Assembly: GCA_044426045.1 (NCBI GenBank)
Contig: JAWXUX010000007.1
Span: 26,318-90,317, forward strand
Length of the DNA stretch: 64,000 nt
Origin: Bacillota bacterium
GTDB taxonomy: Bacteria > Bacillota > Clostridia > Christensenellales > CAMQZB01
Direction: 5' to 3'
In this document: positions 1 to 64,000 of the stretch, one piece after another
Layout of the letters: each line of letters opens with the position of its first letter
Position numbering within the stretch: the first letter of the stretch is position 1
The notes under the pieces: model-generated
The model's input: only the letters and a program-made list of their open reading frames with translations
What the model was told of the DNA's origin: nothing
Database searches by the model: none
Position numbers and translations under genes: made by a program

Positions 1-274
1 AAGGTCGAAAACTTCCGTGGTACCACCCAAATAAGTTCCGAAGAACCCACTCTGCGACAGGCGTTTCAGCATTGCTGAAATATCTATCAACTGAACTAAC
101 GTGTCAGAAACGTCTGAGCCTACTTGCGAGGAGGTATGTCCCCATTGCTTTTGGTCAGCAACTCCAAGATGTTCTTCACAAGTTCTTCCACGCAACATTT
201 CCACCGACAGTTGCTCTCTGCAGTTTTCAAACTGGCTACTCTTCTTTTCATCGTCATTTTATAGTTATTCTATT
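1..274 (-). promoter_or_regulatory. T-box riboswitch leader (partial; antiterminator/terminator and regulated gene lie beyond the left edge)
   Basis: Read on the minus strand: GA/K-turn plus AGAGTA (232-260), AG bulge CAGAGAG (214-220), distal loop GGTGGAAA (198-205), T-box sequence TGGGTGGTACCACGG (15-29). A consensus promoter lies just upstream. ORF 72..317(+) is therefore spurious. Confidence 0.75.
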
Positions 275-280
275 ACTTAA

Positions 281-309
281 ATTATATAAAGTTTTTCTTA
301 TAATGTCAA
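281..309 (-). promoter_or_regulatory. sigma-70-type promoter of the T-box leader
   Basis: Minus strand TTGACA (304-309), 17-nt spacer, TATAAT (281-286). Confidence 0.6.
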
Positions 310-348
310 TCAAATAATAGCAGTTTGCACCATTTTACGCCTTTTATT

Positions 349-376
349 CAAAAAACGTGCGAAAAAATCGCACGTT
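349..376 (-). terminator. rho-independent terminator (T-runs on both strands)
   Basis: Perfect 8-bp stem ACGTGCGA/TCGCACGT (355-375) with a 5-nt loop, flanked by an A-run and a T-run. Lies just after the stop of the 405..620 gene. Confidence 0.7.
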
Positions 377-404
377 TTGGGTTTTGTTTTTTGTTATTGT
401 TTTA

Positions 405-620
405 TCACGCAAACTCGTCGTATTCTTCGATGGTTTTTTCCATTTCTTTTATTCTGTCTCGGAATATTTTTTTGTTTGTGTTGAATATTTTTTTTGCTTG
501 AATTTTTTCCTCACCAGAAAGGAGTTTTATCCTTTTGAGTTCGGTTTTTTCACGCAAGATGTTTTCTTGTATCAGTTTTTGCAACTCTTCTCTCAGGTTG
601 CCGGTTTCGGGGTCTATCAT
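405..620 (-). CDS. small hypothetical protein, charged/coiled-coil-like (71 aa)
   Basis: ATG begins 3 nt after the stop of the upstream YhcH-family gene and a terminator follows. No recognisable domain. Confidence 0.5.
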   Translation of the reverse strand: MIDPETGNLREELQKLIQENILREKTELKRIKLLSGEEKIQAKKIFNTNKKIFRDRIKEMEKTIEEYDEFA

Positions 621-623
621 ATC

Positions 624-1055
624 TTACAAAATCTCCAGTGGCACTTTCACAACAACTTTTCTCACAAATCCGCCGTCGCCGATTTTTGGGCGGTGGTAGT
701 CTTGTGGCCAAACCATAACAAATTCGCCACCGTTTAGTGTGATGTATCTATCTTCAGTTTCAAGATAATAAATATCTTTCACGTCGTTATATTCAGTTGC
801 TGAACTCGCTTCATAGGCATATCCAAAAGTTTCAACGCCTTCGAGGATTGCTTGGATGTCAACATATTTTTTGTGCGCTTCCATTTTGCAATCTGCTTTA
901 TCTTTAGTTGTGTATTCTTGAACAAGTGCAAAAATACCGTCTTCAAATTCATGTCTGCCAACTTCAAGTTTTTCAGAAACAATAGTTTCCATAACTTTCA
1001 CAACTGATGCAGGAAGATTGTAGGTTTTGATGTTTTCAATTCTGTCGTAAATCAT
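624..1055 (-). CDS. YhcH/YjgK/YiaL (EbgC-like) family protein
   Basis: Sequence MIYDRIENIKTYNLP...KMEAHKKYVDIQ...VMVWPQDYHRP is typical of the family. ATG at 1055 is preceded by AAGGAG. The longer tracked ORF (to 1166, GTG) merely translates the heptad repeat. Confidence 0.8.
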   Translation of the reverse strand: MIYDRIENIKTYNLPASVVKVMETIVSEKLEVGRHEFEDGIFALVQEYTTKDKADCKMEAHKKYVDIQAILEGVETFGYAYEASSATEYNDVKDIYYLETEDRYITLNGGEFVMVWPQDYHRPKIGDGGFVRKVVVKVPLEIL

Positions 1056-1122
1056 TTTGTATCTCCTTATCATTTTTAGTGTGGGAGAACTGTTTTGTTC
1101 TCTCGTTTGGTCTTTAAAAAAT

Positions 1123-1318
1123 AAGTGAAAAGTGAAAAGTGAAAAGTGAAAAGTTTGGTCTTGCACTCGCTCGCTCGTGCTTTCAATTTTAAGTTTTTAA
1201 CTAAAATACAATATCTCACATTCTAGCGTTTGGCTTATTGCCAACTTAAATTGGTTGCATGAGGCGAAGCCGAATGCCATACCACACTTTTCACTTTTCA
1301 CTTTTCACTTTTTACTTT
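1123..1318. repeat. heptad-armed long hairpin element, copy A
   Basis: Left arm (GTGAAAA)x4 plus GCACTCGCTCGCTCGTGC. Right arm GCATGAGGCGAAGCCGAATGC plus (TTTTCAC)x4, which is the complement. About 75-nt loop. Lies between kdgK and the YhcH-family gene. Confidence 0.8.
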
Positions 1319-1363
1319 TAAATGCTTTTAGCTTTTAAAAACATTAATAATTCATTAAATAAC

Positions 1364-2386
1364 TTATCTTTGAACTCTACCAGAACCGTCTCCGCCTGCA
1401 AGAGTTTTAACTTCGCCAACTGAAACTCTGTTGAAGTCGCCTTCTACTGAATGTTTGAGTGCTGAAGCTGCAACTGCGAATTCGATTGCATCTTGAGTGC
1501 TGTAATCGTTCAAAAGTGCGTAGATAAGACCACCACCGAAGCTGTCGCCACCGCCAACACGGTCAACGATTTTAAGGTTGTATTCTTTAGAGAAACATGC
1601 TTCTTTACCATCGTAAAGCATACCAGCCCAGTTGTTTTCTGAAGCTGAGATTGAAGTTCTCAAAGTGATTGCAACTTTTTCACAACCAAATCTTTCAACA
1701 AGTTGTTTTGCAACGTCGATATAACCTTCATGGTTAAGTGCGCCACTTTCAACGTCTGTGCCTGATGCTTTGATTCCGAATACTTTATCAGCATCTTCTT
1801 CGTTTGCGATACAAACATCAACATATTTTGTGAGTTCGCTCATGCATTTGCCAGCTTCTTCGCTTGTCCAAAGTTTTTTTCTGAAGTTAAGGTCACAAGA
1901 AATTTTAACGCCTTTTTCTTTAGCTTTTTTACAAGCTTCAAGACAAATTCCTGCAACTGTTGGGTTCAAGGCTGGTGTGATACCAGTGAAGTGGAACCAT
2001 GTTGCGCCTTCAAAGATTGCATCCCAGTCGAAATCTTCTGGTTGTGCTGTCCAGATTGAAGAACCAGCTCTGTCATAAATTACGTTTGAAGCACGTTGGC
2101 TTGCACCTTTTTCAAGGAAGTAGATACCAACTCTGTCGCCACCACGTGCGATGTGTTTAGTTTCTACGCCATATTTTCTAACTTCGTTGATTGCACATTG
2201 ACCAATGTCGTGTGCTGGAAGTTTAGTTACGAAACTAGCGTCGATACCGTAGTTAGCAAGTGAAACAGCTACGTTAGCTTCACCGCCACCGTATGTAGCT
2301 TGCATTTGATCTCCACATTGTGAAAATCTCAAGTATCCGTTTGGTGCTAGTCTTAGCATGATTTCTCCAAATGTTACAACTTTCAT
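1364..2386 (-). CDS. kdgK: 2-dehydro-3-deoxygluconokinase (PfkB family)
   Basis: MKVVTFGEIMLRLAP...GGGDSFGGGLIYAL; GGAGG RBS; adjacent to eda. Confidence 0.9.
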   Translation of the reverse strand: MKVVTFGEIMLRLAPNGYLRFSQCGDQMQATYGGGEANVAVSLANYGIDASFVTKLPAHDIGQCAINEVRKYGVETKHIARGGDRVGIYFLEKGASQRASNVIYDRAGSSIWTAQPEDFDWDAIFEGATWFHFTGITPALNPTVAGICLEACKKAKEKGVKISCDLNFRKKLWTSEEAGKCMSELTKYVDVCIANEEDADKVFGIKASGTDVESGALNHEGYIDVAKQLVERFGCEKVAITLRTSISASENNWAGMLYDGKEACFSKEYNLKIVDRVGGGDSFGGGLIYALLNDYSTQDAIEFAVAASALKHSVEGDFNRVSVGEVKTLAGGDGSGRVQR

Positions 2387-2494
2387 TATATAATACCTCC
2401 GAGTATTCTCTTTTTTTACGCAATTTTCTTGCGTGTTATTCTTTTTTTGGTTTTTATTGTCTAAATTTGAAATTTAGATGTTTTTAAAGTTCCC

Positions 2495-3103
2495 TTAATT
2501 GCTGAAGTTTCCTTCTTTCACGATGTTTCCGATTTCTGCACATTTAGCTTCGATATCGCCTTTCATCATCCATGAACCGCCAACAGCGTGGATTTTGTCC
2601 CAAGCAAGATATTCAGCCAAATTTGACGCGTCAACGCCACCAGTTGGGATGAATTTGATTTGTGGGAATGGGCCTGCAAGACCTTGCATAGCTTTGAGTC
2701 CGCCATAAACGTTTGCTGGGAAGAATTTGATAATTTTTAGACCAGCGTTGATAGCCATCATGATTTCAGTTGGTGTTACGCAACCTGGGAAATATGGGAT
2801 ATCGTGTTTTTGACAAACCGCGCAAACTTCGTCTGAAAAACCAGGGCCAACGATGAATTTTGAACCTGCTGCGATAGCTTCTTCACATTGTGCTGCGTTG
2901 ATGATTGTTCCAGCGCCGATAAGCATTTCTGGGAATTCTTTGCAACCAAGTTCGATTGCATCTCTTGCGCAAGCTGTTCTGAAAGTGATTTCCGCGATTG
3001 GAAGACCACCTGCGATCATTTTTGATAGTGTTGGGATAGTTTCTTCAATGCTGTTTAGTACAACAACTGGAACTACTCTTTTTTCGTCAACTAGTTTCAT
3101 CAT
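2495..3103 (-). CDS. eda: KDPG / 4-hydroxy-2-oxoglutarate aldolase
   Basis: VVPVVVLNSIEE...LPIAEITFRT...GAGTI...KFFPA are the typical Eda motifs. Confidence 0.9.
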   Translation of the reverse strand: MMKLVDEKRVVPVVVLNSIEETIPTLSKMIAGGLPIAEITFRTACARDAIELGCKEFPEMLIGAGTIINAAQCEEAIAAGSKFIVGPGFSDEVCAVCQKHDIPYFPGCVTPTEIMMAINAGLKIIKFFPANVYGGLKAMQGLAGPFPQIKFIPTGGVDASNLAEYLAWDKIHAVGGSWMMKGDIEAKCAEIGNIVKEGNFSN

Positions 3104-3105
3104 AA

Positions 3106-4335
3106 TTATTTTCTCCTCAAATATAGATGTTGTGGCAAGCCGTCAACCATGATTGGTGTGAGTTCAGCTTGGATGAGTGGTTTAACATAGCTCAAGAAAT
3201 CTTGAGTCACATAGTCTTTAGTTTCATTTAGCCATTCGATTGGAACTGTTTTTTCAAAGTTCGCAATTTGACCGATATCAACGAGTCCAGTTGTGCATTG
3301 GTATGGATCATTAGAAATTCTAACGAGTGTAACCATTTTGCCACTGATTCCTTCCATTGCAGCTTTAACGCCAGCACCACCAACTTGGTAGGCTTCTGTT
3401 ACGTCCACGCGTGAAGAAAGGTGAGATGCACATCTTTGAAGTGTTGAAAATTCGATTGCTCTTGTTTTGCAACCAATTCTTCTTGCACAAAGGTTAGCAA
3501 GATATCTTGATGTACCTGTGAGTGATTTGTGACCGAATGCATCAACGAATTGTTCGTTATCTGTGAGTTCAGAAACATATGTGCCGTCAGCTGTTTTCAC
3601 ACCTTCAGAAACTGCAACAACAACTGAAAGTTTTTCTTGTTGAAGTTTATCAACTTTCGCGATGAATTCTTCAACGTCGAATGGAACTTCTGGGATATAG
3701 ATAAGGTCAATACCTTCGCAATCATCACCTTTTGAAAGTGCTGTTGCGCCAGTTAGCCAACCTGCGTTTCTACCCATAACTTCAAGAATTGTCACTTGTT
3801 TTGTGCCGTAAACTAGTCCGTCACGAATGATTTCTTTTGTCATCGCACCGATATATTTTGCCGCAGAACCAAAACCTGGAGTGTGGTCTGTTAGCATCAA
3901 ATCGTTGTCGATTGTTTTTGGAATACCAATGAATTTGATATCGCTGTTAACTGTTTTTCCATAGTTATACAATTTGTTGATTGTATCCATTGAATCGTTA
4001 CCACCGATATAGAAGAATGCACCGATATCAAGTTTTTCGAAAATTTCGAAAAGTTTTACATATTCATCAGTTGAATCTTCAGCATTTTTAAGTCTGTATC
4101 TGCATGAACCAAGATAAGAACTTGGAGTTCTTTTCAAAAGTTCAATGTGTAGACTACTGTTGATGTGTTCTTTCAAGTCAACGTATTCATCTTTGAGCAA
4201 ACCTTGAATACCATTCACCATACCGTAGATTTTTTCTACACCTCTGTCTTTTGCTGATTGAAATACACCAGCAAGGCTTGAATTGATTACCGCTGTTGGT
4301 CCACCACTTTGGCCAACGATGATATTTTTCCCCAT
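3106..4335 (-). CDS. pfkA: 6-phosphofructokinase, long PfkA-family form with PPi-type signature residues
   Basis: GQSGGPTAVINSS, IGGNDS, PKTIDNDL, MGRNAGW; AAGGAG RBS. Confidence 0.9.
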   Translation of the reverse strand: MGKNIIVGQSGGPTAVINSSLAGVFQSAKDRGVEKIYGMVNGIQGLLKDEYVDLKEHINSSLHIELLKRTPSSYLGSCRYRLKNAEDSTDEYVKLFEIFEKLDIGAFFYIGGNDSMDTINKLYNYGKTVNSDIKFIGIPKTIDNDLMLTDHTPGFGSAAKYIGAMTKEIIRDGLVYGTKQVTILEVMGRNAGWLTGATALSKGDDCEGIDLIYIPEVPFDVEEFIAKVDKLQQEKLSVVVAVSEGVKTADGTYVSELTDNEQFVDAFGHKSLTGTSRYLANLCARRIGCKTRAIEFSTLQRCASHLSSRVDVTEAYQVGGAGVKAAMEGISGKMVTLVRISNDPYQCTTGLVDIGQIANFEKTVPIEWLNETKDYVTQDFLSYVKPLIQAELTPIMVDGLPQHLYLRRK

Positions 4336-4429
4336 ACAAGTTCTCCTTGATCTTTTATTTTACAATCGCAAATATTATTTTTGCAATCGCAATTATTTTA
4401 AAACCCCCATGATTTTAAAATATATTCAA

Positions 4430-5869
4430 TTAAACTGCAGACACCGCTTCTTCACTTTCCATTTCTTTATCTTCCGTGCTTTGATTTTCATCATTGCCAC
4501 CGCCGATAAGACCATATTTCTTTTTCACCTTACGCAAGCAAATAAGCCCGATTGTGAGAGATATGCAACCAATACCACCGTTTGAAAGTAGCATTGAGAT
4601 ACCAACCGCTTCCGCACCGAATGTTGTGAAGTTGATAAGAATATAAAGTGATGGAATTCTCAAACAGAAAAGTCTGAAAATATTCAAAACAAATGTCATT
4701 TTTGTGTAGCCAAAACCGAGAAGGAAACCGATAACGGCTGAGTTCACACCAAGACCCAAAACACCCCATCTTTCATATTTGAAGATAGAATAGATTGTTT
4801 CATAAAATTCTGGGTCAGAGCCGGCATAGTGACCGACAAGTTGATTCATCCAGATTGTGTAAACAAGCATACCGATAAATGAAACCACAACGTTGAAGGC
4901 GAGGATGATATAAAATACATTAACCGCTCTTCTTGGGTTGTTATTACCGAGGTTTTGACTTATGATAACAGAAATTGTTTCTTCCGTGCTTTCTGTTATT
5001 GTTGTTGTTGCCGCGCCGAGGTTGTTTGAAACGCTCATTGAGCCAACAACTGTGTCACCGAGGTCTGCCGCTATCGCATTTGAGATAACTTTACCTGATG
5101 TGAACACAAATTTACTAACAAATATTGGCCAAACAATTTTGAAATAGCTTTTTACATCGTCTTTTCTGAACTCAACTTGTTTGCGTTCGAATTTATATGT
5201 ATAGTCTTTTCTTCCAAGTTTATAGATAACAAAAATGAAGAAGAAGATGTTTGGAACCAATGTTGCAAGTGCAACGGAAATAATTTCCGCGTGAATTTCC
5301 AAGAATATTATTGTCAAAATGATTTTTGTGACAATAAGTACAAAGTTTATTGTGAATATTTTTGTTGTCGCACCACGCGATTTTTCAAACGATAGATATA
5401 TCGCATTGAAAATACCAATACCAAGCGTGATCATTTGAACTGCGAAATATTGTCCGCTGATTTCAATGATACTTTCTGGCACATTGCAAAACGCCATGAT
5501 AGCTTCAGACAAAAATAGTCCAGTACAACACAATAAAATGCATGCACCAAGTGCAAACACCAAAATCATGCGTGAAAGTCTTTTAGCTTTTTCGAAATCG
5601 TTAGCACCAATTGCCCTTGCGAGTATGATAGTTGCGGCTATTGAAAGCCCTTGACTCACAGAGTTTGCTGTGTTTTTGATTTGGTTAGTCGTTGCAACGG
5701 CTGAAACCGCAAGAGAACTTATGTCCGCAACCAATGTCAAATCGACAAGGTTATACATAAAGTTCATGATGTTCATCAAAATCATTGGTGAGGCGATAAC
5801 AAAAATAACATACCATAATTTCCCCGTGAGCATAAAGTGTCTTCTTTCTGCATCGTTCATTTTTGGCAT
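4430..5869 (-). CDS. MATE family efflux transporter
   Basis: Twelve-TM profile with a MATE-type N-terminus (LTGKLWYVIFVIASPMILMNIMNFMYNLVD). Acidic C-terminal tail. Confidence 0.85.
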   Translation of the reverse strand: MPKMNDAERRHFMLTGKLWYVIFVIASPMILMNIMNFMYNLVDLTLVADISSLAVSAVATTNQIKNTANSVSQGLSIAATIILARAIGANDFEKAKRLSRMILVFALGACILLCCTGLFLSEAIMAFCNVPESIIEISGQYFAVQMITLGIGIFNAIYLSFEKSRGATTKIFTINFVLIVTKIILTIIFLEIHAEIISVALATLVPNIFFFIFVIYKLGRKDYTYKFERKQVEFRKDDVKSYFKIVWPIFVSKFVFTSGKVISNAIAADLGDTVVGSMSVSNNLGAATTTITESTEETISVIISQNLGNNNPRRAVNVFYIILAFNVVVSFIGMLVYTIWMNQLVGHYAGSDPEFYETIYSIFKYERWGVLGLGVNSAVIGFLLGFGYTKMTFVLNIFRLFCLRIPSLYILINFTTFGAEAVGISMLLSNGGIGCISLTIGLICLRKVKKKYGLIGGGNDENQSTEDKEMESEEAVSAV

Positions 5870-6060
5870 AATTTTTTAATCTCCCTTCCTATTAAAATAA
5901 TAGAATTAATTGCATTAATATGACTTTCAAAAATATTAAATTTTTGCTTGATTCCTTTTAATTATTATCGTAAGAAATCAAGCTCAAATTTATTTATTAA
6001 TTTTTAAAAGTGTTTTTAAGTTTTTAGTTTGTTTTTGTTTAGTTTGGTTTGGATTTGTTA

Positions 6061-6819
6061 TTACAACAAGTCTTGACCACCGTTAACTTGAACAACTTCA
6101 CCAGTCATGAATGAAGCTTTTTCGCTTACTAGGAAGCCGATAACGTTTGCAACTTCTGATGCTTGACCAAGTCTTTTCAAAAGAATGTTGTTTTTCCATG
6201 ATTCGAACAATGGAAGGTTTGTTTGTTTGATAGCAGCGTGGAAAGGAGTATCAATTGTTCCTGGAGCAACTGCGTTAACTCTGATTCCGTATTCAGCAAG
6301 GTCTTTTGCAAGAGCTCTTGTCAAAAGGATGATTGCACCTTTAGATACGCCGTAGATACCAGCTCCTGGGCCACCTGCATTCCAACCTGCGTTAGAAGAG
6401 AAGTTGATGATGCTTGCGCCTGATGCTGCTTCTGATTTTTTAAGGAATGGGATTGCTGTTCTTGATACGAAGTATGCGCTGTCAAGGTTCAAAGCCATAA
6501 CTTTTCTGTAGAATTCAGTAGTCATATCTTCAAATCTAGATCTGCCACCAAGTCCACCAGCGTTGTTAACAACAACGTCGAAGTGTCCGTATTTTTCACC
6601 GATAGCTGTCACGTTTGCAACAACTTCTTCTTCAGAACAAACGTCGAAGTGATAGTATTCACATTCGATATCCATTGCTTTTAGTTCAGCAATAGTTTCT
6701 GCTGCTTGTTCGTCGTCGATACCGTTAAGGATAACTGTGTAACCTTGTGAACCGAGTTCTTTTGCTGTTGCTTTACCGATACCGCCAGTACCGCCTGTGA
6801 TAAATGCGATTTTTTTCAT
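6061..6819 (-). CDS. SDR family oxidoreductase (KduD / DEH-reductase-like by context)
   Basis: TGGTGGIGKA, NNAG and YGVSKGA motifs; AAGGAG RBS. Confidence 0.85.
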   Translation of the reverse strand: MKKIAFITGGTGGIGKATAKELGSQGYTVILNGIDDEQAAETIAELKAMDIECEYYHFDVCSEEEVVANVTAIGEKYGHFDVVVNNAGGLGGRSRFEDMTTEFYRKVMALNLDSAYFVSRTAIPFLKKSEAASGASIINFSSNAGWNAGGPGAGIYGVSKGAIILLTRALAKDLAEYGIRVNAVAPGTIDTPFHAAIKQTNLPLFESWKNNILLKRLGQASEVANVIGFLVSEKASFMTGEVVQVNGGQDLL

Positions 6820-6917
6820 AATATATATCTCCTTGTCTTATAAAAATATTTTCTTGTTTTGTTTGCAAGTTTTCGCTTGCGTTTTTTTCACTTGCAAGTT
6901 TTCACTCGCTAGTTTTC

Positions 6918-7247
6918 TTAGTCTAGGAAATCTTCTCTTGCTGGAGCGAAGATGTCTAGGATAACTGCTTTTTCGATACAAACGCCGCCGTGAATGATGT
7001 GTGGTTGTTTGCAAGTTGAATCCCCAGGGCCCATGATTTTCTTTTGGTCGCCAATTTCAAATTCCATTTTGCCAGATACAACGTATGAACATTGATCGTG
7101 GAAATGTTCGTGAAGTGCGCCAACTGCACCAACTTCAAATGTTAGTTCGCAAACCATCAAATTGTCGTTGTGTGCGATAACTTTTCTAGTTACGCCTGGT
7201 GCTACTGTTTTTGCAGGTATTTCACTGTTCACAAAATAGTTTTGCAT
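6918..7247 (-). CDS. kdgF: cupin, KdgF-like (unsaturated uronate processing)
   Basis: 109 aa. Cupin metal motif GALHEHFHDQ...HGG and a C-terminal LDIFAPAREDFL as I recall for KdgF. Sits between the lyase-like genes and the SDR. Confidence 0.65.
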   Translation of the reverse strand: MQNYFVNSEIPAKTVAPGVTRKVIAHNDNLMVCELTFEVGAVGALHEHFHDQCSYVVSGKMEFEIGDQKKIMGPGDSTCKQPHIIHGGVCIEKAVILDIFAPAREDFLD

Positions 7248-7258
7248 AATATATCTCC

Positions 7259-9148
7259 TTATTTGAATTTAATCACTGATTTATATTCAACGTTTTTACC
7301 GATTTCTCTCACCAAGACTGTTGCTCTTGTTCTGTTAACCGGATTATCCATTGTTGTTAGAAGGTAAACTTTTTTGCCTGTTGCATCGATTTCATAAACC
7401 ACTTCAATAGTGCCGTCAGAAACTGTAACAACTGCTTTTCCATCGTGGACAGCAATTTCTTTTGCGTCGATAATGTGTTCATATCCATTAGCATTATAGC
7501 CGAAATCTACTGCTCCGTCAATTGTTTTTGCACTAGCTTTGAAGCTTGCTTCAAAATGTTGCAAGAAATCGCAAGTATTTTCAACTTCGCTGTCAACATT
7601 GAATGTGTCAAGGATAGAATCTTCAGTGATTGTTAAATCTCTTGTGTAGCCAATTCCTTCATAACAGTCAGGTTTTGTTGCTTTCACGTGAGTTGCGCTG
7701 TATTCAACGCATTGACCTGGTGTGAATGACGTGATGTCAACACCATTACAGATAACTGTGTTGTGTGACATTGTTTTTCTGTGCCATTCGTTGCAAAGTC
7801 TTGCTCTGTAACCCGCGTTTGAAGGGTCTCTTGAAACCAAAACGTCATTATATGTGAACTCGATGTTCATGATGTCAGGGTGAGCATGTGATTTTGCATT
7901 CAAACCATATTTCAAGAACAAGTTGAATTTATCGTTTCTAAGCATTGCGTAGTTAGATTTTTCATAGTTCTTTGGTGCTCTTTCAATAGCAGTGTATTTT
8001 GTGAAATCAAAATCGATATTGAAAAGCAATCTTTCAATTGAATGTGTGTTGTTGATATAGAAAGGTTCAGAAAGTGGCAAACCTTGTCTTACAGTTGGTT
8101 TAGATTCGAAGAATTTGAGCATGTTGCCGTATTCACTGTCTTCACCATAAATTCTTGCCATTGCATCGAATTGGTAGCTGTATGTTTTGAGGTTAAGGTT
8201 TGGCCAACCATCGTTTGGATTTGGGAAATAATCGTTGTCAAAGGCATAATGATAGATTTCTTTATACATTTTTTCTACGATTGCTGTTGATTTTGCACCG
8301 AAGTCATAACCGTACAATTTCGCAAATACTACGAGATATGAAACACCTTCAAGAAGGAACATGTTATAGTGAGTTGAACCTTCATACCAGAAACCGTCTT
8401 CTGTTACACCTTCAGCAAGCTGTCTGTGCATACCAAATTCGCCATTGAAAGCAAATTCAACCATTTCTTCGTTTCCGTTAACAAGACCCATAACACCCAT
8501 AACTGCGTCATACCAACATCTGATGTTGTGAACTGATTCAGTTTGTGGTTTCAATACTTTATAAATTTCATTGAACCAGTTGAAGATAACTTCTTTAGTT
8601 TCTTCGTCGATATATTCTTTGATGATTTCGTATGTTTGAGCAACACGGATACCGATGATTGATTCGTTCAAGCCTTGTGGCATGATTCTTGCAGAACCCC
8701 AACCCATTTCTTCAACAGTTTCATAAACGTCAAGTTCTTTTCTGTGAAGTTTGAAGTTTGTGTAGTTTTTGCCATAGAAGTTGATGATCATTTTGACATA
8801 GTCAAGATATTTTTCTTCTTTTGTTGCTTCATAGATTGCTGCTGATGCAAGCATGTTTACGATTGCAGTGTTGCGATAGAAATATGTCCAAACACCGTCA
8901 AGCACGTCGCTTTTGAATGTTTTTCCACAAACTTCACAAACGTGGTCGTGTGGTTTATCAAGATCGAAAATCAATCTTCCGCCATCGTCGTCACAGAAAT
9001 AGTAGTGACCCCATTGGCTCATTTTTTCTGAATCGTCTGAAAAGTTTTCCATAAAAGGAGTAACTTTTTCAATCATGTCGTCCAAAGATGCTTTATACTC
9101 TGGAACTTCGTTCATGTACTTTACAAAATTATCATTAACGTATTTCAT
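7259..9148 (-). CDS. heparinase II/III-like family protein, no signal peptide
   Basis: KSHAHPDIMNIEF and DPSNAGYRARLCNEWHRKTMSHNT motifs. The ATG at 9148 (MKYVND) lies 7 nt after the upstream stop, whereas the tracked start 9187 overlaps the upstream gene. Confidence 0.8.
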   Translation of the reverse strand: MKYVNDNFVKYMNEVPEYKASLDDMIEKVTPFMENFSDDSEKMSQWGHYYFCDDDGGRLIFDLDKPHDHVCEVCGKTFKSDVLDGVWTYFYRNTAIVNMLASAAIYEATKEEKYLDYVKMIINFYGKNYTNFKLHRKELDVYETVEEMGWGSARIMPQGLNESIIGIRVAQTYEIIKEYIDEETKEVIFNWFNEIYKVLKPQTESVHNIRCWYDAVMGVMGLVNGNEEMVEFAFNGEFGMHRQLAEGVTEDGFWYEGSTHYNMFLLEGVSYLVVFAKLYGYDFGAKSTAIVEKMYKEIYHYAFDNDYFPNPNDGWPNLNLKTYSYQFDAMARIYGEDSEYGNMLKFFESKPTVRQGLPLSEPFYINNTHSIERLLFNIDFDFTKYTAIERAPKNYEKSNYAMLRNDKFNLFLKYGLNAKSHAHPDIMNIEFTYNDVLVSRDPSNAGYRARLCNEWHRKTMSHNTVICNGVDITSFTPGQCVEYSATHVKATKPDCYEGIGYTRDLTITEDSILDTFNVDSEVENTCDFLQHFEASFKASAKTIDGAVDFGYNANGYEHIIDAKEIAVHDGKAVVTVSDGTIEVVYEIDATGKKVYLLTTMDNPVNRTRATVLVREIGKNVEYKSVIKFK

Positions 9149-9155
9149 TTTATTC

Positions 9156-11150
9156 TCACCCAATCTCAATAATTTCACTTCCGTCAATTCTCACAACTGC
9201 GTTTGCAGATGAAGAAATCCCAACTGACGCGAAGTCTTTCGCTAGTATTATTTCATATTTTTTAGCTCCGCTGAATGAAGCAATACCATTTTCAACAGCG
9301 TATTTATAATCAGAATTAGAGAACGCAAAACATTCAAGCATAGTTGCATTCTTCACTTTTTCTGAGCTAGTTCTTGTTGTTTTCAAATCAACTTGGCAGA
9401 ACACGTCTGGTTCTTGAGTTGACATGATTGATTTGATTCTTGTTTCGTATTGTTTTTGTGAAACAGCCGCGTCAGCCACAACTTGATAACCAATTTTGCC
9501 ATATGTGCCAAAATCAAAATCCATTGCGTTATCCGCTTTTGGAGCGCCAACTTCATTTGTGTTTAAAATGATTTCATAGCTGTGTTCTTTTTCGCTTTTG
9601 AAAACGTCGACAAATGCGATGAAGTTCAAATTGTCAGTTACAACAGTTCTTGAAACTTCTTTCATTGCGAAGGCTTCAGGATAAATCAAAGTGTTTGTAG
9701 CTTTGAACACTACCATACCATCTTTTTCGTTAACATAATCGACCTTACCGCGGTAAGAATCGAGCAAATCCCAAAGTTTTCCGTTTTCGCCAACTCTTGC
9801 AAGAGCTGCTGTTTTATATGCGTCGTTTCCGCCTTCTGCATCAGTATAGACACCGTCAACAAGCAATGTGCTGTGGTGGTCTGCCATGATTTTACGGTTA
9901 TAACCATCTTCACAGATAAAGTATTCTCTGCCTTGGTTGATTATGTATGACATGTTGTCCGTGTGGTGATGTGAAAGACCGATTGCATCGATGTTTTCAT
10001 CACGCAAAATGCGAAGTGTGTTTTCCCATTGTTTGTCGCCACCTGGTGCGCTGCATTTCATCGAGAAAGTTTTAGCTTCTTCATCCCAACCGCTTCTGAT
10101 TGAAACAAGACCAAGGTCTGGGAAGTATCTCATTTTTGGAAGATCGTCAAGTTCTTTTTCTTCGATTATTGGATCATAGAACAAGAATTCAAGAGCTGCT
10201 TCTGGATAGATACCAGGTTTGATTTTGCTTTCTGCTGCTTCTTCGTCAAGATATTTATCAAGAACTAGATTAGCATATTTTTGAGCATAACCATCGTTAT
10301 ATTCGCTTGCAACTTTGTAATAAACAAATGGGCAGTGACCACTGTGAATATCGTGGCAATCGCCGAAGTTGTGTTGAACTGCAAAGTTACCAGCTGATTG
10401 ATACAATCTGTAGTAGAATGTGTTTTTAAGGTATCCTGAAACTTCAAAGAAGTCCTTTCCGCCTTGCTGTTTAAGAAGATGTGCATAAACAAACAACCAC
10501 ATACCGCCGTATCTCCAATACGCAATACCTTCATAGTTTGAACCGTCTTCTGTCATAAGGTCATAAACGATTTCAAAGTTTTCAAGAGCAAGTGTTGTGT
10601 ATTTAAGGAACGATTTATCTTCTTTTCCAAGAACGTAGCCCGCTGTTGCGATACCGTTCATGTTTATCCAGTTATGGTTTTGATAGTAGTTTGTTGACCA
10701 ACCATGACCGTGTGATTCAATTTTATATTCATATATGATTTCAGCGTGATGAGCAATTTTGTCATACACCGCTTTCTTTTCTTCTGCTGTCAAATAATCT
10801 TTTACCCAGTCGTAGCCAAGTGAAAGACCCCACAAAATCCAAGATGCACTCAAGTCAAGGTTAACCATGTGAGCATTGCCCCATTTTTCGTAACCTAGAA
10901 CAGCACTCATCCATCTTTTTGTTTCTTCAAGGTATTTTTGATCCCCTGACACTCTGAAACCGAGTGCAAGGTTCATGATTGCAATACCCATGAAAGTGAT
11001 TGATTTTGCCGGATGTTCTTTTGGAAGTTCAACTCCCATATATCTGTCACATTGTGCGATAAGTCTTTCATATTGACCTTTTCTCACGCCAGTGATTTCA
11101 GAGATATATTTATCAAGATCCCCAATAAATACCAAGTTGTTATTTTTCAT
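9156..11150 (-). CDS. heparinase II/III-like family protein, no signal peptide
   Basis: GLSHHHTDNMSYII motif. ATG at 11150 (MKNNNLVF) is preceded by AGAGGAAAA. Confidence 0.8.
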   Translation of the reverse strand: MKNNNLVFIGDLDKYISEITGVRKGQYERLIAQCDRYMGVELPKEHPAKSITFMGIAIMNLALGFRVSGDQKYLEETKRWMSAVLGYEKWGNAHMVNLDLSASWILWGLSLGYDWVKDYLTAEEKKAVYDKIAHHAEIIYEYKIESHGHGWSTNYYQNHNWINMNGIATAGYVLGKEDKSFLKYTTLALENFEIVYDLMTEDGSNYEGIAYWRYGGMWLFVYAHLLKQQGGKDFFEVSGYLKNTFYYRLYQSAGNFAVQHNFGDCHDIHSGHCPFVYYKVASEYNDGYAQKYANLVLDKYLDEEAAESKIKPGIYPEAALEFLFYDPIIEEKELDDLPKMRYFPDLGLVSIRSGWDEEAKTFSMKCSAPGGDKQWENTLRILRDENIDAIGLSHHHTDNMSYIINQGREYFICEDGYNRKIMADHHSTLLVDGVYTDAEGGNDAYKTAALARVGENGKLWDLLDSYRGKVDYVNEKDGMVVFKATNTLIYPEAFAMKEVSRTVVTDNLNFIAFVDVFKSEKEHSYEIILNTNEVGAPKADNAMDFDFGTYGKIGYQVVADAAVSQKQYETRIKSIMSTQEPDVFCQVDLKTTRTSSEKVKNATMLECFAFSNSDYKYAVENGIASFSGAKKYEIILAKDFASVGISSSANAVVRIDGSEIIEIG

Positions 11151-11661
11151 TATTTTCCTCTTTGTTTTTTTCTTGATTAGATTTTTCGATTTCTGTCCAA
11201 ACTTTATCCACAATACCCGCGAATAAATTGTAGAAGACTGTGAAGATTAACGCAAACAAAATTGGTTCACCCGCAAGTGCCACCGCATTTTCTTCATACG
11301 TAAAAATACTAAGCAAAACTGTGTTGATGCCCTGATATACTAAAAATACAAGAATTACAATTACTATACACTTAAAAATTTCAGCAAGGGCAAGTCCAAC
11401 ATTAGCAAAAATGCCGCGATCAAAATACTTCTTGTTCTGTATTTTCCCACGGCGTCTTATGTTGAACATGTTGTAAATAATAGGATGGAAAACAAGCACA
11501 TTCAGTATGCCGACACCGACACCGAGGAAAAATATCAAATCGAGAGGGTCTGTATATTCCGCGAGCGAAGTTCCCATCGCAATGAAGAAATAAGTCGCGC
11601 CAACAAACCACCATCTCATGATCGATATTTTAGTCTTATCTGACATATGTTTTTTTTCCAT
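11140..11661 (-). CDS. small integral membrane protein, unknown function
   Basis: About four hydrophobic helices and a Lys/Glu-rich tail. In-operon. Confidence 0.6.
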   Translation of the reverse strand: MEKKHMSDKTKISIMRWWFVGATYFFIAMGTSLAEYTDPLDLIFFLGVGVGILNVLVFHPIIYNMFNIRRRGKIQNKKYFDRGIFANVGLALAEIFKCIVIVILVFLVYQGINTVLLSIFTYEENAVALAGEPILFALIFTVFYNLFAGIVDKVWTEIEKSNQEKNKEENNEK

Positions 11662-11678
11662 CTTATATTATGTTCCTA

Positions 11679-12164
11679 TTAATATAGTTTTTTAGGTTTT
11701 TTGAATGCAGTTGCTGCAATTGCAACAAAAGAAATTCCAAAACCAGCCATCATCACATAAAGGAAGTTCAAACCTTTTTGGACAACAACTTTTGATGCAT
11801 CTGTAATAGCTGTTTGTTGAGTCAAACCATATTGGAATTCCCAAACTAGCAAGTATCCACAAATCAAAACAAGAGCAACACTCAAAAGAGCGATGATAAC
11901 TTTGCTTTTAACGCCTGGTTCAATACGAATTGAAAATACTGCAGCAATGATACTACACAAAACGAAACAGAACATTTTGAAACCAGAGATATTTCTTTCA
12001 AGTTTCAAAAGTGCATCGTTATAGATATCTGCATAAACCAAGTTGATAAGCATGATTACAACGATAAACAATTGCGCAAGTTTAAGCCAAGTGAAATCTT
12101 CCATTTTGTATTTAACACCAGCAACAATTTTGTCACCGATTGATTTAATGTTAATTTTTTTCAT
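11679..12164 (-). CDS. small integral membrane protein, unknown function
   Basis: Four hydrophobic segments; GGGGTGAAG RBS. Confidence 0.6.
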   Translation of the reverse strand: MKKINIKSIGDKIVAGVKYKMEDFTWLKLAQLFIVVIMLINLVYADIYNDALLKLERNISGFKMFCFVLCSIIAAVFSIRIEPGVKSKVIIALLSVALVLICGYLLVWEFQYGLTQQTAITDASKVVVQKGLNFLYVMMAGFGISFVAIAATAFKKPKKLY

Positions 12165-12174
12165 ATCTTCACCC

Positions 12175-13254
12175 CTATTTCAAAACGTTTGATGTGCCTG
12201 GATCAAAGAAGTGAGTTTCTTCCATTTTGATGTGGAAGTTAACTTTATCTTCAGTGTTGAAGCCTCTTGATTGAACTCTTGATTTGAATTCAAGACCATC
12301 AATAGTGATATATAGGCAATAATAGTCACCACAATATTCTCTGATATCAACATTTGCTGTGAAAACATTTGTTTTGTCTTCTTCAGTAGCTGAAACGATA
12401 GATTCTGGTCTCACGCCGAAGATGATATCTTGATCAATATATGATTTTGTGATTTCTTTTTGTTTTTCAGTTAGCTCAACAATGAAATCTTTTGACACAA
12501 ATTTACCATCATGAATTTTGCCACGAACGAAGTTCATTTGTGGTGATCCAATAAATCCACCAACGAATACGTTTGCAGGATTTTGATAGATATCTTGTGG
12601 AGATCCAATTTGTTGGATAACGCCATCTTTCAAAACAACAATTCTGTCAGCCATTGTCATCGCTTCAACTTGGTCATGCGTTACATAAATTGTAGTGATT
12701 GCAAGTTTCTTTTGAAGTTTAACGATTTCTGCTCTTGTTGATGTTCTTAGTTTAGCATCCAAGTTTGAAAGTGGTTCGTCCATAAGGAACGCTTCTGGTT
12801 CACGAGCAATCGCACGGCCAAGAGCCACACGTTGTTTTTGACCACCAGAAAGTTGTCCTGGGACACGTTTCAAATAATCTGTTATGCCAAGGAAATCTGA
12901 AGTTTCCATAACTTTGTCATGAATATCAACGTCGTCAGTGTGACGAACGATCATACTCATACCAACGTTATCGTAGTTTGTAAGGTTACCATAAAGCGCG
13001 TAATCTTGGAATACGAATGAGATATCTCTATCTACTGGTGCTTTATTGTTAACTTTTTTATCTGCGATATAAAGGTCACCTGCTGAAATTTCTTCAAGCC
13101 CAGCAAGCATTCTCAAGATTGTAGATTTTCCACAACCTGATGGTCCAACGAATACAATGAATTCGCCATCTTCTATTTCAAGATTGAAATCGAAAACTGC
13201 TTGAACATTGCCTGGATAAATCTTGTCAATATGTTCAAATCTTATTGCTCCCAT
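12175..13254 (-). CDS. sugar ABC transporter ATP-binding protein (MsmK/MsmX/UgpC-like)
   Basis: GPSGCGKST, LSGGQKQRVALGRA and FLMDEPLSNLD motifs, plus a C-terminal TOBE-like region. Start overlaps the upstream stop (TAATG). Confidence 0.9.
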   Translation of the reverse strand: MGAIRFEHIDKIYPGNVQAVFDFNLEIEDGEFIVFVGPSGCGKSTILRMLAGLEEISAGDLYIADKKVNNKAPVDRDISFVFQDYALYGNLTNYDNVGMSMIVRHTDDVDIHDKVMETSDFLGITDYLKRVPGQLSGGQKQRVALGRAIAREPEAFLMDEPLSNLDAKLRTSTRAEIVKLQKKLAITTIYVTHDQVEAMTMADRIVVLKDGVIQQIGSPQDIYQNPANVFVGGFIGSPQMNFVRGKIHDGKFVSKDFIVELTEKQKEITKSYIDQDIIFGVRPESIVSATEEDKTNVFTANVDIREYCGDYYCLYITIDGLEFKSRVQSRGFNTEDKVNFHIKMEETHFFDPGTSNVLK

Positions 13255-13718
13255 TATTCAACCCTCTCTTTCGATTTAATAAGTTTTGTTCTGTCAGCTA
13301 TTCTTTTGTAGCTTATAACGCTTGCAACGAAAAGTAACACTGCTGTCACAATGATCATTGCATAAATTGATGTTAGTTTTCCTGTTGGTTGCAAGATAAC
13401 TGGAACAACAAAAAGTGCTCTCACTACCATATAAATACCAAAACCAGTTGCAGCTTTTGTCCAGCCAATACTGTAGATATTCACACGAACCGCTGTTGTG
13501 AACAATACGAATAGTACTGCAATGTTAAACATTGTTATAGCACCCATCATATAGTTTGTAGCAATATTACCAAGAATAACGATTGTGTAGATCAATTCAC
13601 TTAGAATTGAAAACAAAATCATTGAATATGGCAATTTGTTATTTTTGAAAAGTGAAACTTCAACAAGTTTATCTTTTCTTTCAGCTGGGTTATAATTTGC
13701 TTTCATTTTTTGTTTCAT
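13254..13718 (-). CDS. small integral membrane protein, unknown function
   Basis: Four TM segments. In-operon. Confidence 0.6.
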   Translation of the reverse strand: MKQKMKANYNPAERKDKLVEVSLFKNNKLPYSMILFSILSELIYTIVILGNIATNYMMGAITMFNIAVLFVLFTTAVRVNIYSIGWTKAATGFGIYMVVRALFVVPVILQPTGKLTSIYAMIIVTAVLLFVASVISYKRIADRTKLIKSKERVE

Positions 13719-13735
13719 GCTAATCCCCCCACTTC

Positions 13736-14290
13736 TTACGCTTCTACTTCAGCTTGTTTCGCTAGCTTCAAGAAACCAAAATGGTTCTTAGCCATGATAA
13801 AGCCTAGAAGTGCTGTTGATATAATTTGCAATGCATATACTACCCAACCAACATAGAATGCTGTGTATTTTCTGATATGAGCCGTACCACCTTCATCGTC
13901 TACCCATGAAGTGTCAAGGCCATCATAAACATTGTACAAGCTTGTCACTTGCAACAAATTGTAGATTGCACTACCAATGAGAACTGCAAACAATACGCAC
14001 AAAACAATCAATGCGAATTTATCAGCAACTTTCGTTCTAACTTCCATCAACATTGCGAAAACAGCAGTTAAAATAGCCACAACACCAAACTTAAAGAAAA
14101 TTTGGTTAGCTGGTTGCATCATATCATCATGGAAATCAGCCACAAGCTTGTTTTCAGTGTATCTGTTACCGACAAGACCGAACAAATCTTGGTAGTCTGT
14201 CATGAAATATAAAGAAAATACAAATACGAGCAAAGATATTGCCGCAAACAAAAAGAACGCATTCCTTTGTTTTTTCATATTATTTTGCAT
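13736..14290 (-). CDS. small integral membrane protein, unknown function
   Basis: Four TM segments; AAGGAG RBS. Confidence 0.6.
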   Translation of the reverse strand: MQNNMKKQRNAFFLFAAISLLVFVFSLYFMTDYQDLFGLVGNRYTENKLVADFHDDMMQPANQIFFKFGVVAILTAVFAMLMEVRTKVADKFALIVLCVLFAVLIGSAIYNLLQVTSLYNVYDGLDTSWVDDEGGTAHIRKYTAFYVGWVVYALQIISTALLGFIMAKNHFGFLKLAKQAEVEA

Positions 14291-14386
14291 TTTATTCTCC
14301 TTTTACCTAGTAATTTCTTATTTATTTGGAAGGGGAACAAGTCCCCTTCCTCAATAAAATTTCTCTTGTTTTAATATTTTTAAATA

Positions 14387-16420
14387 TTAGTTACCTGACA
14401 TTGCTGCATATGCATCTTGGTATGTTGAAACATAAATTTCAAGACCAGCGTCAAGGTACAATTGATAGAATTCATCGAAAGTTGTTGCAACTACTGTACC
14501 AGTTGGAGCATTTCCAAGAGTGTAGTATTGGATGATGTTGAAGATGTATTCGCCAACTTCATCAGTTTCGATAGTTGTGTTTTCCAAAGCTTCTGTTTGA
14601 CGAGTTGTCATAGAGAATGCTGGTGGTTGCATTTTAGAGTAGTATTCACTACCGTTTGAGTTATCAGTTTCGTCACCGGCATATGAAGAATATACCATGT
14701 TAGAATTGTTTACGATTTCCCAAGATGCGAAACCTTGTGCACCAGTTGTTTGATATTCCATACCGATTTCTTTAACGAAACCTACTGCCATGATTGCACC
14801 AACATAGTCACGAAGGAATGTTGAAGCATCACCTGAAGTGAATGTGTTTGCAGCTTCCCAAGTCCAATCAGAAAGAAGTGGGTATTCAACGCCGTCTGGT
14901 CCGATGTAGTATTCACCTTCAACGATATCCATTGGAAGACCGTAGTTAGCGATGTCTGAACCTTCTTCGCTGAAGAAGAAGTCGAACAATTCAAGTGCTG
15001 CATCTTGTTCTGCTTCAGTTGCTGAAGAAGAGATTGACCAACCATCTGGTTTGATAGCACGAGTATTTTCGTTGTAGTATTGCCATGTTCCGTTGATTTC
15101 AGCAACTGGACACATAACAACTGTTACGCCTTCGTTCAATGATTCACTTGTTGTTGAAGAGATCCAGTCATAAGTCATGAAACCGAATGATGGGTTATCA
15201 GAGTCGTCAGAACCGTAAAGTGTAGTTCTGTATACAGCTGAGTTAGATTCATCATAAGTATCTGAATAGAATAGACCTTCAGCCCACATTTCAGAAAGTT
15301 TTAGAAGACCGTTGTAGAATTCTTCTTGAGTGTATGTGTAGTAGATTTCGCCGTTTTCGTCGAAGCACCACAATGCTGAGTATGAGTCAGAACCGTTAAC
15401 TTTAACACCGTCATAGTAAGTGATAAGTTTCAAAGTATCTTCTCTGTATTTTGAGTATCTTGTGAAGAATGGCCATACTTCTGAAGCTGCGCCATCAGTC
15501 AAAAGAGTTGGGTTTGCTTTAACAACACGAAGAAGAGCTACTAGTTCGTCGATATCGTATGCTGCACTTGTACCAAGGTAAAGTTCAGATGGATCATCGT
15601 ATTGTGGGTAGTTTCTTTCGATATATGATACCAATGCAGTAGCAAGAGTTTCACCATTTGCAACGTCAAGCGCGTTCATGATGTCGATGATGCTTTCATC
15701 AGTTTCTTTAGTGATATAAACGCCTTCAGATGGGTTTACAGTTCCGCCGTATTCACCAGTTCTAGCATTGTCGCCAGTGTAGAATGCAGTGTAGTACAAA
15801 GTCATTTCAGTTGCAGTGTCATAAGTTGTTGTATCAACATCGTCAAGCAATGTAGTGATCCATTCATAACGTGCAACGTAATGTCTAGCTGAGTTACCGA
15901 TTTCTGCAGTGTATGGTACGTGGTAGATTTCACCATCGTATGCAGTGATTGCAGATTCAACGTCTGGGTTTGCAGCAAGGAATGCAGCGAAGTTAGGCAT
16001 TTTGCCTGCATCGATTGCATCAGACAAGCTGATGAAGTATCCAGCAGCACCATAGTTGATAAGGTCTGTTGCGATTGAGTTACCACCGTATACAGTTGCG
16101 TCTGTGAAACCAGTTGTTGAAGCAGTTGCGATCATATCGTCTGCATCAGCATCTTGAGTTGTCACGTCGACAAATTCGTAACCGAAGTATTCTGCAAGAT
16201 ATGACCATACTGGTTTCAACATACCTTGTGTGATAACAGTGCCGTCTGACAATGTCATTGGGCTAGTTTGGTTGTATGTCATAGTTCTTGATGAGTTACC
16301 GAAACCTACGCTGAATTTAACTGTTACAGTTTCTTCAGTAGTTGAACTGCTTCCGCAGCCGGCAAAGCAAGAAAGAACGAGACAAAGTACCAATAGCAAA
16401 GCTAATTTTTTTCTCATCAT
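14387..16420 (-). CDS. large extracellular solute-binding lipoprotein of an ABC sugar importer (LplA-like)
   Basis: Lipoprotein signal MMRKKLALLLVLCLVLSCFAGCGSS. 677 aa. Adjacent to the two permease genes. Confidence 0.85.
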   Translation of the reverse strand: MMRKKLALLLVLCLVLSCFAGCGSSSTTEETVTVKFSVGFGNSSRTMTYNQTSPMTLSDGTVITQGMLKPVWSYLAEYFGYEFVDVTTQDADADDMIATASTTGFTDATVYGGNSIATDLINYGAAGYFISLSDAIDAGKMPNFAAFLAANPDVESAITAYDGEIYHVPYTAEIGNSARHYVARYEWITTLLDDVDTTTYDTATEMTLYYTAFYTGDNARTGEYGGTVNPSEGVYITKETDESIIDIMNALDVANGETLATALVSYIERNYPQYDDPSELYLGTSAAYDIDELVALLRVVKANPTLLTDGAASEVWPFFTRYSKYREDTLKLITYYDGVKVNGSDSYSALWCFDENGEIYYTYTQEEFYNGLLKLSEMWAEGLFYSDTYDESNSAVYRTTLYGSDDSDNPSFGFMTYDWISSTTSESLNEGVTVVMCPVAEINGTWQYYNENTRAIKPDGWSISSSATEAEQDAALELFDFFFSEEGSDIANYGLPMDIVEGEYYIGPDGVEYPLLSDWTWEAANTFTSGDASTFLRDYVGAIMAVGFVKEIGMEYQTTGAQGFASWEIVNNSNMVYSSYAGDETDNSNGSEYYSKMQPPAFSMTTRQTEALENTTIETDEVGEYIFNIIQYYTLGNAPTGTVVATTFDEFYQLYLDAGLEIYVSTYQDAYAAMSGN

Positions 16421-16450
16421 TTTTCTCCTTTTGATAGATATAATAATTTT

Positions 16451-16610
16451 GGGTGCATCTGAAAAATATTAATGCAAAGATTAGTTTCAAAAATTGAGTG
16501 TATTTTTTGCAATGTTTCGAAAAAATACTGGTTGTATTTTGAGAAATCTTGCAGAAAATCAAGCCAATTTTGGGAATTAAGATTTGCGTTTATATTTTTT
16601 TGAGGTGCCC
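16451..16610 (-). repeat. MITE-like palindromic intergenic element, copy 1 (inverted relative to copy 2)
   Basis: Ends are GGGTGCATCTGAAAAA and TTTTTTTGAGGTGCCC. The reverse complement aligns along its length with 21646-21826. The tracked ORFs 16335..16562(-) and 21694..21957(+) share the MIFCKIS opening only because of this repeat. Confidence 0.75.
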
Positions 16611-16615
16611 TATCT

Positions 16616-17479
16616 TTATCCTTTAACGCCACCCATGTTAACACCTTTTGCAAAGTATTTTTGGATGAACGGATAAATCACTAGAATTGGGATGATTGAA
16701 CATATGATAATCGCATATGCCAAACTGTCCGCTGAATACGCAAGTACAACTGAAGATTCTTCATAAATCTTTTGATAGTTTTCAATCAATTGTCTTAGGT
16801 ATACTTGAAGGTTTTGGTCATAGGCATCAGCAAGCAACATTCTTGACCAGTAGTATCCATTCCATCTTGATACTGCGTAGAACAAAGTTACAGTTGCGAT
16901 TGACGCTTTTGACATTGGAACGTAGATTTTAGCAAACAATTGGAATTCGTTTGCACCATCAACGATTGCTGCTTCTTCCATTTCTTTCGGAATACTTGAG
17001 AAATAGTTACGAAGCAAGATAATGTTGTATGCTTGAATACCGAAGGCAAGAACGATTCCCCATCTGCCATTGACACCCATAGATGTGTAGTTGATGTAGA
17101 GTGGGATCATACCAGCTGTGAACCACATTGTGAACACAAGAAGGAAGTTGAACTGTCTTCTGAACATTAGCTTAGATTTTTGAAGTGCATATGCACCCAT
17201 AAGTGAAATTGCCATACTGTAAGCAGTACCAGACAATGTATAGAACAAAGTGTTTGCGTAAGTGATCCAGAACGCTTTATCCATAAGAACGATTTCATAC
17301 GCTTGGTATGTCACGTCAACTGGCCACAAGATAACTTGACCTGTTTCGTATGCTAGTTTACCTGAAATAGATACGCTGAATGCGTAGATAATTGGGTAAA
17401 GGGCACATAGCGAGAACAAAATAACAAGAGAGTATGCCAAAATTTTAAATATGATTTCTGATTTATTAAGTCTATTCAT
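16616..17479 (-). CDS. carbohydrate ABC transporter permease (LplC/YtcP-like)
   Basis: Six-TM MalG-type permease. ATG at 17479 with GAGGAG 9 nt upstream; the tracked start 17485 is TTG. Confidence 0.85.
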   Translation of the reverse strand: MNRLNKSEIIFKILAYSLVILFSLCALYPIIYAFSVSISGKLAYETGQVILWPVDVTYQAYEIVLMDKAFWITYANTLFYTLSGTAYSMAISLMGAYALQKSKLMFRRQFNFLLVFTMWFTAGMIPLYINYTSMGVNGRWGIVLAFGIQAYNIILLRNYFSSIPKEMEEAAIVDGANEFQLFAKIYVPMSKASIATVTLFYAVSRWNGYYWSRMLLADAYDQNLQVYLRQLIENYQKIYEESSVVLAYSADSLAYAIIICSIIPILVIYPFIQKYFAKGVNMGGVKG

Positions 17480-17497
17480 TTTCAACCACTCCTCTTC

Positions 17498-18463
17498 TTA
17501 CCACAATGATGTTTTAGAAATACTTCTACTGATTGTGTTAGCTGCAATAACAAGCGCAAAGGCTATCATTGAGTTGAACAGTGATGCCGCGGCACCCAAT
17601 CCGTAGTTACCATAGATGATACCGATACGTTGTTCAAATGTTGACAAAACGTCGGCAGTCACGAATGTACTTGTATCATAAAGCAAAAGAACACGTTCGT
17701 AACCAATTGTTAGCATGTTACCAATTCTCATGATGATCATGATGATTAGCGTTGGAGCCATACCAGGGATTGTTACGTATTTGATTTCTTGCATTTTGTT
17801 ACCACCATCAACACGAAGTGCTTCGTAAAGTGCTGGTGAAATACCCATGATTGCAGCGAAGTATACGATTGAACTGTAACCAGATTCTTTCCAAATACCT
17901 GTGATTACATATATTGGGCGGAAGTAGTTAGATGATTTTATGATTGATGTTCCAACTGGAACAATTCCTGTGTCATACAAAAGTTGTGCAACCACACCTG
18001 TTGATTGAGCGCCGGAATAAACCAACATCAGTACGATACCTGTTATTGATACTTCTGAAAGGAAGTGAGGTAGGTATGTGATTGTTTGTGTGATTTTTCT
18101 CACAAAGCCTGAGCCGATTTCACTGAAGAACAAAGCGAGGATGATTGGTATTGGGAAACCAAACACCAACGAATACGCACTGATAACAAAAGTGTTACGG
18201 AACGCCTGCCAGAAAGCAACTTTGTTTACACCATTAACTAGGTTAGCAAAGTTTGCAAATCCTCTGAATTCACTTGCCCACATACCAATTGAAGAGTCAA
18301 AACGCTTGAATGCGATTATCAACCCGCCCATTGGTTTGTATGCCCAAATAGCCATCCAGACGATAAGTGGTAATAAAAGAACGTACAAACGCCAGTCTTT
18401 AAGAACTGCTTTGACGATCGTTTTAAATTTTCCATTTCTCATTTCTACATTTGTGTTTTGCAT
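17498..18463 (-). CDS. carbohydrate ABC transporter permease (LplB/YteP-like)
   Basis: MalF-type permease. ATG at 18463 (MQNTNVEM) is preceded by GAGGT and lies 1 nt after the upstream TGA. Confidence 0.85.
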   Translation of the reverse strand: MQNTNVEMRNGKFKTIVKAVLKDWRLYVLLLPLIVWMAIWAYKPMGGLIIAFKRFDSSIGMWASEFRGFANFANLVNGVNKVAFWQAFRNTFVISAYSLVFGFPIPIILALFFSEIGSGFVRKITQTITYLPHFLSEVSITGIVLMLVYSGAQSTGVVAQLLYDTGIVPVGTSIIKSSNYFRPIYVITGIWKESGYSSIVYFAAIMGISPALYEALRVDGGNKMQEIKYVTIPGMAPTLIIMIIMRIGNMLTIGYERVLLLYDTSTFVTADVLSTFEQRIGIIYGNYGLGAAASLFNSMIAFALVIAANTISRSISKTSLW

Positions 18464-18464
18464 T

Positions 18465-19004
18465 TCAAACCTCATCATTTACTAAGTCATATTTTTCCAT
18501 ATCCACAACCAATCCATTGACTGCCCTCAAAAGGAAGACTGCCAAAATATCAATTGTAATTATAAATAAAGTAGAAGCCAGATAATCTATTGCTCCTGTA
18601 TAAGCTCCTTCGATTATAAAAATCGCAATCCCCTTACCTATACAAAGGGAAAGATGTGAAGCTATCAGAAAACCAAGATATTTAAGCTTTCCTTTAATTA
18701 TCAAGTTTCTGTCGCGTTTCCAATATATAAAGAATGGAAGTGCGAAAAACATTCCTGCACCAACTTCATAAATCACAAAATTGATAAAAGACATATCAGT
18801 TGTGAAATAAAGCAAGCAGTTTGATATCAAAAGCGATATCGCACCGTATCTCCCCCAACGCATGAGAACAACGAATAGCACCACCCATTTTAATGTGTAA
18901 AAATAAGGCGTGTCCATCGAATTCCCAAATTTGACACTGAGAAAGTTAGCAACTGTTGCAAGAACGGCAAAAATGAATATATCTATATTTCGAAATTGTT
19001 TCAT
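18465..19004 (-). CDS. integral membrane protein, unknown function (first gene of the transporter operon)
   Basis: 179 aa with 5-6 hydrophobic helices. Confidence 0.6.
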   Translation of the reverse strand: MKQFRNIDIFIFAVLATVANFLSVKFGNSMDTPYFYTLKWVVLFVVLMRWGRYGAISLLISNCLLYFTTDMSFINFVIYEVGAGMFFALPFFIYWKRDRNLIIKGKLKYLGFLIASHLSLCIGKGIAIFIIEGAYTGAIDYLASTLFIITIDILAVFLLRAVNGLVVDMEKYDLVNDEV

Positions 19005-19323
19005 TTTTATTCCTTTGTTGATTTTCCGAAAATCGAATACCCGCCACCCAAATACCCATCGCCCTTAGGGTGTATAATTCCCCAAAGATTGCCTCTTGGG
19101 GGATATATATTTGATTTTTGTTATGTATCAACAATATTAAATTTAGTATTTACCTATTCAGTACAATTTTCTGCCAATTTGTGTCGCAAAATTCTACATG
19201 GTGTTTTTTGACATATTGGCGTTTTTGAAATTCATATATATGAATAAGATTTATATCTATTCTATTTTAGCATATCGTTTTAATCTTGTCAATAGCAATT
19301 GCAAAAAAAATTATATTTTTTGT

Positions 19324-19429
19324 ATACTTTTTATGTACATTTTGCATTTAATTTTCCCAAAAGTACCATGGCCGAAAATTATACATTTTTTTGATATGCG
19401 GTATGTACATTTATCGATACTTTTTATGT
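19324..19429. promoter_or_regulatory. candidate operator repeats
   Basis: ATACTTTTTATGT occurs at 19324-19336 and 19417-19429. TATGTACATTT (contains the palindrome ATGTACAT) occurs at 19332-19342 and 19402-19412. Confidence 0.3.
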
Positions 19430-19431
19430 GG

Positions 19432-20181
19432 TTAACTGAAATACCCGAGTTGGATAGATATCTTTTCAGCGGCGATTTTAAGTTCCAGTGCCATCTGCTC
19501 AACATCCTCTCCTTCACGATATAAGTCGGAAAGGGATATGGCGGCAACAACCTTGCCTGTGTAGTCAAAAATTGGTGCGGCGCAACAAGAAAGCATTGTG
19601 TCGTTTTCTCTATCGTCAAGCGAATACCCTTTTTTCTTTGTTTCGGTGAGTTGCGTTTCAAGCCTTTCTCTTGAAGTGATTGAATTTTCCGTCGCTGGCT
19701 CGAAATCGATTTTCTCAAGCAGTTCGCAAAGAAGTTCCTTGCTGAGGTTTGCCATAATGGCTTTTCCAAGCGCTGTTATGTGGGCGCGTTTTCTTGAACC
19801 GAGATCGCAAGAGGCAAGCCTCACGCCATCGGCGACGTATTTATGTATGTAGACAATAGATCTGCCACTGAGCACGCCAACAAAACCTGTCTTGCCATAT
19901 TTATCAGCAAGTGGGTCAAGCTGTTGCGCACATTGCGAAACCACGTCCAAATCATTGACGTATTGCATGCCGAGAGTGAATGCTTCAAGCCCTAGGCGAT
20001 ATTTTTTATCATTGTACCTGCTTGGCACGATGAAATTTAGCTCGAGCAATGTTTGCAATATAACAAACGCACTGCTTTTTGGCACTTCGAGGTGCTCTGC
20101 AATGGTTTGCAAAGTCACGCCGTCCTTGTTCTTGGCAACAAACTTCATCATCTGCGCCGATCTCAAAACTGTCCTGTTCAT
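19432..20181 (-). CDS. IclR family transcriptional regulator (KdgR-like by context)
   Basis: wHTH LQTIAEHLEVPKSSAFVILQTL plus an IclR effector domain. ATG at 20181 is preceded by AGGGGAAAT. Confidence 0.85.
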   Translation of the reverse strand: MNRTVLRSAQMMKFVAKNKDGVTLQTIAEHLEVPKSSAFVILQTLLELNFIVPSRYNDKKYRLGLEAFTLGMQYVNDLDVVSQCAQQLDPLADKYGKTGFVGVLSGRSIVYIHKYVADGVRLASCDLGSRKRAHITALGKAIMANLSKELLCELLEKIDFEPATENSITSRERLETQLTETKKKGYSLDDRENDTMLSCCAAPIFDYTGKVVAAISLSDLYREGEDVEQMALELKIAAEKISIQLGYFS

Positions 20182-20405
20182 ATTTCCCCTGTGTTGATGT
20201 GTATTTTTATTACCACCGTTTTCTCTCATCTTTTCAAACTGTAGTATATATTTTCCGCCACAGCTTAATCTCATCTTTTAACTGCGACATATTTTCATTT
20301 ATTATAGTATTTTTATATTTTCATTTGCACATGTTTTCAAATTTGCATTTTTGCATTTTAACATACTTGCATATTTGCATTAGTGCTGACATTCCATTTG
20401 ACAAA

Positions 20406-21350
20406 TTAAAAAATCATCAAGATTTTTGCCACATAAATCAGCACAAAAAGTGACAATGTGGAAAAAAGCGTTGTTGAAGCGACTATGCCCCCAGCGAGTT
20501 CAGCATCGGCACCTTGTTCTTGCGCCATGATGTAACTTGACACCGCAACTGGCGTTGCAAACACAATAAGAACGATTGCAAACATTTCCTCCCTGTAGCC
20601 AAGGAAATAGAAGATTGTGCAAATAATCCCAGGAACTACAACCAAACGAAGAATTGTTCCAATCAAGATGTTCCATTTATCTGCTCTGAGTTTATCAAGT
20701 TTCAAATTGCCACCCAAACAAATCATTGCAAATATAGTTGCGATTGAAGAGACGTTCGAAAGCGTTTTTTCAATCATATATGGAAGCTCGATATTAATAG
20801 CAAGCACAACAAGCCCGAGCACACTTGCAATAATCAACGGATTTTTGCAAATTTTTATTATCATATTTTTCACGCCACCAGTTTTGCCAGTTTGCGAATA
20901 AAATTCCAAGATAAATGTGGCATAAACATTGAACGTTCCCACAACTAGCGCCAAATAGCAAGAAACCATCGCAACGCCGGTGTCACCATAAAGGCTTGAC
21001 ATCAAATATGTTCCAAATAAAACGAAGTTTGAACGAAAGCCCGCTTGGATGATTACGCTGAGTTTTCTCACGTCTTTATAAATAAACCTGAAAATAAACC
21101 AACATCCCAAAAACGCACCAGTGATTGATGCAAGCAATTGAAGTGCAAAAGTCACGTCGAAATTTGCAACATCCCTGCCGTTATAGATATTCAAAAAGAG
21201 CATCACAGGAAGCAAGACCGTGAAAGACAACTTGTTTCCACTTTTCAAAAATTCCTCGCTGACAATTTTTTTCTTAGTGCAAAATGCCCCAAGCAAAATG
21301 AGGAAAAACAGTGGCAACACTATATTCGCGGTAAAAAGCAACTCTTCCAT
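20406..21350 (-). CDS. AEC (auxin efflux carrier) family transporter
   Basis: Ten-TM profile with a typical AEC-type N-terminus MEELLFTANIVLPLFFLILLGAF. Confidence 0.85.
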   Translation of the reverse strand: MEELLFTANIVLPLFFLILLGAFCTKKKIVSEEFLKSGNKLSFTVLLPVMLFLNIYNGRDVANFDVTFALQLLASITGAFLGCWFIFRFIYKDVRKLSVIIQAGFRSNFVLFGTYLMSSLYGDTGVAMVSCYLALVVGTFNVYATFILEFYSQTGKTGGVKNMIIKICKNPLIIASVLGLVVLAINIELPYMIEKTLSNVSSIATIFAMICLGGNLKLDKLRADKWNILIGTILRLVVVPGIICTIFYFLGYREEMFAIVLIVFATPVAVSSYIMAQEQGADAELAGGIVASTTLFSTLSLFVLIYVAKILMIF

Positions 21351-21559
21351 TTATTCATACTCCTAAATCATTTTTATAATTATAAACTTACATCCACCAT
21401 TATAAACCAAGTTTAAACAAAATGCAATACCTTTTTTTAAATTATTTTGATGTTTTTAAAACTTTTTTCGTACCTTTCAATCACCCCCAATCATTTACCA
21501 TAAAAAAAAGCATCTGTATCTCCAAAGGAAATAAAGATGCTTGATTTTCATTATATATG

Positions 21560-21594
21560 CATTTTACATTTTGCATTTTACATTTTGCATTTTG
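21560..21594. repeat. tandem heptad repeat (CATTTTR)x5
   Basis: Read directly from the sequence. About 210 nt upstream of the AEC transporter start. Confidence 0.6.
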
Positions 21595-21645
21595 CAAATT
21601 TGAATACATGTTGATATATTCACATGCACAGTTGCAAATATTTAA

Positions 21646-21826
21646 GGGAACTTCTAAAAACTCTTAACGCAAATCTTAATTCCCAAAAAAGGCTTGATTT
21701 TCTGCAAAATTTCTCGTCGCGAGCGAAGCGACACGCCTGAATATACCCGATATTACTTCGAAATATTGCAAAAAATACGCACTTTTTTTGAAATTAATCT
21801 TTGGTCAATACTTTTTAGAAGTGCCC
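21646..21826 (+). repeat. MITE-like palindromic intergenic element, copy 2
   Basis: Terminal inverted repeats GGGAACTTCTAAAAA and TTTTTAGAAGTGCCC, flanked by TTAA on both sides. Abuts the putP stop. Carries an extra GC-rich insert CGTCGCGAGCGAAGCGACACGCC. Confidence 0.75.
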
Positions 21827-21830
21827 TTAA

Positions 21831-23330
21831 TTATTCAGCGATGAATTCAACAACTTTGTCAAATTCTTCTTGCATTTCAGCTTCTGGTTCTTTATCGAGA
21901 AGTGTCACAACGACAATCGCGATAAGAGAAACGACGAACGCTGGCAAAAGTTCATAAACCGAGAAAATTCCGCCGACAGTTGTTTTCAAGAAGTAGAACA
22001 CGATTGAACCAATACCACCAGAGCAAATACCCCAAACGGCAGCTTTTCTTGTCATGCGTTTCCAATAGATACTCATAACAACAGTTGGACCAAACGCGGC
22101 ACCAAGACCAGCCCACGCAAAGCTTACAATGCCAAATACTGAACTGTTTGGATCAAGTGCAAGCAAAACGGCAAGAAGTGCAACGACAACTACGCTTATT
22201 CTGCTCACCCAAACAACTTCTTTATCTGACGCGTCTTTTTTGATAAGACCTTTATAAAAGTCGGATGCGATAACTGAAGATGTAACCAAAAGTTGAGAAT
22301 CAGCTGTTGACATGATTGCCGCAAGAACTGCAGAAATCAATATACCCGCAATGATTGCAGGGAAGAATTCATAAATCAAAACAATGAAGATTGTTTCTTC
22401 GGCGCCTGAGGCGAGAAGTCCGCCAGTTGACGATAGATAAACTTTACCAAACATACCAACCAAAACTGCAAAGGCAAGAGAGATAACAACCCAAACCATA
22501 GCAATCACAGTTGCAGGCTTAACTTCTTTTGGCGATTTGATTGCCATGAATCTTGCAAGGATGTGTGGTTGACCGCAATAGCCAAGCCCCCAAGCAAGAG
22601 AGGAGAAGATAAGAAGCCATGTAACAGTTCCGCCACTTGGGAAGAAATTCCAAGCACCTTCTTCAAGCATTGCAAATGTCGCTTCCGCACCACCGAGGTT
22701 TGTCACCACGATAACAGGAACAACGATGATTGCAATAAACATCAAAATGCCTTGCATAACATCAGTGAAACAAACTGCCATGAATCCGCCAAGGAATGTG
22801 TAGGCAATGATGATAATCGAGCTTATGATTAGCGCTGTTGTGTATTCAACAGGGAAAATTTGCATGAATAATTTTGCACCTGCGGCAAACATTGAAGACG
22901 TGTAGACAACAAAGAAGAACACGATTGCAATACCAGTTGCAGTTCTGATGATTTTTGTTGTGTCTTTGAATCTGTTTTCAAAATAGTCAGGCAATGTCAA
23001 AGCGTTTCCTGAAATTTCAGTGTAGCCACGAAGTCTTTTTGCAACGAACATCCAGTTTAGAAGTGTTCCCACAGCAAGACCAATTGCTGTCCACCAAGCT
23101 TCAAGCGAGCCAGCAAGTGAAAGATAGGCAAGCCCAGGAAGCCCCATAAGAAGCCATCCGCTCATGTCTGACGCTTGCGCACTTAGCGCTGAAGTCCAAA
23201 CATTGAGTTTTCTGCCACCGAGAATATAGTCTTGCGCATTCTTATTTTTATTATAATAATATGCACCAATACCAATCATCAGTAAAAGATAAAGTATTAT
23301 GACCGTTAGAATTGTTGATTGTTCTGTCAT
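21831..23330 (-). CDS. putP: sodium:proline symporter (SSS family)
   Basis: DYILGGRKLNVWTSALSAQASDMSGWLLMGLPG is the typical PutP motif. Confidence 0.9.
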   Translation of the reverse strand: MTEQSTILTVIILYLLLMIGIGAYYYNKNKNAQDYILGGRKLNVWTSALSAQASDMSGWLLMGLPGLAYLSLAGSLEAWWTAIGLAVGTLLNWMFVAKRLRGYTEISGNALTLPDYFENRFKDTTKIIRTATGIAIVFFFVVYTSSMFAAGAKLFMQIFPVEYTTALIISSIIIIAYTFLGGFMAVCFTDVMQGILMFIAIIVVPVIVVTNLGGAEATFAMLEEGAWNFFPSGGTVTWLLIFSSLAWGLGYCGQPHILARFMAIKSPKEVKPATVIAMVWVVISLAFAVLVGMFGKVYLSSTGGLLASGAEETIFIVLIYEFFPAIIAGILISAVLAAIMSTADSQLLVTSSVIASDFYKGLIKKDASDKEVVWVSRISVVVVALLAVLLALDPNSSVFGIVSFAWAGLGAAFGPTVVMSIYWKRMTRKAAVWGICSGGIGSIVFYFLKTTVGGIFSVYELLPAFVVSLIAIVVVTLLDKEPEAEMQEEFDKVVEFIAE

Positions 23331-23405
23331 AGTTTTCCCTCCGTAATATTTTTTTAACCCTTATATTGTTTTTTGATTTTAATTTGGAAAATTAAAATCA
23401 AAAAA

Positions 23406-23549
23406 AGTGAATAGTGAATGGTGAATAGTGAATAGTGAAGGTAAGCACTCCGCTTCGCCTCGTGCATACTATATTAAAATAATGGAAAGCACGAGGCGTA
23501 GCCGAGTGCATTACCACCACTATTCACTATTACTTATTCTCTATTCACT
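23406..23549. repeat. heptad-armed long hairpin element, copy B
   Basis: Arms are (GTGAATA/GTGAATG)x5 plus GCACTCCGCTTCGCCTCGTGCA, against GCACGAGGCGTAGCCGAGTGCA plus complementary TATTCAC-type heptads. 22-nt AT-rich loop. Confidence 0.8.
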
Positions 23550-23611
23550 CATACTATACTTCATTAGTTTACACGAGTGAAGTACTGTTTGTCAAGCATT
23601 TAGCCTTGCGG

Positions 23612-24718
23612 TTAGGCATTTTGCCAAACCTTGTCGATCTCGCCACCGCCTAGCATGACACCTTCAAATTGTTCGCCCCATGTTTCGTCGCAATATAAAA
23701 CTGCGTATTGACCGCAAGTCACCGCCCTGTCGCCTGTTGGGAAGAAAACTTCCATACTGCCATCATCCGCGATTTTTGCAGTTGCGGGGATTGATTTTCC
23801 GCGATATCTGAATTTTGCAAGGCAAGAGAATTCTGAAACTTCTGGTTTTTTAGTGATGAAGTTGAATTTGTCGCATTTCGCTTTTCTTGAAACGAGTTCT
23901 TCGCCGTCGCCGTTTTGGACGTAGAGAATATTTTTTTCAAGGTCTTTTTTCAAAACGAACCATCTGCCGTTTTCATATCCCTTAACGCCACCGATATTAA
24001 GCCCGCGACGTTGACCGATTGTGTAGTACATAAGCCCGATGTGCTCGCCGATAACTTTGCCATCAAGTGTGCACATTTTGCCAGATTTGGCAGGCAAGTA
24101 GTTTTGAAGGAATTTTCTGAAATTTCTTTCGCCGATAAAGCAAATACCCGTTGAATCTTTCTTTTCCGCCGTTGCGAGGGATAGCTCGTCTGCAATCTTG
24201 CGAACTTCGGGTTTTTCGATATCCGCAAGCGGGAAAAGACAACTGCTCGCTTGTGCATATGATAATTGGTTCAAGAAATAACTTTGGTCTTTATTTTTGT
24301 CGCTTGCCATTTTCAAATAAACAAGCCCGTCGATTTCCGTTCTTGCGACGTAGTGACCCGTTGCAATCATGTCGCCACCGATTGATTTTGCAAACTTCAA
24401 GAATGGTCCGAACTTCACTTCGCGATTGCAAAGCACGTCGGGATTAGGAGTTTTGCCCGCCTTGTAGCTTTCGAGAAAATACGTGAACACGTTTTCATAA
24501 TATTCCTTTGCGTAGTTCACACTGTAAAACGGAATGCCAATGGAATTTGCCACTGACTTTGCATCTTCATAATCAACATCAGATGTACATCTGCCGTTTT
24601 CGTCTTGCTCCTCCCAGTTTTTCATGAAAACACCAATCACTTCATGCCCTTGGTCAAGCAATATTTTTGCGGCAACCGAGCTGTCCACCCCGCCGCTTAA
24701 TCCTAGAATCACTCTCAT
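23612..24718 (-). CDS. mnmA: tRNA 2-thiouridine(34) synthase
   Basis: MRVILGLSGGVDSSVAA PP-loop and a full-length MnmA-like sequence. Confidence 0.95.
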   Translation of the reverse strand: MRVILGLSGGVDSSVAAKILLDQGHEVIGVFMKNWEEQDENGRCTSDVDYEDAKSVANSIGIPFYSVNYAKEYYENVFTYFLESYKAGKTPNPDVLCNREVKFGPFLKFAKSIGGDMIATGHYVARTEIDGLVYLKMASDKNKDQSYFLNQLSYAQASSCLFPLADIEKPEVRKIADELSLATAEKKDSTGICFIGERNFRKFLQNYLPAKSGKMCTLDGKVIGEHIGLMYYTIGQRRGLNIGGVKGYENGRWFVLKKDLEKNILYVQNGDGEELVSRKAKCDKFNFITKKPEVSEFSCLAKFRYRGKSIPATAKIADDGSMEVFFPTGDRAVTCGQYAVLYCDETWGEQFEGVMLGGGEIDKVWQNA

Positions 24719-24809
24719 GTTATAGTCCTTTTTTTATATTGTTTTTGTTGAATTTTTTTATGTTATTTTTTATGTTATTTTTTATATTATATATAGTAAG
24801 CACAAAATG

Positions 24810-25595
24810 CTAGTTATTGCCCCATTCAAAATCGTCAGAATTGATTGTTATCACCTCAGGTTCTTCGCTTTCATCTTGGGAAACGCTAGCTGTGTTTTTT
24901 GATTTGCCCGAGAAAATCTTTTTGGCTTTATCCGCAATAGTTCGCGTTGCAACTGTATCAACTGCGCCAACACCGCTTTTGAAAGCAGCGGTAACACCCG
25001 CCGTGATTTTTTCCGCGCTGTTTTTCATTTTGTTTTTGAGTGAAGCGTTCTTTTTTGCTTCAAGTTCGGCAAGCCTTATTTCCTCAAGGCGTTTTGCAAG
25101 GCGTTTTTCATATATATCCGAAACGATTATCCAAAGATTACCCGCAGAAAACGCAATCAGCATTATGCAAGAAAAAAGTTGGTACTGAATGCCTTCGCCC
25201 CACGTGCCAAAAAGCACAACGATTGTCACAATGTAAGTCACAATCCCCAAAATTCTGCGCAGAATTTTGCACATCTTCGCCATTTTTCCAAGCTCATCTA
25301 GCTTGCTTTTGCCATTTTCAAGCGTCCCCAGCATTGACCAAATGGAAAGCACCGCCATGACAATGAACATCAAATAAAAAATCGCACCGAAAATTATCAT
25401 CACCACATCGCTGATTTTGCCAAGATTGTTAAGGCAAATCACGCCATAAGACACGAAAATCAACATTGACACAAGATAAAAAGCAGTCAAATACACCCGA
25501 AATTTCCTAGACAAAAAATCCGTGCTAGTATCAACCACGTTTTCCACCTTTTTATCCATCCACCTATCAAAAAATGATTTATTACTTCCAGACAT
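24810..25595 (-). CDS. membrane protein with a charged/disordered C-terminal tail, unknown function
   Basis: Four TM helices followed by a Lys/Glu-rich coiled region. Confidence 0.6.
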   Translation of the reverse strand: MSGSNKSFFDRWMDKKVENVVDTSTDFLSRKFRVYLTAFYLVSMLIFVSYGVICLNNLGKISDVVMIIFGAIFYLMFIVMAVLSIWSMLGTLENGKSKLDELGKMAKMCKILRRILGIVTYIVTIVVLFGTWGEGIQYQLFSCIMLIAFSAGNLWIIVSDIYEKRLAKRLEEIRLAELEAKKNASLKNKMKNSAEKITAGVTAAFKSGVGAVDTVATRTIADKAKKIFSGKSKNTASVSQDESEEPEVITINSDDFEWGNN

Positions 25596-25718
25596 ATCAC
25601 ACCACCGTTTTTTCTATCTTCGTTTTTTACTATCTTATATGATAACATATTGGGGGAGAGATTGTCAAATGGCACGCAGTTAGGGTTTTGGGGAGCAGAG
25701 TTTTTGGGACGCTGTTTT

Positions 25719-25925
25719 AAGGTGAAAGGTGAAAGGTGAAAGGTGAAAGGTGTGGTAGGCACTCGCTTCGCTCGTGCACCCCATTTGGATTTGGACAGCA
25801 AAATAGGAACGTTCCTATTTAATAGTTACGTTCCTACAAGTGGTTACAAATATAATTGAAAAGCACAAGGCGAAGCCGCGTGCATTACCACACCTTTCAC
25901 CTTTCACCTTTCACCTTTCACCTTA
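25719..25925. repeat. heptad-armed long hairpin element, copy C
   Basis: TTAA-(GGTGAAA)x4-GGTGTGGTAGGCACTCGCTTCGCTCGTGCA ... GCACAAGGCGAAGCCGCGTGCATTACCACACC-(TTTCACC)x4-TTAA. About 80-nt loop containing the palindrome AATAGGAACGTTCCTATT (25802-25819). Confidence 0.85.
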
Positions 25926-25940
25926 AGCGAAGCGTTTCAC

Positions 25941-26960
25941 CTACTTAAGTCCCATCTCCAAAAGTTTTCCCTCAAACTCCCCATAGGCAGCACAGATATC
26001 ATCTTCGATTTGCTCTTTCACTTCGTCATATGGGAAATCGATTTTTTCCCACCATTCCACAAGGTTTTTCATGCCTTGTTCTAGGGTTATTTGTGGGTTA
26101 TATTCCGGCACGGCTTTTTGGATTTTTTCGTTTGAGAACACCGCGCAATACACTTTTTCATAGTTCAAGTGCGTGCACACTGTTGGCCAAATTTTGCGGA
26201 GAAGTGCTGATGGAACATATATGAATTTCGGTTCTTTTCCGACAGCTTTGCCAATCGCGCGATACAAATCTTCCCACACAACAACTTCGGTGTTAGTGAT
26301 ATGATAAAAATCGTTGTATGTTTTTTCGTTGCCACAGCAAAGCACGTATCCTTTCGCAAGATCTGGCGAGAAAGTGAACGACCATGGGATAACACCTTCG
26401 CCAATCATCACAACAGGTTTGCCTTCCTTTATTCTTCTTGCGATGTTGCGATTTTGACGGAACGTGCCAACGGTTTGCGAGCCTTCGCCAAAAGTTAGGC
26501 ACGGTCTTATGATTGTGATTCCCGCACTGTGTTTGCCCATTTCCCCTTGCAAATATCTATCCATTTCCGCCTTGTTGAAGCCATAGGCAAAAGAATCGTC
26601 GAAAGTGAGCGCTTCTTTATCTTCTGAAACTGGAAGGCTTTTATATGGTCTTTGATATGCCGAACTGCTTGAAGTCACGATGATTTGTTTGCACCTTTCG
26701 CCAAACAAACCAAGCATTTGTTTTGCATCTTCCACGTTGAACATGATCATATCAATAACAACGTCAACTTCAACAGCTTTCATTTTGCTTTCAAAATCGG
26801 CGGTGTCCTTTCTGTCCCCCAAAATCACATTCACGCCGTTTGGCATTGCCACATCACGCATACCACGATTGAAAACAGTGACATCGTGCCCCGCTTCCAC
26901 CGCTTGTTTCACAATTTGCGAACTGATAACGCCAGTTCCGCCTAAAATCAAAATCTTCAT
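25941..26960 (-). CDS. NAD-dependent epimerase/dehydratase family protein
   Basis: MKILILGGTGVISSQIV Rossmann motif; AAGGAG RBS. Confidence 0.85.
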   Translation of the reverse strand: MKILILGGTGVISSQIVKQAVEAGHDVTVFNRGMRDVAMPNGVNVILGDRKDTADFESKMKAVEVDVVIDMIMFNVEDAKQMLGLFGERCKQIIVTSSSSAYQRPYKSLPVSEDKEALTFDDSFAYGFNKAEMDRYLQGEMGKHSAGITIIRPCLTFGEGSQTVGTFRQNRNIARRIKEGKPVVMIGEGVIPWSFTFSPDLAKGYVLCCGNEKTYNDFYHITNTEVVVWEDLYRAIGKAVGKEPKFIYVPSALLRKIWPTVCTHLNYEKVYCAVFSNEKIQKAVPEYNPQITLEQGMKNLVEWWEKIDFPYDEVKEQIEDDICAAYGEFEGKLLEMGLK

Positions 26961-27256
26961 CTTTTTCTCCTTATAAACGCGAAAATATCGCTTATGTCAA
27001 TATAATATCACGATTGAATGCAAAAAACAATATTATATTTGAATTTTCCTACAATTTTATAATAAAACCATTGGTAAATTGCCATTTTTTAACAACAAAT
27101 TTCCATAGGAGTATTCCCTTTTTCGTTATTTTGTGGTACAATAATATAATTAAACCAAATTGGCGGGAAAGTATTGAATTGTATTTCGATGTATTTGATG
27201 TGCCAAGGGGAAATTTGGTTTTAAATGAGAAAATATATACAAAAGAGAGGGAAATT

Positions 27257-28063
27257 ATGAGAAACACTATTTTGAAACGCACACTTGCCCTTTTCCTAGT
27301 TTTCGTTTTGGCTTTCACAAGCTTGAACCTAGATTGGAATTTACAAACTGTTTCGGCGGATACGGAATCTTCCACTGAAAATACTGCCGTGGCGGTAAAA
27401 ACAGCTGCCGATGTGTCACCGTATTATTTTGACGAATCGGACAACGTGTTTAGAACAACGACGGACGATGCAATAGTATCCGTGTATTATACTGATTCAA
27501 ATGAAGATACAATCACCCTTGACAAGGAGTGTACGGTTTATTATGTTTTGACTGGATCTGAAACTAGCGAATATTACAAAAGTGAATATTTGGCATATGT
27601 TGATGTTAAGACGGATACTGAAATCACTAGCACCCTTGAAACTGACGTTACAGAATGCGATGTTGCAAGTTCCACTTCCGTTGTTTCTGACAACAGTGAT
27701 GACGTTGTAATATTCGACGTGAACGCTGGCATAGATGTTTATCTTACATACCCAAACACTGACAGCGATGCCGAACCTATCAAATATTGGAAAGAACTTG
27801 ATTTGTGGCGCGTAAATGACGACATAACCAACACAGTTGAGCCAATCATTAATTCAACATTTATTAACGAGGATTCAAATTATCGCCTTACTGGAGATAC
27901 TGAGCTTCAATCTTCACTTATTATATCATCTGGCGTGACAGCAAACATCGATTTGAATGGATATGTTCTTTCTTTTGCGGATGAATATAAAGAAGCAGCC
28001 GTTGAAGGCACTATTTTGTATGTTAAAGGCACGTTGAATATTTATGACAGCCGTGGGAGATAA
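27257..28063 (+). CDS. giant surface protein, fragment 1 (signal peptide and N-terminal region)
   Basis: ATG at 27257 preceded by GAGAGGG. The frame ends at TAA 28061-28063. Confidence 0.6.
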   Translation: MRNTILKRTLALFLVFVLAFTSLNLDWNLQTVSADTESSTENTAVAVKTAADVSPYYFDESDNVFRTTTDDAIVSVYYTDSNEDTITLDKECTVYYVLTGSETSEYYKSEYLAYVDVKTDTEITSTLETDVTECDVASSTSVVSDNSDDVVIFDVNAGIDVYLTYPNTDSDAEPIKYWKELDLWRVNDDITNTVEPIINSTFINEDSNYRLTGDTELQSSLIISSGVTANIDLNGYVLSFADEYKEAAVEGTILYVKGTLNIYDSRGR

Positions 28064-31000
28064 AGATGCAACGCATTATTGGAATGGTTCGGATGTTGTT
28101 GACACTGATCCTAACCCTGATAATAATAATGACTACAAATTCAAAGGCGGTGCAATCACAGGTGGTGCTACTTCAAAAATAACAAACAACACAAACGTTG
28201 GGCTTGTTTATGGCGGGGGCGGAATTTTCGTTCTCAGCTCGGGTAAAGTGAACATGTATGCCGGAACAATCATCGGCAACAAAACAAAAACAACCAATTC
28301 TTATGGCGGCGGTGTTTATGTTTGGAACGGCGGTGTGTTCAACATGTATGGCGGTGAAATCAGTTATAACTCCTCTGCTTCCATTGGTGGCGGTGTTTAT
28401 TCTGATGGCGAGTTCAACTTGATTGGCGGTAAAATCAAAAATAACACTGCAACCTACGGCGCTGGGATTTACGCCGATGGCGAAGTTTCAAACGATGATG
28501 CCAAGGTTACAATAAGCGGTGGCACGATTTCTGCCAACACTGCAACCTACGGCGCTGGTATTTATGTTGCGGGCACGGTTGTTATGAATGGCGGCTCCGT
28601 GACAGGTAACAAAGCTGACACCGGCACAGGTGGTGGTGCTTATCTCAAGGACGGTTCATTCACGGTTTCTGATGATGCCAAAATCTCAGGCAACACAGCG
28701 GTGAGAACAACAGGAACAACAACCAACAACGTGAACATCCCAAATAACAGCATGACAATCACAGTTGCGGGCGCTCTTACTGGCACAATTGGCGTTATTC
28801 GCCAAAGCGGAACTGGCACAGTTGCAACTTATTCAGGCACATATTCCGAATTAGGACTAACAAACATCACCTCAGACGATACCTCTTATTATAGATTAAT
28901 CAATGAAGACGGCACAGTTGAGCTTATACTGTCTCAAATCATTGACGGAAAAAACGATTCTATTGTATATTACAAAGATGCAATCACCATAAATGCAGTG
29001 ACAGACTCCGACGGCACAACAACAGAATCAAGCCCTTTCTTTGCCAAGACTGATCTCACAGGCGCAGCGACATACACTGTCACTCCAACAACAGGTGCGG
29101 GAACTTATGATAAAAGCACTGGCAAGTTGACTGTTACAAGCGTTGGTGAATTTAAAATTGAAGTTTCTGTTGAAAACACCGAAAATGATCCTCCGAAATA
29201 TGGCACAGCAACTTTGACAGTTACGCAAGCAACAATCACCCTTGATAGCATTTCCGCAATAGCGAGTGCCTATGATTCTAACAACCGATATGTCGAACTT
29301 GATCAAAGCGTATACGTTGAAGTCACCAACGAAGATGGATATCAAATCACAGGCGTTATTAATAACGACGATGTCGCTTTAGACTTTTCTGATTCATACG
29401 GATATATCACAAGCACAAGTTATAGCACTGATGACTTCACTGGCTCAAAAGGCTATGACATCACCGTTCACGGTTTGACACTTACTGGTGCGGACAGCGG
29501 GAATTATATGCTTATCATCAATTTAGATGATGATAACCCACCAACAGTTACAATAAACACAGCAATCCCATATATCGCATGGCCTGCTGCAACAGATATC
29601 ACATATGGCGAAACAACTGCAAATTCAATCCTTTCGGGCGGAAAAGTTGTTGTTAAACTTGCTGACGGCAATGACCAGTATGTTGATATCACACAATACG
29701 GCGATTTTGAATGGACAACCGAAATATCTGGCAAAAATGTCGGAAGCTACGCCCATGCAGTTCAGTTTGATTTTGATGGCAAAGACGGAGATGATACTAG
29801 TACCGTCGGAGATTGGGTTTGGAATGCTACCGACGGAGATTCAGATAATACCAACGGAAATTGGGTCTTGAAGGATACCGACGGAAATGTGGTTTACACT
29901 ATTTCAGGTGCCGTTATAACTGCCCTAGAATCTCAAATTCACTACGTGAGCTATGACGTTCAAGCGGCAGCGGTTTCTTTTGAAGTTTCTGGCAATGCTG
30001 TTGTAACCGACGGAACTTTTTCTCCAACATACACCACGACGTGTGAAGTGGGAAGTATAGCTCTCGCAACCGATACATCAGCTGGATACAAAATTTTATA
30101 TTACTATATCGACGATAATGGTATTCAATATGACGACTATTCTGAAATTGAAACAGGTGGTACAATCCAATATTATATCGGTGCGGAATTTGTCAACGCC
30201 GATGGTAGCACGAATTATAACTATCACCACTCTGGTTCTGCCGACAGTACTGCAAAACAAATTGCAGTGTTGAATATTTTTGACGAAACAGATCTAACTG
30301 AATATTCAACTACTTTTGTTTATACAGCTTCTGCTGATGCAACAGATGATACAACGGCTAATACAGCAGCCACTTCAATTTCTGCTTACGCTGGCGATAT
30401 CGTTGTTTTGCCAACGCTTACTACTGATGCCAATAACGATGTTGCTGATTATATCGGTTGGAAATATGACGGCACTATTTATGATTTTGGCAGCAGATTC
30501 ACTCAACCTGACAGCGACGTTGAATTCACAGCAGTGGCAGCGGAAACTGCATATGAAATTTCTGGCTCAATCAGCGGAATAGATCTTGACACAACAAAGG
30601 GCGCACTTAGCGGTGTTTCAATTTTCCTTATGCAAGGTAGCGAACTTATTGCAAGCGATGTGACTAACGCTGACGGCACATATTCAATATCTGCACCAGA
30701 CGGCAGATACACACTTGTTGCAATGCGTGACCTTGGTAGTATTGTCAACCAAGAAAGCATATTTATTGAAGTTTCTAACGTAGATAATTCTGACGACTAT
30801 GCAGTTTCGCAAGATATTGAACTTCCAAACATTCGCCAAAGCATTTCCTTGAATGTTGATGCAGGTTTCACAGGCATCACAGCATCAGGGCTTTATGGCT
30901 TTATTGGAGCTGAAGAAGAAAACACAATCAACGTGAATGTGGATCAAGTGGATTTGTACGGCACTGAATATTCCGCAATTCTTGCAGCGGCAGCGGAGGA

Positions 31001-33188
31001 TGACCTCACAACCGACAATGTGAAGTTGTTTTATGACATCAATGCAACCGAGCAACCTACTTTTGAAACAACCGACGACAACACAAACGACGTTGCAACC
31101 ATAGACGATGGCGACACTATCCCGCTTAAAGATTTCGACAGTGGATTCACTTTTTATATCCCAATCGCGGGTATGTATCAAGACAAAGACTACTACTATG
31201 TTTATAAAAGTGATGCGAGCGGAATTGTTGAAATTTTGACACAATCCAACAGCATTATCAAAGACGATGAATATTTCAGCATATTGGATAATGACACCCT
31301 CGTTATCCACACAACAGAGCCAGTGGTTTTCGCACTCGCGTTTGAAAATGATACATACACAATGGAGGGTGCAGAACTCACTTCCAAAGTATATAGCAGT
31401 GATTCGATTTCGTTGGAGAATTTGGGAATATTCACTAGTGGCAGCACATACACAGATAAGACTGGTACTGTTGAAAATATTCTCCTCAACACGTCAGATT
31501 ACGACTGTTCATATATTGTCACTCCAATAAGTGGGGCTGGCGTGTTTGATGAAGAAAACAACACTTTGAAAGTCACAAAAGTTGGCACATTTGAAATTTC
31601 AGTTGTGATTCCAGCAAGCGAAACTACAAATGCTCGCGAATGGATTATAACTTCAACGCTCACTGTTGATCCAAAACCTGTTTATATCAGTGGCATTGAA
31701 ACAATAGACCGAAGCTATATTGACGGGTACTACTACGCTCAAATCGAAAGCGGCATTGGAACAATTACTGGTATCATAAACGAAGATACTGTTTATGTTG
31801 ATACCTCTTCTGCTAGCGGAACTATCACTGATGCAGCTGATGTAGATTCTGAGCAAGATGATTATGATGCTATCCTTACTGCTACCGATAGAACTTTCAA
31901 TGTTTCCGTCAGCGGTGTCAAACTCACTGGTGACGATGCTGGTAACTACACAATTCAAAGCGTGGCTGATTCAACGGTTTATATCGACGTCAATGACACA
32001 TATTTCTCTTGGCCAACAGCAACAAGCATAACATACGGACAAACTTTGAACGATTCAACACTGTACGGCGGTAAGGTTTATGTTGTTGAAAAAGATGCTA
32101 CTCAAGTCGAAACTATCACTTTGATTGATGGCGATTTTGTTTGGGACAACACTGCCCTATCGGTAGTGAACGATGCAGGCACATATAACGCCGCAGTTTC
32201 TTTTGTGGTGAATGATGAAAACACAGACACTTTTGAAACTGAAATTACACTTGATGAAGCTACTACCTTTAAAACTGATGTTACTTTTGTATCTGGCACA
32301 CTTACTGACACACTTACTGACACAAATTACGTGAAAGGCGATACTATACAAGCAGGCACGGAAATAACTTCAGGCACAACAGTACTTGCGAACATCTCCT
32401 ACCAAGAAAAATATGCATATGTTGAAAGCACAACTCAATATATTTCATATGTAATCAATGTAACGCCAGTGGTGTTCAGTGTTTCAGACGATACGCAAGT
32501 AGCTTCAAGCTATGGTTCTGCGCTATATCCAACGGTTGTTGGCACATACACAGAAATCATCACTGATACAGACGGAACAACAATTTCCGAAGAGAGGACA
32601 TTGCCTTTAAGCGACTATAACGTTATATACTTCCAATCAACAGATGCTGGCTATGTCACAATCGAAAACCCAACTGAAGTTGGAACATATCTTGTCGGTT
32701 GTGAATTCACAAGCACAAACTATCACCATTCAGGCACAAGCGAAAGCACGGCTAAGCAAATTGGTTCTTTTTATATCACCGAAAGCAACGAAACCGTGAC
32801 AACATACAATGTGAATTTTTATGTTAACAACGTGAAAAACGATGATTTGTCAACAACTGTTAAATATCAAGACGTATTGATTTTGCCAACGATAGCTGGT
32901 GATGATTATATCGGTTGGGCAAATTCAGATGGAACTTTTTATGAATTTGGTGCAAGACTTCCATATACTTTCGAATCGGACACTACACTAAACGCAGTTG
33001 CGGCTCCAGAAACATATGCAATTTCGGGAACAATCAAAGGAACTGAACTTGGGCAATCAACTGACAGCGGCATCGCGGGGCTTAGCCACATTGCAATCAC
33101 AATCATGCAAGGAAGCGAAATCATTGCAACAACTGAAACAAAAAGCGATGATGAAAGCACTGCTGATATAAACGAAGTAGGCACATAG
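28044..33188 (+). CDS. giant surface protein, fragment 2
   Basis: +1 frame relative to fragment 1, open from 28038. Ends at the in-frame TAG 33186-33188. Confidence 0.6.
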   Translation: MTAVGDKDATHYWNGSDVVDTDPNPDNNNDYKFKGGAITGGATSKITNNTNVGLVYGGGGIFVLSSGKVNMYAGTIIGNKTKTTNSYGGGVYVWNGGVFNMYGGEISYNSSASIGGGVYSDGEFNLIGGKIKNNTATYGAGIYADGEVSNDDAKVTISGGTISANTATYGAGIYVAGTVVMNGGSVTGNKADTGTGGGAYLKDGSFTVSDDAKISGNTAVRTTGTTTNNVNIPNNSMTITVAGALTGTIGVIRQSGTGTVATYSGTYSELGLTNITSDDTSYYRLINEDGTVELILSQIIDGKNDSIVYYKDAITINAVTDSDGTTTESSPFFAKTDLTGAATYTVTPTTGAGTYDKSTGKLTVTSVGEFKIEVSVENTENDPPKYGTATLTVTQATITLDSISAIASAYDSNNRYVELDQSVYVEVTNEDGYQITGVINNDDVALDFSDSYGYITSTSYSTDDFTGSKGYDITVHGLTLTGADSGNYMLIINLDDDNPPTVTINTAIPYIAWPAATDITYGETTANSILSGGKVVVKLADGNDQYVDITQYGDFEWTTEISGKNVGSYAHAVQFDFDGKDGDDTSTVGDWVWNATDGDSDNTNGNWVLKDTDGNVVYTISGAVITALESQIHYVSYDVQAAAVSFEVSGNAVVTDGTFSPTYTTTCEVGSIALATDTSAGYKILYYYIDDNGIQYDDYSEIETGGTIQYYIGAEFVNADGSTNYNYHHSGSADSTAKQIAVLNIFDETDLTEYSTTFVYTASADATDDTTANTAATSISAYAGDIVVLPTLTTDANNDVADYIGWKYDGTIYDFGSRFTQPDSDVEFTAVAAETAYEISGSISGIDLDTTKGALSGVSIFLMQGSELIASDVTNADGTYSISAPDGRYTLVAMRDLGSIVNQESIFIEVSNVDNSDDYAVSQDIELPNIRQSISLNVDAGFTGITASGLYGFIGAEEENTINVNVDQVDLYGTEYSAILAAAAEDDLTTDNVKLFYDINATEQPTFETTDDNTNDVATIDDGDTIPLKDFDSGFTFYIPIAGMYQDKDYYYVYKSDASGIVEILTQSNSIIKDDEYFSILDNDTLVIHTTEPVVFALAFENDTYTMEGAELTSKVYSSDSISLENLGIFTSGSTYTDKTGTVENILLNTSDYDCSYIVTPISGAGVFDEENNTLKVTKVGTFEISVVIPASETTNAREWIITSTLTVDPKPVYISGIETIDRSYIDGYYYAQIESGIGTITGIINEDTVYVDTSSASGTITDAADVDSEQDDYDAILTATDRTFNVSVSGVKLTGDDAGNYTIQSVADSTVYIDVNDTYFSWPTATSITYGQTLNDSTLYGGKVYVVEKDATQVETITLIDGDFVWDNTALSVVNDAGTYNAAVSFVVNDENTDTFETEITLDEATTFKTDVTFVSGTLTDTLTDTNYVKGDTIQAGTEITSGTTVLANISYQEKYAYVESTTQYISYVINVTPVVFSVSDDTQVASSYGSALYPTVVGTYTEIITDTDGTTISEERTLPLSDYNVIYFQSTDAGYVTIENPTEVGTYLVGCEFTSTNYHHSGTSESTAKQIGSFYITESNETVTTYNVNFYVNNVKNDDLSTTVKYQDVLILPTIAGDDYIGWANSDGTFYEFGARLPYTFESDTTLNAVAAPETYAISGTIKGTELGQSTDSGIAGLSHIAITIMQGSEIIATTETKSDDESTADINEVGT

Positions 33189-33242
33189 TCAATCAGCGTT
33201 CCCGACGGCAGATACACTCTTGTTATTTCGCGCGACCAAACC

Positions 33243-34514
33243 GTGAACAATGTTATTTCATCATTTGTTGAAGTTAGTGGCGAAGCTGTTCCAGATCAAG
33301 ATTTCACAATTTCTGACACTCTTCAAAACACAACTTTGGAAATTGCTTCAGGCGTTGGTGCAATCACCGTTTCTGGCGTGAATGATTTGATTGAAACTGA
33401 TAAAGAAAACTCAATCAATATCAGCATAAGTTCGGCAGATATTTATGGAGATGACCAAATTGAATATGCGGAAATAACAACTCTTGCCAGTGAGGCGGGA
33501 ATAGAAGCCAACAATTTGAAAGTCTTTTACAGTATTGATATCGAGCAACTTGACAGCAATTCTGGCTCGTTCACCGCACTTGTTGACCTCAATGAAAGTT
33601 ACGACACAACGGTCATAGATGATAATACATATTTGACTTTCTATATCCCGATTGCGGCTTCATATCAAGGCATGGATAACTATGTTGTTTATCGTTATCA
33701 TGAAGGCGAAGTTGATACACTCACAACAACTGCAAACGACTATGGCGAATATATCGAACTTATTGATAATGGCGCGACACTGCTTGTCAAGGCGAGCAAA
33801 TTCTCGCTTTATGGCGTTGCGTTTTATGATAACGAAGTGGTTGCAACAACGACAACAACTTCTTCATCATCAGGCGGTGGGTCACTTTCGTTCGATGTTT
33901 CGTTTGATTTGAATGGCGGAACTGGTTCTGCTGAAAGCTATACTCCAGATAAAAATTCAACGATAACTCTTCCAACCGACATAACAAAAGACGGTTATGT
34001 GCTAGCGGGTTGGGAAAATTCAAGAACTGGCGAATTTTATGCGGTGGGCAGTGAATTCACGATGAGCTCACAAGATGCGAATTTCGTCGCGGTTTGGGAA
34101 GTTGCAACGGCTTCATATTTCACGCTTTACTACTCTAGCGACGGTGCGACTATCCAAAGCGATGTTGATATCGCAAGTGGCTCGACTGTTGAAATTGCTA
34201 GCTTCGATTTGCAAAAAGACGGTTATGTTTTTGCGGGATTCCGCAGTGACTACGACGGCGTGCTTTATCAATCTGGCGAGGAATTCAAAATGCCAAGCGA
34301 TGATGTTGTGATGACTTGCGAATGGCAAGAAGTTGTGGCTGGCGAGATTGTCACTGATTCTTCATCAACATGTATTTGGTGGATTATTTTGGTTATTGTT
34401 ATAATATTTGTTTTCTTCATTTTCTTCATCATTTGGAAAAGAAAGAAAGACGAGGAAGAGGAAGAAGAATTGGAAGAATTGGAAGAAGCTGGAACAGGAA
34501 GAATGGAGCGATAA
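33243..34514 (+). CDS. giant surface protein, fragment 3 (same frame as fragment 2; homology resumes at 33189)
   Basis: 33243 minus 28044 is a multiple of 3. The codons right after the TAG read SISVPDGRYTLV, matching the paralogous repeat. Confidence 0.6.
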   Translation: MNNVISSFVEVSGEAVPDQDFTISDTLQNTTLEIASGVGAITVSGVNDLIETDKENSINISISSADIYGDDQIEYAEITTLASEAGIEANNLKVFYSIDIEQLDSNSGSFTALVDLNESYDTTVIDDNTYLTFYIPIAASYQGMDNYVVYRYHEGEVDTLTTTANDYGEYIELIDNGATLLVKASKFSLYGVAFYDNEVVATTTTTSSSSGGGSLSFDVSFDLNGGTGSAESYTPDKNSTITLPTDITKDGYVLAGWENSRTGEFYAVGSEFTMSSQDANFVAVWEVATASYFTLYYSSDGATIQSDVDIASGSTVEIASFDLQKDGYVFAGFRSDYDGVLYQSGEEFKMPSDDVVMTCEWQEVVAGEIVTDSSSTCIWWIILVIVIIFVFFIFFIIWKRKKDEEEEEELEELEEAGTGRMER

Positions 34515-34616
34515 ACCAATGCTTTTGGCTCTCCAAAAAAGCAAAAAAACCACGGCATGTTTGACTTTGCTTGAACTGGCAAGACAAAACAAGGCGTAGG
34601 AAAAGATTAATATTAA

Positions 34617-34656
34617 AAGGCGATGAATATATTTATTCATCGCCTTTCTTTTTTAT
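34617..34656 (+). terminator. rho-independent terminator shared by convergent genes
   Basis: 12-bp stem AAGGCGATGAAT/ATTCATCGCCTT (34617-34646) followed by TCTTTTTTAT. Confidence 0.75.
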
Positions 34657-34737
34657 AAAATTATATATAGCAAAGTTTGCATTTAAAACTTGAACCTTAC
34701 TTGCTTGTTATCTGTTACCCGTTATGTTATCTTGCTT

Positions 34738-35994
34738 TTATTTTGCTTTTATCTTGCTCGCAAAATATTTCACAATTCCTCTTGCCATAAGCACAGCAAA
34801 AACCACGCTGAGAACTGTGATGATAAATCCCGAACTGCCGTGCGATACGCTTCCTGGTTGCAACATGATTTGCAAATTGAAATTCGCCACTGCAAAGTCA
34901 ATCAAAATTCCCACAACAAGTGCAACCACGATTGATGTTGAAAGATAAATCGCTGTGATTTTTTTGCCGAGCGCTTTATTTATCAGCATGATAGACGCAA
35001 TGTTTGTGACAGGGCCAACAAACAAAAACACGAACGCAGAACCAAGCGACATGCCCTTTGCAACAAGGGAAATCGCAATCGGAATTGAAGCGACCGAACA
35101 AATATACATCGGCAAGCCAACAATCACCATTGCTATCATTGCAAATATACCGCCGTCAAGCCCAATCGATACGAAAAAGTCCGCTGGGATGAATGTGCTT
35201 ATCAATGTGGCAATGACTATGCCCACCAAAAGTCGCACTGAAAGTTCGTCAAGAAACCCGCCATATGCACTTTTCAATGCTGGCAATAATTGAGAAAAGC
35301 CTTTCTTTTCGCCTCTAGGTTCTTCATGACATCCGCAGCCGCAGTGGTCTTCTTTCTTTTCTTCGTGACATCCGCAACTGCAGTGGTCTTCAACTACTTC
35401 TTCGTGACATCCGCAACTGCAGTGGTCTTCAACTACTTCTTCATGACATCCGCAACCGCAGTGCTCGTCTTCATGTTTTTCTTCATGACATCCGCAACCG
35501 CAGTGATGTTCTTTTATTTCTTCATGACCGCCACAGCCACAACCGCAACTGTCGCCAATTCCATCAGTTTTCACAACCTCGTCTTTCGCAAAAACATCAA
35601 CAAGCGTGCCCGCAATAATGCCGGAAACAAATGCCGTGATTGGCCTCACAATCGCCATAAACGCGCCCATAAGCGAATATGTCGCAAGAATACTATCCAC
35701 GCCCGTTTGTGGCGTAGAAGTCAAAAATGACACCACTGCACCGTTTGAAGCACCGTTTTTCTTCAGCCCCAAAGCTGTTGGAACAACCCCGCACGAACAA
35801 AGTGGCAATGGCACGCCCACAACAGACGCTTTCAACACTGATGAAAAATCATCCTTGCCCATGTGTTTCAAAATCGTTTCTTTTTTTATAAATGCATCCA
35901 TGATTGCAACAAAAAGCAATCCTAGCATAAGATATGGCGCAATGTCGATAAACATATCAACAAAATTCACCACAAATAATTTCAAATATTCCAT
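34738..35994 (-). CDS. UPF0718/ArsP-like permease with a Cys/His-rich metal-binding insert (putative metal transporter)
   Basis: VGVPLPLCSCGVVP permease motif. The insert has repeated HCGCGCHEE units. An ArsR-family gene is adjacent. Confidence 0.8.
   Translation of the reverse strand: MEYLKLFVVNFVDMFIDIAPYLMLGLLFVAIMDAFIKKETILKHMGKDDFSSVLKASVVGVPLPLCSCGVVPTALGLKKNGASNGAVVSFLTSTPQTGVDSILATYSLMGAFMAIVRPITAFVSGIIAGTLVDVFAKDEVVKTDGIGDSCGCGCGGHEEIKEHHCGCGCHEEKHEDEHCGCGCHEEVVEDHCSCGCHEEVVEDHCSCGCHEEKKEDHCGCGCHEEPRGEKKGFSQLLPALKSAYGGFLDELSVRLLVGIVIATLISTFIPADFFVSIGLDGGIFAMIAMVIVGLPMYICSVASIPIAISLVAKGMSLGSAFVFLFVGPVTNIASIMLINKALGKKITAIYLSTSIVVALVVGILIDFAVANFNLQIMLQPGSVSHGSSGFIITVLSVVFAVLMARGIVKYFASKIKAK
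35317..35556. repeat. 39-nt (13-codon) tandem repeats encoding (HC[GS]CGCHEExxED)n
   Basis: About five to six in-frame units are visible in the DNA and protein. Two central units are near-identical. Confidence 0.8.
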
Positions 35995-36003
35995 TTACTC
36001 TCC

Positions 36004-36351
36004 TTATTTCAATTTATCGTTGCCGTGTTGCATATGCACAAGCCCCGTGTTCAATATTTCCAAAATGTGTCCGTCATCCAACGAATAAAAAGTTTTTCGC
36101 CCCTCGCGCTGAGTTTTCACTACCTTATAATGCCTCAAAATTTTCAATTGATAAGAAACCGCCGGTTGTTGCATTTTTAACATAATCGCCAAATCATGCA
36201 CACAAAGCCTGCCATCTTGAAGCGCAAACAACAACTTAATCCGCGTGCCATCCCCAAATATCTTGAAAAAATCCGCCAAATCAGTCAACATAATATCGCT
36301 AGGCATATCCGCTTGTGCTCTGCCCGCTATTTCACAACAAAATTTTTCCAC
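36004..36351 (-). CDS. ArsR/SmtB family metalloregulator
   Basis: LFKIFGDGTRIKLLFAL...LCVHDLA...QPAVSYQLKILR. GTG start preceded by AAGGAGGAG. Confidence 0.85.
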   Translation of the reverse strand: MEKFCCEIAGRAQADMPSDIMLTDLADFFKIFGDGTRIKLLFALQDGRLCVHDLAIMLKMQQPAVSYQLKILRHYKVVKTQREGRKTFYSLDDGHILEILNTGLVHMQHGNDKLK

Positions 36352-36553
36352 TCTGCTCCTCCTTATATAAGCGTATGCTTATATGTTTATATTATTATAT
36401 TCGCAATTTCCAAAAATGTCAAGCAGATTTTCAAATTGTTTTCTATTAATTTATATATGGCACAATAAAACACTTGTGCAATTATTGACAAAGCAAACAT
36501 CATATAGTATAATTGCATTAAACGTTTTTATGAGTAAAATAAGGAGATGGGGA

Positions 36554-37342
36554 GTGCGATTCCCTGAGATAAATATGTTTTGGATTGATGCTATTTTATA
36601 TGTTATGATATATAGTTTTGCGGGCTGGGTGTGCGAATGCGTGTATTGCTCAGTTTTGGATGCGAAACTCACTAACCGTGGATTTTTGAATGGTCCATTT
36701 TGCCCGATGTACGGCGTGGCGGCAGTCGTGATGGTGTGGGCGCTCAACTTTTTACCACAGTATATAAGCGTTGTTTTTGTTGGAAGCGTGATAATCGCAT
36801 CACTGATTGAATATGTCACAAGTTGGGGCATGGAAGTTTTGTTCAAGGCGAAGTGGTGGGACTATTCAAAAAAGCGTTTCAATATCAATGGCAGGGTTTG
36901 CCTTTTGAACTCAACGCTGTTTGGAATTCTCGGTGTGGTGCTGATGTTCGATTTGCACCCAGCAATCAGCGGGGTTGTCACATATTTCGGTTATGAATTC
37001 AAAATGGGATTTTTGATTGCATTCTTGATGTATTTCACTTTCGACCTTTCTGTCACGCTCTACAGCGTTCTTGGACTCAATATACAGCTCAAAAGAATTG
37101 CAGAACTAAAGGAAAAAATAGAAACAAAATATTCGACAATTTCCGAAATACTTTCCGCAAAAGAGAGCGAAGAAAAATCAAGGCTGGAAATGGCATATGA
37201 AAACCTCTCGCACAAGTCGGACATATTAAAACGCCGAATCTTGGACGCCTTTCCCGACGTGCAAAGCTTGAAATATAATAAAACCCTAGATGATTTGAAA
37301 AACCACCTCAAAAAAGGAAGAAATAAAAACGACGAACAATAA
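36554..37342 (+). CDS. membrane protein, putative ABC-transporter type IV / DUF1113-like
   Basis: YSFAGWVCECVYCS...GFLNGPFCPMYG motif. Start is uncertain: GTG 36554 has AAGGAG 7 nt upstream; the alternative is ATG 36575. Confidence 0.6.
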   Translation: MRFPEINMFWIDAILYVMIYSFAGWVCECVYCSVLDAKLTNRGFLNGPFCPMYGVAAVVMVWALNFLPQYISVVFVGSVIIASLIEYVTSWGMEVLFKAKWWDYSKKRFNINGRVCLLNSTLFGILGVVLMFDLHPAISGVVTYFGYEFKMGFLIAFLMYFTFDLSVTLYSVLGLNIQLKRIAELKEKIETKYSTISEILSAKESEEKSRLEMAYENLSHKSDILKRRILDAFPDVQSLKYNKTLDDLKNHLKKGRNKNDEQ

Positions 37343-37399
37343 TCAATGAGCATTAAAAAAGCACTATAGAAAAAACTATAGTGCTTATATTTTGCGTGT

Positions 37400-38209
37400 T
37401 TAAGATTTGGCTTCTTCGATTGCAGAGACAATTTCGCTGTTTAATCTGGCGTAGCCTTTTTTTACGTCCATTTCAAATTCGTTCCTTGGCAGCTCCATCG
37501 ATGTATCGTTTATCACAATAATCAATCGGATTTCATCCATTTGGGATTTTTTAAATTCAGCGTGTTCATTTACAAACGTGATTTTCTCGTCTCTGTCCCA
37601 TCCATCATCAGTAACATCCGCAACCCAAATTCCCCACAGGTCTTCATCATCAATATATTCAAAAAAACTGTCCGTTCCAAGCACACCAAACACATCGGAA
37701 ATGTCTTCGTCGCCACTTTGGTTGGTGAACTCAATATATACCATATCGTAGATTTCCGAATCGGAATTTGCATCTTTAACGAATATGATATCAGCTTCAA
37801 TTCCAGCCCCCAAAGAAGATGCTTTGAAGGAAACATATTCATATCCACCATAAATATTTATGTTATAAAACAGAAACAGCCCCACCAAAACAGAAACAGC
37901 CACGCAAGAAGCAACAACAAAAACTCGCTTGTGTTTTTTTAGATATTCAACAGCTGAATTTTTCAAATTGCGAATCGCATCCACTGCATTCTGAGGCTTT
38001 GCATTTTCCCCCGACAATATTTCGTCAGCGGAAACGCCCAAAATTTCCGCAAGTGGAATAATCAAAGAAGAATCTGGCATGCCTTTGCCTGTTTCCCATC
38101 TGGAAACAGCTTTATCAGTTACGGAAAGTTTTTCCGCAAGTTCCTTTTGTGTTAAGCCTTTTTCCTGCCTTAAACTAGAAATAAGTTTGCCTGAGTTTTT
38201 CATGTCCAT
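37400..38209 (-). CDS. XRE-family HTH protein with a TM anchor and extracytoplasmic domain
   Basis: LRQEKGLTQKELAEKLSVTDKAVSRWETG HTH, then TM VFVVASCVAVSVLVGLFLF. ATG at 38209 is preceded by GAGGTG. Confidence 0.75.
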   Translation of the reverse strand: MDMKNSGKLISSLRQEKGLTQKELAEKLSVTDKAVSRWETGKGMPDSSLIIPLAEILGVSADEILSGENAKPQNAVDAIRNLKNSAVEYLKKHKRVFVVASCVAVSVLVGLFLFYNINIYGGYEYVSFKASSLGAGIEADIIFVKDANSDSEIYDMVYIEFTNQSGDEDISDVFGVLGTDSFFEYIDDEDLWGIWVADVTDDGWDRDEKITFVNEHAEFKKSQMDEIRLIIVINDTSMELPRNEFEMDVKKGYARLNSEIVSAIEEAKS

Positions 38210-38389
38210 AACGATCACCTCACTTTTTATGCTTGAATTATATCATGTCCACGACGAATTTTCAAGATTTTAACGATTTTTTGGACTCTACGAAAAATAG
38301 AGTCTCTGTTTTTACTCCAAAATCATTTAAAATACCTCGAATGATTTTACAAAATGATGACAATTTTTCATTTTACCTATCCAAATACC

Positions 38390-38728
38390 TTATATGCATA
38401 ATCTTATAATGAGTATTAGGCAAATCACTGCTGCTATTAATAGGAGTATTCTGTTTTTTAAATTTAACCATAATCTATCTGCCCTTGAAGGGATTTTCCT
38501 GCGAATAGTTTCAAATACGCCTGATTTTTTATATTTATAGTTCAACACTGAGCTTGAAATTACACTTATAAAGAATATTATAGTTGCAAGTCCTATTTCT
38601 GCAAACCAAAATAAAGCCATACCAAACAGAAAAAACATGCCTATCATGTTGTTATAATTCATTATACTTAGCCACTTATAATAATCAAGCTGTTCTTCCT
38701 TATTCCAATCTGTGATATCAATTTTCAT
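38390..38728 (-). CDS. small membrane protein, unknown function
   Basis: Three hydrophobic helices; AAGGAG RBS. Confidence 0.5.
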   Translation of the reverse strand: MKIDITDWNKEEQLDYYKWLSIMNYNNMIGMFFLFGMALFWFAEIGLATIIFFISVISSSVLNYKYKKSGVFETIRRKIPSRADRLWLNLKNRILLLIAAVICLILIIRLCI

Positions 38729-38878
38729 ATTTCTCCTTTTTATTTAATTTATTTTTAATCTTTACACAATGAAGTGAGCTTAGAGTTATAATACATTTTC
38801 GATTGTTTGTTCACATCTATATCTTCCTCTCTTTCCGTCATCTTGTGCATATAAACCCGCTTTTTAGGCAATGCTATG

Positions 38879-39622
38879 TCACTCAAACGAGGTTTTAAAC
38901 TCATCGAAATCAAAATCACTAACTATTTCATATATTCCAGTCGTGATGCCATTTTTTGCTTCTTCTGGCACATAGATGGTGTTTTGCGATACAAAAACAG
39001 TCCTGTCTATTTCTTCAAAATACAAGCAAACATTCCCATTTAATGATCCTGGTGCTATTGCCAGTTTAGGAACGCCGTTATCATCATATTCATACGGTAT
39101 CATTTCTGCGTTTATTTCAAGATTATAAAAAATTTCTAAACTGCCACTTTGCATATCTGAAACCAATTCGTAATCCTGCAATTCGCCATTCCAAATTTGA
39201 TAGGAAACTTCGCCTTGATTTTGGAATTTGTCATTGCAAGACATGATATCACTGCTTTGATTTTCAGTAACAAAAATAAGAATTGGTCTTGACCACTCAT
39301 TTTGAGTTCCAACCGATATATTGGAATCACCAACGGAAACACCAGTCACAATTCCTGTTTCTTGGTCGATTGATACACTTGCATGTGAGGACATCCATGT
39401 ATATTCAATTTTTTCAAGTTGCTCAGGCGTTGCCAGTTCGCCGTTATTCAAATAACATTCAAATTCAAGCTGATATTCTTCGCCAACAGCAAGAACATCC
39501 TTTTCCGCATATATAACAAAGCCAGCCACTTGCTTTGCGTTCCAACTCAAATAACACAACACAGCTGCAATAAAAACCGCAACAATGCCAATAAAAATTA
39601 TTATATTTCGCTTTTTTCGCAT
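38879..39622 (-). CDS. signal-anchored protein with a Big_2-like Ig domain
   Basis: N-terminal TM. LAVGEEYQLE...VSIDQETGIVTGVSVGDSNISV resembles bacterial Ig-like group 2. Confidence 0.6.
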   Translation of the reverse strand: MRKKRNIIIFIGIVAVFIAAVLCYLSWNAKQVAGFVIYAEKDVLAVGEEYQLEFECYLNNGELATPEQLEKIEYTWMSSHASVSIDQETGIVTGVSVGDSNISVGTQNEWSRPILIFVTENQSSDIMSCNDKFQNQGEVSYQIWNGELQDYELVSDMQSGSLEIFYNLEINAEMIPYEYDDNGVPKLAIAPGSLNGNVCLYFEEIDRTVFVSQNTIYVPEEAKNGITTGIYEIVSDFDFDEFKTSFE

Positions 39623-39835
39623 TTGTTTTCTCCTTTATATATCATAACAGCAAAACATCATCTTGCGTTGCGTTTTTGATTACCTTTGTGTACACTGCAA
39701 GTATAACATACCTTTGCATTTTGTCAAGTACATTCCGAGGATGGCAGATATAGCGCCCAAGTGGTTGGATTTTGTTGGATTAGAATTCTAGATATTCAAC
39801 ACCAATCAGGTAACTTGATTTTTTCACTGACTGGT

Positions 39836-39872
39836 GCTGAAAAGAAGAACCAAAGTTTACACCTTGGGTTCT
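39836..39872 (-). terminator. probable rho-independent terminator after fic
   Basis: Stem AGAACCCAAG/CTTTGGTTCT (one mismatch) followed on the minus strand by TCTTTTC. Confidence 0.45.
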
Positions 39873-39888
39873 TTTGTTATATATAGTT

Positions 39889-40776
39889 TTAAAAAGATAT
39901 CTTAAAATACTCCATAGCACGCTTGAAATTATCTTGAGCTGAAAGGCATGTGTCCCCGAGATAGCCTTTTTCGCTTTCCCACTCTTTGAGACCACGATAA
40001 TAAAATAACTTGTGCGTTTCATCTATAACAAACGGCACGATATTATTTTTTAGGCACTGTTTCAATATTATCAGCCTACCGACCCTGCCGTTGCCATCTT
40101 GAAAAGGGTGAATACATTCAAATTTATAGTGGAAATCGAGGATATCATCTAGTTCAATTTGTTGTTTTTCGTTATATTCACAAATAAGTTTCTTAAGCTC
40201 TTTTGCGACATCTTCAGGACTTGTGGTGTTGCTTCCACCAATCTGGTTTGGCAATTTTTTATATTCGCCGACATTAAACCAACTTTTTTTGCTGTCGCTT
40301 GTGCCATTTTTCAGCACCATATGCAATTCTTTGATGAACTTTTCACTGAGACGCGCAGATGCATTTTCTATAACCATATCAATACATCTGAAATGGTTTG
40401 CCGTTTCTATGATATCATCCACATTGTGAACTTTATCAGACATGCCGATTGTGTTTGTTTCAAAAATATAGCGAGTTTCATCGTGCGTCAGCTTGCTTCC
40501 CTCGATATGGTTCGAATTATACGTCAAATCAATCTGAAGTTTATGGTAAATACCCCCGCTGGTTTTGCCATTCATTTCCTCACTGAGCCTATAAAGCAAA
40601 TTATCACTCTGATTTTTCGCCGTGTTTTTTCGCAATGGCTTAACTGCACTTTCAGGAATATTCCAAGTCTTGCCAGTCAAAAATGCCCCTGCTATTTGCC
40701 CACTAGCACAATAATTTCGCACACTTCGATCCGAAACTCCCCATTTCAAAGCCACTTCCTTTACAGATAAATACAT
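39889..40776 (-). CDS. fic: Fic family protein with N-terminal HTH
   Basis: HPFQDGNGRVGR active-site motif and SNHIEG, an [ST]xxxE[GN] auto-inhibition motif. GGAGGTGG RBS. Confidence 0.9.
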   Translation of the reverse strand: MYLSVKEVALKWGVSDRSVRNYCASGQIAGAFLTGKTWNIPESAVKPLRKNTAKNQSDNLLYRLSEEMNGKTSGGIYHKLQIDLTYNSNHIEGSKLTHDETRYIFETNTIGMSDKVHNVDDIIETANHFRCIDMVIENASARLSEKFIKELHMVLKNGTSDSKKSWFNVGEYKKLPNQIGGSNTTSPEDVAKELKKLICEYNEKQQIELDDILDFHYKFECIHPFQDGNGRVGRLIILKQCLKNNIVPFVIDETHKLFYYRGLKEWESEKGYLGDTCLSAQDNFKRAMEYFKISF

Positions 40777-40798
40777 ACGCCACCTCCGCCATATAGCT

Positions 40799-40827
40799 AT
40801 TATACTAAACTATCGGCAAAAAGTCAA
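40799..40827 (-). promoter_or_regulatory. sigma-70-type promoter of fic
   Basis: Minus strand TTGACT (40822-40827), 17-nt spacer, TATAAT (40799-40804). Confidence 0.6.
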
Positions 40828-40863
40828 TATCAAAACAAATATATTGCACATCTTTTTGCCGAT
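40812..40863. promoter_or_regulatory. 12-bp inverted repeat overlapping the fic -35 box (candidate operator)
   Basis: ATCGGCAAAAAG (40812-40823) and CTTTTTGCCGAT (40852-40863). Confidence 0.4.
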
Positions 40864-40895
40864 AACGGCACTGCTTACACCCTCCCCAAAAATCC

Positions 40896-40937
40896 ACACA
40901 AAAAAGCCCACTTTAGTGATGAACTAAAAGTGGGCTT
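40896..40937 (-). terminator. rho-independent terminator after the DarT-like gene
   Basis: Stem AAGCCCACTTTTAG/CTAAAGTGGGCTT followed on the minus strand by TTTTTTGTGTG. Confidence 0.7.
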
Positions 40938-41048
40938 ATTTATGTGAGTTAGACACCAAAAGTACATTTTGGCGAGTGTGTATGCAACCTAAAGTGCATT
41001 TTTATAGATGTTTGCAACTAGAAGTACATACTATTTATATTGAAACTT

Positions 41049-42077
41049 CTATATAACATTTGTTTCATCTATTGGCTTCTCTATACATGCCAATATATTG
41101 TGTTCCACATACAAACTTATCCTCAGTATTTTTGTTTTTTCATAATGCGGTATTTTATTTATTCCTATAGGTCTTGTATCCTGATAGTTCATCATGCACT
41201 TAAGTTTTCGTTCAAAAAGAATTTCGTTTTTACCATTTAGCCATTGAAAAACAAACTCTAGCTCTATTTGTGACAATTCATCTAATTCTCGTTTTTCCAT
41301 TTGGTGTTTATCGTATTTACATTTATCCAAAGTATCCGTAAAATTAAAAGTAACACTATTTTCATTAAATATAATATCTTCAACAAATAAACCGTTCTTC
41401 TCAAACATGTCACTTCTGCATACTTTTACTTTATCTTTATATTTATAAAATAATTTTTCATTTTTAGCCTTCAAAAGAGTCATAAATGTAGATTTTTCCA
41501 CGTGATTTCTGCACAATATAACATTTAAACTGTCATCGATATTATACTCATTAGGACATAAAATTTCTGCATGCCTATATTTTCTATCCTCATAATCTGC
41601 AAAGTTATTACCATAAATCTTTTTAAAATTTAATTTAGCAAAATCATCTTCACCACTATACAACTCTGCTCCATGTCCAGCCTGACTGAATTCAGAAAAA
41701 GCAACACCGTTTGTTTTTAAAATTTTTTCCATATCAAAAAGAAAAAATATTGGTACAGTGACATTTGCATTTCTATCACCGTCATACCTCAAATCAGGAT
41801 GCTTATACCCCTCATTATAATATTGAGTTGGAGTCATCGGTCTAAAATAAAATCTAGCACTAGACAAAGCTTCACTCTCCGTCATGTTAATTACTTGCAT
41901 ACTAGCGTTATCATTTTTCATCAACTGCTTATCCGATACTTGTAATCTACTATATATATATCCAGTTGACAAAATATTCACTGCATTTGTGATATCTGTA
42001 TAATGATATGCAAATTTAGGCCACCATGCAACATCTGCTATTTCACAGTTATTTTTTATTATTTCTGAATATGTCAT
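41049..42077 (-). CDS. darT: DarT-like (DUF4433) ADP-ribosyltransferase with a ~130-aa C-terminal extension
   Basis: FAYHYTDITNAVNILSTGYIYSR, ARFYFRPMTP, FSEFSQAG and YRHAEILCPNEYNIDDSLNVILCRN match my recollection of DarT motifs. The start is coupled to the macro gene (GAGGGG RBS inside its end). Confidence 0.65.
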   Translation of the reverse strand: MTYSEIIKNNCEIADVAWWPKFAYHYTDITNAVNILSTGYIYSRLQVSDKQLMKNDNASMQVINMTESEALSSARFYFRPMTPTQYYNEGYKHPDLRYDGDRNANVTVPIFFLFDMEKILKTNGVAFSEFSQAGHGAELYSGEDDFAKLNFKKIYGNNFADYEDRKYRHAEILCPNEYNIDDSLNVILCRNHVEKSTFMTLLKAKNEKLFYKYKDKVKVCRSDMFEKNGLFVEDIIFNENSVTFNFTDTLDKCKYDKHQMEKRELDELSQIELEFVFQWLNGKNEILFERKLKCMMNYQDTRPIGINKIPHYEKTKILRISLYVEHNILACIEKPIDETNVI

Positions 42078-42081
42078 TAAA

Positions 42082-42933
42082 CTACCCCTCTAATCCGAAG
42101 GCTCTTCCGCGGCCTTCATTAAGCTGATAGCCATCAACAAATACACCTTGCTTATCCATAATACGGACTTTCGAAATATATCCTAGGTCATTTAGTAATT
42201 TACAAAAAATGCTTTTTATATTATTGCTTTCGCTTTTAAATATCAAATCATTTCTAACCTCATCCCATATTCCATACAATTCTTCAAAGGTTGTAATATA
42301 TTCTTCATTTCCACATTTAAAAATATAGTTTTCGCCATCTTTTTCAACAGTCCAATCATTTTCAAAAATATATGAAATCATTCTACATTGCTCTTCAACA
42401 TCGTCAAGAACACCTCTAAATGACATATTTTTTGCATCTTTTTTGAGCCAATCCATAGTTCCTTTTGGATTTTTGTGTTCAGGTTCGATATTCTCGCCAG
42501 GTCCTATATAGATATAAACATCTATAGGCAACGGCTTCAAATATTTTTCCATTATCGGACGCACATCATTCCAAGACAATTCCCCATTCCCGCATCCCAA
42601 TCTAGGAAACGCTATTGAAGTTATACTTTTTTCCGCATACGTACTAACGAATTTTCTTAGACCATCTTCTATATATTCAAGTTTTGACGGATTCCTCCAA
42701 TGCTCTTTAGTTGGAAATAGCAACACCCAATGATCAGGGAAATAGAACAACATAAGTTTTCCTGTTTTTAAAGCATGCTTTTCGCAAACTTTTTTATAGT
42801 CATCAAACATTCTAGGATATCTATTTTTGAATGTCAATGCAAGACCCTTTCCCATAACTCCAACTGTATTGACCGTATTAACAATAACTTGCGCCGGACT
42901 ATCAAATATATTACCTTCTACATATTCTAACAT
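42082..42933 (-). CDS. darG: macrodomain protein (DarG-like antitoxin candidate)
   Basis: VIVNTVNTVGVMGKGLA and SIAFPRLGCGNGEL macro motifs, plus a ~130-aa C-terminal domain. Confidence 0.7.
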   Translation of the reverse strand: MLEYVEGNIFDSPAQVIVNTVNTVGVMGKGLALTFKNRYPRMFDDYKKVCEKHALKTGKLMLFYFPDHWVLLFPTKEHWRNPSKLEYIEDGLRKFVSTYAEKSITSIAFPRLGCGNGELSWNDVRPIMEKYLKPLPIDVYIYIGPGENIEPEHKNPKGTMDWLKKDAKNMSFRGVLDDVEEQCRMISYIFENDWTVEKDGENYIFKCGNEEYITTFEELYGIWDEVRNDLIFKSESNNIKSIFCKLLNDLGYISKVRIMDKQGVFVDGYQLNEGRGRAFGLEG

Positions 42934-42941
42934 TTAACACC

Positions 42942-43160
42942 TCATTTCAACTTAATCTTTTCACCATTAGGCAACACAAAATCGCATTCAATTTTGCAAC
43001 CTGTCACCATAGCAATTGTATCTAAATTATCCAAACTGAATGAACCCCGTTTAATTTTTTGCGAAAATGCTTGCGGAGTTACATTCATTCTTTTTGCAAT
43101 CTCCGCAGCAGTCAAGTCCGTTTTAGCACATAAAGTTTTTATCTGTTCATCTATTCTCAT
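42942..43160 (-). CDS. XRE-family HTH protein
   Basis: DLTAAEIAKRMNVTPQAFSQKIKRG. ATG at 43160 preceded by GAGGT. Stop lies 8 nt before the macro gene. Confidence 0.7.
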   Translation of the reverse strand: MRIDEQIKTLCAKTDLTAAEIAKRMNVTPQAFSQKIKRGSFSLDNLDTIAMVTGCKIECDFVLPNGEKIKLK

Positions 43161-43253
43161 ACTATACCTCACATTTATTATAAACTATTTCGTTTAAAAT
43201 GTCAATATATACGTTGATTTTATATTACTTAATATATTGTATATTTTTATACT

Positions 43254-43865
43254 TTACACCATTTTTATAAACTCGCTCGCAATATCCACATCGTCAATTC
43301 TTATTGTTATTTCTTCATCGGTGGCAAAGCCCATGAAATTTATATTGCCGTACCATGTGATTTTACAATCTATCACTGCGAAGTTTTGATGTACTTTTTC
43401 TTTTTGAATCACTTTAATTCCAAAGTTTTGAAGGTGCTCTATATTTCGCGATACGGCGTCTTTCATTTCTGGTTTGAAAGATTCTGTTTGTGTTGTTATT
43501 ATTGTCACGACAGTGCCGTTTAGCATTGCTATGGCAAATTCTTTTGCTATATTTGTTATTCTATCTTTTTTCAAAGATGAGGCGAACACTACAATTTCAC
43601 AATTTGCTTTTCTTATATCTTCATAGAATGCTTTTGAGTAATTTTCTGTGTTATAAATAATATTTGGATTGTTTTCTACCCCTTCGCACCCTAATATTTT
43701 ATAGCCTATTTCCGCATAACTTTTAACCCTTTTGTGATACATTCTTTCAAGCACTGGCACGTGGATATCGGCGTAGTCGTATATCACTACATCCTTTTTG
43801 TTATCTAGCAAGCGATGAAGTCTGCCAGCATATTGAGCAACTTTGCCCTTCCATGCTATTGGCAT
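43254..43865 (-). CDS. helicase motif VI plus HKD-like domain fragment (C-terminal 203 aa)
   Basis: Same frame as the upstream fragment. Its first Met lies 13 codons after the TAA. Confidence 0.55.
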   Translation of the reverse strand: MPIAWKGKVAQYAGRLHRLLDNKKDVVIYDYADIHVPVLERMYHKRVKSYAEIGYKILGCEGVENNPNIIYNTENYSKAFYEDIRKANCEIVVFASSLKKDRITNIAKEFAIAMLNGTVVTIITTQTESFKPEMKDAVSRNIEHLQNFGIKVIQKEKVHQNFAVIDCKITWYGNINFMGFATDEEITIRIDDVDIASEFIKMV

Positions 43866-43904
43866 TGCAAGAAAAAGGGTATCTAATCTCGGGAAATCAA
43901 ATCC

Positions 43905-46187
43905 TTAACCCACGTATTTACCCGTTGCGATTATAACTAGGCTGTCGCAATCTTTATATTCTGCGAGTTTTTCACTTGCCAATCGCTTTTCTTTAGCAGA
44001 CATTGTGCCAACCAATTTGACTATGTTCTCGCACTTATCTTTCAAAAGCTCGCTCAATAGTTCCACATGACCTACTCGCTCGGTCAAAACAAGTGGCGTT
44101 CTTCCATTTCCTAGTGCTGAAACAACATCACCAACTATCATTTTATTTCTCTCGCTATTTTTTGCAATGTCATTATATATTTGAGAGATTTGCTTTTCGT
44201 CTTTTATTGCCGTCACTTTCAATTTTGTAAATCTAGGGGAAATATAATGCTCAAATGGACGATTGCCCGCCTCCGTTTTGGCATCAACTCGGTATCTTAT
44301 ATCCCCACACTGCAAGAAAATTATTGGATGGTGCCCGTCTTGTCTTGTTGGAGTTGCAGTTAGCCCATAAACATACCTCGCACTTGCACACTTCAAAATC
44401 TTTTCAAAATTCACCGCCGACACATGATGGCATTCGTCAACTATTATTTGCCCATAGTTTCGCACAAGTTCCTTGACCTCGCCACCCTCAAATAGCGATT
44501 GCATAATAGCCACATCAACTTTGCCATTCAATGTGTTTTTGCCACCGCCAAGAATGCCAACTGGGCTTAACTGTTTTTTGCGTCCACGCTTTTTAGGCTG
44601 ATCTTCGACATCAATTTCTGGTTGTTGCAAAATCAAAAATTCCTCAAGTGATTTTTGCCACTGAGAAAGCAAGCTTTGAGTGTGAACTAGCACAAGGGTG
44701 TTTGTTTTATGTTTTGCTATTATATTAGCAGAAACCACCGTTTTTCCAAAAGCAGTAGTTGCAGAAAGCACCCCCGTGTCATGCGCAAGCAAAGCGTTCA
44801 CTGCCAAAGATTGTTTTTCTCGCAATTTGCCTTTAAATTCTGCTTGAATTTCCTTTCCAAAGTTCCTTTCGTCTACAATCTTATAACTCACATCTGCATT
44901 TTCCAGCATGCGAACAAGCGATTCTTTCCCTCCTCTTGGGATTGAAATATAATCACCATCATCTTCTGCAAGCGTTATTATCCGCGGTTTATTATATATC
45001 GGCAGTCGCATAGCTTGCGATTTATAGAAATCAGGATTTCTGAATGAAACCAACCTTTTAATCTGCGTTTGTACTTTTTGCGATAAACCAGCTTTACCTA
45101 TATAAATCGTTCCAGCCTCCACTATTTCCACTTCACTGCAAGTGAAATCTTCTTTTGAGATTACGGTTTTTCTAGCATTTTGCCACGGCTTTTTGTTCTC
45201 ACTTTCTTCATCTGTTGTGACTAGCTCACCTAAATCAGAATTAACGCATAGAACTGCCACTTTTCCCTCTACTTCTACAAGTGTTATCTTCTTAGCTTCA
45301 GAAAGATACGCCCATTGGTCTTTTATTGGAGCGAAATCATCATCCACAAACACACTGTTACCATTCTTTCTAGCAAGTCCTTGCAACGGCAGTGCAATAA
45401 GATTGCCAAAACCACCGTGTGGCATATTGTCTTGGTTTGGGAAAAGTCTATCGTATGAATCAAATTTGATATCGCTTCGGCTGCTCATTGCAAACGTCAA
45501 AAGACCGCTCCCCAACTTTCTTGCCAAATAGCTAGGAACGCACTCTGCAAAAAATATCCAAACATGTGCGCCGTTTCCCGAGCGAGAACGCTCAATATAT
45601 ACTGGAATTTCATGTTCTTGTGCAACTCCCTTAAAAGCTAAAACATCTTTTTCGTATTCTGCATCGTCAAAGTCCAATGCTAAAAAATGGCAAGCTTCAT
45701 CTTTTAGCATTGGATAAATTCCCAACACATCTTTCCCTTGCGAATCCTTGCCACGTAAATGATTTTCTATGACTTCATCACTTATAGATTTCAATTTCCT
45801 ATGCGGACAAGTTGCACATTTATATTTCTTTTTGTCACACAAATAACTGTTCCATTCATTTAAACAAACGGGCTGATATCCACTCTTTCCTGTTTTGGCA
45901 CTGTACCACCGCCGAGCAAATACATCATCCCGCCCCTTGAAAAGCGAGCGAAACAACGTAATTTTGTCTTCCTTTGAACTTTGCATATTAACTTGCAGTA
46001 TTTTATTTTGAGTGTTTCTATCTTCTGCTAGAACTGGCAGGCTATCTTCATTTACAGCCAATAAACTTTCTATATCTACATTTAAATCACGCAGTCTATC
46101 ACGAAAAACACCATTCTCAAACCGCAATCTTTCGTTTTCTAAAAGCAATTTGTCGTATAAAGTTTTTAATTCGTCGTAGTTATTCAT
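43905..46187 (-). CDS. AEP-helicase fragment (N-terminal 760 aa)
   Basis: Tracked ORF 43905..46208. Ends at the premature TAA between helicase motifs V and VI. Confidence 0.6.
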   Translation of the reverse strand: MNNYDELKTLYDKLLLENERLRFENGVFRDRLRDLNVDIESLLAVNEDSLPVLAEDRNTQNKILQVNMQSSKEDKITLFRSLFKGRDDVFARRWYSAKTGKSGYQPVCLNEWNSYLCDKKKYKCATCPHRKLKSISDEVIENHLRGKDSQGKDVLGIYPMLKDEACHFLALDFDDAEYEKDVLAFKGVAQEHEIPVYIERSRSGNGAHVWIFFAECVPSYLARKLGSGLLTFAMSSRSDIKFDSYDRLFPNQDNMPHGGFGNLIALPLQGLARKNGNSVFVDDDFAPIKDQWAYLSEAKKITLVEVEGKVAVLCVNSDLGELVTTDEESENKKPWQNARKTVISKEDFTCSEVEIVEAGTIYIGKAGLSQKVQTQIKRLVSFRNPDFYKSQAMRLPIYNKPRIITLAEDDGDYISIPRGGKESLVRMLENADVSYKIVDERNFGKEIQAEFKGKLREKQSLAVNALLAHDTGVLSATTAFGKTVVSANIIAKHKTNTLVLVHTQSLLSQWQKSLEEFLILQQPEIDVEDQPKKRGRKKQLSPVGILGGGKNTLNGKVDVAIMQSLFEGGEVKELVRNYGQIIVDECHHVSAVNFEKILKCASARYVYGLTATPTRQDGHHPIIFLQCGDIRYRVDAKTEAGNRPFEHYISPRFTKLKVTAIKDEKQISQIYNDIAKNSERNKMIVGDVVSALGNGRTPLVLTERVGHVELLSELLKDKCENIVKLVGTMSAKEKRLASEKLAEYKDCDSLVIIATGKYVG

Positions 46188-46194
46188 TAATTCA

Positions 46195-47157
46195 TTAAGC
46201 TTCTTCAATTAAATCAAATATTGAATTTTGCACATTTGCTCTAGTTTCAGGTGTATTTCTTACATAATTCAAGTCAAAATTCAAATCTATTGGCAGGGCT
46301 CCTTGTGCGATAAGTTGTTTATTTCCTTTATACTCGCTATTATCCCAGCAAAGTGTGTGCCCCCAATTATTTCTCAAATTCTCAGTTGCACCCGCCCATG
46401 TACCACCTTTGTTATAGTCAGCTTTCACCACAACAGTTCCCAAAGCCTGGGCATATATATATTTATTTCTTTGCATTGCCATTCCAACGTTAAATCCCGC
46501 ACTAGGACTGCTTGCGGAAATCAACACTAGCTTGCCATCACGTATCGCTTTCGCTGTTTTGCCATTTTTAATTTTCCTAGCCATAGAATCCGACAAAAAT
46601 TCAATCGCAACACCACCGATATTGATAGCTTCACTTGTTGCAACAGTATCCACTCCTTTAGCTCCGCCAGAAGCAATATAAAATTGTGATTCAACTGCTT
46701 TTTTAACCATTTCTTCAGTAAATTTCACATCTGCTCCTGAGACATTTCTTGAGCCGACATATCCAATAGACTCATTGTTTAACAAGTCGATATCTCCACA
46801 ATAATAAAATAGCGGTGGACAGCTTTGCTTAAGCTTTCTTTTTAAATTTTTTGGATACTCATCATCTGCTCTTGTCACTATGTTTATACCCATGCCATTC
46901 AGCTTTTCAATCTCAAACGCTAAACTGCCACCTCTATCTAGCAATCGTTTTATTCTATCTGCTTTACCACTATCAAAGCACAGAATATCATTAAAATCTG
47001 CTATACCAAAATCCAGCAAATCTTGTGGCGATTTTTTATGGACAATCAGTTGACTGGAAATTTCTGCCCACTCTTTTGGGAGCAATGGACTTATTCCTTC
47101 ACCAACACCAATATGGCTGCACAAACAGAATATTACTTCGCTAATTTTATTTTTCAT
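46195..47157 (-). CDS. DprA/Smf-like (SLOG Rossmann) protein
   Basis: GYVGSRNVSGADV...ASGGAKGVDTVATSEAI...QRNKYIYA. Start overlaps the RecQ stop (TAATG). Confidence 0.8.
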   Translation of the reverse strand: MKNKISEVIFCLCSHIGVGEGISPLLPKEWAEISSQLIVHKKSPQDLLDFGIADFNDILCFDSGKADRIKRLLDRGGSLAFEIEKLNGMGINIVTRADDEYPKNLKRKLKQSCPPLFYYCGDIDLLNNESIGYVGSRNVSGADVKFTEEMVKKAVESQFYIASGGAKGVDTVATSEAINIGGVAIEFLSDSMARKIKNGKTAKAIRDGKLVLISASSPSAGFNVGMAMQRNKYIYAQALGTVVVKADYNKGGTWAGATENLRNNWGHTLCWDNSEYKGNKQLIAQGALPIDLNFDLNYVRNTPETRANVQNSIFDLIEEA

Positions 47158-49214
47158 TATAACTCCTTACTACTGCTATCTGCAAGTGCAAAAGGGAAAA
47201 CACATTGTACACCTTTTTCCATTAATTTATATCCACACACGGTCAAAGTCCATTTTGAATCTATAACATCATCAACCAATATGATTTTTTCAGGAAAATT
47301 TTCTACATTTTTCACTGAAAATGATTTTTGGGCGTTATAGCACTGAAATGAACTATTCTCCATTTCTTTTTGCACTTTTGCCTCACTTTTATCAATCAAT
47401 GATACAAATTCTAATTTTAACGATTGAGCTAATCTCTTTGCAAAATCTTCAACTATGTCACTTCTCAATGAAGGAACGCACGTGATGTGGGTGTATCCCG
47501 CACCTCTTAACTTTTCGGATAGCACTTTTGCACTCTTTCCCACCAATTCATCACTAAATCTTTTTTCTATATATTTACCCTTCTTAACCAATTCCCCATA
47601 ACCTGGGTCTCCATATTTACTCAAACAAATTCCAATTTCATTTAAAGGTTTTATTTTGCTAGCCTTCGGAGTTATAGATGTTGTTGCCCACATCTTTCTC
47701 GGCTCTATAGGAATGGTTAAGCTATTCAAATATTCGAGTGCTCCACTTCTCTCTTCATTTGACAGTTCGGTATTAAAGATATCATGTCCCAAACAGTTTG
47801 CACATTTGCCACAATTTTTTCCATTGTCATCATCTAAGCAATTAACAACAAATTTACTATAGCATGAATTGATTTCTACAAGATCTTTAATTTGCTCTTT
47901 TTCTCTTCTTCTTATGGCTTTTATCTCTTCATAATGTTTTTCATTATATTCATACTTATTCGTCGTTATATAATAATAGTTTTTTTCTTTATAGATAGCA
48001 CGTTCATTTTCTAGAAAATTTAAAGTCTTTTCAATATTGCTTTTGCGTTTATTGACATAACTTGATATTTGCCCTAGTCTTATTCCATCATGCCCCCCAA
48101 TCACACCATAAACTTGTTCACATTCGTCCCTTGATGGAAATGCGGTTTCTATAAAATATTCAGTTATATTGTCATCCTCTTCTCCCGAAAGCAAAATTGC
48201 ATAAGCCTTATCTATATTTCTTCCCGCTCTGCCAATTTGTTGATAGTATGTAACGATATTTGCAGGTTTTTGAAAATGAATAACGAAACCTATATCACCC
48301 TTATCATACCCCATACCAAGCTTGATTGTGGCAACGATAACCTTGATTTTATTTTTTGAAAACTTCTCAAGAGCAATCCTGTTTTGCTCTTCATTTTCAC
48401 TTCTTGAATAATAAGGCGCTGAACTTATTCCATTTTTATTCAAAAAGGAAGATAAATAATCACAATCTCTTTGCGTTAAACAATATATAATTCCCGTGCC
48501 TGGCAACTTGTTAATATTTTTCAAAATCCAAGCATATCTATCCGCCCTATCTTTCATCTTAACGACTTGAATAGCTAGTGATTCTCTTGTGAGTGGTCCT
48601 CTTGAAACAAATACATCTTCTCCAAGCTGAACTTTCAAATCTTCAACAACACGATCGTTTGCAGTTGCCGTAGTTGCAAGTATTGGTATATTTGATAGGG
48701 TGGACTTTATAACTTTATATAAATTACTATATTTCAATCTGAAATCGTGCCCCCAATCAGATATGCAGTGTGCTTCATCAATCACAAACAACCCAATTCT
48801 TATGCTGTGAATTGCTTCTTGCACTTCTTGCAAAAACAAAGTCTCTGGCGTTATAAGCAACAAATCAATTTCATCATCTTTTAAACTTTGGATTATTTCA
48901 CTCCGCCTTTCTGCAGTAGTCGAATTCAGCTGTTCGCACCTGAGCCCCAATTTATTAGCTGCTTGTATTTGATTTTCCATAAGAACTAACAATGGACTTA
49001 TGACAAATGTTGTGCCTTTACCTTGTTTTCTCAATAGTTTAGTGCAAACGAAATATACTAAACTCTTACCCCAACCTGTCTTTTGAACAACTAGCGTCCT
49101 CTTTTTTGTCATCGTTTCTTCAATCGCTTCATATTGACCATCGCGAAAATCGCTATTGCTACCATATAAAGTATGCAAAATTTCATAACTTTCATTTTTT
49201 AGCTCAGTGTTCAT
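47157..49214 (-). CDS. recQ: RecQ-family helicase fused to a C-terminal phosphoribosyltransferase (ComF-like) domain
   Basis: QKTGWGKSL, DEAHCISDWGHDFR, QQIGRAGR and the zinc motif CGKCANC. PRTase motif IILVDDVIDSKWT near the C-terminus. Confidence 0.85.
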   Translation of the reverse strand: MNTELKNESYEILHTLYGSNSDFRDGQYEAIEETMTKKRTLVVQKTGWGKSLVYFVCTKLLRKQGKGTTFVISPLLVLMENQIQAANKLGLRCEQLNSTTAERRSEIIQSLKDDEIDLLLITPETLFLQEVQEAIHSIRIGLFVIDEAHCISDWGHDFRLKYSNLYKVIKSTLSNIPILATTATANDRVVEDLKVQLGEDVFVSRGPLTRESLAIQVVKMKDRADRYAWILKNINKLPGTGIIYCLTQRDCDYLSSFLNKNGISSAPYYSRSENEEQNRIALEKFSKNKIKVIVATIKLGMGYDKGDIGFVIHFQKPANIVTYYQQIGRAGRNIDKAYAILLSGEEDDNITEYFIETAFPSRDECEQVYGVIGGHDGIRLGQISSYVNKRKSNIEKTLNFLENERAIYKEKNYYYITTNKYEYNEKHYEEIKAIRRREKEQIKDLVEINSCYSKFVVNCLDDDNGKNCGKCANCLGHDIFNTELSNEERSGALEYLNSLTIPIEPRKMWATTSITPKASKIKPLNEIGICLSKYGDPGYGELVKKGKYIEKRFSDELVGKSAKVLSEKLRGAGYTHITCVPSLRSDIVEDFAKRLAQSLKLEFVSLIDKSEAKVQKEMENSSFQCYNAQKSFSVKNVENFPEKIILVDDVIDSKWTLTVCGYKLMEKGVQCVFPFALADSSSKEL

Positions 49215-49353
49215 ATTTTATTCCCTTATTTGTTTTATATTTAGCAACTGCGTTATTAAAAATCTAATTCTCTCGTTATAATCCTGAAAAAAATCTGCCG
49301 ACCAGATATCTAGTGATTTCAATGCTTTTGTATTCCAGAATAAAGAACAACTT

Positions 49354-50349
49354 CTACTTTTTAGACGTTTCTATTTGCTTTTGCGTTTTTTTCAACGCAT
49401 CAATATATTCTTTTTCGACTGGAGAAAGCAACTCATCTTCTAGTTTCTTATATTTTTCATATTCTTGATCTGCTTTGATAATCGCCTGTTTATTGCTTAT
49501 GCTCCCACCACCAATCAACACACCTTGTCCGTATCTTTGTGCAAAATCATCAATTTCTACGACCCAATCTTTCATATACATTGGCTCTCTTCTCATTGCC
49601 CTTAGTTCTGCCAAATCAAAAAAAGCAGTCACCAAACGATTTAACACAGCAAGTTCATCTTCTTTTAAATAGTTCTTGGCTATTCTAGTTTCACTTTTTA
49701 TTGGTCTATCCCCTTTGAAAGTTGTTAAACCCATAAATGGCAACTCTGAATTGGCACGCTGATATATAACTTCCGATGCTGTGCTTTTATGTGTTGCATA
49801 ATGGAGTTTATTTTGCACAACCTTGAAAAACTCTACTGTTTCTTCTGCCTTTGGACTATAATCAACACTAGTTGCATATAAGTCCAAAACTTGCCTATAC
49901 AAAACTTTTTCGCTAGAACGAATATCTCTTATCCTTTCAAGCAGTTCTTTCCAATAACTTCCGCCACCAGCTTGTTTCAGTTTTTCATCATTTATAGTGA
50001 ATCCTTTTATTAAATATTCTCTTAAAATATTCATCGCCCATTTTCTAAACTCTGTGCCACGAAGGGACTTCACTCGATATCCTACTGAAATTATAACATC
50101 TAAATTGTATAATTTTACCCTATAACTCTTGCCGTCACTTGCAGTTGTCAAGGATTCCTTGACAACTGCAATCTCATCAAGTTCACCCTCTTTGAATGTA
50201 TTATTTATATGCAAACTTATATTTTGTTTGCTTGTTTGAAAAAGCTCTGTCATTTGCATTTGAGAAAGCCAAACTGTTTCGTCCTCCACTTGAACATCTA
50301 TTTTAGTTGAGCCATCTATTGATGTATAAATTATCATTTCGCTATTCAT
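49354..50349 (-). CDS. RhuM family (virulence-associated) protein
   Basis: VWLSQMQMTELFQTSKQNISLHI...YNLDVIISVGYRVKS..GTEFRKWA is typical of RhuM. Confidence 0.8.
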   Translation of the reverse strand: MNSEMIIYTSIDGSTKIDVQVEDETVWLSQMQMTELFQTSKQNISLHINNTFKEGELDEIAVVKESLTTASDGKSYRVKLYNLDVIISVGYRVKSLRGTEFRKWAMNILREYLIKGFTINDEKLKQAGGGSYWKELLERIRDIRSSEKVLYRQVLDLYATSVDYSPKAEETVEFFKVVQNKLHYATHKSTASEVIYQRANSELPFMGLTTFKGDRPIKSETRIAKNYLKEDELAVLNRLVTAFFDLAELRAMRREPMYMKDWVVEIDDFAQRYGQGVLIGGGSISNKQAIIKADQEYEKYKKLEDELLSPVEKEYIDALKKTQKQIETSKK

Positions 50350-50467
50350 GCCACCCTCCCCACATAAGTTACTTTTGTGAATTATTCATATTACATTAAA
50401 TTTTATCACGATATATTAAATTTGTCAATGTTTGCGGGCAATTAACCGCTAGTTCATTGCATTAAAG

Positions 50468-51991
50468 CTATATCCCCCTCACCACCGATTCTCCGCCCTT
50501 AAATTCTAGTTTTAGGGTGGTTTTGTTTATGACTATTATTCTTTGCAGCAGGCTTTTCATTAGTGCTGTGTCGAACGATTGGAGCAGGGTGGCTTGTTTG
50601 GATATTTCTAGGATTTTGGCTTTTCTTGATTCGGTTAGGATTTTTTCTGCGTTTAGGGTTTTTATTTTGGCTTGTGCGGATTCTTTTGCCCTCAGTTCTT
50701 TGGATAGGATTTCTATTTGATTTTGATAGACATCATCAGTTATTTCGCTGTTTTTTCTTGCGGTATGCAAAGCTATGGCTTGTTGTTGCAAGGTTATTAT
50801 TTCTTCTTCTATTGTGTCTATTTCAGCTGTTTTATCGGCGTTTATTGCTGCCTCTATTGTATTTGTTATTTGATTTGCATTCAACATATTTTCTGCCAAC
50901 TCTTTCAGTGCAGATAGGTAGGCTTTTTCAACGTCGGATTCTTTCAGCGTTATACTCTCGCATTTGCCATCGTGGTTTGCTATTCTGTGAGTGCAGACCC
51001 ATGTTGGGATTTCTTTGCCGTTTGGGTTCTTTCTTATCAGCCTTCTATATCTTGACATACAGTCTCCACAGATTATCATGCCACTGAATGGGTATTTGCT
51101 GACGTATTTTCCTTCGCCTGTTTTGGTTGCGTAGTCAGCTTTTTTTCTTATTTTTATCTCCTCCTGAACTAGGTCGAAAAATTCTTTTTCTATTATTGCA
51201 GGGTGACTGTTTTCCACATAGTACATTGGCATTTTGCCGTCGTTCTTTATACGTTTAGGACTCAGCACATCAGGTTTATAGGTTTTGCCTAGAATTGCAT
51301 CACCTTTATATTTGATGTTTTCAAGCATACGCATAATTGTTGAGCGTTGCCAATTTGTTCCGTTTCGCTTTGTTGGGATATCATCACGTTTGAGACCATC
51401 GACTATTTGGTTCACAGAATATCCACATAGGTATTCCCTGAATATCCTTTTGACAATATCCCCCTCTTCTTCCACAATTTCTAGCGTGTTATCTTCTGTC
51501 ATTTTATAACCCAACACGCCTTTTCCAACAACCACATGACCTTTAGAAAATTTTTCTTCATACGCCCATTTTTGGTTTAGACTATTGGTGCTGACATCGT
51601 TTTCCGCAATGCTCGCAGCTATTATAAGGTAGATTTCACTGCTGGTTTGAAACGTGGATATGTGTTCTTTATCAAAGATAACTTCCACGTTCATATCTCG
51701 CAGTTCTCTCACTGTTTGCAAAAGCTCTGCCGTGTTTCTTCCGAACCTTTGCACTGATTTTGTGTATATCACATCAATCCCACCAGCTTTGCAATCTTCT
51801 ATCATTTTCACGAACTGCAGCCTTTTTTCTTGCGTTCTGCCACTGATTCCTTTATCTGCATATATTCCGCAAAGCTCCACTTCTTCGCTTCTTTCAAGAT
51901 GCTCTTGCCAATAGCATTTCTGAAACTCAAAGCTGTGCGATCCGCCATCACTTTTGCCAGATACTCTGATATACGCCACTGCTTTTTTCAT
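50468..51991 (-). CDS. large serine recombinase
   Basis: N-terminal resolvase domain AVAYIRVSG...YADKGISG...SVQRFGRN, a recombinase domain, a Cys zinc ribbon (CGDC...C..C) and a C-terminal coiled coil. Confidence 0.9.
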   Translation of the reverse strand: MKKAVAYIRVSGKSDGGSHSFEFQKCYWQEHLERSEEVELCGIYADKGISGRTQEKRLQFVKMIEDCKAGGIDVIYTKSVQRFGRNTAELLQTVRELRDMNVEVIFDKEHISTFQTSSEIYLIIAASIAENDVSTNSLNQKWAYEEKFSKGHVVVGKGVLGYKMTEDNTLEIVEEEGDIVKRIFREYLCGYSVNQIVDGLKRDDIPTKRNGTNWQRSTIMRMLENIKYKGDAILGKTYKPDVLSPKRIKNDGKMPMYYVENSHPAIIEKEFFDLVQEEIKIRKKADYATKTGEGKYVSKYPFSGMIICGDCMSRYRRLIRKNPNGKEIPTWVCTHRIANHDGKCESITLKESDVEKAYLSALKELAENMLNANQITNTIEAAINADKTAEIDTIEEEIITLQQQAIALHTARKNSEITDDVYQNQIEILSKELRAKESAQAKIKTLNAEKILTESRKAKILEISKQATLLQSFDTALMKSLLQRIIVINKTTLKLEFKGGESVVRGI

Positions 51992-52225
51992 AACTTTACC
52001 TCCTTATATTTTTACAAACACACAATACCGCAAAGAACTTTTTAAGTCTAGTAAATAAGTTCTTCACGAGCATTTATTTTGCTCCTCTGCCAATTTTTCT
52101 ATCTTTCGTTTTTCCTTGAACGTTATAAGCCCCATCAGCCATAATTTATTTGCAAGTGCCTTTGTATATATTATATTGAAATTAATTTTATCTATCATCG
52201 TTTTCCCTTTGCCCACTTTTGGGCA

Positions 52226-52258
52226 TGAAAAAAGCATCATCCGAGGATAATGCTTTTT
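52226..52258 (-). terminator. rho-independent terminator (bidirectional)
   Basis: Stem AAAGCATCATCC/GGATAATGCTTT flanked by an A-run and a T-run. Lies after the Bro-N gene. Confidence 0.6.
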
Positions 52259-52325
52259 GGTTTGTTTATTTTACTTTCAAACCGTGACAAATTGTCACGA
52301 ACTGAATTATACTACCTTTTCGTTA

Positions 52326-53174
52326 CTAATCATTATCTTCATCGAGTTGATGCTGAATTTTCACTTCTAAAGCTGGTTTATCTTTTGCATTTAACGACGA
52401 AACAACCGACATCCCCAACTCTTCTTCAATGTTATTACGAGCGTTCTTAGCAACTTTTCCGCCACGTCCAGCCACATTTTTATTCTCATCAAAAGTCTTT
52501 GGCTTAACTTGTTTTGATATCGCAGTCGTTGTTACTTCCGCAAGCTGTGCAAGTGTGAGTTCAATATCCGTCATATTATCACGAAGATTTTCTTTTTTCA
52601 AATCCTTGAGCTGTTTGTATTCTGACGTTGTCATTCCACTCCACGCTTTTAACATTTCGTTTGTGAGTATTGCATAATCTCTTTGGTCTTCAACTCCCCT
52701 TGTTTGCCATTCGTCAGTAAGTTTCTTTCTCATCTCAATGGTTTGAAGTCTTTGATTTATCCAACCTTCCGTATATCCCTTTTTGCGATAATAATCTGCA
52801 CCACGAAGAATAGCTTTCTCTGGGTCTGCCATTTCATCAAGCCTTTGACTGCCAACTTCCGCAAGCCACATTTTGAACGGTTCTGCGTTCTTTGATGGAA
52901 TAGATTGGATAAGGCGGAGTATTCCTTTGGTATCAAGCACGTCGGTTTTGTATTTTTTGCCGTCAGATGCCTCTAATTTCAGTTGCACGATTTCTTCGTG
53001 CAACTGACTGCCTTCTGCTTTTAGCTTCCTTTTTAAGTCACTCCAATAATTTCTTGGAATATTACTCTCACTTAAAACTCCACATACATCAACAACAGAA
53101 AAGTACCATTCTTCCTTTTCTGCATCCCATTGCGACCTTATTTTTCTTTCGTGAAATAATTGTATCTTTCCCAT
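52326..53174 (-). CDS. Bro-N / DinD-like DNA-binding (antirepressor-type) protein
   Basis: IRSQWDAEKEEWYFSVVDVCGVLSES...PFKMWLAEVG. ATG at 53174 is preceded by AAGAGG. Confidence 0.7.
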   Translation of the reverse strand: MGKIQLFHERKIRSQWDAEKEEWYFSVVDVCGVLSESNIPRNYWSDLKRKLKAEGSQLHEEIVQLKLEASDGKKYKTDVLDTKGILRLIQSIPSKNAEPFKMWLAEVGSQRLDEMADPEKAILRGADYYRKKGYTEGWINQRLQTIEMRKKLTDEWQTRGVEDQRDYAILTNEMLKAWSGMTTSEYKQLKDLKKENLRDNMTDIELTLAQLAEVTTTAISKQVKPKTFDENKNVAGRGGKVAKNARNNIEEELGMSVVSSLNAKDKPALEVKIQHQLDEDND

Positions 53175-53285
53175 AATTAACCTCTTTTTTAATACCGTAA
53201 GTATAGCACAATTAATCGCTTTTGTAAAGATGAAAAGCAAAATACAACAGCCGTTTTCAGCGTTGCCTTGATATTCTATTACTTT

Positions 53286-53495
53286 TTACTTGAGATTTCT
53301 CGCTGACTCATAGCCGATTCCCACGCCCACTTTGAACGCTAGGCTAAATGTTTCTAGTCTTTCTATTGCTGTCATTTCTGCCATTAGCTCCCTTGCTTTT
53401 TCTAGCCACTCTCTTTGTTCTGCCGTTAGGTCTTTTTCAAGTTTTTCGTCCACTGCACCAAGCAGTTTCCTGAGTTGATGCCATTCTTCTGGCAT
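53286..53495 (-). CDS. small helical protein; probably the frameshifted C-terminal part of the upstream ORF
   Basis: Its frame is open upstream to a TAG at about 53550, encoding AKKKAYDGNISGYDIQ before the Met. It overlaps ORF 53426..53914 in another frame. Confidence 0.45.
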   Translation of the reverse strand: MPEEWHQLRKLLGAVDEKLEKDLTAEQREWLEKARELMAEMTAIERLETFSLAFKVGVGIGYESARNLK

Positions 53496-53914
53496 TTGAA
53501 TATCATAGCCACTGATGTTACCATCATAAGCTTTCTTCTTTGCCTATAAATATTTCTAATTTCCAAAACCCAATCACCTTTCGCACTTACATCATCAATC
53601 TTTGTGTTAAGCCATAGCGCTATCATATAAGATTCATCCATTTCTTCATCAATGTCTGCAGAATTCACTAGACCAATAATATCAAACTTACTCAATCCAA
53701 CACTACACTCAGCTTTGCGCAGATATATTCTATACTCACCATCATCAAACAAATATTTAGCATAAAAATATTCTCCACATTTCCACTCCCTCACTTGAGA
53801 CATGTGTCCCAAGTATTCTCTTAACTCACTTTTTACTTCAGCTATCGAAATTGCATACTTAATTTGATCATCAAAATCCGCTTTTCCCTCCTTCGTCATT
53901 ACTACTTCAATCAT
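53426..53914 (-). CDS. hypothetical protein (mobile-element associated); the 3' end is likely out of frame
   Basis: GGGAGAA RBS. The last ~40 aa (RQRRKLMMVTSVAMIFKCQKNG...) look like out-of-frame translation. Confidence 0.5.
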   Translation of the reverse strand: MIEVVMTKEGKADFDDQIKYAISIAEVKSELREYLGHMSQVREWKCGEYFYAKYLFDDGEYRIYLRKAECSVGLSKFDIIGLVNSADIDEEMDESYMIALWLNTKIDDVSAKGDWVLEIRNIYRQRRKLMMVTSVAMIFKCQKNGINSGNCLVQWTKNLKKT

Positions 53915-53996
53915 ATTTCTCCCTGTTATTATGTAAGCATTGTTGCGAACACTAGCCTTTAAATTAAGGCTCAGATGCCCTGAGCCTCTTTCCTGT

Positions 53997-54410
53997 TTAT
54001 TTTATTTTTGAAATTGCCTCATGAATAGCAAAGAACGCATCTTCATTATCCATTACCTTAGAGTCAATATTATGTGATACCGCCATAAATTTTCTGACAA
54101 TATCCCTGACAGCTTCATTGCTTTTTAAAAACTCAACCATATCTGGAGCAAGCTCTTCGCGCCCTATGCCAACTAATTCACACAAATACCATTCCATTTC
54201 GCCATCTAATTTTAATGCTTCAATAAACTTATTTAGCAAATCGCCCACTGGAGGGTTTCTCTTTCCCTTTTCAATGTCCGACAAATAAGAAGGCGCAATC
54301 CCAAGCTCACCTGCAAGCCCACGCAAACTCATCCCCAAACTAGCCCTGCGATCCTTAACAAACTCACCAAACTGCTGATTTTGCTCTTTTAAATCTTTTA
54401 TCCGTGTCAT
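53997..54410 (-). CDS. XRE-family transcriptional regulator
   Basis: SLGMSLRGLAGELGIAPSYLSDIEKGKRNPP. ATG at 54410 preceded by GGAGG; the tracked start 54422 is TTG. Confidence 0.8.
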   Translation of the reverse strand: MTRIKDLKEQNQQFGEFVKDRRASLGMSLRGLAGELGIAPSYLSDIEKGKRNPPVGDLLNKFIEALKLDGEMEWYLCELVGIGREELAPDMVEFLKSNEAVRDIVRKFMAVSHNIDSKVMDNEDAFFAIHEAISKIK

Positions 54411-54441
54411 ATTAGCCTCCAAAATTCATATGTTCGCTAAC

Positions 54442-54470
54442 ATGATAACACAACACTTTGTATTTGTCAA
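54442..54470 (-). promoter_or_regulatory. candidate promoter of the XRE gene
   Basis: Minus strand TTGACA (54465-54470), 17 nt, TATCAT (54442-54447). Confidence 0.5.
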
Positions 54471-54610
54471 TAGTTTTAGAAAAATTTTTTATTGAATATT
54501 ATTTTATTATCTTAATATTAGCATATAGGCATAAAGCACATACTGTTCTTTATATAATTACATCAAATTGCAATGCATACCACGCTTTTTATACAAGGGA
54601 TATATATTAT

Positions 54611-54640
54611 TTAGTGTATATATGTAAATATATACACTAA
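54611..54640. promoter_or_regulatory. perfect 13-bp inverted repeat (candidate operator or hairpin)
   Basis: TTAGTGTATATAT-GTAA-ATATATACACTAA. Confidence 0.5.
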
Positions 54641-55035
54641 AAACACTATGGTTTTGGTTACTTATATCTTTATCTTTCTATAATAGCAATCACTATTTAA
54701 CCCAATGCACATACCTATCTATCAAGTTACGCAATAATATTCATACGCCTACGAAATGCAATAAACACATTCCCTTGCATTTATCTTATCCTCTATTTTT
54801 GATTGTTTATTTTATTCCACACACTATTTCATTAAACAAACTATAAATAGCAAAAAAATTTTATTCGATTTAGTTTCGTATTTTCTATTTATTGTATAAA
54901 TATCAAAATGTTTTGTAAATTTGATTCTAAACCATCTTCACCTTGACTATTTCCCTCGTAAATACAATCTTAGAAATCGGTTATTGCAATTCTGTTTATC
55001 TCATTGATTCCTTTTAATAAAATAAGCAGTGCTAC

Positions 55036-55064
55036 TTGACTTTATAATTTATACCTGATATAAT
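55036..55064 (+). promoter_or_regulatory. candidate sigma-70 promoter of the plus-strand two-gene unit
   Basis: TTGACT (55036-55041), 17 nt, TATAAT (55059-55064). About 78 nt upstream of the start. Confidence 0.55.
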
Positions 55065-55141
55065 AAAGTAGCAATAAAGTAATCGCATTTCTTATCATCA
55101 ATATCAGCAGTATATATATTATATACAATAAGGAGTTTCAA

Positions 55142-55663
55142 TTGAAAACACTTCAAGAACTTTATCTTTACAATGATAAAGTATCTGCTTTTATACATTT
55201 TATAGCGTACGCAATATCTTGGATATTGGGAATAGTTATCTTTCATATAAAAGCTGAATATAATTTTGCTGGATCATACTTAATTTTTGCCCTTTCTCTC
55301 TTAACCGAATTCATACCACAATTATCTAATATAAAGGGTAAAATTGCTAGTCTAATTCACATGCTTTTTTGTCTCATTATAGCATTCATTCTAGTCTTCT
55401 CTATATTACTATTGAGTGATTTATTAACCGAACATTTACTAATTACTTTATATCACTATTTATTTATCGCATCAATAATAGTTATCACTTATATATTATT
55501 AAATTTGATTTTGATTACAGTATTCCCTCCAATTGACAAAAATATTACAAAACATTACCCAAGTAAAGATTCTCAATATTATTCAATGGTCGAGGAAGCA
55601 TTTGTCAAAAACTTACACAATGGCCATTTAGGCAATGTAATTGGAGGTAATAAGGATGAATAA
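55142..55663 (+). CDS. integral membrane protein, unknown function
   Basis: TTG start with AAGGAG 6 nt upstream. Four to five TM helices. Overlaps the ParA-like gene by 8 nt. Confidence 0.6.
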   Translation: MKTLQELYLYNDKVSAFIHFIAYAISWILGIVIFHIKAEYNFAGSYLIFALSLLTEFIPQLSNIKGKIASLIHMLFCLIIAFILVFSILLLSDLLTEHLLITLYHYLFIASIIVITYILLNLILITVFPPIDKNITKHYPSKDSQYYSMVEEAFVKNLHNGHLGNVIGGNKDE

Positions 55664-56801
55664 TACCGTAGCTTTCTTAAGCGGAAAAGGTGGTAGCGGA
55701 AAGACCACAATAGCCCTAAGTGTTTCATCAATGCTATCTAAATGCAACATAAAAATATTGCTGTTAGATTGTGACTTAAACACGAATGGAGCAACTTATT
55801 TCTACGAAGAAAAACTTTCGCAATCGAAAAACATACTGTCATTTCAGGATCTCATCTGCGACGATATTGATATTGACACTATTACACAAATAAATAGTAA
55901 TATGTTTTTTATTCCATCTATGACTAAATTCTCAGAAAAAAACACACTTCCTTCGTTATTTGATAGCCATGCAAAATTAAATTTCAATAGAAACATGCAA
56001 AAATTATTATCTAATTATGATGTTATACTATATGATTGTCAAGCTGGATACTCAGAAGTTTTAGAACTTGTTTTGCCTTTAGTTGATACAAATTTGATAG
56101 TAATGGAATCCGATGCTATTAGTGCATCATCATTAAGAAACTTATATTTAAAAATTGGACATTTATTGAATGACAATCATACTTATCAAATATTCAACAA
56201 AGTATCAAGTGATGAGTATAAAATATACTCAAAATTATCCAAAGAAACTTTCTTCCCTAATATTGAAACTGTTCTTTTTAATTGGGAAATCAGGAAAGCA
56301 TTTGCATTAGCAAACGTTCCAAACATTGACCATTTAACAGCAAGTTATGGTAGCCAAATCAACAATATATGTATGATTTTATTTAAAAATAATCTTCACA
56401 AAAAGCTTGAAAGTTACAAACAAATACTTTTTAAACTGAATATTAACGAAGAACTAGACTCACTAAAAAAAGAGCACCTAGAACTTCTCAAGTCTACAAG
56501 ATTGCAAAATCCTAAAAAAATAAATATCTATTTAGGCACAACTTTAACATGCACTATCTTGATTCTATATAGCCTTATTTTTCAAATATACGATATCTAT
56601 TACCGATTTGAGAATTTACTATCACTTACAATATCAGCATTATTTCTAACCATACTAGTAATAAGTATATTGTTGCCATCACTTAACAAATCCAAAGAGT
56701 TATCGCTTAAACGAAAAAATATAGATAATTTAGAAAAACAATTAGTTGACTTAGAAAACCGGCACGAATCCTTATCTCTTGACATAATAAAACTTGATTA
56801 A
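55656..56801 (+). CDS. ParA/MinD-family P-loop ATPase with C-terminal TM helices and a coiled coil
   Basis: Deviant Walker A SGKGGSGKTT, then LLLDCDL and VILYDCQAG. Two hydrophobic helices near the C-terminus. ATG preceded by GGAGG. Confidence 0.8.
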   Translation: MNNTVAFLSGKGGSGKTTIALSVSSMLSKCNIKILLLDCDLNTNGATYFYEEKLSQSKNILSFQDLICDDIDIDTITQINSNMFFIPSMTKFSEKNTLPSLFDSHAKLNFNRNMQKLLSNYDVILYDCQAGYSEVLELVLPLVDTNLIVMESDAISASSLRNLYLKIGHLLNDNHTYQIFNKVSSDEYKIYSKLSKETFFPNIETVLFNWEIRKAFALANVPNIDHLTASYGSQINNICMILFKNNLHKKLESYKQILFKLNINEELDSLKKEHLELLKSTRLQNPKKINIYLGTTLTCTILILYSLIFQIYDIYYRFENLLSLTISALFLTILVISILLPSLNKSKELSLKRKNIDNLEKQLVDLENRHESLSLDIIKLD

Positions 56802-57282
56802 TGATATATCCATATATTATTAAGTGCTATTCACTCTCGCCATAAACATACAACATAAAATTAATATATAGCAAAATTATTACTATAAAAATTGAACTTC
56901 AATCTTGTCAATAAGCCACTAGCCAAACTGGCAACTTGACCGTAAGTATCAATTTACCCACCCCTTGACAAATAAAAAACTCACACCGCATGCTTTATGT
57001 TGGCAGATGGTGTGAGTTAGATAGTTTTTTATAGTTAGATTTTAATTTTTTAATTAATTGGGCGTCGGTCATTAAATCGCCTTCATCGTGGAGGTCGGAT
57101 AAATAGTATGCGTAGTCTTCTGCTAGACCGATGTTTTAAACTACACTAACCCGCTATATTACATCATTTGCATTTTTCCATAATATTGCTTCTTTAATTT
57201 ATTTACTAAATGGAGACTATAAAACAAAAGTATAGCTATGTCTTAAAAATTTTCATTTTATCCTAAATATTTTGTAGCACCA

Positions 57283-58653
57283 TTAATATATTTCATCGCC
57301 TTTTTTCCACACTGATTCAATATAAGATTTTAATTTCTCATAATAAATATTATTATTTAGGTACACATTCTCATCTTTCCACCAATTGAAATTGCTATGA
57401 TATAAATGTGTATTTTTAAAATTTTCTATAACCAATTTTCCTTTATCTAAGCCATACTCCTCTGGATTTTTAAAAATTTTAGACCCTGGCAATGGAGTGA
57501 ATCTCAGCAATGAAACGCTGTCAATGCAACCTTTCATTTCTCTTAAAAAATTTAACGTATCCTTATTTGTTTGCTCGCTTTCAAAAGGAAACCCGCTAAC
57601 GATAAAACATTTTACATATATTGATTTTTGATGCGTATTTTTTATAGCTATTCTAGCGTCATTAACAACACATGTCTTATCCATCTTATCCAAAATCAAA
57701 TCGCTACCAGTTTCAACACCAAATTTTATTTCCACACATCCTGCAGAATATAACACATCTAAAATATCGTCATCCCCTGCAATTTGATCAACTCTTGCCG
57801 CTAAAGACCATTTCAAATTTAATTCTGCGATTTTATCGCAAATCTTTCTTGCTTTAATTTTATTTGTAAGGAAGCAATCATCAATTATTGCAAAGCCACC
57901 GATCTCATATTTCTCCTTTAGATGCTTTAACTCAGCATAAATATTTTCAGGCGACCGATATCTCGTCGGCGAATTATTTCCATCTTTAGACGCACCGCAA
58001 TACTTGCAGCCTTGCGAACACCCCCGACTAAACAGCATATGCACCATTTTGATACCGTGATTATTTGCAACCCTACCCGCCATGACAACATCATTAATGT
58101 TTAACAATTCTCTTGCAGGAAACTCCAAGCTATTCAAATCAACTATATCTTTACGCTTTATTAATTTAGAAATTTCACCACTTACAGCATCTTTAACATA
58201 AGTACCATTAACGTAGTATTGTCCATTTCTTACCTCTTCAAAACGAGCCAAGAACTCCGCCATACTATTTTCGCCTTCTCCTGCAAATATCAAATTTACA
58301 CTTAATTGCTCAAATACCTCTTTATAATGTTTTTCAGCATGATATCCTCCGGCCACATAATAAGCATTACTATTAAATTCAGATTTTTCTGTAAAAGCAG
58401 CAAATATTGAGTGCGAATATGCCGAAACCATACTTATGGCTACAAGATCATAGATTTTTAGATCTAACGCATAATTTTCCTCATCGATACTTATCAAATC
58501 TATATCCCAACCCGCATGCTTAATTATAGGCGCCAAATATAGCACCCCAAAAGGCGGGAATTCTTTTCTTTTTTTCTTAAAATGAGCTACTTCATATGAA
58601 GACACATACACTAACGCACATCTTTTCTTTATATTAGATATTTCTTCTATCAT
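57283..58653 (-). CDS. B12-binding-domain radical SAM protein
   Basis: FPPFGVLYLA B12-domain signature and the CxxxCxxC cluster SRGCSQGCKYCG. Paralogous to the C-terminal half of the 60188..62754 gene. Confidence 0.85.
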   Translation of the reverse strand: MIEEISNIKKRCALVYVSSYEVAHFKKKRKEFPPFGVLYLAPIIKHAGWDIDLISIDEENYALDLKIYDLVAISMVSAYSHSIFAAFTEKSEFNSNAYYVAGGYHAEKHYKEVFEQLSVNLIFAGEGENSMAEFLARFEEVRNGQYYVNGTYVKDAVSGEISKLIKRKDIVDLNSLEFPARELLNINDVVMAGRVANNHGIKMVHMLFSRGCSQGCKYCGASKDGNNSPTRYRSPENIYAELKHLKEKYEIGGFAIIDDCFLTNKIKARKICDKIAELNLKWSLAARVDQIAGDDDILDVLYSAGCVEIKFGVETGSDLILDKMDKTCVVNDARIAIKNTHQKSIYVKCFIVSGFPFESEQTNKDTLNFLREMKGCIDSVSLLRFTPLPGSKIFKNPEEYGLDKGKLVIENFKNTHLYHSNFNWWKDENVYLNNNIYYEKLKSYIESVWKKGDEIY

Positions 58654-58735
58654 TTTGGCTATAAGTGCTTAACTAAAACACAACTCCTTCTTCGCAAAGC
58701 TGTTTTGCGAAATTTTCAATCAGCATAAAGATCTA

Positions 58736-59293
58736 TTATTGATTGATTTTTTTATACAATAAGTTTGAATATCCCTCATTGTTTTTATTTGCAGTATTCA
58801 ACTCTAGCTCTTCGACTACACCATATACCAGTCTATTCGACTCCTCTACAGAAAGGTCTTTTTTATCGCACTCTATTTCAATAAAATATCCGAGATTCTT
58901 AACCTTATCTAAAGCTATTTTACAACAATCTTTATATCTATACTCAATCCTTTTCTTTTCAACACAGAGAATACGCTCTATATCAAGATAAGCTAATAGC
59001 TTTTCCATTTTAGTAATACTACCAATTACAACACTCACTTCATCCATGAATGTTTCTTCATCATTTTTTCCAAAATGAATCTGCTTATAATCCAGTGTTG
59101 CCCAACTATCCGCCTGTCTAATTCTTAGGCATTTATCCATATCTACAAAAAAATCACAATGCTTTGGCGAGTAGTAAATGTCTTTTTGAGTACTTTCATG
59201 AATAATCTCACATTCCAATCGCAATTTATCGCAAAGCTCAGTGTATTTTTGCAAAGAAACTTCTAATTTGATTTCAACTTCTATATTTTCCAT
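58736..59293 (-). CDS. CYTH-domain protein (triphosphate tunnel metalloenzyme / class IV adenylate cyclase-like)
   Basis: N-terminal EVEIKLEV (ExExK) signature, ~185 aa; GAGGG RBS. Confidence 0.7.
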   Translation of the reverse strand: MENIEVEIKLEVSLQKYTELCDKLRLECEIIHESTQKDIYYSPKHCDFFVDMDKCLRIRQADSWATLDYKQIHFGKNDEETFMDEVSVVIGSITKMEKLLAYLDIERILCVEKKRIEYRYKDCCKIALDKVKNLGYFIEIECDKKDLSVEESNRLVYGVVEELELNTANKNNEGYSNLLYKKINQ

Positions 59294-59377
59294 AAAGTAC
59301 CCTCACTTATTTTTATGATTGAATTATATCACATTATTCATCAAATGCAAAACATTAATACCCATAATATATGCTAA

Positions 59378-60163
59378 CTACTTATTTCTTAATGAAATTA
59401 AATTTTCCATTATCCAAGTTGCTACACCATCTTCTTGATTAGAACCACAAATGTAGTTAGCTATATTTTTTATCTCAATTGTCGCATTTTTGACAGCAAC
59501 CCCAATAGAACAATTTTCTATCATATCTTTGTCGTTATTATCATCTCCAAAAGCCAAAACATTAATTCTTCCAAAACCATAATCTTTCAAAACTATATCT
59601 ATCGCATTCATTTTGTTAGATGTTTTTGACATAATTTGCACAAGATTATTATTACATTTATTAATAGTAATCATAGAATTATATTGACACAGTGTATTAA
59701 TGTCAAATTTTTCATTTATTTCAATAGTAATTTTCATTATTTTATTTAAATAAATACTATTTTCATACAGTATTGCATTCCAAATCGCATCTGCCATAAA
59801 TGGGGAATTTTCACTGCAATATAAATTTTCTCCTGTTTCAATATCAAAATACTTAATCCCGTCACACTGCAAGAAATTTATTATATCAATACCAATGTTT
59901 GGGTCAATATAGCTATTTTTAATAATTTTTCCATTAGAATATACAGTTGCTCCATTATTTGCAATAATACCATCTACATCAAGGCATGTTTTTTCTAACA
60001 TATTAAAAACCACCCTTAATGGTCTAGCTGTAGCAAGAAATACGACTATCCCCAATTCTCTACACTTATTGATAACCTGAATTGAATATTTTGATATGCT
60101 TTTATCATCATGCAACAAAGATCCATCCAAATCTATCGCCAATAACTTTATATCATGACACAT
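59378..60163 (-). CDS. Cof-type HAD-IIB family phosphatase
   Basis: Motif I LAIDLDGSLL, motif IV AFGDDNNDKDM; AGGAG RBS. Confidence 0.85.
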   Translation of the reverse strand: MCHDIKLLAIDLDGSLLHDDKSISKYSIQVINKCRELGIVVFLATARPLRVVFNMLEKTCLDVDGIIANNGATVYSNGKIIKNSYIDPNIGIDIINFLQCDGIKYFDIETGENLYCSENSPFMADAIWNAILYENSIYLNKIMKITIEINEKFDINTLCQYNSMITINKCNNNLVQIMSKTSNKMNAIDIVLKDYGFGRINVLAFGDDNNDKDMIENCSIGVAVKNATIEIKNIANYICGSNQEDGVATWIMENLISLRNK

Positions 60164-60187
60164 TAAATCTCCTAAGAAAACAACAGA

Positions 60188-62754
60188 TCAATAAATTACT
60201 TTATCATTTTTCCATATCCTTTCAATGTATTGTTCTAACACTTTATAATACGTATTTTTCTTTTTGAATTCTGTCTCATCTTTCCACCAATTAAAATTCC
60301 CATGGTATAAATGTAAGTTATCAAAATTTTCTAAAATTAATTTCTCTTTATCAATGCCATATTTCTCTGGGTTAGAAAAATTGGTGAACCTGGCAATGGC
60401 GTAAATCGCAACAATGATACACTATCAATTTTTTTATGTAATTTCTTTAAAAATAACAGCGTTTCCTTCGTCGTAACTGCTGTTTCTCCTGGGAACCCAC
60501 TAACGATAAAACATTTAACGTAAAAGCCTTGTTCATGCGCTAAATTTATTGCATTTTCAGCGCACATTGAGCTACACCCCTTATTCATATAATTCAATAT
60601 TATATTACTTCCAGATTCAATTCCAAATTTTATTTCTACACAACCCGCATCTTTCAAAGAACCCAAAATATCCAAATCAATTTGGTCGGCTCTAGCAGCA
60701 AGTGACCATTTTAAATTTAGTGAAGCATTTTCAATTGCTTTACAAATTTTAATGGCAGCGTTCTTATCGGTTAAAAAACAATCATCAATTATAGCAAATC
60801 CATCTATTTTATAGGTTTTCTTTAACAAAATTAATTCTTCTACAATATTGTCTGGCGACCTATATCTAACAGGGCTATTTTTCCCATCTTTCGTCGCACC
60901 GCAATACAGACACATCTTTGAACAGCCTCGACTAAATAGAACATGTACTATTCTAACATTGCTATCATTTCTTAATCTTCCCGTCATTACAATGTCACTT
61001 TCCGGCAAAAGGTCTCGAGCAGGAAACGGTATGCTATTTAATTTGACGGTATCCTTGCTCTCTTTAAATTTGTATAATGACATTTTTAAAGGACTCGCTC
61101 CTTCACTTTTAGATTGCGATTCTTTATCTATCATAAATGTGCCATTAATATATGTTTTAGGACATCTAGCTCCAAAATATTTGTTTAAAAATTCAGTTAA
61201 CGCATTTTCTCCCTCTCCTGAAAATACTAGGTCTACATACATATCTCTCATCACATCTTGATAGTATTTTTCAGCATGATATCCTCCAGCAACCATATAA
61301 CGACCTCGTTTAAACTTGCTAGTATCTACAAATTTCTTAAAGATAGCATGCCCATATGAAGACACCATGCTCAAACCAACAACATCAGCATCGCTTAAAT
61401 CATGCGTGAAAGCGTTTTCGCTTATACTTTTGATTTCTACATCCCAACCAGCATCTCGAATTATACTTGCCAAATATAATATTCCAAATGGAGGAAACTC
61501 TTTTCTATATTCTTTGAAATGCGCCACTTCATATGATGATATGTATATTAAAACAAATTTATATTTTAACCTTATATTTAATTGGCTACTAAAATCTTTA
61601 TCGTCATCATTTACTGCATTCTTTTTATTCTCTTTAATACACTCTGCAACTTTATCATATATCCCGAGGCACCTTTCCACAATAATATTTGAAGATTCCA
61701 CATCTATTTTATCCCACTTCGAAGAAAAATAATCCTGATACACGGGCTTTACCACATCATTTTTGGCAGATTCTGAATACTTCCATCGTGATGAATCAAC
61801 CTGATATGTTATTATATTCTTACTCATTCTTCCTAATATTTTCGCGACATTGCACCCTATTTTATTTATCAATATTTTATCTTTGTTTTTATTAAGGTTA
61901 AGATAATATGTTGCTTTTTCACTGTCCGTTTCTACATATGTTAATGCTTTCATTGGTATGTTCGCTGAATATGTAATAAATCTAGCTCTAGTTCCAAAAT
62001 CTTCGCTATGTTCATTATAAAATTTAATTTCAACTCTCGGACACTCTCTTTTTATTTTTGCTATTCTCAACATTTGTTGAAGGTTTGTATCAAATAAATT
62101 TTCAAAAGTAGTTGTCTCAACTTCTATATTTAAATCATATTTACACAATATTTTTAATTTTAATTTTGTATTATTGCACAAATTTTTTAATTGGAGATAT
62201 TCATTGTTCTCATCCATGTCTTTTACTGGCTGCGACAAAATATATCTATTTCTATCATCTTTATCAAGATTTTTATTTTTTATATATGCAACTACCTTGC
62301 GTTTATTCTTTTTTTGTCCAAAACTTACTTGCCCCAAGAAATCCATATCCCCAGCAAGCATTTCTACAACCTCTTTATCTCCACCTTTATCCATTATATT
62401 AATAATTTTTTTTACCATCTTGTCTGGATTTAAAACATATTTTTCCCATTTGATGATATTTATTATAACAATAAATATAGAAACTATTAGACACTGTAAC
62501 ACTGAATCAATAGTTAAAAATGAAATACCCTCTATGCTTGGTAATATATCTCCTTCACTAGAGTCTTGCAGCTTACTGAATATTAATTGAAAGCTAGTAT
62601 TATCAGCAATATACGGAATAACTCTTTCAAAATAATTTGCAAAAAGTACAATAATAGCAATACCTATTAAAAATAACATCCTCGGTTTTTTCTCAGATAT
62701 TTGTGTTGCAAGAATTGTGCCAAGCAACATTGACGCTACAGCAGAATAATACAT
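60188..62754 (-). pseudogene. membrane-anchored unknown domain fused to a B12-binding radical SAM domain; -1 frameshift near the 3' end
   Basis: Tracked ORF is 60337..62766. ATG at 62754 (MYYSAV) is preceded by GGAGG. CxxxCxxC cluster SRGCSKMCLYCG. After the A5/T5 tract at 60376-60380 another frame continues NPEKYGIDKEKLILENF...NFNWWKDE... to TGA at 60188, matching the paralog's C-terminus. Confidence 0.75.
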
Positions 62755-63064
62755 TTTATCCTCCATTAATATAATTTTTTAACCATAAATAATATTGACA
62801 TTACCTTGCAATAATAATCAATCACTAAAATACAAATCACGAGTGTAAACTTTATCCAGTACGTCTGCGAGGTCTTCTGAATAGCGGTTTGCTATTATGA
62901 CGTCGGCGAGGAATTTAAATTCGTCGATAGTTCTCATTACTTTAGAATTGAAAACAAGCCCTCTGCCATCAAAAGTTCAAAGATGACCACTTCTCTATGC
63001 CTTTTGCTTTAATTCGCTTCATAGCCCCCTGAATTGAGCTTTGACGAAAGTTGTCATTTTATTA

Positions 63065-63670
63065 CTATCTTCCTTTATACATCTTATCGTAATAATCTGC
63101 ATATTCTCCGCTTAAGATGTCTTGCCACCATTTTTTGTTGTTTAGATACCAATCGATTGTTTTTTTTATACCATCAGCGAACTTAGTTTCTGGGAGCCAG
63201 CCTAGTTCGTTGTGGATTTTTGTTGGATCGATGGCGTAGCGCATGTCGTGACCTTTTCTGTCGGTTACGTATTTGATTAGGCTTTCTGGTTTATTGAGTT
63301 CTTTTAAAATCAGCTTTACAATGTCTATGTTTGCCATTTCGTTGTGACCACCGATGTTATATACTTCGCCTATTCTTCCTTTATGTATGATCAAATCGAT
63401 TGCTTTACAATGATCTTCAACGTATAGCCAATCTCTCACGTTTAAACCTTCGCCATAAACCGGGAGGTCTTTATTATTCAAACAATTTGCAATCATAAGT
63501 GGAATCAATTTTTCCGGGAAGTGGTACGGTCCATAGTTATTTGAACATCTTGAGATTGTCACCGGCAAGCCGTATGTTCTGTGATACGCTTGCACCAACA
63601 AATCAGCACTGGCTTTGCTTGCGCTGTATGGGCTTGATGTATGAATTGGCGTTTCTTCAGTGAACAGCAG
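63065..63670 (-). pseudogene. rfbB: dTDP-glucose 4,6-dehydratase, 5'-truncated (about the C-terminal 200 aa only)
   Basis: [55 protein letters not shown]... is the RfbB core. Homology stops at about 63670, next to an in-frame TAG, and no N-terminal Rossmann part is present. Confidence 0.8.
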
Positions 63671-64000
63671 CTACCCACAATTATAATGGCTAGCATTATA
63701 TATTCAATATTCTCCCTTTATACTCCACTTCTCAGTGATAGAGTAATCGCAACTGTTTTTCGTAGCTCAAGTGATCAATACAGGCTCGTGTTAGTTTCTT
63801 TTTTACTCACGAAAACAATAAAAATCGTGTTCCATAGCTGTCCACTTTTTTGTATGCAATTTGAGTTGGTTTGCCAATATGGCGATTTTAGATTCATCGT
63901 CTATTATTTGATTATCTCTCGTTTATCCAATTATTCCACTACCAAAATAATTCAATCAATAATAAATAGCCATTACTCTTATCCCAACAAAAGAAATACC

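Follow-up and report, generated by a model that had tools for sequence, protein, structure and literature searches.

Three intergenic elements of the window (i.e., the whole stretch of 64,000 nucleotides analysed here), hereafter copies A, B and C, are long hairpins that follow one common plan, with arms made of tandem heptads and a shared GC-rich box, and this finding is real, non-random and outside any named family. In our preferred reading, to which we give a rough probability of 0.45, they are ORF-less and probably non-autonomous members of a widespread, barely described class of heptad-armed cassettes, the full form of which brackets a four-helix-bundle gene of the TIGR02436/PF05635 family, the Avd-like family of the 23S rRNA intervening-sequence (IVS) protein. 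What appears to tie the three copies to this class is their shared architecture, part of which was imposed by the pattern used to search for relatives. The main interest would lie less in the three copies themselves than in a hairpin cassette that is built of heptads across phyla and has a known but uncharacterised gene family as its cargo. The first-pass annotation of the window had described the three hairpins; that heptad-armed hairpins form a much larger class to which they belong and which includes carriers of a PF05635 gene, and that the box is a GNA-triloop mini-hairpin recurring elsewhere, are observations that go beyond it.

Results

Three Hairpins Built on One Plan

Copies A, B and C were found where the first-pass annotation had located them (Table 1), and all three are laid out, on either strand, in the same order: 4-5 GTGAAnn heptads, a junction, the box, a centre, the inverted box, (C/A)(A/T)TACC-ACAC and the complementary heptads. 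Tandem Repeats Finder delimited, on either side of each element, arrays of period 7 that comprise 4.6-5.0 copies. The heptads of A, B and C read GTGAAAA, GTGAATA and GTGAAAG, respectively, and in each copy the opposite arm carries the complement, the right arm (+ strand) of B being apparently decayed. The junctions end in GGTA(A/G)(T/G) (GTGTGGTAAT, GTGTGGTAG, GTGAAGGTAA and GTTTGGTCTT) and keep the heptad register (GTGTGGT, GTTTGGT, GTGAAGG), the boxes being linked to the heptad arms by GGTAAT/GGTAGG/GGTAA and ATTACC/CATACC. The centres (23-85 nt) are devoid of ORFs and show no similarity among the three copies, while the stems are AT-rich outside the box; the GC content of the window is 37%. 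As for the two extra bases that the right box had been said to possess in every copy, they are found in C (19 vs. 21 nt), but not in A, where the boxes measure 18 and 21 nt, nor in B, where both are 21 nt long and it is the junction that contains the extra base.

Table 1. Positions in the window of copies A, B and C, of their parts and of a box-like insertion located in another repeat.
Feature	Position	Strand	Remarks
Copy A, whole hairpin	1118-1329	-	-85 kcal/mol, z -12.2; between kdgK stop (1364-1366) and DUF386 gene start (~1056)
Copy A, inverted repeats	1123-1169 / 1271-1317		47-nt arms, 89% complementary
Copy A, left heptad arm, GTGAAAA x4	1125-1152		Tandem Repeats Finder
Copy A, left junction, GTTTGGTCTT	1153-1162		10-mer recurs at 1105-1114, just beyond the arm
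Copy A, left box, GCACTCGCTCGCTCGTGC	1163-1180		18 nt
Copy A, right box, GCATGAGGCGAAGCCGAATGC	1257-1277		21 nt; mini-hairpin GCAT-GA-GGC-GAA-GCC-GA-ATGC
Copy A, right junction, CATACCACAC, then TTTTCAC x4 arm	1278-1315
Copy B, whole hairpin	23403-23552	-	-81.4 kcal/mol, z -13.1; between mnmA stop (23612-23614) and SSF transporter start (23330)
Copy B, inverted repeats	23406-23444 / 23511-23549		39-nt arms, 82% complementary
Copy B, inner box arms	23445-23472 / 23482-23509
Copy B, left box, GCACTCCGCTTCGCCTCGTGC	23445-23465
Copy B, right box, GCACGAGGCGTAGCCGAGTGC	23489-23509		triloop GTA in place of GAA
Copy C, whole hairpin	25715-25928	-	-125.7 kcal/mol, z -16.3; between epimerase stop (25941-25943) and 261-aa gene (start 25595)
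Copy C, inverted repeats	25717-25757 / 25886-25926		41-nt arms, 100% complementary
Copy C, left box, GCACTCGCTTCGCTCGTGC	25759-25777		reverse complement is GCACGAGCGAAGCGAGTGC
Copy C, right box, GCACAAGGCGAAGCCGCGTGC	25863-25883
Strong promoter-like site	25668-25639		TTGACA-18-TATCAT with TG, 11/12; just downstream of copy C
Box-like 24-nt insertion, GTCGCGAGCGAAGCGACACGCCTG	21716-21739	+	exact centre of repeat 21637-21835; the other two copies of this repeat are without it

When folded as RNA, the gene-sense (-) strand of each copy yields one long hairpin (z from -12 to -16), which none of its shuffles equals in stability (0/200), and the + and - strands fold about equally well, with similar G.U counts. 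The original description of a repeated, structured, intergenic palindromic element is supported. The spacers that contain the three copies all lie between co-directional genes, nearly all surrounding genes being on the - strand, and the hairpins stand 13-60 nt past a stop codon, on the coding strand, i.e., just beyond kdgK, mnmA and the epimerase gene, as the annotation correctly had it. It was likewise right about the T-runs: on the - strand, a U-tract is found 3' of A and B only (TTATTTTTT and TTTTTTTGATTTT), C having none. None of the three hairpins was called by a consensus terminator scan.

Regarding the arms, 96.4% of the cells are paired over the 28 heptad pairs of A, B and C, which bears out the early remark that the heptad differs from copy to copy and is matched by the opposite arm, and the units are uniform within each copy, in keeping with the homogenisation that had been noticed. 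Two-sided changes affect 8 heptad pairs (shuffles gave 2.9 +/- 1.4, 0/500, and slid controls gave 0), but these correspond to two heptad positions repeated four times and hence to about two independent events. The further proposal that it is pairing, not sequence, that is conserved stands in so far as the arms co-vary, yet copying one arm off the other explains this observation equally well.

Known families and collections were then searched for similar elements. Rfam returned 0 matches in the window at its gathering threshold, with only generic miRNA-precursor hairpin models below it, and the box sequence was not found in the searchable literature, so that the absence of a named family, already suspected from the letters, still holds. 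In the literature searched (database comments being outside that search), no description was found of the PF05635 family in association with heptamer or heptad hairpins. A scan for the right box plus junction (AGGCGNAGCCGNNTGCNNTACCAC) across one genome per species in 185,579 species, a collection to which the source genome evidently does not belong, gave no genuine match; the sole match fell in a coding region of a GC-rich Gammaproteobacteria MAG and was set aside as due to chance. Using copy C as a blastn query, nothing was recovered from phages, and only heptads, with no box, from plasmids (Sulfuricystis, Pseudomonas silvicola, Treponema). The reachable sequence of the source genome amounts to 72.6 kb (the window and the adjoining 8.6 kb), in which there are 3 copies.

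The Box as a GNA-Triloop Mini-Hairpin

On each strand, the box forms a small hairpin, which on one of the strands reads GCAC-GA-G(G)C-GAA-G(C)C-GA-GTGC and in which a GNA triloop is closed by C-G and flanked by tandem G.A, and the triloop GTA of copy B still fits GNA. From shuffles, 0.00 occurrences of the box GCACTCGCTTCGCTCGTGC are expected, and the 15-mer CGAGGCGAAGCCGAG, when up to 3 mismatches are allowed, has 4 matches, all of them in the elements, vs. 0.32 expected. According to the nearest-neighbour model, the box has an energy of only -2.6 to -4.4 kcal/mol, a low value that is due to the model having no special terms for the GNA-triloop motif, while the predicted shape matches the mini-hairpin; the nearest-neighbour DNA fold of the isolated box is no better than those of shuffles. 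We take the box core to be the d(GCGNAGC) motif, which Hirao reportedly described as an extraordinarily stable DNA mini-hairpin. The likeness concerns the core G(G)C-GAA/GTA-G(C)C, with its GNA triloop, its C-G closure and its tandem G.A flanks, whereas the difference is that d(GCGNAGC) is a physical motif and the box belongs to a genetic element. A hammerhead-like or kink-turn motif was also considered for the box and dropped, the required flanking core sequences being absent.

The 19-mer GCACGAGCGAAGCGAGTGC occurs exactly in 21 stretches of viral contigs, which belong to about eight unrelated lineages and range from 20 to 67% GC, a rough estimate of the chance expectation being < 2. At these sites, where Rfam gave no match, the 19-mer mostly lies at or near the apex of another hairpin, or beside other GNA-triloop hairpins.

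Comparison between Strains

Three strains were compared: the window strain, MAG1 (GCA_044426065.1) and MAG2. The window is 97-99.4% identical to contig JAWXUW010000003.1 of MAG1, and its positions 23502-25737 are identical to a Logan contig from run SRR26557943. Beyond these strains, the closest other MnmA is only 77% identical, which indicates that the lineage is poorly sampled. The corresponding nearest relative (L011) has neither synteny nor the element, hence no empty-site comparison with it, and the IspG relatives L083-L085, which had been candidates for empty sites, were rejected for having a different upstream gene.

Copy A is identical between the window strain and MAG1. In copy C, the arms are identical between strains and the 11 differences affect the centre, in its 3' half, and one of the boxes, the triloop of which changes from GAA to AAC with the GC stem kept. 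In copy B, the differences are confined to one arm, where they lower the pairing and alter the GTG of several heptads in a strain-specific way (GAG, AGT vs. GAT, GGG, GGG). Since sequence-specific Illumina errors occur at inverted repeats, these changes may represent either real decay or such errors. As inverted repeats are expected to do, the elements interrupt Logan contigs, which end within them, and the practical consequence is that elements of this kind break short-read assemblies.

A, B and C are each present in all three strains, and they have no common flanking duplication that would mark a target site (the TTAA at both ends of C belongs to the palindrome). Mobility was thus not seen for A, B and C, and the idea that they are MITE-like, put forward in the first-pass annotation, was not upheld.

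Relatives in Campylobacterota

A scan of JGI metagenomes with the pattern GTGC-N2-3-ACC-N6-7-(TTCACNN)x3 yielded 36 stretches, in which the GTGC...ACC...TTCAC likeness is imposed by the pattern, so that only features outside of it count as independent. About 14 of these stretches, mostly GC-rich, are simple TTCAC-type heptad arrays, among which L053, L055 and L061 are short heptad-armed hairpins; complementary GTGAAnn arrays are found upstream in L049, L053, L055, L058 and L061. About 22 others contain a hairpin of 15-17 nt, GCAC-NNN-loop-NNN-GTGC, the 3' half of which is formed by the GTGC, a feature that is not part of the pattern. An A-run stands before this hairpin, and A(T/A)ACC-nACAC and then the heptads come after it. 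Over 15 distinct sequences, the hairpin is 98.1% paired, with one pair appearing as GC, UA, AU and CG, and with one-sided changes that keep G.U on the gene-sense strand. The left side of the same ~22 stretches is composed of heptads, (T)TTTGGTATGC and a second hairpin, GCTTTTC...GAAAAGC.

The IspG proteins encoded in these contigs are 85-94% identical to proteins from Sulfurovum, Nitratifractor or a hydrothermal vent metagenome, which identifies the contigs as Campylobacterota and implies that the plan of the window copies recurs in another phylum. The junction GGTAT ... ATACC and the GCAC...GTGC subterminal hairpin of these relatives are also present in the window copies, a likeness that is partly imposed by the pattern. 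The long hairpin is not universal, as there is one metagenome group whose left heptads (GGTTATT) lack complementarity to those on the right. Moreover, a short hairpin following the right arm is predicted from the sequence of the Campylobacterota relatives to sequester the ribosome-binding site or the start codon of the next gene.

The full organisation was observed in the priA|ispG spacer of L058 and of Nitratifractor sp. L086, which consists of heptads, a TTTTGGTATGC hairpin, an ORF of 116 aa, a GC hairpin, (A)AACC and complementary heptads. The ORF of L058 matches TIGR02436 ("four helix bundle protein", E 1.6e-29) and PF05635 ("23S rRNA-intervening sequence protein", E 5.9e-26), and weakly the DGR protein Avd, while that of L086 has a precomputed PF05635 match. 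At the same priA|ispG locus, the ORF of L045 is truncated; in L049, there is no ORF and the arrays are 83 nt apart. The arms at the orthologous locus differ by a two-sided change, (A)GTGAAT / ATTCAC(T) in L058 vs. (G)GTGAAT / ATTCAC(C) in L086, and a second such change separates L042/L059 (ATGAAGA / TCTTCAC) from L057 (ATGAATA / TATTCAC).

Four-Helix-Bundle Genes Bracketed by Heptads on Plasmids

A tblastn search of annotated plasmids with the L058 protein returned 31 records, from which 12 loci were picked for taxonomic spread and inspected. In all of them (12/12), the gene is preceded by tandem heptads and followed by their complement, the arrays often reaching right up to the start and stop codons, and the sequence of the heptad is specific to the locus: AATTAGG in Monoglobus pectinilyticus (Bacillota), where a pseudogene lies between hsdS and hsdR, CCAGTGA in Euhalothece, TTAGTGA (17 units) in Bernardetia, AATTCAA in Nostoc flagelliforme and Aulosira, AATTCGC in Nostoc punctiforme, GATGAAG and GGATTTT in the two loci of Chlorohelix, AATCGTA and AATCCCC in Planktothrix, a GTTAACA-type heptad in Chondrinema and TTTTAGA in Gloeocapsa. 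In Pseudanabaena, the gene adjoins cas1. The plasmid genes are situated between genes of operons, often related to defence (type I R-M, DUF1156/HEPN, cas1), and also between RND pump genes. In addition, plasmid pTS1 of Treponema saccharophilum, which was reached via its heptads alone, shows, in the part of the locus examined, a long heptad array adjacent to the gene. The bracketing of the gene by complementary heptad arrays spans bacteria of at least six phyla.

Discussion

A Cassette Possibly Looped out of Transcripts

If A, B and C are indeed ORF-less cassettes, a plausible scenario is that such cassettes inserted or spread into spacers between co-directional genes, where the transcript would fold into a near-perfect stem of ~45-60 bp. 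rRNA intervening sequences are known to be processed by RNase III, and, by analogy with their stems, the stem of the cassette is a candidate RNase III substrate, which would make it a processing site or a transcript end. The stems of A, B and C might accordingly serve as processing sites or as protective 3' stems, and A and B, owing to their U-tract, may also terminate transcription. The same analogy suggests why spacers, and 23S rRNA as well, could accommodate a cassette: with the arms pairing in the transcript, the insert would be looped out and cut.

The complementarity of the arms would mainly result from copying one arm off the other (template switching at a quasi-palindrome), combined with homogenisation by 7-nt slippage. 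Independent compensatory substitutions would not be needed, and the 10-nt direct repeat GTTTGGTCTT (1105-1114 and 1153-1162) that flanks the left arm of A may be a footprint of the copying. In such a structure, the box, GCAC-GA-G(G)C-GNA-G(C)C-GA-GTGC, would either nucleate folding or be a module recognised by a protein. As to the period of seven, it may match an oligomeric binding protein, there being 4-5 units per arm and Avd-like proteins being pentamers. Several observations speak against the cassette reading. A profile search of the six-frame translation found no four-helix-bundle gene (TIGR02436/PF05635) in the window and the adjoining 8.6 kb, so that a trans-acting partner, if one is required, was not seen there. 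Neither strain polymorphism nor target-site duplication was found, the likeness to the Campylobacterota elements is partly due to the search pattern, one metagenome group lacks the long hairpin, there are three copies in the 72.6 kb covered, and the scan of 185,579 species gave no further genuine match.

Intergenic heptamer repeats (STRR, TAACTGA) and genes for IVS proteins are both common and both unexplained, and they appear here as two parts of one structure, which, should a systematic survey agree, would provide a concrete and testable object for both puzzles. If the cassette reading is true, a hairpin cassette can sit in operons, in defence loci and even in rRNA because the transcript loops it out, and the origin of ORF-less heptad hairpins, such as A, B and C, is explained. 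A bolder version, which we regard as conceivable though doubtful, is that of a system spanning phyla and undescribed as such, in which small Avd-like genes, the products of which may be pentameric, travel in hairpins whose arms of 4-5 heptads are rebuilt at each locus, one arm serving as the template of the other, A, B and C being non-autonomous offspring and the box, of ~19-24 nt, a separate apex module shared by bacteria, phages and giant-virus bins.

Alternative Explanations

The three hairpins could have arisen in place, with no link to any cassette, as intrinsic terminators or 3'-end stabilisers of the kdgK, mnmA and epimerase transcripts selected by the host. Their position shortly past the stop codons on the coding strand, the U-tracts that follow A and B, the promoter-like site just downstream of C and the conservation of the copies in three strains all agree with this scenario, which we nonetheless judge unlikely: C is without a U-tract, loops of 23-85 nt and AT-rich stems are unlike those of intrinsic terminators, the scanner calls none, and neither the shared GC box, junction and heptad build nor the recurrence of the same plan around a gene in other phyla is accounted for. 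The terminator role initially suggested for the family is tenable for A and B, through their U-tract, but not for C nor for the related elements found elsewhere, which are also devoid of it. We consider it quite unlikely that the copies are REPIN/BIME-like doublets, i.e., REP-type boxes with a GTAG-like guide that are copied as single-stranded DNA by a RAYT (Y1 HUH) encoded elsewhere, the heptads being accessory. It is true that the boxes are imperfect palindromes of 18-21 nt, GC-rich in a genome of 37% GC and arranged as inverted doublets, and that their 5' flank is GGTA(A/G/T), the left arm of C having GTAG immediately at the foot, all of which are features listed for REPs, whose palindromes span about 20-40 nt (PMC6006769). 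Hairpins of single-stranded DNA, moreover, typically contain GNA triloops with tandem G.A pairs. However, the Campylobacterota relatives have two different subterminal hairpins and no doublet, and the published rule for REPs, which asks for GT[AG]G on the 5' side, 0-2 nt away from the foot of the hairpin, and for a basal stem of 7-20 (PMC6006769), agrees poorly with the boxes, the canonical tetranucleotide being present in 1/6 arms (the others have GTAA-(T), GTAT-G or GTCT-T) and the basal stem being of 4 bp.

Another explanation sees in the heptads the sites of an oligomeric single-strand-binding protein (a four-helix-bundle/Avd-like pentamer, or a protein of the cold-shock or S1 type), the competition between binding and stem formation controlling the neighbouring gene. 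It draws on the 4-5 units per arm seen in most elements, on the GTGAA core kept in A, B and C, on the hairpin that sequesters the ribosome-binding site or start after the right arm in the Campylobacterota relatives, and on the precedent of heptamer-binding regulators in MacGregor 2015 (PMC4679880). Yet the heptads differ completely between loci, so that no single binder fits, and no hairpin sequestering a ribosome-binding site lies beside A, B and C, which together render this explanation improbable in our opinion. Finally, the stability of the structures and the breaks of Logan contigs inside the elements might evoke small-RNA genes in their own right, or else an artefact of assembly caused by the inverted repeats. 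We deem both extremely improbable, considering that the same sequences are present in two MAGs and in the Logan assemblies of SRR26557936 and SRR26557943, and that no promoter or Rfam match was found.

Comparison with Known Systems

The closest parallels to A, B and C are the IVS / PF05635 cassettes, with which they share a long inverted-repeat stem, complementary tandem-heptad arms and insertion between co-directional genes and, in the case of the Campylobacterota members, a junction of the form GGTA(T) / (A)TACC and a subterminal hairpin GCAC...GTGC. The window copies differ from them in having no ORF, in residing in mRNA spacers rather than in rRNA and in having two inner hairpins that are complementary to each other. 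With REP/BIME/REPIN sequences, the resemblance consists in GC-rich imperfect palindromes of ~20 nt, which form inverted doublets in a larger hairpin, are extragenic and have a GTAG-like motif on their 5' side, whereas the guide is non-canonical in 5/6 arms, the basal stem is short and REPs, which flank a RAYT gene and number tens to hundreds of copies, lack heptad arms.

Heptamer repeats, i.e., the cyanobacterial STRR and the TAACTGA repeats of Beggiatoaceae, Cyanobacteria and Bacteroidetes, are likewise period-7 arrays, of 2 to 40+ units, that occupy spacers near start and stop codons and have a patchy distribution (PMC4679880). For the intergenic TAACTGA direct repeats, the function of which was undescribed, MacGregor 2015 proposed the binding of a post-transcriptional regulator, CspB being known to bind heptamers (PMC4679880). 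These are arrays of direct repeats, with one inverted set reported (PMC4679880), whereas the elements of the window pair with their complement and carry box hairpins. Compared to MITEs, Correia, RUP, BOX and ERIC elements, A, B and C are similar in being 150-210 bp long, non-coding, intergenic and hairpin-forming, with terminal inverted repeats, but neither target-site duplication nor related IS nor polymorphic insertion was seen for them, and tandem-repeat arms are unusual in those elements.

A Second Repeat Family with a Box-Like Insertion

The window also contains a second repeat family, of ~170-190 bp, with copies at 16445-16625 and 21637-21835 and with terminal inverted repeats TAAGGGAACTTC...GAAGTGCCCTTA. 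A third copy, located between eda and kdgK in MAG1, is missing from the window, which shows this family to be polymorphic and probably mobile. The core of the box-like insertion that occupies the centre of one of its copies (Table 1), CGAGCGAAGCGAC, agrees with the core of the box at 12/13 positions. Considering that a box-like core is found both at the apices of viral hairpins and at the centre of this repeat, the box behaves as a portable apex hairpin.

Box-like sequences outside the heptad elements

A second, MITE-like repeat family of approximately 170-190 bp, bounded by the terminal inverted repeats TAAGGGAACTTC...GAAGTGCCCTTA, is present in the window, and one of its members carries a 24-nt insertion (GTCGCGAGCGAAGCGACACGCCTG) that is lacking from the other two and the core of which matches that of the box (the GC-rich inner mini-hairpin of heptad copies A, B and C) at 12 of 13 positions. 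This family is polymorphic between strains, since the copy occupying the spacer between eda and kdgK in the related strain MAG1 is absent from the window at ~2473-2504.

The 19-mer GCACGAGCGAAGCGAGTGC is found without mismatch in 21 stretches of IMG/VR viral contigs (L012-L032), which belong to about eight unrelated lineages of 20-67% GC and include both giant-virus bins and contigs of 5-6 kb. There, it mostly lies at hairpin apexes or adjoins other hairpins with a GNA triloop. Rfam returned no match at these sites.

Features of the window and of related stretches
Feature	Stretch	Position	Strand	Remarks
Second-family copy	window	16445-16625	-	
Second-family copy	window	21637-21835	+	
Second-family copy	L005 (MAG1)	9715-9900		
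24-nt insertion	window	21716-21739		exact centre of a second-family copy
Direct repeat GTTTGGTCTT, 10 nt	window	1105-1114, 1153-1162		both sides of copy A left arm; 38 nt apart
AT-rich inverted repeat, perfect, 17 nt	window	23369-23405		adjoins copy B; 3-nt loop
Promoter-like site, strong	window	25668-25639	-	TTGACA-18-TATCAT, extended TG, 11/12; between copy C and next gene
AAGCGAAGCGTTTCACC	window	25925-25941		immediately beyond copy C right arm; overlaps epimerase stop codon
CTTTCAC/CTTTCCA/CTTTCAT heptads, ~340 nt	L002 (Treponema saccharophilum pTS1)	230-570		

Heptad arrays in other genomes

In the relatives from Campylobacterota (L034, L045, L047, L048, L058, L062, L063, L065, L066 and L086), a short hairpin begins within ~5-25 nt after the right heptad arm and sequesters the Shine-Dalgarno sequence and/or the start codon of the gene that comes next (ispG and tsaD among others). 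The locus between the hydrolase gene and tsaD is filled in two contigs, one of 43% GC and the other of 59% GC. In one metagenome group of 50-60% GC (L033, L035, L041, L043, L062 and L067), several different heptad arrays (GGTTATT, TCGCAAG and TATTCAC) are strung in one spacer together with a GGCGCC-TAC-GGCGCC hairpin, without complementarity between the left and right heptad arrays.

The TIGR02436 four-helix-bundle genes of the plasmid loci L069-L074 and L077-L082 are located between operon genes, often those of defence operons: between hsdS and hsdR, between a helicase and an N6-methylase gene, between RND pump genes, and, in Gloeocapsa as well as Chlorohelix, between DUF1156 and Swt1-HEPN genes. 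Another lies upstream of cas1. On T. saccharophilum pTS1, a partly complementary CGGAGAG/CGGAAAA array precedes the tabulated heptads, and these arrays adjoin a four-helix-bundle gene.

Strain differences and flanks of the window copies

When the copy B arm at 23521-23548 is compared with stretches L007 and L008, substitutions cluster in the GTG of its heptads and are strain-specific (GAG and AGT versus GAT, GGG and GGG). The opposite arm is identical between strains. These substitutions reflect either real decay or Illumina errors at an inverted repeat. In the neighbouring inverted repeat, the gene-sense sequence of the loop is TCC in MAG1 and in the window (GGA on the window + strand) but GGA in MAG2, the other related strain, which corresponds either to a loop inversion between strains or to an assembly artefact.

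The direct repeat at copy A may be the footprint of arm copying or of an insertion. Beside copy C, AAGCGAAGCGTTTCACC comprises a further GCGAAGC mini-hairpin with a heptad-like unit after it, and may be the remnant of an older element end.

Follow-up and report, generated by a model that had tools for sequence, protein, structure and literature searches.

A palindromic sequence of 160 nt occupies the spacer between a permease gene and the binding-protein gene of an ABC-transporter operon in a Bacillota genome, and a similar sequence lies in the opposite orientation about 5 kb away. Such an arrangement raises the question of whether the repeat is a non-autonomous mobile element, found within an operon as it might be found elsewhere, or a structured intercistronic RNA, which could set the expression of the binding protein against that of the permeases. 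A sequence-only reading of the region had offered both explanations. The present analysis takes in the window, i.e. the whole stretch of 64,000 nt in which the two copies are found (GCA_044426045.1, JAWXUX010000007.1:26318-90317), the corresponding loci of closely related genomes, and larger sequence collections, in which further members of the family were sought.

Two copies in the window and their relatives elsewhere

Copy 1, taken as its reverse complement, aligns with copy 2 from end to end, as the sequence-only reading had described, with 82.4% identity over 159 ungapped columns; a repeat scan recovers the pair as two inverted-repeat segments. The only large difference between the two is a G+C-rich insert of copy 2, recognised from the alignment gaps and the fold, which forms a side hairpin containing GCGAAGC. 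The four shared blocks quoted in that reading all exist, and their occurrence in both copies is far beyond chance: TAACGCAAATCTTAATTCCCAAAA differs at a single position in copy 1 and is never matched in shuffled sequences, and GGCTTGATTTTCTGCAA is exact in both copies. The termini are indeed inverted repeats, although the degenerate consensus GGGYRC proposed for them is only approximate, copy 2 having GGGAAC. In copy 2 the terminal repeats match at 14 out of 16 positions (GGGAACTTCTAAAAAC vs GGGCACTTCTAAAAAG); those of copies 1 and 4 are imperfect, and those of copy 3 perfect over 18 bp (GGGGGTTTCTAAAAAGT). Throughout the text, the strand reading AACGCAAATC... is called the top strand, and its complement the bottom strand. 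Coordinates of all features, with the folding energies of the single copies, are reported in Table 1.

Table 1. Members of the repeat family, their flanking genes and internal features (coordinates refer to the window; folding energies, in kcal/mol, are those of RNA)
Feature	Location	Strand	Remarks
Copy 1	16451-16610	+ is the bottom (stronger-hairpin) strand	160 nt; whole-length imperfect palindrome; bottom -63, top -34
Copy 2	21646-21826	- is the bottom (stronger-folding) strand	181 nt; inverted relative to copy 1; bottom -65 to -68, top -48 to -50
Copy 3	Sister MAG contig JAWXUU010000020.1, in the spacer from a pnuC-type transporter gene (end) to a glyoxalase-family gene (start)		bottom -67, top -51
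Copy 4	Conspecific MAG contig JAWXUW010000003.1 and a Logan contig, between the KDPG-aldolase (eda) and KDG-kinase (kdgK) genes		bottom -63, top -36
Copy 4'	Sister MAG, eda/kdgK spacer		Orthologue of copy 4; bottom -67, top -36
G+C-rich insert	21717-21738		22 nt, TCGCGAGCGAAGCGACACGCCT; copy 2 only, at the hairpin apex
Remnant R	2459-2494	-	36 nt, GGGAACTTTAAAAACATCTAAATTTCAAATTTAGAC; left end of copy 4 matched by its initial 23 nt
Sigma-70-like TTGAAA-16-TATTTT	16463-16490	-	Right arm of copy 1; faces the binding-protein gene; consensus match
ABC permease gene (BPD_transp_1)	16616-17485	-	Stop codon 16616-16618, 5 nt from copy 1
AlgQ1/AlgQ2-like solute-binding lipoprotein gene	14387-16420	-	677 aa; start 30 nt from copy 1
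Sodium:solute symporter (SSF) gene	21831-23330	-	Stop codon 4 nt (TTAA) from copy 2
Mem_trans/AEC transporter gene	20406-21350	-	Downstream of copy 2; own promoter-like site 21379-21406
Spurious ORF, MIFCKIS...	16335-16562	-	75 aa; starts at a TTG within the repeat
Spurious ORF, MIFCKIS	21694-21957	+	87 aa; starts at the same TTG within the repeat

All the genes neighbouring copies 1 and 2 lie on the - strand. Copy 1 had been placed between the permease stop (16616) and the binding-protein start (16420), and this is where it lies, leaving gaps of 5 and 30 nt; its top strand (the - strand of the window) is sense with respect to the ABC operon. The 677-aa lipoprotein encoded downstream has no match in Pfam or NCBIfam; among its homologues are the alginate-binding proteins AlgQ1/AlgQ2 (E = 5e-30), and the label of binding protein is therefore correct. 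Copy 2 is located in the 3' UTR of the SSF gene, upstream of the SSF terminator, and here it is the bottom strand which is sense. The element itself has no coding capacity. The two ORFs beginning with MIFCKIS, already described as artefacts of the repeat, share as their start codon the TTG found in the GGCTTGATTTTC stretch of the element; reading frames are broken in most copies, and when three copies were translated in six frames, joined and compared with 5.8 billion proteins, so as to detect mis-called ORFs in other copies, no relative emerged at E <= 1.

Two related genomes were of particular use. Contig JAWXUW010000003.1 of a conspecific MAG (GCA_044426065.1) is 99.1-99.9% identical to the window, without being the same sequence, and encodes an identical binding protein; because identity is within this range, and not full, the window is taken to represent the same species, as a different strain or assembly. 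The second genome, a sister MAG (GCA_044426085.1), encodes a binding protein 84% identical and a kinase 98% identical to those of the window.

Scanning one genome per species with a 20-mer of the element, GCAAATCTTAATTCCCAAAA, produced four matches, only one of which, in the sister MAG, is a real copy. This copy 3 lies on a different contig from the syntenic ABC locus of that MAG, just downstream of a promoter-like site, TTGCAA-17-TATGAT. The remaining matches were discarded: in Pedobacter the resemblance stops at the 20-mer, and in Polaribacter and Caenarcanales a covariance model, R1, built from copies 1 to 3, finds no copy. Three metagenome matches to TTCCCAAAANNGGCTTGATTTTC were similarly rejected, as they fall in unrelated high-G+C contexts and are not recognised by R1; one metagenome contig (L008) has a few extra bases in common with copy 3 (GGCTTGATTTTCCGTAT), but no second arm, and the resemblance was judged to be due to chance.

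Model R1 also identified copy 4, more divergent than the others (74-79% identity to the other copies), which has an orthologue, copy 4', in the sister MAG. The family thus comprises five sequences at four loci, ranging from 159 to 181 nt. R1 recognised nothing more elsewhere in the window, nor in a further 22 kb from the sister MAG or in one more distant relative; within the window, both the repeat scan and R1 found no third full copy, and the only other trace of the family is the short remnant R. The sequence most similar to copy 2 is not copy 1 (82.4%) but copy 3, located in another species and at another locus (85.5%).

About 73 kb of the source species contain three element loci, and 57 kb of the sister MAG, sampled irrespective of the element, contain one, that of copy 4', copy 3 being additional. 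A 20-mer common to copies 1 to 3 occurs once in the whole sister MAG, and two Logan contigs end within the element. From the sequence sampled, copy number is apparently low, or modest.

No known family was recognised. The whole window gave no Rfam match at gathering thresholds, and copy 2, searched at E <= 10, matched only plant miRNA-precursor hairpins, with scores of 15-25 bits as opposed to thresholds of 90-211. No match was obtained when blastn was run in 'distant' mode on the phage, plasmid and E. coli collections, the last of which (20,395 records, 5,426 genomes) was searched at word size 11, and three pattern scans of viral contigs were equally negative. The hosts of the family form a narrow lineage of uncultured gut-type Bacillota.

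Filled, empty and remnant sites

The sister MAG carries the whole ABC locus, with the same gene order, and both sites 1 and 2 are empty there. The gap between permease and binding-protein genes is 32 nt in the sister MAG vs 195 nt in the window, and the junctions read GGATAA-TAAAT-ATTATTATATC and GGATAA-AGATA-[element]-AAA-ATTATTATATC, respectively. At site 2, the SSF-to-AEC gap is 278 nt vs 480 nt, with AATAA-TAA-ATTTGC in the sister MAG and AATAA-TTAA-[element]-TTAA-ATATTTGC in the window. Neither of the window copies is therefore conserved at an orthologous position, and the two do not form a conserved, locus-specific pair; loss in the sister species, instead of gain in the present one, may account for either site.

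The situation at site 4 is more complex, as a full element is present in two species, in the conspecific and in the sister MAG, and only the remnant R in the window. In the window, the native end of the aldolase (...KEGNFSN*) is directly followed by R. In the conspecific MAG, the aldolase reading frame runs into copy 4, whose left end provides its final codons and stop (...KGNFQNI*), and a copy of the native aldolase 3' end (GAAGGAAACTTCAGTAAATAA) is found directly after the element. In the sister MAG, copy 4' is followed by AA and then by a 35-nt R, which at its start resembles the left end of the element. Neither the element nor R is present in the more distant contigs L018-L021, site 4 being empty in L018, L019 and L020; in contigs of two other assemblies, where the kinase is 99% identical, both are missing. 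The simplest reading would be that of an old insertion beside an end-like sequence, followed by deletions between the short direct repeats GG(A/G)AACTTC. The window remnant may also be an assembly artefact. Judging from these alleles, site 4 is polymorphic among near-identical genomes.

A composite transposon or an invertible segment bounded by copies 1 and 2 was also considered. It was rejected, because the 5-kb segment keeps its genes and their order in the sister MAG, where the repeats are missing, and its orientation is unchanged in two further assemblies of the window's species.

Neighbouring genes are unrelated at the four loci: an ABC permease and its binding protein, an SSF symporter, a pnuC/glyoxalase pair, and eda/kdgK. 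Three of the four intergenic sites abut or overlap a stop codon. De Gregorio et al., in 2005, are said to have noted for ERIC sequences a tendency to lie at or over stop codons.

The proposal of a non-autonomous mobile element is supported by the empty sites 1 and 2 of the sister species, by the presence of copies at two further unrelated loci, by the polymorphism of site 4, and by the combination of terminal inverted repeats with the lack of coding capacity. The family extends beyond the two window copies, is not conserved at orthologous positions for either of them and corresponds to no Rfam entry. In agreement with what is generally required of a MITE, its members are small (159-181 nt, below 300 bp), non-coding, bounded by terminal inverted repeats and found at sites which are filled or empty in related genomes. 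One general feature is reversed: in classical MITEs the termini are conserved more than the interior, while here the middle of the stem is the most conserved part.

Target-site duplications give a less uniform picture. Copy 2 is flanked on both sides by TTAA and copy 3 by AT, which could be due to chance in A+T-rich DNA; no duplication is found at copy 1 (AGATA|...|AAAAT) or copy 4 (AAAAA|...|TGAAG). A transposase was looked for, without success, in the approximately 200 kb sampled from the two species; the window has a single recombinase, of the large serine type, which belongs to an unrelated island. Mobilisation would occur in trans, the enzyme being encoded at another location.

Taken as a whole, the genomic comparison indicates that this is a dispersed, insertion-polymorphic element, and not a locus-specific RNA. 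It probably represents an undescribed MITE family of the ERIC/YPAL/bcr1 kind: a non-coding, A+T-rich dispersed repeat of about 160 nt, palindromic over its whole length.

Secondary structure, strand asymmetry and possible roles

The element had been predicted to fold into a long imperfect hairpin, and copies 1 and 2 do fold far better than dinucleotide shuffles (z from -4.7 to -8.95). For copy 1, RNA folding reaches -63.4 kcal/mol on the + strand (z -8.95) and -33.9 kcal/mol on the - strand (z -4.7); for copy 2, -67.9 kcal/mol on the - strand (z -8.0) and -50.0 kcal/mol on the + strand (z -6.3). The alignment of the four copies defines a consensus hairpin of 66 pairs, with 96.2% of cells paired, in which 17 pairs are changed on both sides, in a compensatory manner. 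None of 500 shuffles comes up to this, and pairing falls to 35-63% when the partners are shifted by 1-3 columns. The most conserved part is the mid-stem, with nearly invariant blocks; the termini are the least conserved, and the apex is also variable. Among close relatives the element is demonstrably gained or lost at individual sites, and its hairpin is kept by compensatory changes.

The two strands of the element are not equivalent. In all five sequences the bottom strand folds better than the top one, by 15-31 kcal/mol as RNA, with z-scores between -8 and -9.5, and by 7-13 kcal/mol when DNA energy parameters are used. The asymmetry arises from the type of mismatch: G·U pairs occupy 22 cells in 14 columns on the bottom strand and a single cell on the top strand, and the bottom strand features two invariant U·G pairs and a conserved tandem G·A internal loop. 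Swapping the sides of mismatch columns at random reproduced the observed energy difference in none of 400 trials for copy 1 (p < 0.0025), and in 3.5% and 0.75% of the trials for copies 2 and 3 (p 0.035 and 0.0075). Copy 4, which was found after the asymmetry hypothesis had been formed, confirmed the bottom-strand preference.

Local mutation bias, considered as a cause of the asymmetry, was rejected on two grounds: copies 1 and 4 on one side and copy 2 on the other have opposite orientations within one replichore of uniform GC skew, and it is the G-rich genomic strand which carries the C-rich strand of copy 1. In addition, with respect to the neighbouring genes the bottom strand is antisense at three of the four loci, copy 2 being the one at which it is sense. 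Copies 1 and 4, the two which lie within operons, both with the top strand in the sense direction, show the largest asymmetry, as would be expected if a long perfect double-stranded RNA were selected against in the sense transcript. Selection of this kind does not explain why copy 2 keeps the same polarity.

The orthologous copies 4 and 4' are 95.0% identical, to be compared with 81-85% at the third codon positions of the flanking pfk and kinase genes and with 87.7% in the adjoining intergenic stretch. All eight substitutions either keep pairing on the bottom strand or fall in loops: four of them make up two adjacent double changes, from A-U to G-C and from U-A to G·U, while the single changes include one from G·U to A-U, a register shift which keeps pairing, and one within a loop. 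Within the limits of such small numbers, the divergence of this pair looks like constraint, unlike that of a decaying insertion. Template switching in palindromes can, by one account (PMC8794818), produce double changes in the absence of selection. It leaves the low overall divergence of the pair unexplained.

These data suggest that the family may be selected for folding of the bottom strand, which would imply a single-stranded stage, as ssDNA or RNA, in its propagation or function. One alternative to a MITE centres on the strand itself: the bottom strand would be mainly a functional structured molecule (a small or antisense RNA, or an ssDNA hairpin serving as a site for binding or cleavage by a protein of the host or of the element), kept in place by selection, its spread being secondary. 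The excess of G·U columns (14 against one), the invariant G·U pairs and the tandem G·A loop, the marked z-scores of the bottom strand and the near-invariant mid-stem blocks all favour it, as do the inability of local mutation bias to account for the asymmetry, with copies in both orientations on one replichore and the top strand sense at three of the four loci, and the evolution of copies 4 and 4', more conserved than synonymous sites and changed only in ways that preserve the structure. Yet no conserved promoter for this well-folding strand, nor a terminator, is found at any copy, the neighbouring genes share nothing, and two sites are empty despite the presence of the same operon; the sequences are only five, and compensatory changes may also derive from template switching, as reported in that account (PMC8794818). 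We consider this explanation unlikely, though with enough in its favour to be kept in mind.

A different mechanism of movement would reconcile mobility with the strand preference. Like REPINs, the element could move as an ssDNA hairpin, by the action of an HUH/Y1-type enzyme (a RAYT, or IS200/IS605-like) and not of a DDE transposase working on double-stranded ends, leaving no target-site duplication. The persistence of the asymmetry under DNA parameters (7-13 kcal/mol) and the lack of duplications at copies 1 and 4 point in this direction; compensatory changes and insertion beside an existing copy, here the element and R in the sister MAG, are also known for REPINs (PMC3116915), and positions -4/-3 before GGG are TT on the bottom strand of all four copies, a weak indication. 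However, the ends of the element are its most variable part, the opposite of REPINs, and carry no GTAG/CGTC tag, no Y1 transposase gene is present in the approximately 200 kb of DNA sampled, and with respect to replication the copies face either way. Movement of this type is, in our opinion, quite improbable.

A further reading is that of a strand-specific hairpin which, unlike junk DNA moved in double-stranded form, would act or propagate as a single strand, as RNA or as an ssDNA hairpin processed by a structure-specific enzyme, and would be under purifying selection in place; it would then be a Bacillota counterpart of REPIN-like symbiotic elements or a domesticated structured module. We consider this reading unlikely. 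If true, recognition would follow a new logic, in which the conserved ends are replaced by a conserved mid-stem, with G·U pairs that are invariant and a tandem G·A loop. Strand asymmetry, and the divergence of an orthologous copy, slower than at synonymous sites and structure-preserving, go beyond what is routinely seen and, if upheld in more copies, would indicate a single-stranded stage or a function at the level of the host.

Returning to the operon and to the MITE interpretation, copy 1 would be an insertion of 160 nt into a formerly 32-nt spacer, extended to 195 nt, and would be co-transcribed with its neighbours, its weaker top strand placing a moderately stable hairpin (-34 kcal/mol) within the polycistronic mRNA. 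The Shine-Dalgarno region of the binding-protein gene lies outside the hairpin, is the same as in the empty-site species but for one upstream C/T substitution, and is not sequestered; in the mRNA context, the region of copy 1 folds no better than shuffles (z = -1.2). No intrinsic terminator is predicted at any copy, the terminator-like site near copy 4 lying outside the element.

Promoter-like motifs were also evaluated. The sigma-70-like motif of copy 1 has a homologue in copy 4, TTGAAA-16-TATATT, which faces the kinase gene, and is missing from copies 2 and 3 through a 1-nt deletion; matches to the TTGAAA-16-TAT(T/A)TT consensus are no commoner than in shuffled sequence. A TATAAT on the + strand, 7 nt upstream of copy 1, was discarded as a promoter of the element, being flank sequence present at the empty site too. 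Copy 1 may modestly raise the expression of the binding protein, or provide a processing site, by means of the hairpin or of the promoter-like motif, and any change in the ratio between binding protein and permeases would be a side effect of the insertion. A regulatory role of copy 1 is not the reason for the element being there, because the sister species runs the operon with an element-less spacer of 32 nt.

Intra-operon repeats with a regulatory role have a classical precedent in the REP sequences of the E. coli malEFG operon. That the element acts in cis as a regulatory RNA specific to this locus, the alginate ABC operon, setting binding-protein against permease expression, is nonetheless extremely improbable: location in the spacer, absence of a predicted terminator and a stable hairpin would suit this role, but the empty site of the sister operon largely refutes it, the other copies lie at unrelated genes in either orientation, and the operon mRNA carries the weaker strand, with an in-context z of -1.2 and a free Shine-Dalgarno sequence.

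Whatever its mode of propagation, recognition of the family is of use in annotation, as it accounts for the two spurious ORFs, for the long spacer of the alginate operon and for contig breaks in assemblies of this lineage, and model R1 can be employed to mask or trace its members. Natural alleles, filled or empty, within operons also provide controls for the effect of a 160-nt hairpin on polar expression and mRNA processing.

Comparison with known palindromic repeats

By sequence, the element does not belong to the ERIC, YPAL or bcr1 families, as judged from the Rfam, phage, plasmid and E. coli searches; resemblances are therefore to be looked for in size, structure and behaviour. Integron attC sites can be set aside, since there is no GTTRRRY core, copies 1 and 2 are mutually inverted, and the flanking genes are syntenic operon genes and not cassettes.

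REPINs resemble the element in forming a hairpin in ssDNA or mRNA, in the common occurrence of compensatory changes and in insertion beside existing copies (PMC3116915). The pattern of conservation is however reversed, since in REPINs it is the two REP ends which are highly conserved, and the spacer between them less so (PMC3116915). In addition, REPINs sit beside a single-copy RAYT gene, and no RAYT is found among the approximately 200 kb sampled here.

The Correia/NEMIS elements of Neisseria and the RUP elements of S. pneumoniae are MITEs of 100-155 bp which form long RNA hairpins (PMC2229807). Correia transcripts are substrates of RNase III, and Correia elements may carry promoter motifs (PMC2229807). 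Both families feature well-conserved terminal inverted repeats (24 and 9 bp, respectively) and a TA duplication, while the termini of the present element are variable and no regular duplication is seen; RUP also has a proposed partner, IS630-Spn1, whereas no partner was found for the element within the same 200 kb or so.

A closer parallel is offered by ERIC, or IRU, sequences (127 bp), which are likewise small, non-coding, intergenic, and imperfectly palindromic over their whole length (PMC2229807). ERICs are often co-transcribed, and their effect on the flanking mRNA depends on orientation (PMC2229807). They differ in host phylum and in sequence, no match having been found in 5,426 E. coli genomes, in the duplication of TA, which is not demonstrable for the element, and in copy number, which here seems low.

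YPAL, or RU-2, repeats of Yersinia (168 bp) are of nearly equal size and, like the element, wholly palindromic (PMC2229807). They are not A+T-rich, their inverted repeats are internal, and both sequence and host are unrelated to those of the element. Their mobility was deduced from empty and filled sites in sister species; they produce irregular duplications (3-26 bp) and target sites beside regions of dyad symmetry (PMC2229807). YPAL repeats have also been found fused to ORFs (PMC2229807), as is copy 4, which supplies the last codons of the aldolase.

The bcr1 repeats of the Bacillus cereus group (~155 bp) differ from the element, which forms a single hairpin of 65-70 bp and is not accompanied by regular duplications. 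They come from the same host phylum (PMC3184786); their distribution is not conserved between close strains, they are transcribed, and compensatory changes keep their structure at the RNA level (PMC3184786).

The alginate utilisation cluster and possible regulatory sequences

The locus spanning positions 4400-19000 of the window, and present in the compared contigs L001 and L012, is an alginate/unsaturated-uronate utilisation cluster. It includes genes for an AlgQ-like binding protein, two permeases and a MalK-like ATPase, for a DSE-like_N protein, heparinase II/III-type lyases and a KdgF-like cupin, and for a short-chain dehydrogenase, PFK, KDPG aldolase and KDG kinase. No family was assigned to three small proteins of the cluster (179, 184 and 154 aa).

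Upstream of both the AEC transporter gene and the ABC operon, beside the gene for an IclR-family regulator, ATTTTACATTTTGCA occurs as direct repeats, which may serve as an operator of this regulator. The hairpin ACGCAAGAAAATTGCGT, flanked by A-runs, directly precedes the Shine-Dalgarno sequence of the kinase gene. Each of the five compared genomes has it, and its terminator score appears only on the strand opposite to that of the genes.

Features located in the window
Feature	Window position	Position in L012	Strand
Palindromic repeats of the first family	1118-1329; 23406-23549; 25717-25926		
Conserved hairpin ACGCAAGAAAATTGCGT	2387-2458	9952-9970	
Direct repeats of ATTTTACATTTTGCA	21544-21600; 19315-19349		
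IclR-family regulator gene	19432-20274		
ArsP_1-type permease gene	34738-35994		-
Low-G+C island (30-35% G+C)	about 37400-56800		
Large serine recombinase, within the island	50468-51991		

Repeats, contig ends and divergence between species

A palindromic family distinct from the element, the first noticed in the sequence-only reading, features four tandem heptamers, A(A/G)GTGAA, inverted around G+C-rich cores (GCACTCGCTCGCTCGTGC ... GCACGAGGCGAAGCCGAGTGC). This family, too, looks insertion-polymorphic by spacer length, because the mnmA/SSF spacer holding the copy at 23406-23549 is 301 nt long in the window, against 132 nt for its counterpart in the sister MAG (GCA_044426085.1). Its core shares a GCGAAGC mini-hairpin motif with the 22-nt insert at the apex of c2, the second copy of the element. 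Repetition of another kind is seen within the ArsP_1-type permease gene, where a 39-42-nt unit recurs in 5-6 tandem copies (35320-35550).

Logan contigs of two separate sequencing runs, L010 (1-26) and L017 (1-48), terminate within the element, an indication that assembly tends to stop there. Sequence identity between the two species reaches 91% over the pfk-eda-kdgK segment, which carries copy c4 (about 6340-11020 in contigs L012 and L016), whereas it is 83-85% in the DNA flanking this segment on both sides: this difference may reflect recent inter-species recombination over the segment.

The low-G+C island

Besides the large serine recombinase, the island contains genes for an HTH regulator, Fic, DarT with a macro domain (a DarTG-like arrangement), a PLD nuclease, an AEP-TOTE primase-helicase, a DprA-like protein, a DEAD helicase, RhuM, Bro-N and ParA. 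The island as a whole probably represents an integrated element with defence systems aboard.

Follow-up and report, generated by a model that had tools for sequence, protein, structure and literature searches.

The window analysed here is a stretch of 64,000 nucleotides from a Bacillota (Clostridia-like) chromosome. Between about 39.7 and 63 kb it carries toxin, repressor, recombinase and radical SAM (rSAM) genes, which a sequence-only reading had taken for an integrated, possibly composite and decaying defence island that may be built from nested insertions. The question is whether this stretch arrived as one element, whether it still moves, and whether all of it serves defence. We lean, with moderate confidence, towards reading everything from ~37.4 kb onwards in the window as an accessory region of rapid turnover, made of two adjacent units, unit A (~40.9-54.6 kb) and unit B (55.1-63.06 kb). 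Gene content was checked with Pfam and PADLOC profiles, and the comparison covered three related strains, with one long related contig, from the MAG GCA_044426065.1. Genes lie on the reverse strand unless a forward orientation is given.

Composition and edges

The core of the window (1-34.7 kb) has a GC content of 38.9%, with a 1-kb-window mean of 0.389 and a standard deviation of 0.026 over 1-34 kb. GC drops to 36.0% over 39.9-54.6 kb (0.357 in 1-kb windows; p=0.001 against core, Mann-Whitney) and to 30.1% over 54.6-63.06 kb (0.306; p=6.5e-6), and the two parts also differ from each other (p=0.0025, 1-kb windows). Tetranucleotide distance to core is 0.12-0.24 within the core, 0.26-0.27 in the first part and 0.38-0.43 in the second. 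Both the sliding-window GC and the k-mer plots suggested by the earlier reading thus show a shift from core, in two steps. Unit A is just 3 points of GC under core, and individual core windows are as low as 0.337.

The AT-rich shift is real, but it does not start at 39.7 kb as had been proposed. GC begins to fall at ~37.3-38.0 kb, directly past a bidirectional terminator hairpin (37359-37386) between CmpB and an HTH gene, so the accessory region may have its left edge at this hairpin. Over 39.0-40.5 kb GC is level at 0.364-0.37, and neither composition nor strain comparison marks an edge at 39.7 kb. Two remnants of higher GC were correctly picked out: 56930-57140 (GC 0.374) is the 3' end of a gene (57036-57140) followed by a hairpin, and 62816-63055 (GC 0.384) is the 3' end of ugd, the UDP-glucose dehydrogenase gene.

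The low-GC left flank encodes a 272-aa XRE-family HTH protein (37400-38218), a 112-aa ORF with a GC of 0.29 (38390-38728) and a protein of 247 aa, membrane-anchored at its N-terminus, whose weak Big_2 match falls under the cut-off (38879-39622). Next comes a variable spot of 126 bp with a terminator hairpin (39773-39899). The MAG has 2,991 bp in its place, holding a second Fic gene, a paralogue of the flank's HTH protein (HTH261, 47% identity) and a 264-aa lipoprotein-like gene.

A probable recombinase element with toxin-type cargo

Each of the gene classes named in the sequence-only reading (Fic, DarT-like/macro, RecQ/DprA/AEP-helicase, RhuM, recombinase, Bro-N, XRE, ParA-like and rSAM) was confirmed with Pfam and PADLOC; Fic, RhuM and Bro-N are matches to PADLOC candidate families (PDC-S04, PDC-S05 and PDC-S13). 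No ORF within 37.4-63.7 kb matched capsid, terminase, tail, T4SS or relaxase families, in agreement with the absence of capsid/tail and T4SS/relaxase genes noted before. This supports the view of an accessory pile of conflict-type modules, neither prophage nor ICE.

The XRE-to-recombinase element of unit A has a discrete end (54592-54610), at which four distinct upstream contexts join it at the same base (...ATATATAT up to the junction, CCCTTGTATAAAAA(G/A)CGTGGTAT after it). This end contains copy 1 (54600-54610) of an 11-bp direct repeat, ATAATATATAT, which with copy 2 (55112-55122) bounds a 512-bp non-coding segment (54611-55122) that is missing from strain L028. Within this segment lie a 32-nt palindrome (54610-54641) and the predicted promoter of a membrane protein/ParA unit (55036-55064). 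About 210 bp of it (54641-54850) are related to the upstream flank of L004, a sister element on another contig of the MAG.

The first gene of the element encodes a 137-aa XRE repressor-like protein (53997-54410; predicted promoter 54470-54442). It is followed by a 162-aa ORF (53426-53914), a DUF6809-like small ORF (53286-53495), a Bro-N/anti-repressor-like protein (52326-53240; PDC-S13 1.5e-123; phrog_15286), a 58-aa ORF (52064-52240; called 44 aa in the MAG) and a 507-aa large serine recombinase (50468-51991). The recombinase ORF is intact, with its catalytic RVS motif, recombinase domain and zinc ribbon. It is a clean chimera of two tandem recombinases that L004 keeps intact: up to residue ~177 it follows the first of the pair (88-100% identity in bins of 40 columns) and from residue ~178 to 507 the second (80-100%), the crossover being at EIVEEE.

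Downstream of the recombinase lies a RhuM-family gene (49354-50349) with its own predicted promoter (50428-50400). Next are a RecQ-like helicase toxin, PsyrT (47157-49214; 6.2e-236, full-length match), and a DprA-like antitoxin, PsyrA (46195-47157; 1.1e-92), and this pair is PsyrTA. The triad that had been described with an AEP-helicase is present in its genes, but the separate "PLD" ORF (43254-43865) and AEP-helicase ORF (43905-46208) are one broken gene of 984 codons (43254-46208), which encodes an AEP primase-polymerase, an SF2 helicase and a PLD nuclease and is split by an in-frame TAA (43905-43907; GAA in the MAG). The MAG copy lacks 44043-46127 (2,084 bp), deleted between GAAAGAT repeats.

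A perfect consensus promoter is predicted at 43205-43177, ahead of an operon for a 76-aa HTH regulator (42942-43172), a macro-domain DarG-like antitoxin (42082-42933; DarG macro 4e-62, matched over the macro half of the profile only, positions 1-161 of 329) and a DarT-family ADP-ribosyltransferase toxin (41049-42077; Pfam 1.1e-23). The DarT/macro pair is DarTG. Strong promoter-like sites stand directly upstream of most defence modules, and the HTH_17-Fic gene (39889-40776; PDC-S04 1.4e-108, SoFic 1.4e-23) also has one of its own (predicted, 40827-40799).

Between the Fic and DarT genes is a conserved 143-bp element (40885-41027) in which three direct repeats of ~18 bp, spaced ~31 bp apart, are followed by a terminator hairpin. 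The same element ends the cargo stretch of L004 (13248-13330) and occurs again at L004 16617-16757. Homology to L004 ends at the recombinase stop codon and resumes at this element, with unrelated cargo between in both copies. Going by this one shared piece, present in two element copies, the recombinase element may have its far end at 40885-41027.

A probable exchangeable cassette beside glycan genes

Unit B opens with two forward genes, for a multi-pass membrane protein of 173 aa that matched no family (55142-55663) and a ParA/MinD-type P-loop ATPase (55641-56801; AAA_31, CbiA) bearing a C-terminal coiled coil plus membrane segments. The remaining genes encode a 456-aa B12-binding rSAM enzyme (57283-58653), a CYTH/class IV adenylate cyclase-like protein (58736-59293; NCBIfam cyaB 73.5 bits, cut-off 57.95), a Cof-type HAD-IIB phosphatase (59378-60163) and a large protein (60187-62766) in which a membrane region at the N-terminus is followed by a rare domain of ~290 aa and then a B12-rSAM. 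The 456-aa enzyme is a paralogue of the C-terminal half of this large protein (57% aa identity). The large gene lacks one T in a T-run at ~60376-60380 (T5/T6), so that it is frameshifted and its ORF stops at 60337; L028 has the intact form, of 855 aa. Both broken genes, this one and the AEP-helicase-PLD gene, could be sequencing errors, but three independent short-read contigs match the window across the rSAM frameshift at 99.98-100%.

At the right, as had been reported, the stretch ends in gene remnants: the ugd 3' fragment (62816-63055) and the 3' part of rfbB (dTDP-glucose 4,6-dehydratase; 63062-63672, ORF 63065-63601), which lacks its 5' end and is 90% identical to the intact MAG gene. The window strain's short-read contigs all stop at ~63095-63101, in keeping with another rfbB copy at a different place in its genome. 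As the fragment of rfbB is in turn cut at 63672, the variable region has no closed end inside the window.

In the MAG, 54607-63062 is exchanged for ugd, a DltB-like MBOAT gene and further genes, and a second ugd 3' fragment sits between its cassettes (L001 5144-5372), so that such fragments border cassettes in both strains. With these contents and bounds of the slot, unit B looks like a variable rfb/ugd glycan-locus cassette, and is probably a swap cassette of that locus rather than a proven defence unit.

Could unit B instead be a new anti-phage system, for example one making a modified nucleotide, and the whole region a pure defence island? We regard this as unlikely, though it is the best placed of the alternatives. 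Unit B directly adjoins stacked defence modules and moves as one 8-kb unit, found at 99.5% identity in L028, where it is fused directly to an L004-like XRE module. CYTH and HAD proteins act on phosphorylated small molecules or nucleotides, the closest rSAM relatives in two metagenome loci adjoin thymidylate-kinase-like and AlkZ-like DNA glycosylase genes, and the N-terminal domain of the large rSAM protein is extremely rare (4 matches in 1.84 billion representatives). Against this stand the glycan-type genes that fill the slot in the sister strain, the ugd fragments that border it beside rfbB, the weak similarity of the ParA-like protein to polysaccharide tyrosine autokinases, and the frameshift in the window strain. 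The cassette is not kept together either, as the metagenome rSAM relatives do not retain HAD, CYTH or ParA neighbours. PADLOC matched no validated defence system in unit B; the two rSAM proteins match just one candidate family, PDC-M51A, and do so by way of their radical-SAM domain (E about 1e-11). For the right unit the label "defence" is not supported.

Origin of the stretch

The MAG has 39.9-54.6 kb at the same chromosomal site and, save for the swap at 39773-39899, is collinear down to 31.7 kb. An earlier proposal was to look for empty sites and att repeats in related genomes. No relative showed an empty site: unit A is at this locus in both long related assemblies, and the GTDB representatives are all too distant. 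The search for att repeats was likewise negative, and neither flanking direct repeats nor terminal inverted repeats exceeded chance. That the stretch was inserted, or can still move, is thus unproven, and "integrated" is too strong a word. "Nested" does not hold, as the strain comparison places the units side by side. "Composite" does, since it divides the stretch at 54.60-55.12 kb, near the 54.4/55.0 kb first suggested. So does "decaying", given that two genes are broken, the recombinase is fused, the replication module is gone, and ugd and rfbB survive here as fragments.

These shared genes, the missing empty site and att repeats, and the modest GC drop of unit A would fit an ancestral, vertically inherited neighbourhood with local indels only, its low GC being gene-specific. 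Window and MAG are a mosaic of 88-100% identity per kb throughout, and unit A is no more similar to the MAG than core is, so recent transfer is not indicated. We nonetheless doubt vertical descent, as the tetranucleotide signature is unlike core. The stretch is dense in defence and toxin-antitoxin families, which are typically mobile, and three independent structural differences separate strains that are 99.5-100% identical over many core kilobases. A fuller, paralogous recombinase module lies elsewhere in the same genome, and its different flanks begin at exactly the same base.

Equally doubtful is that the stretch is the stump of a degraded prophage with its structural genes deleted, and not a satellite or small integrative element. 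Prophages commonly carry Bro-N, XRE and serine recombinase genes, which are present here, phage records contain relatives of the recombinase (32-36% identity), and Bro-N homologues (49-74% identity) occur on IMG/VR contigs of 8-51 kb. Yet the window holds no structural-gene remnants and no DNA similarity to deposited phages, and the fuller L004, which has a DUF927 primase, spans ~10.6 kb from XRE to recombinases with no structural genes between them.

It is very improbable that one element spans 39.7-63 kb and is still moved as a whole by the serine recombinase. The intact recombinase ORF and an AT-richness extending over the whole stretch would fit, but a near-identical strain replaces 54.6-63.06 kb while keeping 39.9-54.6 kb, and the compositions of the two parts are unlike. 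The recombinase is a fusion of two, the replication genes have been deleted, the search for terminal repeats gave none, and the cut rfbB fragment is not a clean junction.

We are therefore led back to two adjacent units. Unit A is probably what remains of a small integrative element, phage-related and of the serine-recombinase (LSR) type, that was presumably inserted by its recombinase and is presumably now immobile. Its putative cargo bay would run from the recombinase to the conserved 3x18-bp repeat and terminator, and hold self-contained defence modules of toxin type: RhuM, PsyrT/PsyrA with the AEP-helicase-PLD partner, and HTH-DarG-DarT. Fic would lie directly outside. The modules may provide immunity of the abortive-infection or toxin-antitoxin kind: ssDNA would be ADP-ribosylated by DarT, with the macro domain undoing the modification, PsyrA would restrain PsyrT, and Fic would AMPylate a target. 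Unit B, with its membrane protein, ParA-like ATPase, two B12-rSAM genes, HAD and CYTH, appears separately exchangeable in a slot that has the recombinase element on one side and the glycan genes rfbA-rfbB-ugd on the other. Recombination anchored in the 3' ends of ugd most likely brought it in, and a role in modifying a cell-envelope glycan or small molecule is more probable for it than one in classical defence. Altogether this suggests an ordinary but fast-changing stretch, a worn-down serine-recombinase element with anti-phage toxin modules and a swappable cassette beside a cell-surface sugar locus.

Comparison with the sister element

Four blocks of L004 match window 54850-50470 at 84-93%, and the sister element has in addition the DUF927 primase, KilA-N and two full recombinases. 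The original element type may have been XRE - primase - DUF6809 - KilA-N - Bro-N - tandem serine recombinases. Among the IMG/VR contigs with Bro-N homologues, three carry tandem serine recombinases, one of these also KilA-N, and one carries a DUF927 homologue. Compared with L004, the window element has lost the primase and KilA-N, and its two recombinase genes have fused into one chimeric gene, probably through recombination between them.

Composition and borders of the region

The left 35 kb of the window holds ordinary chromosomal functions such as phosphofructokinase, MnmA, sugar transporters and polysaccharide lyases, and no tRNA or Rfam family was found as an integration target anywhere in the window. 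The shift towards AT that a sequence-only reading had noticed by eye was borne out by sliding GC and tetranucleotide analysis, and it comes in two steps. GC is 0.389 at 1-34,697, 0.351 at 37,400-39,898, 0.360 at 39,899-54,607 and 0.301 at 54,608-63,061. Windows of 1 kb set both right-hand stretches apart from the core, which is the left part of the window up to about 34.7 kb (p = 0.001 and 6.5e-6), and from each other (p = 0.0025); the tetranucleotide distance to the core climbs in the same two steps. The left edge had been placed at 39.7 kb, where there is no step. GC declines from about 37.3-38.0 kb, starting just past a bidirectional terminator at 37359-37386.

Two higher-GC patches that had been reported on the right were confirmed, one as the 3' end of ugd (62816-63055) and the other as the tail of a gene without an assigned identity (57036-57140). 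The rfbB gene at the right border is truncated as described, with its first ~138 codons absent, but the border does not close the region there, as rfbB is cut again at 63,672. To the right of this breakpoint, 63673-64000 is AT-rich (0.33), has no ORF and matches no fetched locus; another insertion or rearrangement probably starts there. Short-read contigs of the window's own strain, which are 99.98-100% identical, all end at about 63,095-63,101 inside the rfbB fragment, which fits a second copy of rfbB elsewhere in the genome.

Two repeats were seen along the way. The gene of an ArsP-type permease has five tandem 39-42-nt repeats at 35320-35550, encoding a repeated Cys/His-rich loop whose number or sequence probably differs between strains (418 vs 419 aa; no exact protein match). 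A 22-nt direct repeat with one mismatch lies at 38224-38245 and 59310-59331, just 5' of the HTH272 and CYTH start codons. It was rejected as an att pair, being borderline against chance (expected ~0.07) and inside operons.

Comparison with a sister strain

The recombinase protein of the region is identical in GCA_044426065.1, the MAG of a sister strain, on contig JAWXUW010000003.1, and the window's MnmA is on that contig too, at a matching distance. Three stretches of the contig were fetched and compared with the window. They are collinear with it over 13,618-39,773, 39,899-44,043 and 46,127-54,607. Between the first two blocks, 126 bp of the window (39,773-39,899) are swapped for 2,991 bp in the MAG, which carry a second Fic gene, an XRE paralogue and a lipoprotein-like gene. 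Between the second and third, 2,084 bp (44,043-46,127) are deleted in the MAG. The region was suspected of being composite, and it is: the MAG keeps 39.9-54.6 kb and replaces 54,607-63,062 completely, after which its rfbB, 90% identical to the window fragment, is intact and followed by rfbA. The two units, unit A (the relic of a recombinase element, ~40.9-54.6 kb) and unit B (a cassette of ParA-like and radical SAM (rSAM), HAD and CYTH genes, 55.1-63.06 kb), are adjacent, and not nested as had been proposed. In a third strain from another study (contigs L028 and L029), 55,112-63,149 is found at 99.5% and abuts the XRE region at 54,613.

Identity per kb between MAG and window is a mosaic, with many core bins at 100%, others at 88-97%, and island bins at 97-100%, so the strains are very closely related, with no unusual similarity in the island. 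A recent transfer of unit A, which is 98.4-99.75% identical to the MAG, was therefore rejected: many core kb are at 100%, and divergence is patchy throughout. The replacement of the left flank (34.7-39.9 kb) in the MAG was also considered, and was dropped because the fetched MAG stretch proved collinear. The most divergent core stretch is the middle of a surface protein, 88-92% identical to the MAG. This protein, at 27257-34514, is a single one of 2,300 aa in the MAG and three ORFs in the window, where the reading frame shifts near 28.04-28.10 kb and a stop codon lies at 33188.

With the recombinase and the CmpB flank protein as queries, the GTDB representative genomes gave no close relative in which to look for an empty site, so the lineage is poorly sampled. 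Exact-protein searches with CmpB, ArsP and the AEP-helicase gave no match owing to start-codon or repeat differences, a search with a 247-aa flank protein found just one 1-kb contig, and megablast matched unit A to no plasmid or phage.

A decayed element with a chimeric recombinase

The recombinase gene at 50468-51991 matches the Pfam families Resolvase, Recombinase and Zn_ribbon_recom and has an RVS motif, as expected of a large serine recombinase. A fuller sister element is present on another MAG contig (L004), in the order XRE, small ORFs, DUF927 primase/helicase, DUF6809, KilA-N, Bro-N and two tandem large serine recombinases, A and B, of 477 and 529 aa (L004 8565-11590). The window aligns to it over 54,850-50,470 at 84-93% in four blocks, and is missing the primase block, KilA-N and the recombinase-A/B junction. 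Up to residue ~177 the window recombinase is 88-100% identical to recombinase A per 40-column bin, and from there on it is 80-100% identical to recombinase B. It is a chimera which joins the A catalytic domain to the B DNA-binding domains, with the switch at a common EIVEEE at the end of the catalytic domain. This is what a homologous deletion between tandem paralogues is expected to give. Such a fusion of tandem recombinases at a domain boundary is a natural domain swap and is of some interest for recombinase engineering.

In IMG/VR, homologues of Bro-N occur together with tandem serine recombinases in three loci (one of which has KilA-N too) and with a DUF927 homologue in one, so the recombinase element family is related to phages; a viral scan with the recombinase itself found nothing. 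No capsid, terminase, portal or tail gene was found with Pfam or PHROG in any ORF at 37.4-63.7 kb, and no relaxase, coupling protein or T4SS family was matched. The region is neither a prophage nor an ICE, in agreement with the sequence-only reading, and is not an IME. It does not qualify as a phage satellite of the PICI or P4-like kind either: no packaging or capsid-redirecting genes were recognised, and the window copy is without the DUF927 primase that the sister element has.

One end of the element is well defined. On the XRE side, at 54,599/54,600, four contexts (the window, MAG contigs 3 and 14, and L028) reach a common sequence at one base, ...ATATATAT / CCCTTGTATAAAAA..., with the slash at the junction. 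The window has a 512-bp insert at this end, between 11-bp direct repeats; the 11-bp sequence occurs three times in the 64 kb, vs 0.12 expected. A 32-nt near-perfect palindrome at 54610-54641, TTTAGTGTATATAT-TTAC-ATATATACACTAAA, lies exactly at the sister-strain homology breakpoint, and is absent from L004, L028 and L001, another fetched stretch.

At the other side, homology to L004 ends at the recombinase stop codon and the cargo beyond is unrelated: RhuM through DarT in the window, Schlafen/AlbA_2 ATPase in L004. Both cargo stretches close with the same 83-143-bp element, in which three ~18-bp direct repeats about 31 bp apart are followed by a strong hairpin terminator. Copies are at 40885-41027 in the window, at 13248-13330 and 16617-16757 in L004, and at 18871-19015 in L001. 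One L004 copy has a consensus promoter on its 5' side, reading in, which resembles the CmpB promoter at 36482-36539 in the window. The 143-bp element could be a set of iterons, a protein-binding array, a small RNA or the element end. We infer that the recombinase element would begin at 54.6 kb and reach to about 40.9 kb, which leaves Fic just beyond it; the triple repeat near 40.9 kb tentatively suggests this far end. Past its recombinases, at 11787-20372, L004 may have a second defence stack. An Oxidored_FMN/IclR pair and two copies of the triple-repeat element are interspersed there among two genes for Schlafen/AlbA_2 ATPases, an ORF of 449 aa and a further resolvase fragment.

The region had also been called integrated, and this the comparison did not demonstrate. 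No flanking direct or inverted repeats stood out above chance as att sites, and the search for an inverted partner of the XRE-side end did no better than shuffles. There is no empty site among the fetched loci: the MAG contig covers all of 39.9-54.6 kb and has unit A at the same place, and the 9.7-kb L028 contig has only the XRE-side module, in an L004-like form, at the same junction. The description of the region as decaying is justified by the broken AEP-helicase-PLD and rSAM genes, by the fusion of the recombinases, by the loss of the replication genes and by the fragments of ugd and rfbB.

Defence modules

All the gene classes named from sequence alone were recovered with Pfam and PADLOC. 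The RecQ-like protein is PsyrT (PADLOC 6e-236) and the DprA-like protein is PsyrA (1e-92). Their genes lie on one strand, at 47157-49214 and 46195-47157, and overlap by 1 bp at 47157, which identifies them as PsyrTA, a published toxin-antitoxin and defence system with a DprA-like antitoxin (10.1101/2022.05.11.491447). DarT (Pfam 1e-23) is adjacent to a macro protein matching the macro half of DarG (4e-62), which identifies DarTG; the C-terminal antitoxin domain of the DarG profile had no match. Three PADLOC candidate families are matched as well: PDC-S04 by Fic, which also matches SoFic, PDC-S05 by RhuM and PDC-S13 by Bro-N. With two validated systems adjacent within 8 kb, PsyrTA and DarTG, plus these candidates, the proposed defence stack holds, and the accessory character of the region is seen in three structural differences to a strain with 99.5-100% identity over many core kb and in the GC and tetranucleotide shift.

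The AEP-helicase ORF and the "PLD" ORF next to PsyrA are one frame, a 984-codon fusion at 43254-46208. It is split in the window by a TAA at 43905-43907 in helicase motif V (GKYVG-stop-GFDFP), where the MAG has GAA. In the MAG most of the gene is gone, through the 2,084-bp deletion between GAAAGAT repeats (junction at 5641 of the fetched stretch L011). A stop codon in one strain and a separate deletion in the other mean that the gene was inactivated twice, independently, and the two different disabling mutations hint that this third gene of the PsyrTA operon is costly or dispensable.

The AEP domain is Pfam PF22548, "AEP-TOTE". In PMC12458937, TOTE systems are defined by TPR, OB and TBP proteins plus an effector (from Aravind et al. 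2022 as cited there). A TOTE conflict system was rejected despite the Pfam name: an effector-type AEP domain is all that is in common, and no TPR, OB/cold-shock (CSD) or TBP protein is found in the region.

A swappable cassette beside rfbB

The TM protein, the ParA-like ATPase and the rSAM-HAD-CYTH-rSAM operon of unit B occur together at 99.5% in L028. In the same slot the MAG has ugd, a DltB-like MBOAT gene, two genes without assigned function and a weak rSAM-like gene, also AT-rich (0.31-0.32), and 3' fragments of ugd lie at the cassette borders in both strains. Unit B adjoins rfbB and ugd fragments, and so has the position of a glycan locus with alternative cassettes between strains; none of its six ORFs is a glycosyltransferase, flippase or polymerase. 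The HAD protein is of the Cof type, the CYTH protein scores above the cyaB cut-off of NCBIfam, and the ParA-like protein weakly resembles polysaccharide tyrosine autokinases. The slot contents, the ugd borders and the family matches lead us to interpret unit B as an exchangeable cassette that belongs to the envelope-glycan neighbourhood around rfb/ugd; from sequence comparison this seems more likely than a defence or nucleotide-modifying system.

A new system of the latter kind is the less likely and more interesting alternative. The sequence-only reading had counted this unit as defence, and it has no match among validated systems. Both rSAM proteins match only the PADLOC candidate PDC-M51A, via the radical-SAM domain (E ~1e-11). 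Only 4 of 1.84 billion representative proteins match the large rSAM protein in its first 400 residues, and the AlphaFold model of this rare domain has a pLDDT of 43. The large rSAM protein drew no match in a metagenome scan, and a scan with an alignment of the rSAM paralogues found only relatives of 28-37% identity in unrelated contexts; rSAM-domain relatives at 35-37% stand alone in varied contexts. The bolder form of this alternative, which we regard as improbable, is that unit B would be an undescribed conflict module moving as a unit. Its parts would be a membrane protein, a ParA-like ATPase, a CYTH enzyme, a Cof-type phosphatase and two B12-rSAM proteins, one of which has an N-terminal domain that is membrane-anchored and very rare; its product would be a modified nucleotide, or it would change a glycan that serves as a phage receptor. 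Apart from unit B, the cargo bay of the element family, from the recombinase stop codon to the iteron-like triple repeat, may collect defence genes.

Whether as the envelope-glycan cassette that we prefer or otherwise, unit B is rare and uncharacterised. In its large rSAM gene a T6 run is one T short (T5, ~60376-60380), a frameshift that leaves 809 aa vs 855 aa in L028, with ~50 C-terminal residues gone. The T5/T6 tract could be phase-variable. The nearest rSAM relatives, on two soil or groundwater metagenome contigs (L018 3706-6984 and L019 2599-5711), have as neighbours genes for a thymidylate-kinase-like protein and an AlkZ-like DNA glycosylase.

Relation to known systems

Altogether, the locus is a small, well-resolved case, from an uncultured lineage of the Bacillota, of defence genes that gather and later decay next to an integrative element that is itself dying; it leaves current concepts unchanged. 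What was first seen in the sequence stands with the left edge moved, and its interpretation stands in part: composite structure, decay and the defence stack are kept, and insertion, nesting and a defence role for the right unit are not.

SCCmec islands are composite, with tandem CcrA/CcrB serine recombinases and serial accretion at one att site. The sister element likewise has tandem large serine recombinases with cargo beside them, and different units adjoin one and the same element end. Unlike SCCmec, there is no orfX-like target and no repeated att at the unit borders, and in the window the recombinase pair has collapsed to one fusion gene. O-antigen, capsule and teichoic-acid loci have variable cassettes, which unit B resembles in being very AT-rich, strain-specific and next to rfbA/rfbB/ugd, and in being replaced by a DltB-like MBOAT cassette in the sister strain with gene fragments at the borders. 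It differs in having no glycosyltransferase, flippase or polymerase, and in its unusual content of two B12-rSAM, HAD, CYTH and ParA-like proteins.

Defence islands and hotspots in or beside integrative elements and phage satellites are a further comparison (Millman et al. 2022, 10.1101/2022.05.11.491447; Rousset et al. 2022 as cited there). Here the integrase is the chimeric large serine recombinase of a decayed element, no att or empty site was found, and for unit B, a third of the flagged stretch, a defence role is not demonstrable. The likeness is in unrelated anti-phage and toxin-antitoxin modules with their own promoters, stacked by an integrase and a repressor, and in high turnover between close strains.

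The DarTG pair differs from known DarTG in that only the macro half of the DarG profile is matched, the C-terminal 120 aa being unrelated, and in the 76-aa HTH gene that leads the operon; as in DarTG, a DarT-family toxin lies directly 3' of a macro-domain protein. The other pair resembles PsyrTA/RqlHI in having a RecQ-like helicase (a full-length PsyrT match) and then a DprA-like PsyrA in one operon (10.1101/2022.05.11.491447), and differs in the third gene, which overlaps the end of PsyrA and combines an AEP primase-polymerase, an SF2 helicase and a PLD nuclease.

Follow-up and report, generated by a model that had tools for sequence, protein, structure and literature searches.

Within the stretch of DNA analysed here (64,000 nucleotides of a Bacillota contig, JAWXUX010000007.1, positions 26,318 to 90,317; hereafter, the window), three minus-strand open reading frames form one tightly coupled operon that encodes, in the 5′-3′ direction, a 72-aa helix-turn-helix (HTH) protein, a 283-aa macrodomain protein and a 342-aa DarT-family protein. 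The ORF check of the window placed the three frames at the coordinates given in the first-pass annotation, with the same gaps of 8 nt (HTH/macro) and 4 nt (macro/DarT). The ribosome-binding site of the macro gene, GAGGTG, overlaps the stop codon of the HTH gene and that of the toxin candidate, GAGGGG, lies within the final codons of the macro gene, where it had been placed earlier. The length of the HTH protein is counted from an ATG; the mechanical ORF list begins four codons upstream, at a GTG that falls inside the ribosome-binding site. The features of the operon are as follows:

43213..43217, minus strand: putative third half-site, TCAAC here (consensus TAAAC/TAAA), 21 nt upstream of the proximal TAAAC
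43177..43205, minus strand: sigma-70 promoter (TTGACA, 17 nt, TATAAT; 12/12 consensus positions)
43181..43196, minus strand: putative operator, the inverted repeat TAAAC-GAAATA-GTTTA between −35 and −10
42942..43160, minus strand: Cro/C1-type HTH protein, 72 aa (Pfam HTH_26), probable autorepressor
42082..42933, minus strand: antitoxin candidate, 283 aa (DarG-class macrodomain, linker, distinct C-terminal domain and tail)
41049..42077, minus strand: whole 342-aa DarT-like ORF
41403..42077, minus strand: DarT-type ADP-ribosyltransferase core, residues 1-225, carrying H25, Y77 and E171
41049..41402, minus strand: C-terminal extension of the toxin candidate, residues 226-342 and the stop codon (Ig-like beta-sandwich)
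~40890..40947, minus strand: intrinsic terminator (bulged GC-rich hairpin followed by U6)

A consensus terminator scan of the operon returned nothing because the stem is bulged; the hairpin, at about 40947..40894, was found by RNA folding (−28.5 kcal/mol, z = −4.94; none of 200 shuffled sequences folds as well). The strong terminator noted earlier is thus present, but roughly 100 nt separate it from the stop codon of the toxin gene.

All the N-terminal DarT/DUF4433 motifs previously assigned to the 342-aa protein (HYTD..N..IL..G, RFYFRPMTP, FSE and RHAEILCP...ILCRN) are present, and the family assignment is corroborated by Pfam DarT (PF14487; residues 24-206 give 84.5 bits, with the cut-off at 22.5) and by the PADLOC DarT profile (E = 2.9e-8); the score with the NCBIfam DarT equivalog, 23.3 bits, is below the cut-off of 150. 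The identity to the DarTG2 toxins is 14-17 %, and no DarT was recovered from the PDB by a phmmer search with the toxin sequence or by a search with an HMM of 30 family members. The link to solved DarT structures came via structure prediction combined with Foldseek, where the best six matches are all DarT2 structures (target TM 0.62-0.74), and via hhalign (probability 90 %), which aligns E171, H25 and FYF with E160, H13 and FYF of DarT, respectively, so that the context of the catalytic Glu is intact. Residues H25, R44, R75, Y77 and E171 are invariant among the superfamily members, with the His/Tyr/Glu set found in 124-126 of 126; the invariance of H25, Y77 and E171 across so divergent a set indicates selection for enzymatic function.

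The remainder of the active site departs from that of DarT2. The profile alignment places S131/Q132 at the thymine-reading His119 of the ARTT loop, and across the superfamily position 131 is S, N or G and position 132 is L or Q. Met78 is replaced by T84, a Thr that is invariant in the superfamily, whereas R51 is opposite either a gap or position 60, which was rejected as its equivalent because it varies (S/R/P/Q/T/E). Judging from the alignment, one of the invariant residues R44, R75 or R190 could substitute for R51, which abstracts the proton in DarT2. Given these differences at R51, Met78 and His119, both the substrate and the chemistry of the long DarT may differ from those of DarT2.

The first-pass annotation also claimed a C-terminal extension on the toxin. 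Such an extension exists and is predicted to fold as an Ig-like beta-sandwich (AF2; pLDDT ~90 for residues 232-335, whole-chain pTM 0.86), but it spans ~117 rather than ~130 residues. In Foldseek, the extension gave no matches beyond generic beta-sandwiches. Conservation among the 126 superfamily members drops to 0.1-0.2 past residue 250, that is, the extension is hypervariable, and it may function as a sensor or specificity domain, as was proposed earlier.

The 283-aa protein consists of a macrodomain (residues 1-146), a flexible linker and, at the C-terminal end, an alpha/beta domain (172-271) followed by a conserved tail with the sequence GYQxNEGxGR, which is predicted to be disordered. The macrodomain, which contains the GVMGKGLA and FPRLGCGNGEL motifs noted earlier, belongs to the DarG class by both profile and fold: it yields 63.1 bits with Pfam Macro, 208.7 bits with PADLOC DarG and 203.6 bits with NCBIfam DarG (below the equivalog cut-off of 250), is 41-44 % identical to DarG macrodomains, and matches these in the structural model with a target TM of 0.83-0.84 (Foldseek). 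In the alignment with 5M31 (E = 2e-36), K76 corresponds to the catalytic Lys, K80, of the Thermus aquaticus protein. The similarity to canonical DarG is confined to this domain. The hhalign alignment ends at residue 146 and BLASTP past residue 150 produces a low-identity extension only, so homology of the C-terminal domain to that of DarG was rejected; in the Foldseek search with the antitoxin, any contribution of the C-terminal domain was masked by the matches to the macrodomain. In DarG, it is the C-terminal domain that contacts DarT; as the domain here is not its homologue, direct neutralisation of the toxin by the 283-aa protein is at most probable.

With a DarT-family ADP-ribosyltransferase that retains the catalytic Glu and the NAD-binding His and Tyr, and an adjacent, co-oriented gene for a predicted hydrolase with its catalytic Lys, the locus corresponds in its sequence features to DarTG in the broad sense. 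Like the DarTG2 systems (Thermus aquaticus, M. tuberculosis and EPEC DarT-DarG; 7OMV, 7YK3, 5M31), it combines a DarT-fold enzyme with an H..Y..E site and a DarG/TARG1-class macrodomain antitoxin with a catalytic Lys in a coupled two-gene core found on mobile or defence islands. The differences are, however, numerous. The canonical loci compared run darT-darG, whereas the macro gene precedes the DarT gene in 79 of 80 species-level loci of the present group, in unrelated neighbourhoods and several phyla, with 4-nt gaps or overlaps at the junctions; the inverted order claimed earlier thus holds for the family. The toxin is ~340 aa long and ends in a beta-sandwich, compared to ~210 aa in DarTG2; the antitoxin is ~285 rather than ~340-360 aa long and has a non-homologous C-terminal domain; the three active-site positions discussed above appear to differ; an HTH regulator with its own putative operator is usually added; and both proteins are under the cut-offs of the DarTG2 equivalogs NF048013 and NF048014. 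The family and fold of the toxin, the DarG-class macrodomain and the conserved reversed order together support the original reading of the locus as a variant DarTG.

The second characterised group, DarTG1 (E. coli C7 DarT1-NADAR; 8BAQ), similarly has a divergent toxin of the DarT family, whose cognate antitoxin removes ADP-ribose, and demonstrates that base specificity can switch between DarT clades. Its antitoxin is a NADAR protein and not a macrodomain (a domain profile search found no match to NADAR, DUF1768, in the partner protein here), and gene order and toxin length differ as well. A DarT2 profile reaches DarT1 only at E = 0.034 and a long-DarT profile reaches neither; the distance of the clade from DarT2 is thus no smaller than that of DarT1. 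The recently recognised non-canonical variant DarHTG (Liu-DS3; PMC13069673), which includes DarG3, also carries an extra component, but there it is a UvrD-like helicase accompanied by an ARH-type antitoxin, in contrast to the HTH protein and macrodomain found here; the operon encodes no helicase, the nearby TOTE helicase being a separate, non-conserved neighbour. A literature lead to "DarT3/DarG3" was discarded: "DarT3" results from superscript reference numbers, and DarG3 is the ARH antitoxin of DarHTG.

These comparisons bear on the possibility that the long DarT modifies another base, RNA or protein rather than thymine in ssDNA, with the macrodomain removing the adduct. This alternative, which we consider rather unlikely although it fares better than the other two discussed below, would account for the variable residues that align with His119, the replacement of Met78 by an invariant Thr and the lack of a conserved counterpart of R51; DarT1, too, changed base specificity, this clade is at least as far from DarT2, and TARG1-class macrodomains also act on protein-linked ADP-ribose. 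Conversely, the macrodomain is close in sequence to thymine-specific DarG macrodomains and keeps their catalytic Lys, the best structural matches of the toxin are DarT2 enzymes, and reversal of guanine ADP-ribosylation in DarTG1 employs NADAR, not a macrodomain (PMC11543638).

The cassette is a probable toxin-antitoxin or anti-phage module related to DarTG. It represents an apparent third branch of DarTG, large and uncharacterised, that is common in gut bacteria. The clade includes 1,326 representatives at 50 % identity and is found chiefly in commensals of the human and animal gut, such as Oscillospiraceae, Lachnospiraceae, Christensenellaceae and Akkermansia. No paper describing the clade and no experimental evidence for any member were found in the literature searched. 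In the window, the cassette lies in a defence island (TOTE, Fic/PDC-S04 and RhuM) beside a large serine recombinase, and in other genomes it adjoins integrases; a relative is carried by an Agrobacterium Ti plasmid, with Phd/VapC beside it. A functional tie to the neighbouring TOTE genes was rejected given that the surroundings are different in each of the other loci. No homologue was detected in 50,697 phage records, so that a link to phages is not supported there.

This setting could also suit a role in addiction, in which the same biochemistry would stabilise mobile elements by post-segregational killing instead of defending against phages. The recurrence of the cassette at the edges of elements with integrases or recombinases, the Ti plasmid relative, and a layout that is antitoxin-first and autoregulated, as in classic type II toxin-antitoxin systems, are all compatible with such a role; it nevertheless seems improbable in view of the other defence-type genes that surround the cassette in the window and of the protection against phage conferred by both characterised DarTG subfamilies (PMC11543638). 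Addiction and phage defence are not mutually exclusive.

The assignment of the first gene product to Pfam HTH_26 (23.3 bits; cut-off, 22) and the co-occurrence of this gene with an operator-like motif bear out the earlier proposal of an added transcriptional regulator. In 57 of the ~73 loci that could be tested (~78 %), the gene immediately upstream of the macro gene encodes a homologue of the HTH protein (52-79 % identity). The remaining 16 loci have ample upstream sequence but no HTH gene, which rules it out as a universal component and indicates that it is accessory. In the promoter, the −35/−10 architecture of which is the same in the relatives, the GTTTA arm of the putative operator is fused to the −10 box. 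The motif TTGA..xAAy-N5-8-RTTTA is present in 43 of the 51 HTH-containing loci and in none of the 16 HTH-less ones, against a background of ~20 occurrences per 920 kb; in an anchored alignment of the 43 promoters, the putative third half-site is conserved (0.70-0.91) in a position-specific manner at −37..−34. That a palindrome overlapping the −10 box is restricted to HTH-containing loci points to autorepression. The sequence data thus support the HTH protein as a genuine added regulator that probably binds this site. Operons of the paaR-paaA-parE type, which are tripartite or separately regulated type II toxin-antitoxin operons with the order regulator, antitoxin, toxin and an operator that overlaps the promoter, share this layout but encode a stoichiometric inhibitor pair rather than writer and eraser enzymes of ADP-ribose. 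Although the HTH gene is translationally coupled to the macro gene in every case, its product is better conserved than the toxin, and tripartite toxin-antitoxin systems exist, it is very unlikely that this protein is a third functional partner (an adaptor, chaperone or second antitoxin) instead of an autorepressor, because roughly a fifth of the loci (~22 %) do without it, the palindrome strictly accompanies it, and its 72 residues comprise essentially just a Cro-like HTH.

Taken as a whole, the locus is probably a self-contained, horizontally mobile toxin-antitoxin/anti-phage cassette of a distinct, macro-first, long-DarT clade of DarTG-like systems. Under this reading, the 342-aa protein would be a DarT-family ADP-ribosyltransferase that uses NAD+ and most likely acts on a base of single-stranded nucleic acid. 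This modification would be reversed by the 283-aa protein through its macrodomain, with K76 as the catalytic residue; the same protein probably would also restrain the toxin directly, via the clade-specific C-terminal domain and tail. The HTH protein would repress the promoter of its own operon through the TAAAC-N6-GTTTA palindrome, and the antitoxin-first order together with the tight or overlapping junctions would favour a surplus of antitoxin. Once transcription or translation stops, owing to a phage or to loss of the element, the toxin would be freed; alternatively, release might follow from a trigger that acts through the hypervariable beta-sandwich. The freed toxin would then block replication. 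Of this picture, the analysis shows the folds and catalytic residues, the conservation of the architecture and the joint occurrence of operator motif and HTH gene, while toxicity, substrate, direct contact of toxin and antitoxin, the part played by the beta-sandwich and a defence phenotype are proposed on that basis. More tentatively, and on balance doubtfully, the clade might constitute a third mechanistic class of DarTG, in which a rewired active site recognises a different base, sequence or nucleic acid and the beta-sandwich serves in specificity or in the sensing of phages, co-evolving with the new C-terminal domain of the antitoxin.

Work on DarTG has so far rested on DarTG1 and DarTG2, which differ in the target base and in the chemistry of the antitoxin. 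The third branch, although very abundant, has apparently not been studied; it stands out by the logic of the operon, the new C-terminal domain of the antitoxin, the variable domain of the toxin and altered active-site residues. The label "DarT ssDNA thymidine ADP-ribosyltransferase family" that annotation pipelines attach to these proteins may over-transfer the substrate. The branch opens the questions of how the base specificity of DarT is encoded and how DarT toxins are restrained and released, and its defined putative operator would make the transcriptional control of such modules accessible to direct study.

The cassette is a compact minus-strand operon of three genes, which encode a helix-turn-helix (HTH) protein, a macrodomain protein (the antitoxin candidate) and a DarT-like protein (the toxin candidate), under a promoter of its own:

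43205..43177, minus strand: sigma-70 promoter TTGACA-17-TATAAT, 12/12 consensus positions
43196..43181, minus strand: palindrome (putative operator)
43160..42942, minus strand: ORF of the 72-aa HTH protein
42933..42082, minus strand: ORF of the 283-aa macro protein
42077..41049, minus strand: ORF of the 342-aa DarT-like protein

The three ORFs lie exactly where the first-pass annotation, a reading of the sequence alone as a variant DarTG-like system with inverted gene order and an extended toxin, had placed them, and all the motifs that it quoted are found in the sequence. The genes are separated by 8 nt (HTH/macro) and 4 nt (macro/toxin); GAGGTG, the ribosome-binding site of the macro gene, shares bases with the HTH stop codon, and GAGGGG, that of the toxin gene, lies within the final codons of the macro gene. 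Downstream of the operon, no terminator was called by the consensus scan; RNA folding detects a GC-rich hairpin with a bulge, and U6 after it, at ~40947..40894 (-28.5 kcal/mol, z = -4.9 vs shuffles). The sequence between the toxin stop codon and this terminator (40947-41029) contains three ~21-nt direct repeats (about TGYWTGCAAC-N-AAGTRCAT) with a spacing of 30-32 nt, which could be a protein-binding array or an element-end remnant.

The 342-aa protein matches Pfam DarT (PF14487) over residues 24-206 with 84.5 bits (cut-off 22.5) and is also matched by the PADLOC DarT model, but reaches only 23 bits with the NCBIfam DarT equivalog model (cut-off 150); sequence searches with the protein and with an HMM built from 30 relatives matched no solved DarT. 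Its AlphaFold model is confident (pLDDT 86, pTM 0.86), and the best six Foldseek matches in the PDB are DarT2 structures (Thermus sp. 2.9, M. tuberculosis, Thermosipho; target-normalised TM 0.62-0.74, identity 14-17 %). The additional ~117 residues (226-342) are predicted to form an Ig-like beta-sandwich packed confidently on the ART core; conservation drops to 0.1-0.2 across the superfamily beyond residue 250, so that the sandwich is the fast-evolving part of the toxin. In BFVD, model m7b4621820dc8 shows weak DarT-like fold matches to uncharacterised proteins of giant viruses (Pithovirus, Klosneuvirus, Mimivirus), as well as to betabaculovirus ORF32 and iridovirus 422L, consistent with the kinship to DarT suggested earlier for the arthropod-virus ORF28 family (PMC9503650).

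With reference DarT2 sequences taken from canonical plasmid loci and a PDB alignment, hhalign aligns the 342-aa protein and its relatives (hereafter long DarT) with DarT2 profiles (probability 90 %, E = 2e-6). H25, FYF 76-78 and E171 of long DarT correspond to H13, FYF and the catalytic E160 of Thermus DarT2; thus, the DarT-like assignment of the first-pass annotation holds, with both the Pfam match and the catalytic glutamate present. Other active-site residues differ in this profile alignment: Met78, the proposed oxocarbenium stabiliser, is replaced by an invariant T84, the thymine reader His119 by S131/Q132, and the proton abstractor Arg51 is without a clear counterpart, falling in a gap beside position 60, so that one of the invariant arginines R44, R75 and R190 could stand in for it. 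Among 126 full-length superfamily members, H25, R44, R75, Y77, T82-P83-T84, E89-G90, P109, E171 and R190 are (near-)invariant, a pattern that points clearly to selection on long DarT as an ART. Position 60 and the ARTT-loop positions 130-136 are variable in the same comparison, in which the residues described for base reading in DarT1 and DarT2 (PMC11543638) are not conserved.

The macrodomain of the 283-aa protein is of the DarG class: the protein scores 209 bits against PADLOC DarG, matches 5M31 with E = 2e-36, and its macrodomain superimposes on those of T. aquaticus and M. tuberculosis DarG (target-normalised TM 0.83-0.84, identity 41-44 %), with TARG1 as the next structural match. K76 takes the place of Lys80, the catalytic lysine of T. 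aquaticus DarG, and does not vary among 32 relatives. In hhalign, residues 1-146 (the macrodomain) align with DarG with a probability of 100 %, and no similarity to DarG was found past residue 146; the C-terminal alpha/beta domain (172-271) and a conserved tail with predicted disorder are specific to the macro-first, long-DarT clade.

The cassette is a genuine DarTG-like module and belongs to DarTG in the broad sense, but to none of DarTG2, DarTG1 and DarHTG. In RefSeq, the proteins bear just the labels 'DarT ssDNA thymidine ADP-ribosyltransferase family protein' and 'macro domain-containing protein'. In the recovered DarTG2 loci (B. thuringiensis pCT281, Zymomonas, Burkholderia), a DarT of ~210 aa precedes a macro protein of ~340-360 aa, whereas in the cassette the gene order is reversed, the toxin has the additional ~117-aa beta-sandwich, and the antitoxin candidate is shorter, with its clade-specific C-terminal domain and tail. 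DarTG2 combines a macro antitoxin with a thymine target and DarTG1 a NADAR antitoxin with a guanine target (PMC11543638); DarHTG contains a helicase and an ARH-type DarG3 antitoxin (PMC13069673). The long-DarT clade is no closer to DarT2 than DarT1 is, because the DarT2 profile matches DarT1 with E = 0.034, whereas the long-DarT profile matched neither. A DarT tree of ~5,000 sequences does not separate a long-DarT class (PMC11481870), and the literature searched contained no account of a class with macro-first order, long DarT and HTH regulation.

Full-length relatives of the 342-aa protein, an identical copy of which is found in a Bacillota MAG, make up no fewer than 399 clusters at 90 % identity; an exhaustive profile search yielded 1,326 representatives at 50 % identity (408 with E <= 1e-30), mostly 320-350 aa long. 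The 115 loci in GTDB species genomes come mostly from gut and rumen Clostridia, and others from Akkermansia and other Verrucomicrobia, Bacteroidales, Succinatimonas, Sphaerochaetaceae, Phascolarctobacterium and Gastranaerophilales. In 79 of 80 loci, the toxin gene is directly preceded by a macro homologue, and the remaining locus is cut off by a contig end; relatives on Rhizobium and Agrobacterium plasmids retain the same order. Since neighbouring genes vary by locus and integrases are frequent, the cassette moves as a unit; within gut communities, it has spread across phylum boundaries.

The 72-aa protein belongs to the Cro/C1-type HTH proteins (HTH_26, 23.3 bits vs a cut-off of 22). A homologue (52-79 % identity) lies directly upstream in 57 loci and is absent from 16 with ample upstream sequence, a presence of ~78 % of testable loci (7 further loci are truncated). 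When the upstream regions were aligned, a conserved promoter layout emerged: TTGACA is followed, after ~3 nt, by TAAAC-N6-7-GTTTA, which is fused to the -10 box as GTTTATAAT, and another TAAA half-site lies 21 nt upstream. A pattern written for this layout matches 43 of the 51 HTH-containing loci and none of the 16 HTH-less loci (background ~20 occurrences per 920 kb), and the palindrome in the window matches it, which supports autorepression of the operon by the HTH protein, the putative ligand of the palindrome. The macro/long-DarT pairs in loci of Akkermansia and other Verrucomicrobia (L036, L044, L064, L068-L071, L073, L074, L086) and Phascolarctobacterium (L088, L091) have neither the HTH gene nor the TAAAC-N6-GTTTA operator, so that their regulation must be different.

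The cassette sits in DNA of lower GC content (~34 %), flanked on one side by genes for a TOTE primase-helicase-PLD protein, a DprA-like protein, a DEAD helicase, RhuM and a large serine recombinase, and on the other by a Fic/PDC-S04 gene:

39889-40776, minus strand: HTH_17-Fic protein, PADLOC candidate defence family PDC-S04 (360 bits)
43254-46208, minus strand: TOTE conflict-system gene (AEP-TOTE primase, SF2 helicase, PLD nuclease)
46195-53240, minus strand: stretch from the DprA-like gene to a BRO-N gene

These surroundings look like defence cargo of an integrated element, and the region from ~38 kb to 53 kb is suggested to be the cargo of such a mobile element; no homologue was found in 50,697 phage records. 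The HTH_17-Fic gene follows immediately downstream of the operon and comes with a near-consensus promoter of its own (40827..40799). Directly upstream of the TOTE gene are the genes for the DprA-like protein and a 685-aa DEAD/Helicase_C protein, and beyond these two those for RhuM, the recombinase (50468-51991) and the BRO-N protein. The TOTE gene is interrupted by a single in-frame stop at 43905-43907, in helicase motif V ('...ATGKYVG*GFDFPRLDTLF...'), and its 767-aa and 203-aa ORFs share one frame; either the gene is a nonsense pseudogene, or the stop is a sequencing error or a read-through site.

Taken as a whole, the cassette is most likely, with good though not complete confidence, a reversible ADP-ribosylation toxin-antitoxin or defence system under HTH autorepression. 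No shock for the specialist, the macro-first, long-DarT branch is large and untouched, and it makes questions of DarT specificity and control directly testable.
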